Positions 1-40,585 of a DNA stretch of 40,585 nucleotides are shown one piece after another (the stretch's first letter is position 1; the number at the start of each line of letters is the position of its first letter). The notes beneath the pieces were generated by a model, which worked only from the letters and a program-made list of their open reading frames with translations, did no database searches and was not told where the DNA came from. Source of the stretch: Nemertoderma westbladi (lineage: Eukaryota > Animalia > Xenacoelomorpha); assembly GCA_032718475.1 (NCBI GenBank), contig JAUCBJ010007632.1, positions 1 through 40,585 on the forward strand. Reading direction: 5' to 3'. A program made the position numbers and the translations under genes.

Positions 1-810
1 CTTAGGAGTACTCTCATAATCATTAGAGGGAGCCCAACGGCTCCTCAGCTCATTAGAACATGCTGCTTATAGTGTTGGTCTTTTTATTAACTCCAGAAAG
101 ACCAAAATTCTGACAGTTAACTTCGAAAGTCCTCAGCAAGTCTCTGATCGGATGAGCATAAGCTCAAAGGATGGTATGCTTGAGCATGTGGACGACTTCT
201 GTTACCTGGGATCATGGATCCGGAAGTCAGGTGAGGACCTTCGAATACGTAAGGAAAAGGCATGGGCAGCCTTGAATAGGCTTTCCAGGATTTGGAAGTC
301 ACCGAGAATTAATCGGAAACTTAAGGTCCGATTATTTAGAGCAGCAGTAGTTCCAGTACTCCTCTATGGGAGTCCATGCTGGGCTCTAACTGCTGAGGAC
401 ACCAAATCTCTGGATGGCACATTCACAAGAATGCTACGCCGGGTTCATTGTGTCAAGTACAATGCACACATCTCCAACCAGACACTATATAACATTGGAG
501 GTGTCTCATTGGTTCCCCCAAGCTTGACATTAGAACAAAATCGCCTCCGCTTTGCAGGACATTGCTTTCGCCGTGAGGACCAGCCAGGGCATAATCTTGT
601 ACTTTGGCAGCCTCATGGAGTGAATAAGCATGGTGGACAGCCCATGACTTTCTTGAGACGCATCTTGGGGGACACTGGCCTTAAAGATGCGGATGATCTA
701 GCAAATGTCATGGGTGATAGGGAGTTGTGGCGGTGCAATTTTGTTGACAAGCCGGCACAGCATTCTTGAAAATGCAGCTGCAATGCAGCATGCCGATCCT
801 AGTAGTAGTA
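1..810 (+). mobile_element. RTE-clade non-LTR retrotransposon, 3' part (end of RT plus C-terminal region) with (TAG)n tail; lies in Islet intron 2
   Basis: ORF 152..769 has RTE-type motifs (FCYLGS, VVPVLLYG, RLRFAGH). It ends GCCGATCC(TAG)n at ~800-810 and is near-identical to the copies at 10958-12477 and 13427-14105. Confidence 0.9.
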
Positions 811-1014
811 CCCACCTTGTGTAATCCCGTCTCCCCACCTTGTGTAATTCCGTCTACCAACCTTGTGTAATCCCGTCTACCCACCTTGTGTACTCCCGTC
901 TACCCACCTTGTGTAATCCCGTCTACCCACCTTGTATAATCCCGTCTACCCACCTTGTGTAATTCCGTCTACCCACCTTGTGTAATTCCGTCTACCCACC
1001 TTGTGTAATCCCGT
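811..1014 (-). repeat. 23-bp tandem repeat (~9 copies) made of the Islet exon-2 3' end plus its splice donor
   Basis: Unit CCCACCTTGTGTAATCCCGTCTA; the minus strand reads ...CGGGATTACACAAG|GTGGGTAGA, i.e. the exon end (RDYTR) and GT donor. Confidence 0.9.
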
Positions 1015-1189
1015 TTGCAGTAGGTTTTTCCATCGCGAACGAAACAAGTTATAGATTCATCGAGAAAACATTGACATTGGGAACATTTAAGGCAAGTCGA
1101 GTGCCATTCTAGGTCGGGTGCGACTCGTAGGACAAACGGGTCTAATATAAGAGACCCACAGCCAACGCAGATCGGAGCTCGGGAATTAC
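1000..1189 (-). CDS. isl: Islet-class LIM-homeodomain transcription factor, coding exon 2 (LIM1 domain)
   Basis: [64 protein letters not shown] matches Islet LIM1 (LRVxPDLEWH...[14 protein letters not shown]). Acceptor tctctatag at 1190, donor AG|GTGGGT at 999; 190 nt. Confidence 0.92.
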
Positions 1190-1306
1190 CTATAGAGACA
1201 AACAAGGAAATAATCGTATTGATTTGAGGTAATTATTTACATAATTGTTATCCTTGCAACGCCACGACACTTATTAATGTATTTCAACGAATAATATTCA
1301 ACTGAC

Positions 1307-1373
1307 CTTTTTTATTTTGCGATATGTCGAGTTCAACTGATAGATTTGTGCATTCCATATCCATGGCAACCAT
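1307..1373 (-). CDS. isl: Islet coding exon 1 (MVAMDMECTNLSVELDISQNKK)
   Basis: ATG at 1373, 22 codons plus 1 nt, donor G|GTCAGT at 1306. Splices in frame (phase 1) to exon 2 across a 117-nt intron. Confidence 0.75.
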
Positions 1374-2571
1374 GACTAATCCTGGTACTGCCTAAATAAA
1401 ACTGCCAATGTAATACTGAAGCTGAACTTTTGGAAATGGTGTCGCCTCCGCTGAAGAGGTGATGTTGTAATGTTATTCGTTCGAATTTAAACTGCTAATT
1501 TCAAATAGGCCTAGGAAGATTTTGTATTTATTTAACTTCCTATAAGATAAAGGACTATACGCAGTAGCAATTAATAATAATTAAATTAGTTCGATAAGAA
1601 ATAAATATATATACAATATCATAAATCCATGTATATATTCCTACTTTAAATTTCTCATAAAGCAAAGGCGTTTTTATCCCCTAGTATATTAAGGCAAGGG
1701 ATTGATGGATATTAAAAACTAGAAGTACAGTCTGCTTGCAGCGTAGGGGCCTATAGCTCCATAGAGGAAGTCAGTGCCACTACATAAGTACCGTATAATG
1801 TCTTCTACTCCATTCTGCATATCAAGAATCAGCTTCCGTTTTTCTTACTGTACTATATACGAGTCCACGCGGCAAGCCGTAAGGTTCCCATTGCGGGTAG
1901 AAAGAGTTATAAAACGCCGCAGACAGTGTAAATATTCCTACCACAAGGAGTGGCTTACGGACGAGAAGACCACCTATTATACAACAATATAAAAAGATCG
2001 AAATAATAACGGCCTGCTGGCAGTTTAATATGAATGGGACTGGCACATCTATTATATTAATAATGAATGAAATCTACCGGCACCGCGGTAAATACTGATT
2101 ATAAACCAACAACTTCCAAATAATAACAGAAAGTTTGGATTTGGGGTGACAGTCAGCAGTTTCAGTGCCACAGAGCTGGTATTATCGGGGGAATGATCTC
2201 TGATAATCGCCATCACGCCATGTCACCTTTTAGCGTTTCATGAATACATTAAATTAATTAAAGTACGGCAGTATAGCCGGTAGGCCTATTCTATAATAAT
2301 TGCATAAAACAAATAAATTCAAAGTGAAACAGTTTGTTAGTAAAATCAACTACCGCGGCACTGCATACCGACCACCAGTATTATTAACCTAATAGGCTGT
2401 CAGACTGTGCTTAACATGAATATAAAATTATTTTATGGCTATTTTAGTTATTAGATAAATATTATTATTATATTCAATCTGTTTCCGAAAATCATTGTAT
2501 CTATTGGAGTTAAGTTATCGGGTAGGTCGATGTAAGTATCTATATTGATACTGCTGAAAACAGTCACCAAA

Positions 2572-2749
2572 TGTATCTTTGTATATTTTTATTTAACCTT
2601 TGTAATTCTGTGTTCAGTATTACAGTCGAGTACCGGTAGTTGAATATGGAACTCAAAATGTATGCACACTACAGTACTGCAGTCAGTGTTATCCTAGGTA
2701 TGAATATCCTAGGTAGTATTAAATCAAGCTACTTTACACTACACCCTCC
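2572..2749 (-). repeat. Putative 3' LTR (~170 bp) of the Gypsy element with preceding polypurine tract
   Basis: Minus strand: GGAGGG (2749-2744), then TGTA... ending ...GATACA at 2572, with AATAAA near the end. No second LTR in the window to confirm. Confidence 0.5.
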
Positions 2750-3049
2750 AAAAATAAGCGGAGCGCAGTAGTTCACAAAAAATAAATGTTAATTACAGTT
2801 CACACATTATTACATGTACTACTTAATACTAATATAAACTAATACTAATATAAACCAATACTACTATATACACATAATTTTGTGTATCCTAAAGGTTACA
2901 TTATGAAATTAGTAATTACGCATTATAATACAAATATATAATTAACGTAAGTCAAAAGCACAAAAACAAATGTTAATTGATACACACAACTATTATAATT
3001 ATATAAGGAGTCGAAATTAAGTATTATTATAATACAAATATTATCTTAA

Positions 3050-5750
3050 TTAACGTTTTTCAAACACGTTTATTAGTAAATTAAATCGCACACGTTTCAT
3101 GGGTTTGATTAACACACTTAAATTTTCCCCAGAAATACACGCGGGCTTTACTCTATCCAGAGAGATGACTTGTTCCACGTTATGACGCAATACTGTCACG
3201 GTTTTGTCAGTCATCGAAACAACCTTATAAGGCCCCATGTACAAAGGTGCAAGTGATGACCTTTTGATAGCATCTTTTATCCAGACATGCGACGAGTTTT
3301 TTAATTGGCTCGGAATATGGTCCTTTCCAGAATGTTTCCTGATTGGTGGAGAAAAAGAATCCATTTTTCGGAACAACCTATCAACAAAATTAGGAATATC
3401 CGGGGAATTATTCCCTGAAGTTTCTTCAAAAAATCTTCCAGGTAAACACAACTCAGCTCCATATGTTAACTGAGCAGGAGAATATTTATGAATTCCGGTT
3501 ACAGAGCGCAATCCTAACAATACTAACGGCAGTTCATTGAACCAGCCAGATGAGTTACACTTTGCCCTTAAGGAAGCCTTTAGCTGTCTGTGGAACCTCT
3601 CTATGGCTCCATTACATGCAGGGTGATATGCAGTAGTCCGACGCCGTTTTATTCCCAATTCTTTCATCAAACTACTCCACAGTCCTGACTCAAACTGTGA
3701 CCCTCTATCCGTAACTATTGTTCTAGGCACACCAAATCGACTAATCCAATGGAAAAGAAATCCTTTTGCTACTGAATCTGTTGTTATATCCCTAATGGGC
3801 ACCACCTCTGGCCATCTAGTAAAACGGTCAATTATTGTCAGCAAATACCGATAACCACAGGATGGTGGCAACGGACCGACTAAATCAATATGTACTGTTT
3901 CAAATCGGCCATCGGTTGGAATGCTTCCAATCGGTGTTTTCGTATGTAGTGTCGTTTTTGAAATTTGACAATTTTGGCAATTTCGAGACCATTCTTTCAC
4001 ATCCTTGTTCATACTCGGCCAAATGTATCGTTCGGCAATTAATTTCAATGATGCTCTAAATCCGGGATGGGATACATCATGAAATTTATGGAATAATTGC
4101 TTTCGAAATTTTTCAGGTAAATATGGTCTCATACTTGAACAACTCTCATCACAAAAAAGTTGCATTCCATTATATACAACTATGCATTTCAAAGGGATAG
4201 TTGTTTGAGTGAAGAATTTTTGTAACTTTTCATCAACCAACTGTGCCTTTGCCAACTCCACATAAGTTTCATTATCAAAGTTAATAACTGAACATGTCCT
4301 TGACAGTGCATCGGCTACAATGTTTTCTGCACCTGCTACGTGTTCTATCTGTGCGTTAAATTCCGATATATAGGATATCCAGCGAGCCTGTTGCGGTGTG
4401 GGATTTTTCATTTCTAGACACCTTAGCAGGGGTTTGTGATCCGTATAAATCGTGAGCTCCTGACCTAAAAGCCATTCATGGTGCTTTAACGCCGAATAAA
4501 TAGCTAATAATTCCTTATCGAAGGCAGATTTTTTACTCTCGCTAGATGTTAGTTTTCGTGAATAGAAACACAGTGGTTCTAGATTATTATCAACTTCTTG
4601 ATGCACTACAGCGCCCAATGCAACATTAGAAGCATCTGTGGTTAACGAAACTTTAGCATTGGGAACTGGAAATGATAAAGTTACTGCTGCTTTTAATGCT
4701 AATTTCATTTCAATAAATGAATTATTTGCAGATTCATTCCACTCTAAAGAATCTTTCTTCTTTTTGTTTCGAGTGAGATCTGTAAGGGGTGCTGCAATCT
4801 TAGAGAAATTAGGCACAAATCGGTGATAAAAACCACACATACCGAGAAATCTCCGTAAAGAATACACGCTGTCAGGTTTGTTAAACTGGTCAATAGCTTC
4901 TAGCTTACCAGGGTTTGGTTTTATACCATCATTCGAAATGAAATATCCTAAAAATTTCACTTCAGAAACCAGAAATGCACATTTACTTTTATTGGCTGTT
5001 AATCCCTTTGCCTTTAAACGCTCCAAGATGCTCTTCAGATCTCGATAGTGCTGTTCCTCATTGGGACTACCGATTAACACATCATCGACGTATCCTACAG
5101 CGCACGGCAAATCACTTAACGTCATATCAATCAATCTCTGAAAGGTTTGACTCGCATTTCGTAAGCCGAAAGGCATTCTATTAAATTTAAAAAGTCCAAA
5201 CGGTGTCACTATGGATGTTTTGACAATATCGTCCTCTGCCACAGGTATTTGGTGAAAAGCTTTCTTTAGGTCTATTTTACTAAAAAATTTACATCCATTA
5301 AAACGATTTGCAATGTCAGCAATATTTGGCATCGGATATGTGTCTGGTATGGTCTGTTTATTTAGTGCACGGTAATCTCCACAAGGTCTATGTCCTCCAC
5401 CTGGTTTGTCTGCTATATGCAATGGAGTAGACCAAGGCGACTCTGCACGAGATATTACACCCTGTTTCAGTAACCAATCAAACTCATCCTGTGCAGCTAC
5501 TAACTTTTTGCCAAATAAACGACGGGGACGAGAAAAACATGGAGGGCCTGTAGTTTGAATGTGGTGCTCTACCGAATGCCTCACTGGTTCACTAGCTAGT
5601 TTATCCTTAAATACCATACTGTACTGTTCCAGCAAAGAATTCAACCGGTTTTTATCATTTACCAATAAGATATTACCACTTTGCATGGGTGGGAAACTGA
5701 TTGACGAGCTAAGGTTTGTGGTACCGGAAGAAATACCGTTAGCTACTGTA
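3050..5750 (-). mobile_element. Ty3/Gypsy LTR retrotransposon pol (RT-RNaseH-integrase), uninterrupted but 5'-truncated
   Basis: [10 protein letters not shown] / MPFGLRNA / YVDD; RNase H TDASN, ELLAI, TDHKPL, ADALSR; integrase HDVSHPG..CQNC, HIDLVG, TDRGSQF, IERFHR; GPY motif. Domain order RT-RH-IN. No gag or protease motif upstream. Confidence 0.93.
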
Positions 5751-5916
5751 TGGGAGACTGCGTGTGCTACACCAAACACATTGAACATTAATAATATGAA
5801 ACATACACCAAATAAACCGCGTGAAAATATGGGTTTAGTTAAACAATTCAACAATATGGATAATACTGTCAATAAACACAAAACCAATGTTTTACTGCCT
5901 AATTTAAAGACAGTTT

Positions 5917-5956
5917 CACACCCCCCTACACACACACACACACACACCCCCCACAC

Positions 5957-5987
<31 letters not shown>

Positions 5988-5988
5988 A
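5917..5988. repeat. (CA)n / poly-C microsatellite at the Gypsy truncation point
   Basis: Directly visible; it supplies the spurious start of ORF 3050..5983. Confidence 0.9.
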
Positions 5989-6610
5989 GTAGGTGACGTC
6001 AAAGAGATTCAATCTCACACTTGTTAGAGAACCAAATATTATATGCTTTATTGTTAGATAAACACAGACAGTCTCTATTATGGATTAAACTAAACGATGT
6101 TCCGCCGTTTCTTAAATTTTAAATTTTGCAAATATTTGTGGGGCGAGCCACAACGTTAGGTAACCTTGGTGTAGCGGTTCCATAATTGAGCTGGTTGTCG
6201 GTGTCATTGGGAACTGTTTGATGATAATAATTCAGTGAATCTTAGATAAAATTATACCAAAGTTGGTACACAAGTAGTCGGTCAAAAGTCGGAAGTATTC
6301 TAGATAGGATTATCCGTATAATATCAACTATAAAATACATGTAAATCAATTATTATTCGGCACCGAAATAATTTTCTATAAACTGGTAGTATACAGTACT
6401 GTATGCCATAGGAAGCTCAGAAATAAATTTAAGCAAATTCGACCTGAGAGTCCTCAAGATATAATCCATATATTTTTTATTTACCAATAAGTAATCTGGG
6501 CTGCGGTGTTGTCCAGTACTGTTAATTTGTTGTACTACCATTCAATTCTTCATTTAGTATTTCATGAACCAAAAAGGAAATATTAAATGCATAACAAACA
6601 ATTGTGATAA
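5988..6610. repeat. Duplicated block (satellite flank), copy 1; copy 2 at 37561-38172
   Basis: AGTAGGTGACGTCAAA...AACAATTGTGATAATAAT aligns by eye with 37561-38172, with small indels. Confidence 0.9.
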
Positions 6611-7828
6611 TAATCTAACGAATCTAAGTCTAACCAATGCTAGCTACTCTAATCTAACGAATCTAAGTCTAACCAATGCTAGCTACTCTAATCTAACGAA
6701 TCGAACTCTAACCAATGCTAGCTACTCTAATCTAACGAATCTAAGTCTAACCAATGCTAGCTACTCTAATCTAACGAATCGAACTCTAACCAATGCTAGC
6801 TACTCTAATTTAACGAATCGAAGTCTAACCAATGCTAGCTACTCTAATTTAACGAATCTAAGTCTAACCAATGCTAGCTACTCTAATTTAACGATTCGAA
6901 CTCTAACCAATGCTAGCTACTCTAATTTAACGAATCGAACTCTAACCAATGCTAGCTACTCTAATTTAACTAATCGAACTCTAACCAATGCTAGCTACTC
7001 TAATTTAACTAATCGAAGTCTAACCAATGCTAGCTACTCTAATCTAACGAATCTAAGTCTAACCAATGCTAGCTACTCTAATCTAACGAATCTAAGTCTA
7101 ACCAATGCTAGCTACTCTAATATAACGAATCGAACTCTAACCAATGCTAGCTACTCTAATTTAACGAATCGAACTCTAACCAATGCTAGCTACTCTAATT
7201 TAACTAATCGAACTCTAACCAATGCTAGCTACTCTAATTTAACGAATCGAAGTCTAACCAATGCTAGCTACTCTAATTTAACGAATCTAAGTCTAACCAA
7301 TGCTAGCTACTCTAATTTAACGATTCGAACTCTAACCAATGCTAGCTACTCTAATTTAACGAATCGAACTCTAACCAATGCTAGCTACTCTAATTTAACT
7401 AATCGAACTCTAACCAATGCTAGCTACTCTAATTTAACTAATCGAAGTCTAACCAATGCTAGCTACTCTAATCTAACGAATCTAAGTCTAACCAATGCTA
7501 GCTACTCTAATCTAACGAATCTAAGTCTAACCAATGCTAGCTACTCTAATCTAACGAATCGAACTCTAACCAATGCTAGCTACTCTAATTTAACGAATCG
7601 AACTCTAACCAATGCTAGCTACTCTAATTTAACTAATCGAACTCTAACCAATGCTAGCTACTCTAATTTAACGAATCGAAGTCTAACCAATGCTAGCTAC
7701 TCTAATTTAACTAATCGAAGTCTAACCAATGCTAGCTACTCAAATTTAACGAATCGAACTCTAACCAATGCTAGCTACTCTAATTTAACGAATCGAAGTC
7801 TAACCAATGCTAGCTACTCTAATTTAAC
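6611..7828. repeat. 39-bp satellite/minisatellite array (~31 units)
   Basis: Unit TAATYTAACGAATCKAASTCTAACCAATGCTAGCTACTC; it produces the repetitive ORF 6564..7874. Confidence 0.97.
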
Positions 7829-7965
7829 ACATAATTTCCAGTCTTATTACTTTTTACAATCAACTAATCAATAAAATGTAAAATATTCTGGGCAGACCCT
7901 GTTTGTAAGTATAGCTATTAGTATAAAACAATTTATTCAACCAAATATACTTAGGAATGTATGTT

Positions 7966-9580
7966 TGTTGTGGGGCGAGCCACGAAGTTGGCGGAGCCTT
8001 AGCGAATTGACACTGTTAGGGGGTGGGTCAATTTATGCAAATAGTTGTCGTCGTCGTCGTTGTCGTCGTCGTCGTCGTCGTCGTTGTCGTCGTCGTTACG
8101 ATTTTGACATGCTAATAACTTTGTCGGATTTAAAGCTGCCAAGTTGAAAATTTGTAGGTATCAATATGAGCAAAAGTTGAGATTTTTGAGAGTCTTTCAG
8201 ACACCATCAGTGCAATGGTCTCCCGCTAGAGGGCCACATGTCTAAACATTAAATGCCCTCCCATTTCTTTGCTTTTAATCCGTTTAAGCTGAAACTTGGC
8301 AGATATGTATTAGACCATTAGCTGTGACTTTCAAAGGAGGCGAATCCATCTGCAGTTCTCCAGTCTGCCGCTAGAGGGCCAAAGGTCTGAAAGTGAAATC
8401 GTTGTCGTCGTTACGATTTTGACATGCTAATAACTTTGTCGGATTTAAAGCTGCCAAGTTGAAAATTTGTAGGTATCAATATGAGCTAAAGTTGAGATTT
8501 TTGAGAGACTTTCAGACACCATCAGTGCAATGGTCTCCCGCTAGAGGGCCACATGTCTAAACATTAAATGCCCTCCCATTTCTTTGCTTTTAATCCGTTT
8601 AAGCTGAAACTTGGCAGATATGTATTAGACCATTAGCTGTGACTTTCAAAGGAGGCGAATCCATCTGCAGTTCTCCAGTCTGCCGCTAGAGGGCCAAAGG
8701 TCTGAAAGTGAAATCGTTGTCGTCGTTACGATTTTGACATGCTAATAACTTTGTCGGATTTAAAGCTGCCAAGTTGAAAATTTGTAGGTATCAATATGAG
8801 CTAAAGTTGAGATTTTTGAGAGACTTTCAGACACCATCAGTGCAATGGTCTCCCGCTAGAGGGCCACATGTCTAAACATTAAATGCCCTCCCGTTTCTTT
8901 GCTTTTAATCCGTTTAAGCTGAAACTTGGCAGATATGTATTAGACCATTAGCTGTGACTTTCAAAGGAGGCGAATCCATCTGCAGTTCTCCAGTCTGCCG
9001 CTAGAGGGCCAAATGTCTGAAAGTGAAATCGTTGTCGTCGTTATGATATTGACATGCTTATAACTTTGTCGAATTTAAAGCTGCCAAGTTGAAAATTTGT
9101 TTTGTTGAAAATCAGTTCAACAGTCACCCGCTATAGGACTACTTTATGCCTGAAAGTGAATAGATTCTCCCGTCTCATTGATTTTAATCAGTTTAAGCTG
9201 AATCTTGACATATATTCTGGACCACATGCTGCGTCTTTGTGGGGGGGGGGGGGAGATTTAATCGGTCTGCCGCTATACGACGAAATTTCTGAAAGTGAGA
9301 TCCGTCTCTCATTTCGTTATCCGTTATTCAAGATGGAACTTGGCCGATGTACGTATGTGCTATTCATCCATAGGCTGTGTCTTTGTGGGGCTGGAGACCC
9401 TAATCCATCTTCAGTTCTCACTATACCGCTAGAGTCAGAAATGTCTGAATAGAAATGAAAGAGGTAAAAAGTGATTAGGCGAAATCTGCTTAAAATTTGC
9501 TAATACAGTAATACTTTCGAATTAGTACTTAAATTAAATTTAAGTCACGTGCTGCGCGAAGGCCCCACTTCGTGTATAGT
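7966..9580 (+). mobile_element. Non-autonomous Helentron/HINE (DINE-1-like) element with (GTC)n microsatellite and central tandem repeats, inserted in the 3' UTR of gene A
   Basis: 5' TTGTGGGGCGAGCCACGAAG and 3' GCGAAGGCCCCACTTCGTG (subterminal inverted motifs and a small hairpin). (GTC)n at 8046-8097, then 315-bp repeats. Absent from the homologous 3' UTR of gene B. Confidence 0.6.
8091..9100. repeat. 315-bp tandem repeat (~3.2 copies), a dimer of ~164+151-bp subunits
   Basis: CGTCGTTAYGAT starts at 8091, 8406, 8721 and 9036; CGCTAGAGGGCCA occurs twice per unit. Confidence 0.93.
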
Positions 9581-9600
9581 ATATCTCGTTCGATCCATTA

Positions 9601-10565
9601 CTAGATTCCATAGACTTCCTTAGCATTTAAATAGTCCAGATTGTCCTCATTTAATGCGGATTGATTGATTATTCCCGCTCCGGTAACTTCTGATTGGATG
9701 ACATATATTGGGGATACTGTCTTACTCATGCATGCACGGTTATCTGATTGGTTGTTCATTGAGGCTTCCACTACTTGTGATTGGTTAACATAAACTCTCC
9801 CCTCCACTACTGTGTTGCTATTATCTCGCCCTCTCCCATCCACTACTGTGTTGCTATTCCCTTGCCCTCTCCTCTCCCCTGTGTTGCTATTCTCTTGCCC
9901 TCTCCCCTCCACTACTGTGTTGCTATTCTCTTGCCCTCTCCTCTCCCCTGTGTTGCTATTCTCTTGCCCTCTCCCCTCCCCTGTGTTGGTATTCTCTCGC
10001 CCTCTCCCCTCCACTACTGTGTTGGTATTCTCCACAGTGATTGTGTTCCGGCAATTTGTATCAGTAATATGTCTTTCTGTAGTTACCTTATTGTTTCTAC
10101 CAATTTTAGATTCATCGATTGTATCATAGGGATGTTTTTCATTTGTTATCTGATCATCTCGACTACTGGAGGTGAGCGGAGTAAGATTGACAGGTGACTG
10201 ATTGGTTGATGAGTGATTTACAGACCTCGCATTGGCTGTTTGATTTATAGTTATCCCATTGGATGGTGGATTTAGATAGCTCTCATTGGCTGGTTGATTT
10301 CGAAAACTCTCAGTGGCTAATGACCGATTGTTTGAAGCTCGAATGGCTTGTATCTCTAATTCTTCATAGGGGTGACTCGGGATGTTAGCTGGACCATCTA
10401 GTCCATATACAACTGTGTCATCGTAGACAGGACTACGAGGTTTCCTATTCCGATATCTTTTGAGTAAAATGAATGCCAATACGATTATAACAATCACTGC
10501 AAATCCACATCCAACAAAACCTCCAATGATTGCAGCAGAGGAATTGGAATTTGTAGGAATTTCAT
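9601..10565 (-). CDS. Receptor gene A, terminal exon: TM helix plus ~280-aa cytoplasmic tail with tyrosine motifs
   Basis: Acceptor tttttag|AT at 10566, phase 1. TM AAIIGGFVGCGFAVIVIIVLAFILL followed by KRYRNRK. Motifs YEEL, YDTI, YLNP, YVNQ, YLNA; ends EVYGI*. Confidence 0.85.
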
Positions 10566-10957
10566 CTAAAAATATAACAATAATAAAATGTTTTTGAACT
10601 TGTACTGGAGAGTGCGGGTGTGTGCGGGTGTGCATGACAGGTCAGAAAAAAATAATTAAAAAAAAAATTTCGCTCAGTAACCACGTGATTGAAGATGTGT
10701 TGTTTCTTTTAATTTCAGAGATAAATCGTAAGGTCGGTGATTATTCTTGTTCGTCAAAAACATTGGATTGGTAAATTTTCCCGCAAACTTTACAATGAAA
10801 TACCGACGATCTGCTAGTAAGTTTCACGAAATCGCCCCAAGAGCAGACAAATAGCTGAGTATTTATAAATAAATAGGGCTGCTCTTTCGTCGTTGGCAAC
10901 CCCAATTTATAGCGGGAAATTTAAATTCTCCAAACTGACAAATAGCAAACAATTGTA

Positions 10958-12477
10958 CTACTACTACTACTACTAGGATCGGCATGGCAGCTGCATTTTT
11001 AAGAATGCTGTGCCGGCTTATCGACAAAATTGCACCGCCACAACTCCCTATCACCCATGACATTTGCTAGATCATCCGCATCTTCAAGGCCAGTGTCCTT
11101 TAAGATGCGTCTCAAGAAAGTCATGGGCTGTCCACCATGCTTATTCACTCCATGAGGCTGCCAAAGTACAAGATTATGCACTGGCTGGTCCTCACGGCGA
11201 AAGCAATGTCCTGCAAAGCGGAGGCGATTTTGTTCTAGTATCAAGCTTGGGGGAACCAATGAGACACCTCTAATGTTATATAGTGTCTGGTTGGAGATGT
11301 GTGCATTGTACTTGACACAATGAACCAGGCGTAGCATTCTTGTAAATGTACCATCTAGAGATTAGGTGTCCTCAGCAGTTAGAGCCTAGCATGGACTCCC
11401 ATAGAGGAGTACTGGAACTACTGCTGCGCTAAATAATCGGACGTTAAGTTTCCGATTAATTATCGGTACTTCCAAATCCTGGAAAGCCTATTCAAGGCTG
11501 CCCTGCCCAGGCCTTTCCCTTACGTATTCGAAGGTCCTCACCTGACTTCCAGATCCATGATCCCATTTAACAGAAATCATCCACATGATCAAGCATACCA
11601 TCTTTTGAGCTTATGCTCATCCGATCAGAGACTTGCTGAGGACTTTCAAAGTTAACTGTCAAAAAATTTTGGTCTTTCTGGAGTTAATAAAAAAACCAAC
11701 ACTAGAAGCAGCATGTTTTAATGAGCTGAGGAGCCGTTGGGCTCCCTCTAGTGATTCTGAGAGTACTCCTAAGTCATCAGCAAAGTCTAGATCAGTTAGG
11801 TACTTGGCAGGATTTCTTCGACTTCTGGAGCCAGTAGGTGGAGTTATCATCACCCCATCATCATTATGATGATCTAAGGACATGCGTAGAACATAGTCAA
11901 CAACAATTATGAACAAGAATGGTACAAGTGTGTCTCCCTGGAGGACGCCCCATAACACTTCAAATGGTTCTGTGTCACCGTCAACAGTAGACACAAATGT
12001 TGTCGAACCATCGTATACTGATCTGATTGCTGCAATAATTTCATCAGGAATCCCATATAATGAAAGTATGCTGAACATACGTGAGCGAGAGACTGAATCA
12101 AAGGCCTTGAAGAAGTCAACAAAGATAACAGCCAGATGCCTGTCTTTCTTTTTTGATAACTATTCAATTATCCTTCTAAGTGCCAAAATGGGCTCCATGG
12201 CCCCACGACCTTTACGGAACCCATTCTGATTTCCACGGAGCAGTCTCTCAATGGGATCCCTAATGCGATTTAATAGAATTCTATTGTATAGCTTTGCAGC
12301 AATCGAGATCAATGAGATTCCCCGAAAAGAACCATAGAGTGTTAGGTTCCCCTTCTTGGGAACTGGCACAAACTTATTTGTTTTCATTTCTTGTGGGACT
12401 CTTGTTGTTCGGTACATGTGTACTATGATGGGATAGATGAACTTTAAACACTCAGGTATTTTAAAGAACTAACAATT
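10958..12477 (-). mobile_element. RTE-clade LINE, 5'-truncated and frameshifted, with (TAG)n tail and 11-bp TSD
   Basis: RT motifs PKKGN, FRGISL, QNGFR, GVLQGD, LDFADD in split ORFs. TSD AAACAATTGTA at 10947-10957 and 12478-12488. Confidence 0.92.
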
Positions 12478-12507
12478 AAACAATTGTAACAACTCGTTGT
12501 ATCTCAC

Positions 12508-13125
12508 CTGATGCTGGTTCACCTTCTATTATAGGAGTTGGATCCTGACAACCGAACTTATTACAGGCCACTACTGAGAAATAATGACGTTCATTGGGTA
12601 ATCCTGAGACGATTATGTAAGAATCATTTGTATTTCCTGTTGTTATAGTAACAATATTTCCGTTACTGTTTGTGTACTCAACTCTAAACCATTGAATAGA
12701 TCCCCCATTGAATCCTGGTGTCCAACTAACTATAACTCTGGAATTATCAACTGCTTCTACTTTAACTCCAGTCGGCATATGTGGAGGTCCCATAGGTTCC
12801 AACTTAACGTCACATTCACCAAAAGTACTGATACCATTTCTAACCCTCCCAAAGTAGGTTAAATTAAGATCATCACTGGTTACATCATATATCATTAGAC
12901 TTATGACAGCAATATTTTTATACCCAAAGTTCTCCACTACAACAACTGATGTTCTATATTTATCACCATCGGGCAGTTCCTTATTTAAGTCAACTTCACT
13001 AAGCCAATAGACACTCGATTCAATAACAGCTGGATAACTTTCCAATGTACATGTTAGAGTAACGACATTCCCAACATCTCCTATAACAATTCGCTCTGTG
13101 TCTTTATGAATCCAAATGGGGTTGT
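12508..13125 (-). CDS. Receptor gene A, exon 3b: Ig-like domain plus FN3 domain
   Basis: ttcttag|AC...G|GTGAG, 618 nt, phase 1-1. VTLTCTLESYP..VYW; FN3 PPHMPTGVKV..SWTPGFNGGSIQWFRVEY..GLPNERHYFSVVACNKFG. Confidence 0.85.
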
Positions 13126-13177
13126 CTAAGAAAATCGAAAAATATTTTATTTTATTTGAAACAATATTTGTTATACT

Positions 13178-13426
13178 ACAACTACTACTAGGTCGAGCGA
13201 ACTCGGACAGTGGAAATGAGATCCTTCCAGGCTTCCCGATTCTCCATAGTTGTCGCAATTTCGTTTCTCCAAAGTTCAGTATCCCTTTCAAGTTGATCTA
13301 TATATGTTATGGCCGGTCGTCCGCGACTACGCTTTCCATGAGTTGGTTGCCAGAGAAGTAGATCTGGTATGTCTTTATTTCGCCAGCAGTGCCCACTGAA
13401 TCTTAATCTGCGTTCACGGAGGGTGG
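13178..13426 (-). mobile_element. 3' fragment of a second RTE family, with (TAG)n tail
   Basis: RERRLRFSGHCWR..LLLWQPTHGKRSRGRP..YIDQL..W; tail ACTACTACTA at ~13180-13190. Confidence 0.8.
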
Positions 13427-14105
13427 TTACTACTAGGATCGGCATGCTGCATTTTTAAGAATGCTGTGCCGGCTTGCCAACAAAATTGCACCGCCACAAC
13501 TCCCTATCACCCATGACATTTGCTAGATCATCCGCATTTTCAAGGCCAGTGTCCTTTAAGATGCGTCTCAAGAAAGTCATGGGCTGTCCACCATGCTTAT
13601 TCACTCCATGAGGCTGCCAAAGTACAAGATTATGCACTGGCTGGTCCTCACGGCGAAAGCAATGTCCTGCAAAGCGGAGGCGATTTCGTTCTAATGTCAA
13701 GCTTGGGGGAACCAATGAGACACCCCCAATGTTATATAATGTCTGGTTGGAGATGTGTGCATTGTACTTGACACAATGAACCCGGCGTAGCATTCTTGTG
13801 AATGTGCCATCCAGAGATTTGGTGTCCTCAGCAGTTAGAGCCCAGCATGGACTCCCATAGAGGAGTACTGGAACTACTGCTGCTCTAAATAATCGAACTT
13901 TAAAAGTTTGTGATGTACTGTTTCCTATGAGACTGAAAATGCTATTCAATGCTGCCTATGCCGTCCCCTTACATACTCAAAAGTCCTTCACCTGATTTCC
14001 GGACCCATGATCCCAGGTAGCAGAATTTATTCACATGCTCAAATATACCATCCTTTGAGCTTATGCTTTATACGTTCAGACATTATCTGGGGACTCTCGA
14101 AGTGT
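13427..14105 (-). mobile_element. RTE-clade LINE 3' fragment (same family as 1-810)
   Basis: ORF 13455..13949 is nearly identical to ORF 152..769; (TAG)n tail at ~13428-13436. The 13900-14105 part is more decayed. Confidence 0.88.
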
Positions 14106-14246
14106 TCACACCATGGATCAGTTTTATCTTAAATCTTTAAGTAACAGACAGGCTATTCCATATGTATAAAAGTAACATGATAAAATAAAGTAATAGGAAC
14201 GCATTATTTGGGAAACCATGTTCGGCATGATCAGGTCTCTTCAATA

Positions 14247-14410
14247 CAATCTTGGGTTGAACAAAGTATATTTTTGACAGACCAATATCAAGCAAATAAA
14301 ATATGTTTTTAGTATAAAGTATGTTTTTTTATTATTATGTAAAAAAACACTTTATTTTAATTGCTTGATATTGGTCTGTCAAAAATATACTTTGTTCCAA
14401 CACAAGATTG
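14247..14410. mobile_element. Small MITE with ~57-bp TIRs and TA TSD (Tc1/mariner-type); decayed counterpart at ~30026-30147
   Basis: TA|CAATCTTGGGTTGAACAAAGTATATTTTTGACAGACCAATATCAAGCAA ... TTGCTTGATATTGGTCTGTCAAAAATATACTTTGTTCCAACACAAGATTG|TA. Confidence 0.75.
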
Positions 14411-14437
14411 TATAAAAGTTAACATATTATATCTCAC

Positions 14438-15067
14438 CTGATGCTGGTTCACCTTCTATTACAGGAGTTGGAACCCGACAACCGTGCTCATTACAGGCCA
14501 CCACGGTGAAATAATGACGTTCATTGGGTAAGTCTGGGACGATTATGTAAGAATCATATGTAATTCCCGATGTTTTAGTAACACTTGTACCGTTACTGTT
14601 GGTGTACTCAACCCTAAACCATTGAATAGATCCACTATTGAATCCTGGTGTCCAACTAACTCGAACTCTGGAATTATCAACCGCCTCTACTTTAACTCCA
14701 GTCGGCATATGTGGAGGTCCTTTAGGTTCTACTTTAACGTTACATTCAACCTCAGTATTACTGCTAGGGATACCATTTCCAACACTCCCAAAGTAGGTTG
14801 GATTAAGATCATCTCTCGTTACATTATATATAGTTAGCCTTAAAACAGCTGTACTTTTATACCCAAAGTTCTCCACTACAACAACTGATGTTCTATATTT
14901 ATCACCATCGGGTAGCTTTTTATTTACGGCAAATTGACTAATCCAATAGACACTCGATTCAATCACAGCTGGATAACTTTCCATTGTACATGTTAGAGTA
15001 ACGTTCGTCCCAAGAACTCCTATAACAGTTTGCTCTGTGGTGTCATTGTGAATCCAATGTGGTTTGT
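14438..15067 (-). CDS. Receptor gene A, exon 3a: Ig-like domain plus FN3 domain
   Basis: ttctttag|AC...G|GTGAG, 630 nt, phase 1-1; paralogous to exon 3b. Confidence 0.85.
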
Positions 15068-15637
15068 CTAAAGAAGAAAATATGTTTGTATTGTAATTAT
15101 ATTTAATATTATACATACATTTTACATACGAACCTACAGTGCGTGCGATATTAATTAATTAATGTTGTATATTCATACATAATATATCACATATATATAT
15201 ATATTAGTACCGCACAGTAATGTAATGTAAATCTAAATTTTAGTAATGTAAAGTAAATTTAAGTAATTAACTTATATGTTGGTACTGTAATAGCGCGGTA
15301 CGGGTCATCAGGGCTCGGTATTAGGTGGGTATGGGTCGGTACAACTCTGTATTATATATATCGATGTTTCTCTATACTCCATGCATGTCGTTATGGCACT
15401 GTATTGCATCGGTAGCTCGTGATGCCCAGATGATACCAAACAACTTCATATATACTGTAATTGATCGTATTTGAATTCACCTCTCTTTTATATATGCTCT
15501 TAGTTCGATGCATTGGATTTCATTGATTACCTACGCAAAAATTAACCTATGCGAAACTGCATTCCATAAGCTAACGCGTAGCCTAAGCGTAGGTTACGCG
15601 TAGTCTACCCCGATCAAACCCACGATCTAAGACTGAC

Positions 15638-15843
15638 ACATAAGCAGGAAACCTTCACATGCATTATCGACCAATCAAAAATCTCCTCAGCAAAGGAATC
15701 TTCTGGAGTCTTCCTACAGTATTATTGGCAGGAGCATTGCAAACCAATACCAGAAACAAACCAATAGGAAGATTCCAGAAGATTCCATTGCTGAAAAGAT
15801 TTTTGATTGGTCGATGATGCATGCGAGGGTTTCCTGCTTATGT
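15638..15843. repeat. Imperfect inverted repeat (~80-bp arms), foldback/MITE-like
   Basis: ACATAAGCAGGAAACC...CTTCCTA versus TAGGAAG...GGTTTCCTGCTTATGT. Confidence 0.75.
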
Positions 15844-15929
15844 CGGTGATCTAAGCACTAGTAGTTGCCAGTGTCAGAACTGTGATCAGCATCTGGCAGT
15901 CTGGTCTACAGGTGTATGATACGGTTCCC

Positions 15930-16850
15930 CAGCTTTAGATCCCAGAGCACCTTAGATCCTGAACGAATTTAGATCTTGGATGAACATAGATCCTTCACAT
16001 ACGAACTTAGATCCTTCCCATATGAACTTAGATCCTTACCATAGGAACTTCGATCCTTCCCATAGGAACTTAGATCCTTCCCATATGAACTTAGATCCTC
16101 CCCATAGCAACTTAGATCCTTCCCATAGGAACTTAGATTCTTACCATATGAACTTAAATCCTTCCCATATGAACCTAGATCCTTCCCATAGGAACTTAGA
16201 TCCTTCCCATATGAACTTAGATCCTCCCCATAGAAACTTAGATCCTTCCCACAGGAACTAAGATTCTTACCATATGAACTTAGATCCTTCCCATGGGAAC
16301 TTAGATCCTTCCAATATGAACTTAGATCGTCAACATATGAACTTGGATCCAACCTTGCATATATTGCTCTACCGTAGCTGTGTTAATGTGAAATGTCATT
16401 CCCATTGGCCAGCAGACCTTACTGTAAATATTATCACGCTTGAAGGAAACCGAACTTAGATCCTATCACCAATACATTGCAATGAATTAGCTATTATGAT
16501 TGGTAAATTATAGTTTGTTGGCGAGTCACTGATCGCAACTGCTTTGAGTGTATGACATATTTGCATAGATCATTATAAGTATTTTTATATGCGTAATAAC
16601 TCAGTTAAATATACTATAATATCGATGGAACGCGGCCAACGCACAATACCTGGGATCTAAGTTCGCTTCTCCTCTAGCGTGTGCTAAGGAATTTGTATAA
16701 ATTGGGATCTAAGTTCACCTAAGATCTAAGTTGCTTTGCTTTCAACGTGAGATCTAAGTTCGCTTCGTGACTAGCATGATGATTACCAAAAAAGGCTTTT
16801 AATAGCATAAATTGGGTTCTAAGTTCACCTAGTTAGGATCTAACTTTAAG
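15930..16850. repeat. 21-bp minisatellite (~15970-16350) inside a probable foldback-type element
   Basis: Unit CCCATATGAACTTAGATCCTT; its core AACTTAGATCC recurs inverted (GGATCTAAGTT) several times at 16650-16845. Confidence 0.7.
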
Positions 16851-16974
16851 GTAAACACTAGAGTCTTACAACCTTTAAACTACAAAAAAACATAGCATCA
16901 GGACATTAAGACCAAAATACCTTCCAGACCCTAAGGCCATCAAAGGACACCAACAAAACAAACAAAAATATAAT

Positions 16975-17160
16975 AACTCGATAGCTGCTACCCGAGGGTA
17001 GGGGTGGGCGCTACTCCTATCCCAAGATTTGCTCCCAGTTATTTAACTGGTACTCATTTCATCGACCCCAGTGGATGAAAGGCTGAGTGGACCCTGGCGG
17101 GGCTGAACCTACAACCGATAGATTGCAGGCCCGGCGCTCAACCAACTGAGCTACCCCGCC
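16975..17160 (-). mobile_element. tRNA-derived SINE with a conserved central domain
   Basis: Minus strand GGCGGGGTAGCTCAGTTGG (A box), GGTTCAGCCC (degenerate B box), then GGGTCCACTCAGCCTTTCATCC..GGTCGATGAAATGAGTACCAG, which resembles Nin/Sauria-type SINE cores. The 3' end is approximate. Confidence 0.75.
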
Positions 17161-18380
17161 TTGGTACACAGGTGTTGCTGTATGTGAGCAGTTGTAATTG
17201 CTTCAATTTTATCCTGTATGTACTTTTCCTGGCTGATGTTGTAGGCCAATTTAAGATCGTCCTTAGCTTTCTCAACCTTGTTAATGTTTTCGGTTGTTGG
17301 TTGTTGGTTTTAACTTTGTAGGCTATCTTAAGATCTTCTCTCTTACAAGTAACCTCAGAATTTTGCCATGGCACATACTGTTTTCGTTTGGGTTTCTGGG
17401 GGATATGCCTCTTAGCTGATTCCTTGTGGGCTGTTATTATATTCTGGTATATTGAATCGGTGGATTGGTCTTCATCAATTGTCTGAAGTGTTTCAAAGCG
17501 GTTTTGAACTTCTACTGTATAAGCATCCTTTACAGCATTGTCAGTTCTGAGTTTCTCCGAGTCATAGTTGATTTGCTTGCTATTCCTGGGTTTGCTGGCT
17601 CTCAAACTGAGTATGATCCCTGCAGTCACAATTCTGTGGTCCGAACCAATTACGATGAACGAGCTGTATGCCTCGCAGTTGATCATGCTATTTCTCCACT
17701 TTTTGTTTATAAGGATGTAATCCAGTTGTGCTTTGGTTCCATTAGGGTATTGAAAGGTCCATAGCTTCCCCTTACTCTTTTCGAATGTTTTATTTGTTGG
17801 TATCAATTCACATTCTTCCATTAGGTCTAAAAGTAAGTACCCATTTCTATAAGAACTTGGGTTATAGGTGTAACCCTTGATGTCTTCAGGGCCAATTTGC
17901 GCATTCAGGTCACCAGCAATGACTTTAACATTGTGTCTCGGTATGTCCTTTATAAGTCCAGTCAGTTCTTCATAAAACTTGACTGCTTGTTCTGGCTCTG
18001 AGGCATTGGTTGGACTGTAGCAACATATAACTGTTGCCTTGGGATTCCCATCAAATGTTGCGATCATATCCCTGGAATTTATAGATTCGATGTTGTTTAG
18101 GGTCTTAAGTGCAAATGGGCTTAGTAGAATTCCTCCTCCACCAATTGATGCATTGGCCGAGTTTCTTACTGCTGAGCTTGTTACTAACGTCCATCCATTT
18201 CCAATGTCATTGTACTTCATGGCAGTGTCTTCATGACAAATCCGATGTTCTTGGATGCAGATGATGTCGATGTTATATTCCATTGCCAGAGCGACCATGT
18301 CACCCTGTTTGGTATGTACTTTCAGCGTGCGTGCGTTCATTGTAGCAATCTTTAGTGTCTTTCTACATTTCAACAGGTTT
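17161..18380 (-). mobile_element. RTE-like LINE 5' part: AP endonuclease domain, truncated before RT
   Basis: IATMNARTL, IICIQEHR, YSPT, GDLNAQIG, WTF, QLDYILI, SDHRIV. Confidence 0.9.
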
Positions 18381-18460
18381 TTTCAACAGGTATTTAATTA
18401 TGTAGAAGGACTTAAAGGTTGTTAAGTACTTCGTGCCTCTCACAGGATGCGTAGCTCCAG

Positions 18461-18801
18461 TTCTACTAACTGTAGTGGAGGGTAATATTTACATTAGTTT
18501 ATTGTTGCTTACACTGAACTATTAACTCAATAGTGAATGACTCCTGTTCTACTAACAGCGATGGAGGGTAATATTTACAATAGTTTATTGTTACTTACAT
18601 CGAACTATTAACTCAATAGTGAATGACTCCTGCTCTACTAACAGTGATGGAGGGTAATATTTACAGTAGTTTATTGTTACTTACACTGAACTATTAACTC
18701 AATAGTGAATGACTCCTGTTCTACTAACAGTGATGGAGGGTAATATTTACAGTAGTTTATTGTTACTTACACTGAACTATTAACTCAATAGTGAATGACT
18801 C
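18461..18801 (-). repeat. 86-bp tandem repeat (4 copies) containing the exon-2 3' end and splice donor of gene A
   Basis: GGTAATATTTAC at 18481, 18567, 18653 and 18739; the unit includes ...ATAGTTCAGT|GTAAGT. Confidence 0.92.
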
Positions 18802-19350
18802 TGTAATAGTTGATAAATCATAAAACGTATATTCGGCTTTAGTTGTGTAAATCCCTGAAGATCTTTTATTTATATCGATATTCCTAACTTCATCTCCACC
18901 GGTTACGAAGTTGCCACTCCAAATATAACCAACATGTATATTGCATCCATCCCCATCTGGAATCCACTTTACCTCTATTGTGTCGTTATGAACTTCTAAA
19001 CTTCTATTTAATTGTATTGAATCACCTCCATCATAAGAAGTACCAGAAACTTTCAGTTTCAGATCACAATATTCTACAGTTACCGGTACCACTGGACTTT
19101 CTTTTCTCCCTTCCCCACTGTCGTTGCTGTACTGACCAGTAAACTCGCACTTATAATCACCTCCATCGTCGGCGCCTAAAGGGTCTAGTGTAAATGTTGA
19201 TGAAGATGGTTCAGTAACTATAGCCGCATCACCAGTAACATCTTTAGTACCAACATACCAGGACCAACTTGGTTTTGGTTCCACATTGTAGTCGTCTGCC
19301 GAACATTTTAATTCCAATGTTTCGCCTTTTTTCTTTTTAATCGCATCGCT
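18771..19350 (-). pseudogene. Receptor gene A, exon 2 (Ig plus divergent Ig-like) lacking its 5' end and normal acceptor
   Basis: Open frame SDAIKKKKGETLELKC..WSW..GDYKC..IELIVQ with donor T|GTAAGT at 18770. Homology to gene B exon 2 stops at 19350, so YLPTRININP and the ttccag acceptor are missing. Confidence 0.7.
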
Positions 19351-19696
19351 AAAATACTGCGGGTTATCAGGCTCAGCAACCTTGTTACTTCAGGATTTTA
19401 TAAAGCTTTAAATATATTTTATTGGCACCCCATGCCGTTCACAACAAACAGAACAATTATTGCCCCAAACTTCCTAGTAGTAGTTCGTTTTTCTACTTCT
19501 CTCTACATTTCACTACCATCTCTTTCCCCATTTTGGACTTCACTTTATGTCATTTCCCGGCTTGGTTTCCTCAGAATGCCTCCAGCCGTCTCAGAAACCC
19601 CAGTCTACAGTCTGATGCTCACTGACACTGATCGTATGTAACTAAATATAATGTAATATACAGTAATGTAACCTTTAGTGGATATCTCAAACTTAC

Positions 19697-20555
19697 ATTG
19701 AACTACGATCGTAGTGGTACAGGATTTATCCTCTTCTATAGCTATATTCCTCGCCTTACATATAAACTCTGCCCCATTATCTCCACGACTTAGATCTCTA
19801 TTTATACTCAGTGTATCTCCTGGTTCAGTTACGACTCCACCAATAGCAACTCCGTTACTATACCAACTCCATCTAGAATCTCCTGATGTACTTCCAGCTA
19901 CCGGTACCGGTACCCAATCCGATAACTTACAGTTTAATGTAGCTGAACTGCCATCTATATAAGTACAACTCGGTAAGCAGCTACACTCTGGATTAGTATC
20001 AGCTTTACATTGGGCTATTATTAGTGGATAAGCCGTCTGATCCGGGAAGTCCGTCGTGTTGTTTTGGAGTTCTACTACTCTTGGATTTGATCCAGCATTT
20101 CCAGCATTAATCCAATATTGTATGTGTATCCTCAATTCCTTCAGTATAGATTCAATGACAGGAGGATTCAACCCAACAGTTATATATCCTTCAGCTCCGA
20201 CTGTGTTGCTACTTATATATTCTGTTGTACTCCATCCACCACAAGGGATATCGTTACCGTTGTTTCTACAAACATCTCCTTTGGAGTTCGCTTCATTTAC
20301 CACACTTATGCTGTTACCATTATCACCCGTAGCAATAACATATAATTCCAGTACATCGGAAACAGTTTCCGTTATAAATTCGCTAACCTCTTCAATAACA
20401 AAATCAACTTTTACTCTAATACTGTCTCTGTCTTCTTTAACGAAACATTCTCTAGTAAACGGAGGTCCACCTTGTTCGACTAGTCTATATCCATTATACT
20501 TTAACCCCAGAATAACATCAGTTAGACTTAGTAATATTATTATATATAATTTCAT
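19697..20555 (-). CDS. Receptor gene A, exon 1: signal peptide, variable N-terminal domain and Ig domain
   Basis: Signal-like MKLYIIILLSLTDVILG; Ig ATLNC..WSWY..DNGAEFICKARN; donor T|GTAAGT at 19696; 859 nt. Confidence 0.85.
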
Positions 20556-20947
20556 GATGTAAACTCAATGTTTCTTGTTCAAAATAAATAATGAATCAAT
20601 CTGTAAAGTTCATCTTATTATACTGTAGGCCCTACATGATGCCTAGAACTGTGTAGGCCGACTACTAAACATGATTAGAGTCTAAAAGATAGTTAGATAG
20701 TTGTAGGGTATATTATACCTATACCGTAGAGATTAATGGATATGATCGCGGGGGCCCTATTACAATGGGTTTTATATTATTTGTACAAAATTATATATAT
20801 TATTATTATTACTCGCGAAGATGCGCAGAGCAGACGAGCTGGCATTTATTTATTTATTCTTGAAAATATAAAATTAAAATTAGGTCGTGGAAAATAAAAT
20901 AAATAAGACGCAGCACCAAGTCTCAAAATTAAAATTTAAATAACATG

Positions 20948-21080
20948 AAAATGGTAAAGAAATTACGGAAATGGTAAAGAAATTACGGAAATGGTAAAGA
21001 AATTACAGAAATGGTAAAGAAATTACGGAAATGGTAAAGAAATTACGGAAATGGTAAAGAAATTACGGAAATGGTAAAGA
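20948..21080. repeat. 20-bp minisatellite (~6.5 copies)
   Basis: Unit GAAATGGTAAAGAAATTACG. Confidence 0.92.
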
Positions 21081-21797
21081 CAGTCTAATAGATATCATGA
21101 GAATAGAGGCCTCCTACATACATACAATACCAGGCTTGGATGTGACGTTAAAAAGTTAAAAATATTTACAGGTTAAAATATTGCAGGATTCGGTTTTGGC
21201 GCACTGTGAACTGTAACGGCTTGGAGTAACGCAGCCTGATAAACTCAATACAGAGGCGTTCTATGGGATTGAGGTTGCAGAGATCGAAACGTTTACAGAG
21301 AGCACGTTTTTACTGTACTGAGTATTAAGAACTGAGGCGAGACTAGGCATCGCAAACTCGTTGAAACATTTCTCATAAACTGATCCCAAACCTATGTACT
21401 AGTGAGTTAATCAGGAGTAGCTGATGTTTGACTTTAAAGAGATTCTTAGTAAGGATTGCAGGAGAATATTAGGGCATTCTGTTATAATTTTATTAATAAA
21501 TTAATAATTAATAAATTAATACATATAATTTTATTGACAAGGTTAAATTTTAGAATGAAACACAAAATGCAGATACCAAACGCACCCGCTCAAAGTGGTA
21601 AATTATAAAAACGGTAAAATTAGTCACAAACAATATGTATTTTATAAACTAAAATAAACAATACTTATCAGTATAAATTATAAAATTGTAAAGTAAATAT
21701 GTAATTTATAATTTTAGTACTAATTAATATCATATTATTGATTGAATTAAATTAATTAATCTAAATCTCAGCCGGAATCAATTAATATCATAATTAA

Positions 21798-22127
21798 TTA
21801 ATATAATTTAGTACTCCAGCCATCACAATTGATTTTAATATTATTATTGTAGCATTCATCTCCATCGGCGTGGACTCTATTCGACACTTCTACGTTGTTA
21901 CCTTTACCATCCTTAGCAATAACCGTTGATTCCAATACATCGGGAATATTTAATTCCCTTTGTTTATTAATAATAAAATCAACTTGTACTCGAATACTAT
22001 TTCTTTCTTCTTTAAATAAACATTCTCTAGTAAATTTAGATCCATCTGGTTCGACTAGTTTATATCCATTATACTTGAAACCCAAAATAACATCAGTTAG
22101 TATCAGTAATATCAGTAATGATTTCAT
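21798..22127 (-). pseudogene. Orphan truncated copy of receptor exon 1 (signal peptide plus first part of the variable domain)
   Basis: MKSLLILLILTDVILGFKYNGYKLVEPDGSKFTRECLFKEERNSIRV...CDGWST, then an abrupt stop in AT-rich DNA. Confidence 0.8.
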
Positions 22128-22895
22128 TGTTATTGAGACTAACACTTACAGATTGAATATCCTCACGACATTTTAACTTCCCCCTACAACTTAACTTAGA
22201 AGTAACTGCAAACCGTTTTTACTCAATATAAAATTATATATAAAAGATGTTTAAATTATAAACTCAAACTCTATAATCCAATAATACTTATTATTAACGA
22301 TATAATATTAATTATTAACCAACAATTGACAGCAGAATTTTAATAGCATTGCTGTTTGTTTCGAGGGCCGCCACTATTTTTGTAAATAATTGTTTCAATT
22401 TACGATATAACGATAATTATTAATCAATGAATGACAGCATGGCGTGTAAGTTGTATCAGTTAGCAAATTAGTACAACGGGGTGGTTGAGGTACAGGGGTC
22501 TTGTCCTGATGGTAATGAAAATTTGATGATTTTTGCTTTGCTTTTGTCTTTCGTTGTTATTACTTAATTCTCAATTTACCTGTTTTTATATGATCAACTT
22601 CATACGCTGTATTTTCTTTGGACTAATTAATTATTATGTAAACTAAATTACTTAACATATCATTATTATCTTACGTATTTATTCACAATCTCTATATAAT
22701 CTACTAATAGTCAATAAATACATACATATCCATGGCTGACTTGTAGTAACATAGAGATGAACTGTTGAATAGACATCTTTCTAATAGAAGCATATCTTAT
22801 TACTTACTATATTGGGTGAATTCTGTGGTATTTCTGTGATTAAATGTCAATGCTGAGATTGGACGATAAAAAGTGGATGTTATGGATATATTTAA

Positions 22896-23211
22896 GCTGA
22901 AATGTGAAAGCTGCCTTGTGGCCAACAGATTTGATTTAAGGGCCGAAGTAGTCAGTACATTAGTATACCCATTATATGTTTCACTAATAAAATAAAAATA
23001 CTTTATTTTTAAATGTTATAACAAAATATTTCAACCAAAATACAACAAGTAATATAAACAATAAACACGGAAGCTATAAAATATGTTATAGATGAACTTT
23101 TGTTTGCCAAGTTTTATATTAAATTCTGGGGCCAAATGTAACTTTACTCTTTGGCATCAATGGCAGGGAAATAGTAACAATATGGTAGATTTATGTTGAG
23201 TCCCCGATTGG
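22896..23211. repeat. Duplicated upstream block X; second copy at 37237-37551
   Basis: TTGATTTAAGGGCC...GGCAGGGAAATAGTAACAATATGGTAGATTTATGTTGAGT is present in both places. Confidence 0.88.
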
Positions 23212-23326
23212 AGAAAATCCCTAATATTCTACGACTTCGACGATTTGAAATAAATAATGAGAGAGGAAATATGTTACAAAATAATAATTTTCAAATTAAA
23301 AAGATAACAAATATAATAAAAAATAA

Positions 23327-24326
23327 GGATAGTACTATTTACTGACAGTTGTTACCCGTTATTAACAGTTATCCAATTCTTGCACAGGCTATCCAACAGT
23401 TATCCAATTTTTGCAGAGGCTATCCAACGCAACAGTTATCCAATTTTTGCACAGGCTATCCAACAGTTATGCAATTTTTGCAGAGGCTATCCAACAATTA
23501 TCGAAAATGTATTTAAAAAGGCAAAGGTCTCACGGCTCTCTGGGATTTCAATTTTACATTTATTAAGAGTAGGTCTCCTTGAAATAATTTCATAGTTGTA
23601 CCAGTACCATATACTATGGCTAAACTGAGATCAAGATAGCATCCTTTGTTATAGTATTGTCTTTATGGGCTGACCGATTTTTAATTAATTAGGCCTAATT
23701 AATCCTCATCAATTAAGAAATTAATCCCGCCTTCCAGTAGTTAGTGGCGTTGTTCTTTCGAAGCTCTACAGTTCACTGAGCGACTGGACAGGACCTTCTC
23801 TCTTGGCTCATCGAGTCATCCCCAATAATACACCTTATTGTCATGGCGAGTAACAACCATCTCCATTGTTGTACCAAATTCACAACAGTGACTGGGATGA
23901 GGTAGGCCTATGGAGAAGGGACGACGGACATCGGTATGTCAGGAAACATTGAGGATGGGGACGAACAAGCGACTTTCATCACTCAATACTTTCGATATAC
24001 GCCAATGTTCTTCGTTACACAGGCAACAATGTTAGGAAGCGCCAACAGGCACGCATTTGATTCTACGTCGTCAGAAGGAAATCCGAAGACAAGACGGAAA
24101 CAATTCCAGGGTTCGGTTCCGATATAATCGGTCAGCCCATAAATACCATACTGGTACTATAACAAAGGCTGCATATCCTGATATCCTGATGATCCTGAAA
24201 ACGTGGTACCGGTACAAAACTTTTTTTCGCCATTTTAAATTCATATTCGATAATAGTTGGATAGCCTGTACAAAAATTGGATAACTGTTAATAACCGGTA
24301 ACAACTGTCAGTAAATATTACTATCC
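23327..24326. mobile_element. Non-autonomous DNA transposon with long TIRs (Mutator-like)
   Basis: Left GGATAGTACTATTTACTGACAGTTGTTACC..., right ...GGTAACAACTGTCAGTAAATATTACTATCC. TIR ~100 bp; the left TIR has an internal 31-bp tandem expansion. Only a degenerate 9-bp TSD. Confidence 0.75.
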
Positions 24327-24511
24327 CAAATATAACACCAATGGAATACTAAATATAGACGAAACTGCAAAATTTCATCAATATTTTTGGACCCGAAATA
24401 ATTTTTCAGCTATACTTAGTATAAACAATTTATTCAACCATATAAATATATTTTAGAATACTAAATAGAAAAAGTCGGACAAGTTGTATAGTTATCTCAT
24501 TCGATCCATTA

Positions 24512-25463
24512 CTAGATTCCATAGACTTCCTTAGCATTTAAATAGTCCAGATTGTCCTCATTCAATGCGGATTGGTTGATTATTCCAGCTCCGGTAACCT
24601 CTGATTGGTTGACATATATTGGGGATACTGACTTACTCATGCATGCACGGCTATCTGATTGGTTGTTCATCGAGGCTTCCGCTACTTGTGATTGGTTAAC
24701 ATAAACTCTTCCCACCATTGTGTTGCTATTCTCTTGACCTCTCCCCTCCACTACTGTGTTGCTATTCTCTCGCCCTCTCCCGTCCACTACTGTGTTGGTA
24801 TTCTCTCGCCCTCTCCCCTCCACTACTGTGTTGGTATTCTCTCGCCCTCTCCCCACCACTGTGTTGCTATTCTCTTCTCCTCTCTCCTCCACTGTGTTGC
24901 TATTCTCTAGCCCTCTCCCCTCCCCTGTGTTGGTATTCTCCACAGTGATTGTGTTCTGGCAATTTGTATCAGTTTCTGTAGTTACCTTGTTTCTTCCAAC
25001 TTTAGATTCATCGATAGTATCATAGGGATGCTCTTCATTTGTTATCTGATCATCTCGACTACTGGAGGTGAGCGGAGTAAGATTGACAGGTGCCTGATTA
25101 GTTGTTGGGTGATTTACAGACCTCTCATTGGCTGTTTTATTTATAGTTATCCCATTGGATGGTGGATTTAGATAGCTCTCATTGGCTGGGTGATTACGAG
25201 AACTCTCAGTGGCTAATGACCGATTGTTTGAAGCTCGAATGGCTGGTATCTCTAATTCTTCATAGGGGTGACTCGGGATGTTAGCTGGACCATCCAGTCC
25301 ATATACAACTGTGTCATCGTAGACAGGACTACGAGGTTTCCTATTCCGATATCTTTTGAGTAAAATGATTGCCAATACGACTATAACAATCACTCCAAAT
25401 CCACCTCCAACCCCCCACCTATCAGCGGTATAGTAGGATCATAATTGGCTACAATTTGTTGAC
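24512..25463 (-). CDS. Receptor gene B, terminal exon (TM plus tyrosine-motif tail) with a 1-nt frameshift in a G-run before the TM
   Basis: Acceptor cttccag|GT at 25464. The frame from the acceptor hits TGA at 25392-25390; adding one G to the G6 run (25411-25416) restores IGGGVGGGFGVIVIVVLAIILLKRYRNRK...EVYGI*. Confidence 0.75.
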
Positions 25464-25605
25464 CTGGAAGATTGAATAAGAAATTTTATATATTTATATC
25501 AAACAGACGTCCGCAACCGACAAACTGAAGTAACAATCGCAGTTATTTTGTTTATATTTCTAGGTTCGTTTAATTATATTTATTTTATTATTAAATTTAA
25601 TTGCA

Positions 25606-25860
25606 GCTGTGGAAATGTAATATAACATCGACATCATATGTATCCAAGAACTTCGGATTAGTCATGAAGACAGTGCCATAAAGTACAATGATATTGGAAA
25701 TGGTTGGACATTAGTAACAACCTCAGGAGTAAGAAATTCGGCCAATGTTTCAATTGGTAGAGTAGGAATTCTGCTAAGCCCATTTGCACTTTAGACACTA
25801 AACAACATCGAATCTATAATTTCCAGGGTCATGATTGCAACATTAGATTGGAATTCCAAG
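25606..25860 (+). mobile_element. Decayed RTE AP-endonuclease fragment (same family as 17161-18380)
   Basis: YNIDIICIQE..KYNDIGNGWTLVT; reverse-complement similarity to ~18035-18285. Confidence 0.8.
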
Positions 25861-26307
25861 ACACTGCATGTTGTAATTTTGTTTTGAACCACTGAGTTGG
25901 GTTAAAGTACCGGTACGCCTAGAGAGAGACCTACAGAAAGATGAAATACTTTGTTTCCATTTGGTAATAAGTTTTCAGTCGATCTTTTGACGAGAAGCAA
26001 ATTGAGCCAAATTAAAAAAAAAAGTTATTCTAATTTTATATGCTATACAATATATAGTTAATATTATAGTAATATATATAAATAGATATAATAAATATAA
26101 TAAAATATATGTATAGTTAAAAGTACAGAAATAGCATTTTAGATCCCCCCTATATTATAGTATCCCAACCAAATACGTTATAATATAGACTTCTAATACT
26201 GGCGTTCAATTCACACCATATATATATCTATCTATAATGGTTGGAAAACAATTTGAGCCACCACCATGCAGCAATCTACAATAATTAAATTGCTATAAAG
26301 CAGCGTG

Positions 26308-26625
26308 CTTTAAGAATGCTATGGCGGTTTATCAACACAACCGCGCCGCTCAAAATAGTCGAACCTCTAGAATTCCAATGAATTCTATTTGACTTCAAAA
26401 TCCTGGCGATCCCATTCAACGCTGCCTATGCCTCCCCTACGGATTAGAAAGCACCTGACTTCCGGATCCATGAGACTTCCGGATCCATGAGACTTCCGGA
26501 TCCATGAGACTTCCGGATCCATGATCCCAGGTAGCAGAAGTTATTCACATGCTTAAGTATACCATCCTTTGAGCTTATGCTTTATGTTCAGACATTATCT
26601 GGGGACTGTCGAAGTGTTCACACCA
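26308..26625 (-). mobile_element. Decayed RTE fragment with an internal 17-bp tandem repeat (4 copies)
   Basis: Similar to 13940-14125; GACTTCCGGATCCATGA x4 at ~26457-26524. Confidence 0.7.
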
Positions 26626-26758
26626 TGGATCAGTTTTGTTACAGTTCAACATTAATCTCTCTCAAATGACACGGTTTCAGTAACAGACCAGACAGGTTAT
26701 TCTATATTTATAAGAGTAACATGATAAAATAAAGTAATACTAACGTATTTTAAGCAAC

Positions 26759-29700
26759 GGTAGTATATAGTATAGCTTCTCAGATGCATTCAATTGCATT
26801 CAATTAAATTCATATACTAATTTATTGGATTGCCTGTATATTTCGCCCACGGACGCCAGTGGCCAACCTGTTTCTGTGGTGTATTGTTTGGGATGTCACA
26901 AGGGTCTCAACGCTGCTGCCAGTGTGGCACCACCCCTGATGGTAGTTGCATAACGGGGCGGTGTGGTTGCCACAAACGTCGGCGTCCTTGTATCAGTTGC
27001 GCACAGTTTCTCACCGGAGGATGCAGGAACGAGTTCACTTCCAACATTCACACATTGTCGCCGCTGTCGCAACCACCCATTCCGATAAACTTTTCCTCCC
27101 CGCACGAGATGTTGGACACCATGGAACGGACTGGTTCAAACTGCCAGCTTTCGTTCGACTCACTAAGCGAAACGTTGGTACCTCAGTCAGGAAACGGAGA
27201 CGACGGCGCCAGCCAGTCTACCATCAACCAAGACGGCCACATTCCGCCCACAGACCCTGTCCCCGACTGTCCTCGTCGCTCAGTGAAACCCACAGACGCC
27301 CCAACTGCCGGGGCAGCCGCCCAGGACACCACGACCTTTGGCAGTATGTGGGCATCAGTGACCGAGAACCAAACGAACCCCGACCCACAGGACTTAATGA
27401 CTAGGGCCTACGGGGCCCCATTGGTTGGAAAGGGAGCCGCCCCGGATCTCTTACTACACCAGTGGAGGCGCGCTACTCAGTTGATCGGGTCCAAATACCG
27501 TCTGCCTGGTGGTGCATTGGGGCGGGACTTTGTTGAGCTGCTGGCCTCAGAGGCAACAGCCTTCCAGTCGGCGTTGCAACACAATGTGGCAAATGCCCGC
27601 TCAGAGCGTTTACTACTCACGGACTCGCTTCTACTCCATCGCGACCCTAAAGTAACAAAGGTGGCCGACATCCGCCGTCTCCTCTCCCGAAGAATCGGTC
27701 TTTGGCGAGGCGGCCAAATGGAGGCCCTCCTCCAGGAGGCGGAGCGATGCTCTAAGAAGTTTGGTTCTGGCCATCGGGTCATTCGTCAGCCGCCGGACAA
27801 CGAGAAGGAACACACGATCCGTGTGTTTACCCGCCTTATGCTTGAGGGAAAAGTGCGAAGCGCTGTACGGTGGGTGACGGGCCGGGATTCTGGAGGCGTA
27901 CTAGACCCCAGCGATGACGTGGAGGTTGGGGGAAACAAGGTCAATGTCCTGGACGTGCTCAGAAGTAAACACCCCTCAGCGGCGGCACCTCCGGTTGGTT
28001 CTCTACTGGATCTTGAAGATGAGCTACCGGTGCGAGTTGACGTCGACATAACGGCCGCCCATATAGAGTCGGCTGTCCGCCACCTCCACGGCGGGGCGGG
28101 ACCTGCCGGTTCTGATTCCACCCGCTGGCAGGATTTTCTGCTAAGTTACGGGGCCCACAGCGAACGCCTACGCGAGGGAATTGCAGGCATCACTCGCAGT
28201 CTGGCGAACTCAGTAGTCCCATGGGAGTCCACACGTGCCCTCATGTCTGGCCGGCTCATCGCCCTTGATAAGTGCCCTGGAGTGCGCCCAATTGGGATTG
28301 GCGAATGGCACGAGCCATGGCGCAGACTACTGGCGACGACGTGACAACAACTTGCGGGGCTGAGCAGCTATCAGCCGGGACGTCCGCGGGAGTCGAGGCC
28401 GCCGTCCACACGATGGCCGACATCTTCGAGGAGCGGGCCGACGATGGTTGGGGGGTACTCCTGGTAGACGCCTCCAACGCATTCAACTCACTGAATAGGG
28501 TGGCAGCGCTGTGGAACGCCCGCCGTTTATGGCCAAGGTGTTCCTTGTTCTTATTCAACTGTTACCGAGGATACAGTATATTGGTTGTGAGAGGAACAGA
28601 TGCGATATTATTCAGCGAGGAGGGAGCCATACAGGGGGACCTGCTCGCCATGCTGTTCTACGCAACAGGGGCCCTACCACTAGTCCGATGCCTGCGTTCC
28701 TCGAAGACGCGACAGAACTGGTTTGCGGACGACTCGGCTGGTGCTGGGAGACTCGTGGACGTCCTGGAGTGGTTCCTTCAGCTCAAAGCCAACGGCCCAG
28801 CACTTGGTTACAAGCCAGAACCATCCAAGAGCTACCTGGTAGTGGCGCCGGCTTTTATGGAGGAGGCCAAGCGGATCTTCACGGGCCACTCCATCAATGT
28901 GGTTACTGGCCACCGCTTCCTCGGGGGTTTCCTGGGTGGAGTGTCTGACAGGACGGCGTTCGTGGGGGCCAAGGTAGCTGCATGGGTCGACGCAGTAGAC
29001 AAGCTGTCCGAGATGGCAGCCGAACAGCCGCAGGCTGCGTTTGCGGCCATGGCCTGCTCCCTCCAGAGGGAGTGGGCCTACCTTCAGCGGGTCACACCAA
29101 ACTGCAGCGACCAATTCCGAATCCTCGAGGAGGCCATAGCCCAGCGTTTTCTGCCAGCCCTACTCGGAGGCGAAATATCCGCTAACGAACGCCGGCTGTT
29201 CTCCTTGTCCCCCCGCATAGGAGGGATGGGCCTACGGGACCCTATAGTGGAAGCTACTCCTTCCTACGACACATCCCGGGCCGGAACTCGGTCCCTCAGT
29301 CAGGCAATCATCGGGGTTGAACCCTTCTCCCTGGTAGATCACCTCGCTTGTCTTCAGGGGGCTCGCAAAGTGGGGCGAACACTACAGCTTGCACGGGAGG
29401 ACACCGGGTTCAAGGAGGCGATCAAAGACATGTCACAGACCCGACGACGCACAGTACAACGAGCTGTTGACTACCGTACCAGCGGCTGGATTTCCTGTCT
29501 CCCCCATGCAGAGCATCACCTCGACCTTTCTCCTCGTCAGCCGAAGACGAGAAGAAGCGGCTCTACTCCGACGCAGTCTGGGCGCGGCGTGGAGACTTCT
29601 CGCCATACGTTGCCTCCTGCGACGGAGTGTTGGCCCCCCAAGCGGACAAGCTCCTCAGGACCATTGCCCAGAAGCTCCACCGGACGTGGGGGAGACCCTA

Positions 29701-29984
29701 CAGCATGGTGATGGGGTGGGTCCGTACCCGGGTCCAGCTGGCTATCGTACGCGGGGCTTCCCATTGCCTTAGAGGGTCGCGGACGAAATGGCGTAGCGGG
29801 CTCGGGCTGGACGACGGCGCTGGGATACCAGGTGGCTTTGTGTCACAGGTGGTGTTGGTGCTAGTATTTTGCTAATTGATTAACAAACGTTTTGCTAAAA
29901 CATTTTGCTGTGTGGTATTGTATGTAATAAATCCATCGTGCATTTATTAGTTTACAGAAATTATTAATAATAAAATCTGATTAA
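26759..29984 (+). mobile_element. CRE-clade non-LTR retrotransposon (RT plus restriction-like endonuclease remnant), GC-rich, frameshifted and internally deleted, 13-bp TSD
   Basis: RLIALDKCPGVRPIGIGE, LVDASNAFN, QGDLLAM, FADD, HRFLGGFLG, GGMGL; C-terminal EDEKKRLY..FSPYVASCDG..CLRGSR. TSD TATTTTAAGCAAC at 26746-26758 and 29985-29997; the homologous gene A intron (~14200-14220) is empty. Confidence 0.88.
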
Positions 29985-30163
29985 TATTTTAAGCAACCAT
30001 GTTCAGCATGATCCGGTCTCTTGAATATAATCTTAAGTTGAACGAAATACATTTTTGACAGACCAATCAATATCAAGCAAATTAAATAATGTATGTTTTT
30101 TTTTATTATTACGCAAAAAAAATATACTTTGTTCAACCCAAGATTGTATAAAAGTTAACATAC

Positions 30164-30787
30164 CTGTTGTTGGTTCACCTTCTATTACAGGAGTTGGATC
30201 CTGACAACCGATCTTATTACAGGCCACCACAGAGAAATAATGACGTTCATTGGGTAATCCTGGGACGATTATGTAAGAATCAGTTGTATCTATTGTTGTT
30301 TTAGAATCAAAGTTTCCGTTACTGTTGTTGTACTCAACTCTAAACCATTGATTAGATCCACCATTGAATCCTGGTGTCCAACTAACTTTTACACTAGAAG
30401 AGTCAACAGCTTCTACTTTAACTCCAGTCGGCATATGTGGAGGTCCTTCAGCATCTAAGTTAACGTCACATTCAACCTCAGTATTACTGCGAGGGATACC
30501 ATTTCCAACACTCCCAAAGTAGGTTTGATTAAGATCTTCTCTCGTTACATTATATATCATTAGACTTATAAAAGCTATACTTTTATAATCAGAGTTAAAA
30601 ACTTCAGCTGATGTTCTATATTTATCACCATCGGGTAGCTTTTTATTTACGTCAGCTTGACTAACCCAATAAACACTCGATTCACTAACAGCTGGATAAC
30701 TTTCCAATGTACATGTTAGAGTAACGACATTCCCAACAGCTGCTATAACAGTTCGCTCTGTGTCATTGTGAATCCAATGTGGTTTGT
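30164..30787 (-). CDS. Receptor gene B, exon 3: Ig-like plus FN3
   Basis: ttttttag|AC...G|GTATGT, 624 nt, phase 1-1; paralog of exons 3a and 3b. Confidence 0.85.
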
Positions 30788-31420
30788 CTAAAAAAAAATA
30801 TGTTTGTATTGTAATTATATTTATTATGTGGGAGATGTGAATTCAATGCAACCAAACAATGACACCAAGGTGGAACCTTGGTGTCAGAGTCGGGAAGTTA
30901 TCAATAGTCCAAACACGACTGAATAAGGAAATGGTAAATTATAACATTGCGAGCTTCGAGCTTGATATTTTATCTAGACACGCAGCAAAATCTTAAAGTA
31001 GCCAGATTCTGGAATATACAATGTAAATAGGACAATATGATAATGCTCTCCATATTTACATTGTATATTTGATTCACCGCGTCACTCGCCCCACAACAAT
31101 TCTCTTATTATTATAGATTCTGGAACAGTTACTGTGTTATTGGTCGTATTGATGTACGTTATATCATTAATATGATTCATAATTAATGACCTGAAGTTTG
31201 TATTGTTTGTTTTGTTTGTATTGAATCCTTATACATGCCTGGTCTGGGTTGTGCAGTTCAGTTCACCGTCTCAAAGTTGCACAAAACATTAAGTTTTAAC
31301 AAAACGAGACGGGGGTTGGGTAACTTACGCCAATCCCATCAATGAAAATTGAAAATTAAATAAAAAAATGAAAATTGTAAATATATTGTGTGGAAGCGTT
31401 GACATGGAATTATACATATA

Positions 31421-31828
31421 GGGTAATATTTACAGTAGTTTATTCTTACTTACACTGAACTATTAACTCAATAGTGAATGACTCCTGTTCTACTAACAGT
31501 GATGGAGGGTAATATTTACATTAGTTTATTGTTACTTACACTGAACTATTAACTCAATAGTTAATAACTCCTGTTCTACCAACAGCGATGGAGGGTAATA
31601 TTTACAATAGTTTATTGTTACTTACATCGAACTATTAACTCAATAGTGAATGACTCCTGTTCTACTAACAGTGATGGAGGGTAATATTTACAGTAGTTTA
31701 TTGTTACTTACACTGAACTATTATCTCAATAGTGAATGACTCCTGTTCTACTAACAGTGATGGAGGGTAATATTTACAGTAGTTTATTGTTACTTACACT
31801 GAACTATTAACTCAATATTGAATGACTC
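31421..31828 (-). repeat. 86-bp tandem repeat (~5 copies) containing the exon-2 3' end and donor of gene B
   Basis: GGTAATATTTAC at 31422, 31508, 31594, 31680 and 31766. Confidence 0.92.
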
Positions 31829-32406
31829 CGTAATAACTAATACCCGATAATCATAAAACCTATATTCGGCTGTAGTTGTGTAAATCCCAGAAGATCTTCT
31901 ATTAACTTCGATATTCCTAACTTCATCTCCACCGGTTACGAAGTTGCCACTCCAAATATAACCAACATTTATATTGCAGTCATATGGAATCCACTTTACT
32001 TCTATTGGGTCATTATGGTCTGTCATATTTCTTTTAATTTCTATAGAAGTGTTTATAGTATAAGAAGTACCAGAAACTTTCAGTTTCATCTCACAATATT
32101 CTACAGTTACCGGTACCGCTGGACTTTCCATTTTCCCTTCCCCACCGTTGTTGCTGTAACGACCAGTATACTCGCACTTATAATCACCTCCATCGTCGGC
32201 GCCTAAAGGGTCTAGTGTAAATGTTGATAAATATGGTTCAGTAACTATAGCTGCATCACCAGTAACATCTTTAGTACCAACATACCAGGACCAACTTGGG
32301 TTTGGTTCCATATTGTAATCGTCTGCCGAACATATTAATTCCAATGTTTCGCCTTTTTTCTTTGTAATCGCATCGCTGGGGTTAATGTTTATCCTAGTCG
32401 GCAAAT
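31798..32406 (-). CDS. Receptor gene B, exon 2: Ig plus divergent Ig-like domain
   Basis: gttccag|AT...T|GTAAGT, 609 nt, phase 1-1; TLELIC..WSWY..DDGGDYKC. Confidence 0.85.
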
Positions 32407-33244
32407 CTGGAACAATAAAATTAATAATTGTAATCGATTTTGCACGCCTCTGTAGGCAACATATCAAAAATATACGTCCCTCAAGAATTTAATTTTAAGA
32501 ATATGCAATATGGATCTGGAGGATCTGTATATCACATCATATATTCTGTGTACCACAGAATATGCTATACGGTTCGTCCCAGGCTCGCCAGGACCGACTG
32601 TATAGTTTTGAGGGCAAAGTAACAGCTAACCATTTGCGACAATTTGTCCCACCCCTGTTTGGACTCAGATGGTAACTTGGTGTTCTGCACTATCGCCAAG
32701 TTTCCAATAGTGTGAAGATGCACCAAGTTTATTACGATAATTTTCAACAAAATAAACTATATTCTACCCTTTTTTGAGATTTGTATTATATTTTTTCAGT
32801 GTATTTTTAGCATAACGAAACGACTAAAAATACTTTCTACCATTTTGGGTTACAATTTTGGATTGTATTATTTTTCGATGCTATACTTTGGATCCTAACG
32901 GACCCCTAACATTTTCGCCATCTTTGCCAATCCCCCCCCCCCCCCCCCCCCCCAACAAAAAAAAATCAATAATATTTTAATAATTTTATAATTTGTGCAT
33001 ATATAGTGCGGTGTGGCGTAGGGGCCACCAAGAATACTAACTTACTCAAAACATTTATATATCTTAGTGCAATTTCTATCACTTTATTTCTTATGTACGG
33101 GTTATTTTATTGTTAGCTTTAGGCCTAGTGTTAATTGTGATAATTATTGAACAGTGTCGTACTTAAGTTTCGGTCAAGGAGTAGGATAAACCATCAAGGT
33201 TAAAATGTATAAACATTCAAAATGACGTTGAAAAACGCAAAGGT

Positions 33245-33466
33245 GTGGTACACACACATGGTACACACACATGGTACACACACATGGTACACACACATGG
33301 TACACACACACATGGTATACACACATGGTACACACACATGGTACACACACACATGGTACACACACACATGGTACACACACATGGTACACACACATGGTAC
33401 ACACACATGGTACACACACACATGGTACACACACATGGTACACACACACATGGTACACACACATGA
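33245..33466. repeat. CA-rich minisatellite (GGTACACACACAT, 13/15-bp units)
   Basis: Directly visible; source of several spurious ORFs. Confidence 0.95.
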
Positions 33467-34033
33467 AAGTAGATATATGAAGGAGGGGTTATGGTATAAT
33501 GAAGGCATTATAATTGGAAAGGAAATTGTGAATGTTAATATAGTTTATTGATTACATAAGTTAATGTACATAACAAGGAAGAAAATGCGAGCCTAGTGAG
33601 CGGAAATTTTTAAAACAATGTTGAGGTTTTGCACATTTGAAGCGACCTTTTTATCCAATAATATTTGGATAAAACTAATGACTTTACTTTACATGTCGGT
33701 ATATAACATTCGCTACACATCTCTCTGCAGTAATACACTAATATTATAATTGTTCGCTAAGATGGCTTGCAACTTTTGCTACATGAAGGCCCTACTAGTT
33801 CTAGCCGTAAAGTCTCTACTTCTCGTTTTATACTTATTTTTACATTTCACTACCCTTTTTTTCACCAATTGGCACTTCACTCTTCGTCATTTTCCGTCTT
33901 GGTTTCCTCAGAATGCCTCCTGCTGTTGCAGAAACCCCAGTCTACAGTCTGATGCTCACTGACACTGATCGTGTGTAACTAAATATATTGTAATATACAG
34001 TAATGTAACCTTTAGTGGATATCACAAACTTAC

Positions 34034-34886
34034 ATTCAACTATGATCGTAGTGGTACAGGATTTATCCACTTCTATAGCTCTATTCCTCGCCTTACATGT
34101 AAACACTTCCCCATTATCTCCACGACTTAGATCTCTATTTATACTCAGTGTATCTCCTGGTTCAGTTACGACTCCACCAATAGCAACTCCGTTACTATAC
34201 CAACTCCATCTAGAATCTCCTGATGTACTTCCAGCTACCGGTACCGGTACCCAATCCGATAACTTACAGTTTAATGTAGCTGAACTGCCTTCTATATAAG
34301 TACAACTCGGTAAGCAACTACACTCTGGATCATTATCAGCTTTACATTGGGGTGGGAGAGTTATTATAAGTGGGTAAGCTGACTGATTGGATATGGCCGG
34401 GTTTTCTTGGAGATTTACCGCATTATCTGATTTACGATCAACGTAATATTGTATTCGTATCTCCAATTCCTTCGGTATATTTTCAATACCAGGAGGATTC
34501 AACCCAACAGTTATATTTCCTGTAGATCCAACTGTTTTGCCACTTATATACTCTGTTGTACTCCATCCATTACAACCGATATCAGCTTTATTAATAATAT
34601 CCCTACAATCATCTCTATTGGCGTTGACGTCATTCCGCACACGTACTATGTTGTTACCTTTACCATCCTTAGCAATAACCGATGATTCCAATACATCGGT
34701 AATAGTTAATTCACTTTGTTGATTAATAATAAAATCAACTTTTACCCTAATACTATTTCTTTCTTCTTTCCGTAAACATTCTCTAGTAAATTTAGATCCA
34801 TTTGGTTCGACTAGTTTATATCCATTGAATTTGAAGCCCAGAATTACATCAGTTAGAGTTAGTAATGTAATTATAAATAATTTCAT
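34034..34886 (-). CDS. Receptor gene B, exon 1: signal peptide, variable N-terminal domain and Ig domain
   Basis: MKLFIITLLTLTDVILG (an upstream in-frame ATG at 34913 is also possible); donor T|GTAAGT at 34033; 853 nt. Confidence 0.85.
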
Positions 34887-35203
34887 TATAAATATAAATT
34901 CTTGATGCGCCATGTTACAATAATATAAACTGTAATGGGAATTGAGCGCCTACAGTACTTACGGTATAATATTTTCGTAAAATTCGTAACAATAACTAGT
35001 CGCGCGCCTCACTTAATTCAAATGATGTAAATAATAAGTAGTTGTCGCTCTCTATTAGCGGAGTCCTATATGTAATTTATTACATTAATATACAAGTCAC
35101 ACGCCTATACTTATAGTACTTCAAATCTGGTTAATAAAGCCGCTATTGATTAGCACGTGTGGTTTAGATGGTGGCTTTTCCATTTTGTAGAATATTGCCA
35201 TAA

Positions 35204-35587
35204 GGGGCCGTCCAAGTATGACGTCTGTACTTTTCCCCAAAATGTTGACCCCCTCCCTCCCCTAAATCAGATGTCATCAGATAGGCGTTGACCCCCACCC
35301 CCCCCCCCCCCCCCCCCTCCCCTAAATCAGATTAAAAAAATTTTCGCGTCCTAATCACTGAAACATGGTGACTGGTAACTGAAACAGAAAGTCGTGCTAC
35401 GGGCCTTCGGGGGCTTCGAACAATTAAAATAGGCAAGCTATTTACTCTTCTGCTATATCTCTTCTAGCACCTATAAATTAACATGCTGACGTCAGATTTT
35501 GGCTGACCCCCTCATCAGCACGTCATCAGATTTTCCCAACCCCCCCCCCCCCCCCCTAAAGTGCTGACGTCATACTTGGACGGCCCC
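35204..35587. mobile_element. PIF/Harbinger (Tourist-like) MITE
   Basis: Perfect 22-bp TIR GGGGCCGTCCAAGTATGACGTC / GACGTCATACTTGGACGGCCCC, flanked by a TAA TSD. Confidence 0.9.
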
Positions 35588-36074
35588 TAATTGATAAAAT
35601 CCGGTCAGGTGTGGGTTGATGTGCATGCCCCACGATTTTTGACATTTTTGCCAATTCAAAGGTTATTTATTATGTATATTAACTTTCTTGAACGTGTTCT
35701 TTCCCAGGGAATTGGCCACTTTGTATATTCTAACTTTTTTTATGACGTTTTTTTAATATATCTAACTGTATAACTACAGTAGGCCTATATAAAATCTATT
35801 ATACTGTACATTGATAAGAGTTATACTGCGGTTATATGTATCCGTTGCTGACTGACATGGTATCCCGAGCCCGAGAACACAAGCCCGAGTTACCGAGAAC
35901 CCGAGCCTGGGGAGCTTGGGAGGACCGGACCACCCAAATGCAATACAATTAGTTTTAAATTTTACCAATCCGGCACTACTGTAAAATGCATACCGGACCG
36001 GTATTGGGTCCCTTGGATAATAATCAGAAATTGAAAGTAACCAGTACACAGTCAAGCTGTACATTCCATTTCAA

Positions 36075-36350
36075 CGTTCCAGAATACGAGCGAGTGGAAT
36101 GGACACGCTTTAGACTTTCCTCGCACAACCTCCGTGTGGAAAGAGACAGGTGGGCAAGACTTCCAAGAGAGTAACGGGTATGCTCCAGCGATGGGAAATC
36201 AATCCAAGATGAGAGTCATGTAATATCCGATTGCCCACTAACCTCAGATCTTAGACTTGAATATAATATACAAGGAATAGCAGACTGCATCTGGAAATGC
36301 AAATTCCGCGAAGTATTAGCTTCACGTCTAAAATAAACAAGATATTTACA
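36075..36350 (+). mobile_element. Decayed LINE C-terminal fragment (CCHC-like region, CR1/L2-group type)
   Basis: WTRFRLSSHNLRVERDRW..RE*RVCS..IQDESHVISDCP. Confidence 0.65.
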
Positions 36351-37560
36351 TAACTCCTGTCCCCGTATGCACATAACTCCCCGATAACACAATTTAAGGG
36401 TCTCAGCTAATTTCGTATTTATCATTTATATTAGGCCCAAGCTAAAGTGTTTTTAGATCTGATCATTACTATTTTGTCGAGAAATATATGATTTGAAAGG
36501 TCCTAAGTTAGAATTATGAATCGAGACATAATATTAGGTCCTAACTTAGAATTTATGCAGTGTATATTTGATATTAATTTGACACATAATATTTGAATAA
36601 GTATGTAATATAAGAGCTCTTTTGAGCTCAACTAACTAACTAACTACATACATATTGTTATGTGAACTTTACCGATCATTTTAAAAATACAGTCACGTAC
36701 GCCTAATAAAGTATATTTACTATACTGTATATTAATTCACCGATAATAATTCTAAATTATACTAATTAATTTGTAGCTAAAAAGTATTTTGTATACAACC
36801 ATACCGGTAATATTATATGTCACGGATAAAAAAGTCCTAACTTAGAGAATTATACAATACAAAACATAGAACTATACAATATACTAAGTAGATACACAAT
36901 GTTGATACATAGTGCGGTACGTAGTGAAAAATATTCGTAACAATTCTAAATACTTAGAGGCACGTAGAGAGTCTCGGGTTCTCGGGCTTGGGTGCCCGAG
37001 CCCTGGCTCTCTAGAATCCAAGGCTCTTCGTTGGCTCGAGAACTCGGGATCTTGGAGACCTCGGCTCTGTTCAATATATAATAATATGTATATTATTGAT
37101 TAATTAATTACGTGTGTTCATCTAAATAATAATACTTAATTATCGTGCAGTTACATTTACTCTTTTACTGTAGTGCTGTACTGCCAGGACATTCTGTCAT
37201 GTATGACTAAAAATAATAATAAAAATATTATGCGCGCTGAAATGTGGAGGTGCCTTGGTGCCTTCATGAGAAAAAATTTGATTTAAGGGCCAAATTAGTC
37301 AGTACAGTAGTAGACCCATCATATGTTTCACTAGAAAAATAAAATATGTATTATTTTTAATTAAATGTTATAACAAAAATTCAACAAATATCTGTATAAT
37401 CATTAAACACGGAAGCTATAAAATATGTTATAGATGAACGTTTGTTTGCCAAGTTTTATATTAATTTCTGGGGCCAAATGTAACTTCCTCTTTGGCATGA
37501 ATGGCAGGGAAATAGTAACAATATGGTAGATTTATGTTGAGTAACCGATTGTGCAACAAC

Positions 37561-38172
37561 AGTAGGTGACGTCAAATAGATATTAAATCTCACTCTTGTT
37601 AGAGAACCAAATATTATATGCTTTATTGTTAGATAAACACAGACAGACTCAATTATGGATTAAACTAAACGATTTTCCGCCGTTTCTTAAATTTAAATCT
37701 AAAAAAAAAAAATTAAACTTAAATTAAATTTTGCGAATATTTGTGGGGCGAGCCACAACGTTAGGTAACATTGGTGTAGCGGTTCCATAATTGAGCTGCC
37801 TGTCGGCGATTATACCAAAGTTGGTACACAAGTAGTCGGTCAAAAGTCGGAAGTATTCTAGAAGGGAATATCCGTATAATATCAACTATAAAAAAAGTAC
37901 ATGTAAATCAATTATTATTCGGCACCGAAATAATTTTCTATAAACTGGTAGTATACAGTACTGTATGCCATCAGGAAGCTCAGAAATAAATTTAAGCAAA
38001 TTCGACCTGAGAGTCCTCAAGATATAATTCATATATTTTTTATTTACCAATAAGAAATCAGGGCTGCAGTGTTGTACAGTACTGTTAATCTGTTGTATTA
38101 CCATTCAATTCTTCATTTAGTATTTCATAAACCACAAAGGAAATATTAAATGCATAACAAACAATTGTGATA
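37561..38172. repeat. Duplicated satellite-flank block, copy 2
   Basis: Aligns with 5988-6610. Confidence 0.9.
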
Positions 38173-40585
38173 ATAATTTAACGATTCTAAGTCTAACCAA
38201 TGCTAGCTACTCTAATCTAACGATTCTAAGTCTAACCAATGCTAGGTACTCTAATTTAACGATTCGAACTCTAACCAATGCTAGCTACTCTAATCTAACG
38301 AATCGAAGTCTAGCCAATGCTAGCTACTCTAATTTAACGAATCGAAGTCTAACCAATGCTAGCTACTCTAATTTAACGATTCGAACTCTAACCAATGCTA
38401 GCTACTCTAATTTAACGATTCGAAGTCTACCCAATGCTAGCTACTCTAATTTAACGAATCGAAGTCTACCCAATGCTAGCTACTCTAATCTAACGAATCG
38501 AACTCTAACCAATGCTAGCTACTCTAATTTAACGATTCGAAGTCTAACCAATGCTAGCTACTCTAATCTAACGAATCGAACTCTAACCAATGATAGCTAC
38601 TCTAATTTAACTATTCGAAGTGTACCCAATGCTAGCTACTCTAATTTAACGAATCGAAGTCTACCCAATGCTAGCTACTCTAATTTAACGAATCGAACTC
38701 TAACCAATGCTAGCTACTCTAATTTAACGAATCGAAGTCTACCCAATGCTAGCTACTCTAATCTAACGAATCGAACTCTAACCAATGCTAGCTACTCTAA
38801 TCTAACGAATCGAAGTCCAACCAATGCTAGCTACTCTAATTTAACGAATCGAAGTCTAACCAATGCTAGCTACTCTAATTTAACGAATCGAACTCTAACC
38901 AATGCTAGCTACTCTAATTTAACGAATCGAAGTCTACCCAATGCTAGCTACTCTAATCTAACGAATCGAACTCTAACCAATGCTAGCTACTCTAATTTAA
39001 CGAATCGAACTCTAACCAATGCTAGCTACTCTAATTTAACGAATCGAAGTCTAACCAATGCTAGCTACTCTAATTTAACGATTCGAAGTCTACCCAATGC
39101 TAGCTACTCTAATTTAACGATTCGAAGTCTACCCAATGCTAGCTACTCTAATTTAACGAATCGAACTCTAACCAATGCTAGCTACTCTAATTTAACGAAT
39201 CGAAGTCTAACCAATGCTAGCTACTCTAATTTAACGATTCGAAGTCTACCCAATGCTAGCTACTCTAATTTAACGAATCGAAGTATAACCAATGCTAGCT
39301 ACTCTAATTTAACGAATCGAAGTCTAACCAATGCTAGCTACTCTAATTTAACGAATCGAAGTCTAACCAATGCTAGCTACTCTAATCTAACGAATCGAAG
39401 TCTAACCAATGCTAGCTACTCTAATTTAACGAATCGAAGTCTAACCAATGCTAGCTACTCTAATCTAACGAATCGAAGTCTAACCAATGCTAGCTACTCT
39501 AATTTAACGATTCGAAGTCTAACCAATGCTAGCTACTCTAATCTAACGAATCGAAGTCTAACCAATGCTAGCTACTCTAATGTAACGAATCGAAGTCTAA
39601 CCAATGCTAGCTACTCTAATTAAACGAATCGAAGTCTAACCAATGCTAGCTACTCTAATTTAATGATTCGAACTATAACCAATGCTAGCTACTCTAATTT
39701 AACGAATCGAAGTCTAACCAATGCTAGCTACTCTAATTTAACGAATCGAAGTCTAACCAATGCTAGCTACTCTAATCTAACGAATCGAAGTCTAACCAAT
39801 GCTAGCTACTCTAATCTAACGAATCGAAGTCTAACCAATGCTAGCTACTCTAATTTAACGAATCGAAGTCTAACCAATGCTAGCTACTCTAATTTAATGA
39901 TTCGAACTATAACCAATGCTAGCTACTCTAATTTAACGAATCGAAGTCTAACCAATGCTAGCTACTCTAATTTAACGAATCGAAGTCTAACCAATGCTAG
40001 CTACTCTAATCTAACGAATCGAAGTCTAACCAATGCTAGCTACTCTAATTTAACGAATCGAAGTCTAACCAATGCTAGCTACTCTAATTTAACGAATCGA
40101 AGTCTAACCAATGCTAGCTACTCTAATTTAACGAATCGAACTCTAACCAATGCTAGCTACTCTAATTTAACGAATCGAAGTCTAACCAATGCTAGCTACT
40201 CTAATTTAACGAATCGAAGTCTAACCAATGCTAGCTACTCTAATCTAACGAATCGAAGTCTAACCAATGCTAGCTACTCTAATTTAACGAATCGAAGTCT
40301 AACCAATGCTAGCTACTCTAATTTAACGATTCGAAGTCTACCCAATGCTAGCTACTCTAATTTAACGAATCGAAGTCTAACCAATGCTAGCTACTCTAAT
40401 TTAACGAATCGAACTCTAACCAATGCTAGCTACTCTAATTTAACGAATCGAACTCTAACCAATGCTAGCTACTCTAATTTAACAATTCGAAGTCTACCCA
40501 ATGCTAGCTACTCTAATTAAACGAATCGAATTCTAACCAATGCTAGCTACTCTAATTTAATGAATCGAAGTCTAACCAATGCTAG
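38173..40585. repeat. 39-bp satellite array, copy 2 (>60 units, runs off the window)
   Basis: Same unit and orientation as 6611-7828. Confidence 0.97.

What the first reader, a model, noticed from the sequence alone, without database searches (positions are those of the whole stretch)
9601..34913. Tandem cluster of diversifying Ig/FN3 single-pass receptors: candidate undescribed immune or allorecognition locus
Seen: two head-to-tail paralogs plus a third partial copy, with the layout SP - unusual N-domain - Ig-like domains - Ig+FN3 - TM - tyrosine-rich tail. All exon junctions are phase 1. A is ~1023 aa if exon 2 is skipped; B is ~1012 aa if its frameshift is corrected. Known: clustered, variable Ig+FN3+TM+tyrosine-motif genes with pseudogenes characterise Hydractinia Alr genes and vertebrate paired-receptor clusters, and the FN3 motif WTPGFNGG.Q.F recalls nephrin/sidestep-type IgSF. 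Inference: a lineage-specific self/non-self or pathogen-recognition family. I do not recognise a named ortholog.
Basis: partly seen in the sequence, partly recalled or inferred. Interest (0 to 1): 0.85.

Follow-up and report, generated by a model that had tools for sequence, protein, structure and literature searches.

The report
Fast-turnover Ig/FN3 receptor gene array
This animal DNA holds two near-complete and one truncated copy of a cell-surface receptor gene (immunoglobulin and fibronectin domains, a membrane anchor, a tyrosine-rich tail) whose outermost domain differs most between copies and has no detected relative; every copy here is damaged as assembled, but public reads show spliced relatives, so it is likely a young, recombining family of recognition receptors, probably derived from a nephrin-like adhesion gene, whose immune or self-recognition role is untested.

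Summary
Each copy has a lesion as assembled. The family is nonetheless real: 16 of 17 coding indels keep the frame (3 of 16 non-coding are multiples of three), one public run holds two predicted splice junctions, and summed read depth suggests roughly ten or more copies. The outer domain differs at 65 of 157 residues between A and B, the next Ig at 10 of 104; copies are recombined mosaics. The outer domain has no hit in 1.84 billion proteins; a low-confidence model weakly resembles V-set Ig. The best named relative is a hemichordate nephrin-like protein (E 2e-6). Against the immune reading: no ITAM or ITIM, no positive selection once controlled (omega about 0.8), no allelic, tissue or binding data. 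It is not an Alr gene. Best reading: a birth-and-death family of variable recognition receptors signalling through Grb2/Nck-type adaptors (0.45). The scan had no look-alike sequence; one analogous kinase-dead Ig array was noted in another genome.

The parts
34034..34886 (-). Gene B exon 1: signal peptide, orphan outer domain (about aa 18-180), Ig domain (aa 181-284); alternative in-frame ATG at 34913
   Evidence: Pfam Ig_2 E 2.5e-6; outer domain no hits
31798..32406 (-). Gene B exon 2: Ig domain plus a second, atypical domain with no Pfam Ig hit (Ig-like by inference)
31420..31829 (-). 86-bp tandem repeat (4.8 copies) of the exon-2 end and splice donor of B
30164..30787 (-). Gene B exon 3: Ig + FN3
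   Evidence: Pfam fn3 E 3.3e-9, V-set E 0.0011; both ends seen as joints in run X3
26746..29997 (+). GC-rich 3.2-kb retroelement-like insertion in B intron 3, 13-bp target-site duplication, absent from other copies or alleles
   Evidence: joint 26746-29986 in X1, X2, X4
24512..25463 (-). Gene B exon 4: stalk, TM, 281-aa tyrosine-rich tail; one base short at the G run 25416-25411 as assembled
   Evidence: acceptor seen in X3 joint
21801..22127 (-). Fragment C: signal peptide and first half of the outer domain, truncated
   Evidence: joint 34580-21835 in X2, X3, X4 shows C-type starts that continue into B-like sequence
19697..20555 (-). Gene A exon 1: signal peptide, outer domain, Ig domain
18771..19350 (-). 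Gene A exon-2 remnant: still open, but acceptor and first nine codons lost
   Evidence: Pfam Ig_3 E 1.3e-8
18455..18801 (-). 86-bp splice-donor tandem repeat of A (4 copies)
14438..15067 (-). Gene A exon 3: Ig + FN3 (first copy)
12508..13125 (-). Gene A exon 4: Ig + FN3 (second copy)
9601..10565 (-). Gene A exon 5: stalk, TM, 286-aa tail with ten tyrosines and a 33-36-bp coding repeat
5986..7828 (+). Left copy of a direct repeat (unique flank plus 39-bp satellite) that brackets the cluster
   Evidence: 91% to 37559-39391
37559..40585 (+). Right copy of the bracketing repeat and satellite, running off the window

Best explanation
The window holds three copies of a type I membrane receptor gene from a multicopy family that turns over by tandem duplication, recombination and loss, and the family likely works as a set of variable recognition receptors: a divergent outer domain, predicted weakly to be V-set-like, would bind non-self or cell-surface ligands at the tip of an Ig/FN3 stalk, and clustering would lead to tail tyrosine phosphorylation and recruitment of Grb2/Nck-type adaptors and a PDZ scaffold rather than Syk or SHP. 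Shown: architecture, paralogy, lesions, frame preservation, mosaic divergence, splice joints in one run. Supported but indirect: about ten or more copies; nephrin-type origin of the Ig-FN3 junction. Inferred only: fold of the outer domain, ligand, phosphorylation, adaptors, immune or symbiont-sensing role.
For: Outer domain 110 of 471 nt and 65 of 157 aa different between A and B, against 11 of 312 nt and 10 of 104 aa in the next Ig and 23 of 208 nt in the adjacent intron. A 181-bp identical tract amid 129 differences in 835 columns was reached in 0 of 20000 shuffles, and differences among the three Ig+FN3 exons cluster (48 runs in 106 sites, 0 of 20000): conversion or unequal crossing-over. 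16 of 17 distinct coding indels are multiples of three against 3 of 16 non-coding; no stop codon in the compared exon bodies although 2.7 to 4.4 are expected per exon under a simple neutral model. Run X3 alone of four holds joints at the predicted exon 3-4 and exon 2-3 boundaries with CT..AC ends and is depleted of high-copy repeats (exon/repeat depth 0.28-7.8 against 0.007-0.043). Summed depth on four exon bins is 9-19, 5-11 and 13-37 times the bin upstream of B in X1, X2, X4. All ten tail tyrosines are kept in both genes; 4 and 5 YxN, one YDTI, C-terminal YGI (binding rules for Grb2, Nck and PDZ recalled). Young copies, pseudogenes, an outer variable domain and intergenic recombination are the pattern of Alr (PMC9546547) and fester/FcoR (PMC12582321).
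Against: No ITAM, ITIM, ITSM or hemITAM in either tail. Ectodomain omega 0.80, not different from 1 (p 0.13); an apparent positive-selection class (M2a vs M1a, p 2e-5) vanishes when a fast neutral class is allowed (p 0.66) or multi-hit codons are dropped; dS is as high as dN in the outer domain (0.34 vs 0.30), so it is older or less homogenised, not shown to be selected. All three copies in view are damaged as assembled. The only named relative is an adhesion protein, and nephrin/kirre genes are neural in two acoelomorphs (PMC6687202). The outer-domain model has pLDDT 47 and best Z 7.6, within the range of a common arrangement. The two joints have short sides (22 and 23 letters) and X3's library type is not on record; summed contig depth is not a copy number.
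Confidence: 0.45

Rival explanations
1. A Sidestep/nephrin-like adhesion code: the family labels neurons, muscles or epithelia and guides contacts through heterophilic binding of the first domain.
For: B's layout (five Ig-like domains if the outer domain and the second exon-2 domain are Ig, one FN3, TM, unfolded tail, PDZ-type end) equals that described for Sides (PMC10084454 section 3.1.5). Best named hit is nephrin-like, 33% over 121 aa across the Ig-FN3 junction. Nephrin/kirre genes are expressed in neural domains of two acoelomorphs.
Against: Copies are young (dS 0.01-0.34), mosaic and often broken, with omega near 0.8; wiring receptors are usually old and strongly constrained (recalled). 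Only three of the five Ig-like domains have Pfam support. No Side protein was hit.
Confidence: 0.25
2. Redundant amplification: one adhesion gene was multiplied by segmental duplication; copies stay open because dosage or a few sites matter, but their differences carry no distinct specificities and edge copies are decaying.
For: Omega indistinguishable from 1 in five of six ectodomain parts; no positive selection after controls; non-coding DNA between B and C is also multicopy (X1 contig at 22544-23091, depth 217 against 13.5-14.2 for two other pieces); the cluster is bracketed by a direct repeat with satellite; all three copies have lesions.
Against: 16 of 17 coding indels in frame and no stops in the exon bodies show long selection on reading frames of diverged copies; the outer domain is more diverged than its neighbouring intron while the next Ig is homogenised.
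Confidence: 0.2
3. A true allorecognition or gamete/self-sterility locus: allelic outer domains bind only their own kind, as Alr1 and Alr2 do.
For: Same broad design as Alr (V-like outer domain, Ig, FN3-like, TM, tyrosine tail, pseudogenes; PMC9546547). Public runs from three samples differ from the window at many exon positions (14 of the 22 coding places among 40 shown change the residue).
Against: Those differences cannot be split into alleles and paralogs. No ITAM/ITIM; two domains per exon, whereas Alr has one without exception; 72-76% paralog identity against 24% in Alr. If the lineage lead (a solitary nemertodermatid worm) is right, no fusion/rejection trait is known to me (recalled).
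Confidence: 0.1

Closest known systems
Hydractinia Alr family (PMC9546547; parts 1-3 of 7 of the text read)
   Same: Clustered single-pass IgSF genes with an unusual outer domain, Ig domains, an FN3-type fold, tyrosine-bearing tails, pseudogenes and possible secreted forms; no orthologs outside the lineage.
   Different: Alr: one domain per exon, one to three Ig, ITAM or ITIM in many tails, 24% mean identity, tails too diverse to align. Here: two domains per exon, up to five Ig-like, no ITAM/ITIM, 72-86% identity, conserved tails; no sequence link found.
Nephrin / SYG-2 / Sns and Sidestep (PMC10084454 passages and section 3.1.5; Ptychodera nephrin-like P0121)
   Same: Ig domains followed by FN3, TM, unfolded tail with a PDZ-type end; detectable similarity over the last Ig and FN3; five-Ig-plus-FN3 count of Sides matches B if two unassigned domains are Ig.
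   Different: Nephrin has an invariant nine Ig and three YDxV motifs (PMC11247170, search listing); here at most five Ig-like, one YDTI, several YxN. Multicopy, young and broken copies; an orphan outer domain; A has two Ig+FN3 units.
Botryllus fester and FcoR families (PMC12582321; abstract and outline)
   Same: IgSF families with an N-terminal Ig-like domain, intergenic recombination, copy-number variation and tyrosine motifs.
   Different: FcoR carry ITIM or hemITAM and Sushi domains and sit in pairs with fester genes; none of this is seen here.
Biomphalaria GRC and PTC2 clusters (PMC7494358; passages)
   Same: Clusters of divergent single-pass proteins without homologs outside the lineage, with structural haplotype differences.
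   Different: PTC2 proteins have no known domains and a mapped resistance phenotype; here Ig/FN3 domains are clear and no phenotype exists.

Membership tests
Immunoglobulin superfamily with FN3, type I membrane | Ig and FN3 domains, signal peptide, one TM | tested here: met
   Pfam above cut-off for Ig and fn3; hydropathy
Hydractinia Alr | Each domain on a single exon | tested here: not met
   Each extracellular exon carries two domains; Alr rule
Hydractinia Alr | ITAM or ITIM in many tails | tested here: not met
   0 matches in 2 of 2 tails; other family members' tails not seen
Hydractinia Alr | V-set fold of the outer domain | tested here: inconclusive
   Model pLDDT 46.7; the listed chains are mostly V-set, best Z 7.6, rmsd 3.2 over 109 residues; none at Z 8 or more of 48161
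Hydractinia Alr | Sequence homology to Alr proteins | tested here: inconclusive
   No Alr among hits; Alr proteins were not compared directly
Hydractinia Alr | High allelic polymorphism, allele-specific homophilic binding, control of fusion/rejection | not testable with these tools
   Contigs mix alleles and paralogs
Nephrin (ortholog) | Nine Ig domains plus one FN3, invariant | tested here: not met
   At most five Ig-like before FN3 in B; A has two Ig+FN3; definition
Nephrin (ortholog) | Three YDxV motifs | tested here: not met
   No YDxV; one YDTI
Nephrin-related IgSF | Similarity across the last Ig and FN3 | tested here: met
   P0121 E 2.1e-6, 33% over 121 aa; one named hit only, no tree
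Sidestep | Five Ig, one FN3, unfolded tail, PDZ-binding end | tested here: inconclusive
   Count fits B only if two domains without Pfam hits are Ig; PDZ-type end by recalled pattern
Sidestep | Orthology to arthropod Sides and binding to Beats | not tested
   No Side hit; no tree built
Paired activating/inhibitory receptor cluster | ITIM-bearing and ITAM- or adaptor-coupled members side by side | tested here: not met
   Both tails are of one type, 86% identical, no ITIM; no charged residue in A's TM

The most novel reading that the evidence does not exclude
A nephrin-type adhesion gene was recruited, independently of Alr, fester and vertebrate paired receptors, into a large recombining array of non-self receptors with a new V-like ligand domain that signal through a LAT-like Grb2 tail instead of ITAM/ITIM; if the lineage lead is right, it would be the first variable recognition-receptor family in xenacoelomorph worms, which have lost much of the Toll and complement machinery (PMC12849515, passages).
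Probability: 0.25. Interest if true: 0.8.

Novelty: new variant of a known kind. Interest (0 to 1): 0.48.

Why it matters
Lineage-specific clusters of variable IgSF receptors have arisen repeatedly, and their origins are unexplained because the known ones have no traceable ancestor. This family is young enough to align and keeps a detectable link to nephrin-type adhesion proteins, so it could show how an adhesion gene becomes a variable receptor array. It gives concrete, testable reagents (three outer-domain types, one tail type). If it is only a relaxed amplification, it is ordinary birth-and-death evolution.

Tried and rejected
No whole genome is held, so family size could not be counted directly. 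One search listed no RNA holder on record; this is no evidence either way. Outer domain: no hit in the word-based search of longer proteins (weak evidence), 0 hits at E 0.001 among 1,835,955,588 representatives, atlas best score 0.79 with unnamed clusters, no PDB sequence hit better than E 0.55, no profile match to the other exons, Foldseek no match at E 0.001, whole-exon model pLDDT 39.5. The homodimer prediction for B exon 1 gave no verdict (score 0.11, mark 0.32). Metagenome contigs: 135 pattern matches, none confirmed. Islet LIM1 could not fix the lineage (best 78%, 120 of 218 hits listed). Positive selection: accepted at first from M2a, rejected after controls. A's exon 2 used through a cryptic in-frame acceptor (1208 or 1198 aa): unlikely, pyrimidine share 0.2 and 0.45 against 0.65-0.75 for the six real acceptors. 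A long 3' UTR of B across 22300-24300: not adopted, an AATAAA-type signal lies at 24434. Low X3 depth at 24324-24777 is not taken as a finding. Literature: no description of this family found in searches; the library lacks most subscription papers and I opened no supplements, which may list such families.
Full report
Names. A is the downstream gene (20555-9601; D in my scripts), B the upstream gene (34886-24512; U), C the fragment (22127-21801). All are on the minus strand.

Observation. Exon ends were set on canonical AG/GT sites. B has four exons, all junctions phase 1: signal peptide + outer domain + Ig; Ig + an atypical domain; Ig + FN3; TM + tail. As assembled it stops at aa 719, just before the TM, because a G run (25416-25411) is one base short of A's frame; read through it has 1012 aa. 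A gives 1023 aa when its exon-2 remnant is skipped, and has two Ig+FN3 exons. The remnant is still open over 579 nt but has lost about 1.4 kb of intron, its acceptor and nine codons; the two nearest AGs with moderate pyrimidine tracts give stops at aa 288 and 299, and the in-frame AGs are poor acceptors. C ends after 109 codons. Pfam confirms Ig and FN3 domains.

Is it a living family? Three lines say yes. (1) Frames: 16 of 17 distinct indels in four exon alignments are multiples of three, the exception being B's G run, against 3 of 16 in four non-coding comparisons. No stops occur in the exon bodies, where a uniform neutral model expects 2.7-4.4 per exon (chance of none 0.012-0.06 each; two of the four comparisons share a sequence). 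All ten tail tyrosines of B are kept behind the frameshift, so the break is recent or an assembly error; I could not tell which. (2) Splicing: of four public runs laid on 21600-35200 at 85% likeness (three samples, library type not on record), X3 alone shows a joint 25461-30162 (CT..AC, the predicted exon 3-4 intron; depth 155, two contigs) and a joint from the exon-3 acceptor to an exon-2 end (depth 214, one contig). The 23 letters on the short side match A's exon-2 end and repeat copies, not B's own exon end, so expressed relatives include exon 2. X3 is also depleted of high-copy repeats relative to exons, as RNA would be. Caveats: sides of 22 and 23 letters; 15 of 89 joints, 12 of 153 indels and 40 of 756 substitution places were shown; the joints show family members, not these loci. 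Gene A itself was not checked against reads. (3) Copy number: summed depth on four exon bins is 9-19 (X1), 5-11 (X2) and 13-37 (X4) times that of the bin upstream of B; one X1 contig between B and C has depth 217 against 13.5 and 14.2 for two others. The tool warns that summed depth is no copy number, and X2 and X4, one sample, disagree; I read it only as 'about ten or more'. Joints also show C-type starts running on into B-like sequence (X2, X3, X4) and copies without the 3.2-kb insertion (X1, X2, X4). A direct repeat with a 39-bp satellite brackets the cluster, and an Islet LIM-homeobox gene begins 8 kb further on, so this may be the end of an array (inference).

Pattern of divergence. Between A and B the outer domain differs at 110 of 471 nt and 65 of 157 aa, the next Ig at 11 of 312 nt and 10 of 104 aa, the adjacent intron at 23 of 208 nt. 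A 181-bp identical tract and clustered differences among the three Ig+FN3 exons were each matched in 0 of 20000 shuffles: the copies are mosaics. But dS rises with dN in the outer domain (0.34, 0.30). Maximum-likelihood omega is 0.87 there, 0.48 in FN3 (p 0.03 against 1), 0.80 over the ectodomain (p 0.13). M2a beat M1a (p 2e-5), yet a fast neutral class fits better, omega above 1 adds nothing to it (p 0.66), and the signal is gone without multi-hit codons. With two or three sequences power is low. So: open frames are selected, residues change almost freely, positive selection is not shown.

Relatives and fold. The outer domain has no detectable relative. Its AlphaFold2 model is poor (pLDDT 46.7); against 48161 chains the listed matches are mostly V-set domains (B7-H6, nanobodies, CD47, CD96, JAML, TCR), best Z 7.6, rmsd 3.2, 109 residues, none at 8 or more. 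That is a lead, not a fold assignment, and the PDB is rich in V-set chains. Atlas neighbours are generic Ig/FN3 adhesion clusters; PDB hits are titin, contactins and similar. No tree was built; one hit cannot fix ancestry.

Tail. No ITAM, ITIM, ITSM or hemITAM in either tail; 4 (A) and 5 (B) YxN, one YLNP, one YDTI, C-terminal YGI, and a low-complexity coding repeat. That YxN binds Grb2, YDx-type motifs Nck and the C-terminus PDZ domains is recalled; LAT using Grb2 and nephrin using Nck through multiple tyrosines in disordered tails is stated in PMC9333988 (passages). The tails are Asn-rich (14%), so some YxN are expected by chance; this was not tested.

Lineage. My calls do not fix it (Islet LIM1 best 78%). 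An earlier, unreviewed note on the same assembly (e1-10585389) reports a match to a Nemertoderma transcript; I treat this as a lead. For that group, papers report nephrin present (PMC10565955, passages), neural nephrin/kirre expression in two acoelomorphs (PMC6687202, passages) and reduced Toll and complement pathways (PMC12849515, passages).

Comparison. It works like other clustered variable receptor families in design and turnover: Alr (PMC9546547, parts 1-3 of 7), fester/FcoR (PMC12582321, abstract and outline), snail PTC2 (PMC7494358, passages). It is not an Alr (two domains per exon, no ITAM/ITIM, high paralog identity) and not a nephrin ortholog (domain count, motifs). B's layout would equal Sidestep's (PMC10084454, section 3.1.5), which that review says is unreported outside arthropods; orthology was not tested. 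I found no description of this family in searches; supplements were not opened.

Verdict. The family and its birth-and-death, mosaic evolution are well supported (about 0.85). Its role is open: variable non-self recognition 0.45, adhesion code 0.25, redundant amplification 0.2, strict allorecognition or gamete recognition 0.1. New variant of a known kind; interest 0.48.

Noticed in passing
window 1373-1000 (-): First two exons of an Islet LIM-homeobox gene (LIM E 1e-15; 78% to a bivalve ISL-1); the receptor cluster lies 8 kb upstream of it.
   Followed up: partly
window 809-1014; 18455-18801; 31420-31829: Splice-donor minisatellites: the exon end and donor are repeated 9 times (23 bp) after Islet exon 2 and 4-5 times (86 bp) after exon 2 of both receptor genes; the same oddity was noted elsewhere in this genome.
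   Followed up: partly
window 6611-7828 and 38174-40585 (+): 39-bp satellite (31 and 62 copies) with one open frame rich in N-glycosylation sequons (438, 500 and 298 aa stretches); five of six frames have stops. Probably non-coding; it brackets the cluster.
   Followed up: no
window 3050-5700 (-): Open Ty3/gypsy-type pol frame with RT, RNase H and integrase; gag and protease not seen in the window.
   Followed up: no
window 26746-29997 (+): GC-rich (58%) retroelement-like insertion with broken frames and a 13-bp target-site duplication; no Pfam hit in two frames; the label CRE-like is recalled. Polymorphic among copies or alleles.
   Followed up: partly
window 1-810, 10965-12468, 13188-14205, 17138-18382, 25606-26750: Several copies of one high-copy LINE (endonuclease E 6e-9; RTE-like by recall) inserted in three introns of gene A and one of B.
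   Followed up: no
window 23327-24326: About 1-kb element with 82-bp terminal inverted repeats between B and C, likely a non-autonomous DNA transposon.
   Followed up: no
window 9795-10032 and 24712-24940: 33-36-bp coding tandem repeat in both cytoplasmic tails, the most variable part of the tail (72% identity); a weaker 27-bp repeat lies nearer the membrane.
   Followed up: partly
window 8089-9100: 315-bp tandem repeat, 3.2 copies at 98%, just downstream of gene A.
   Followed up: no
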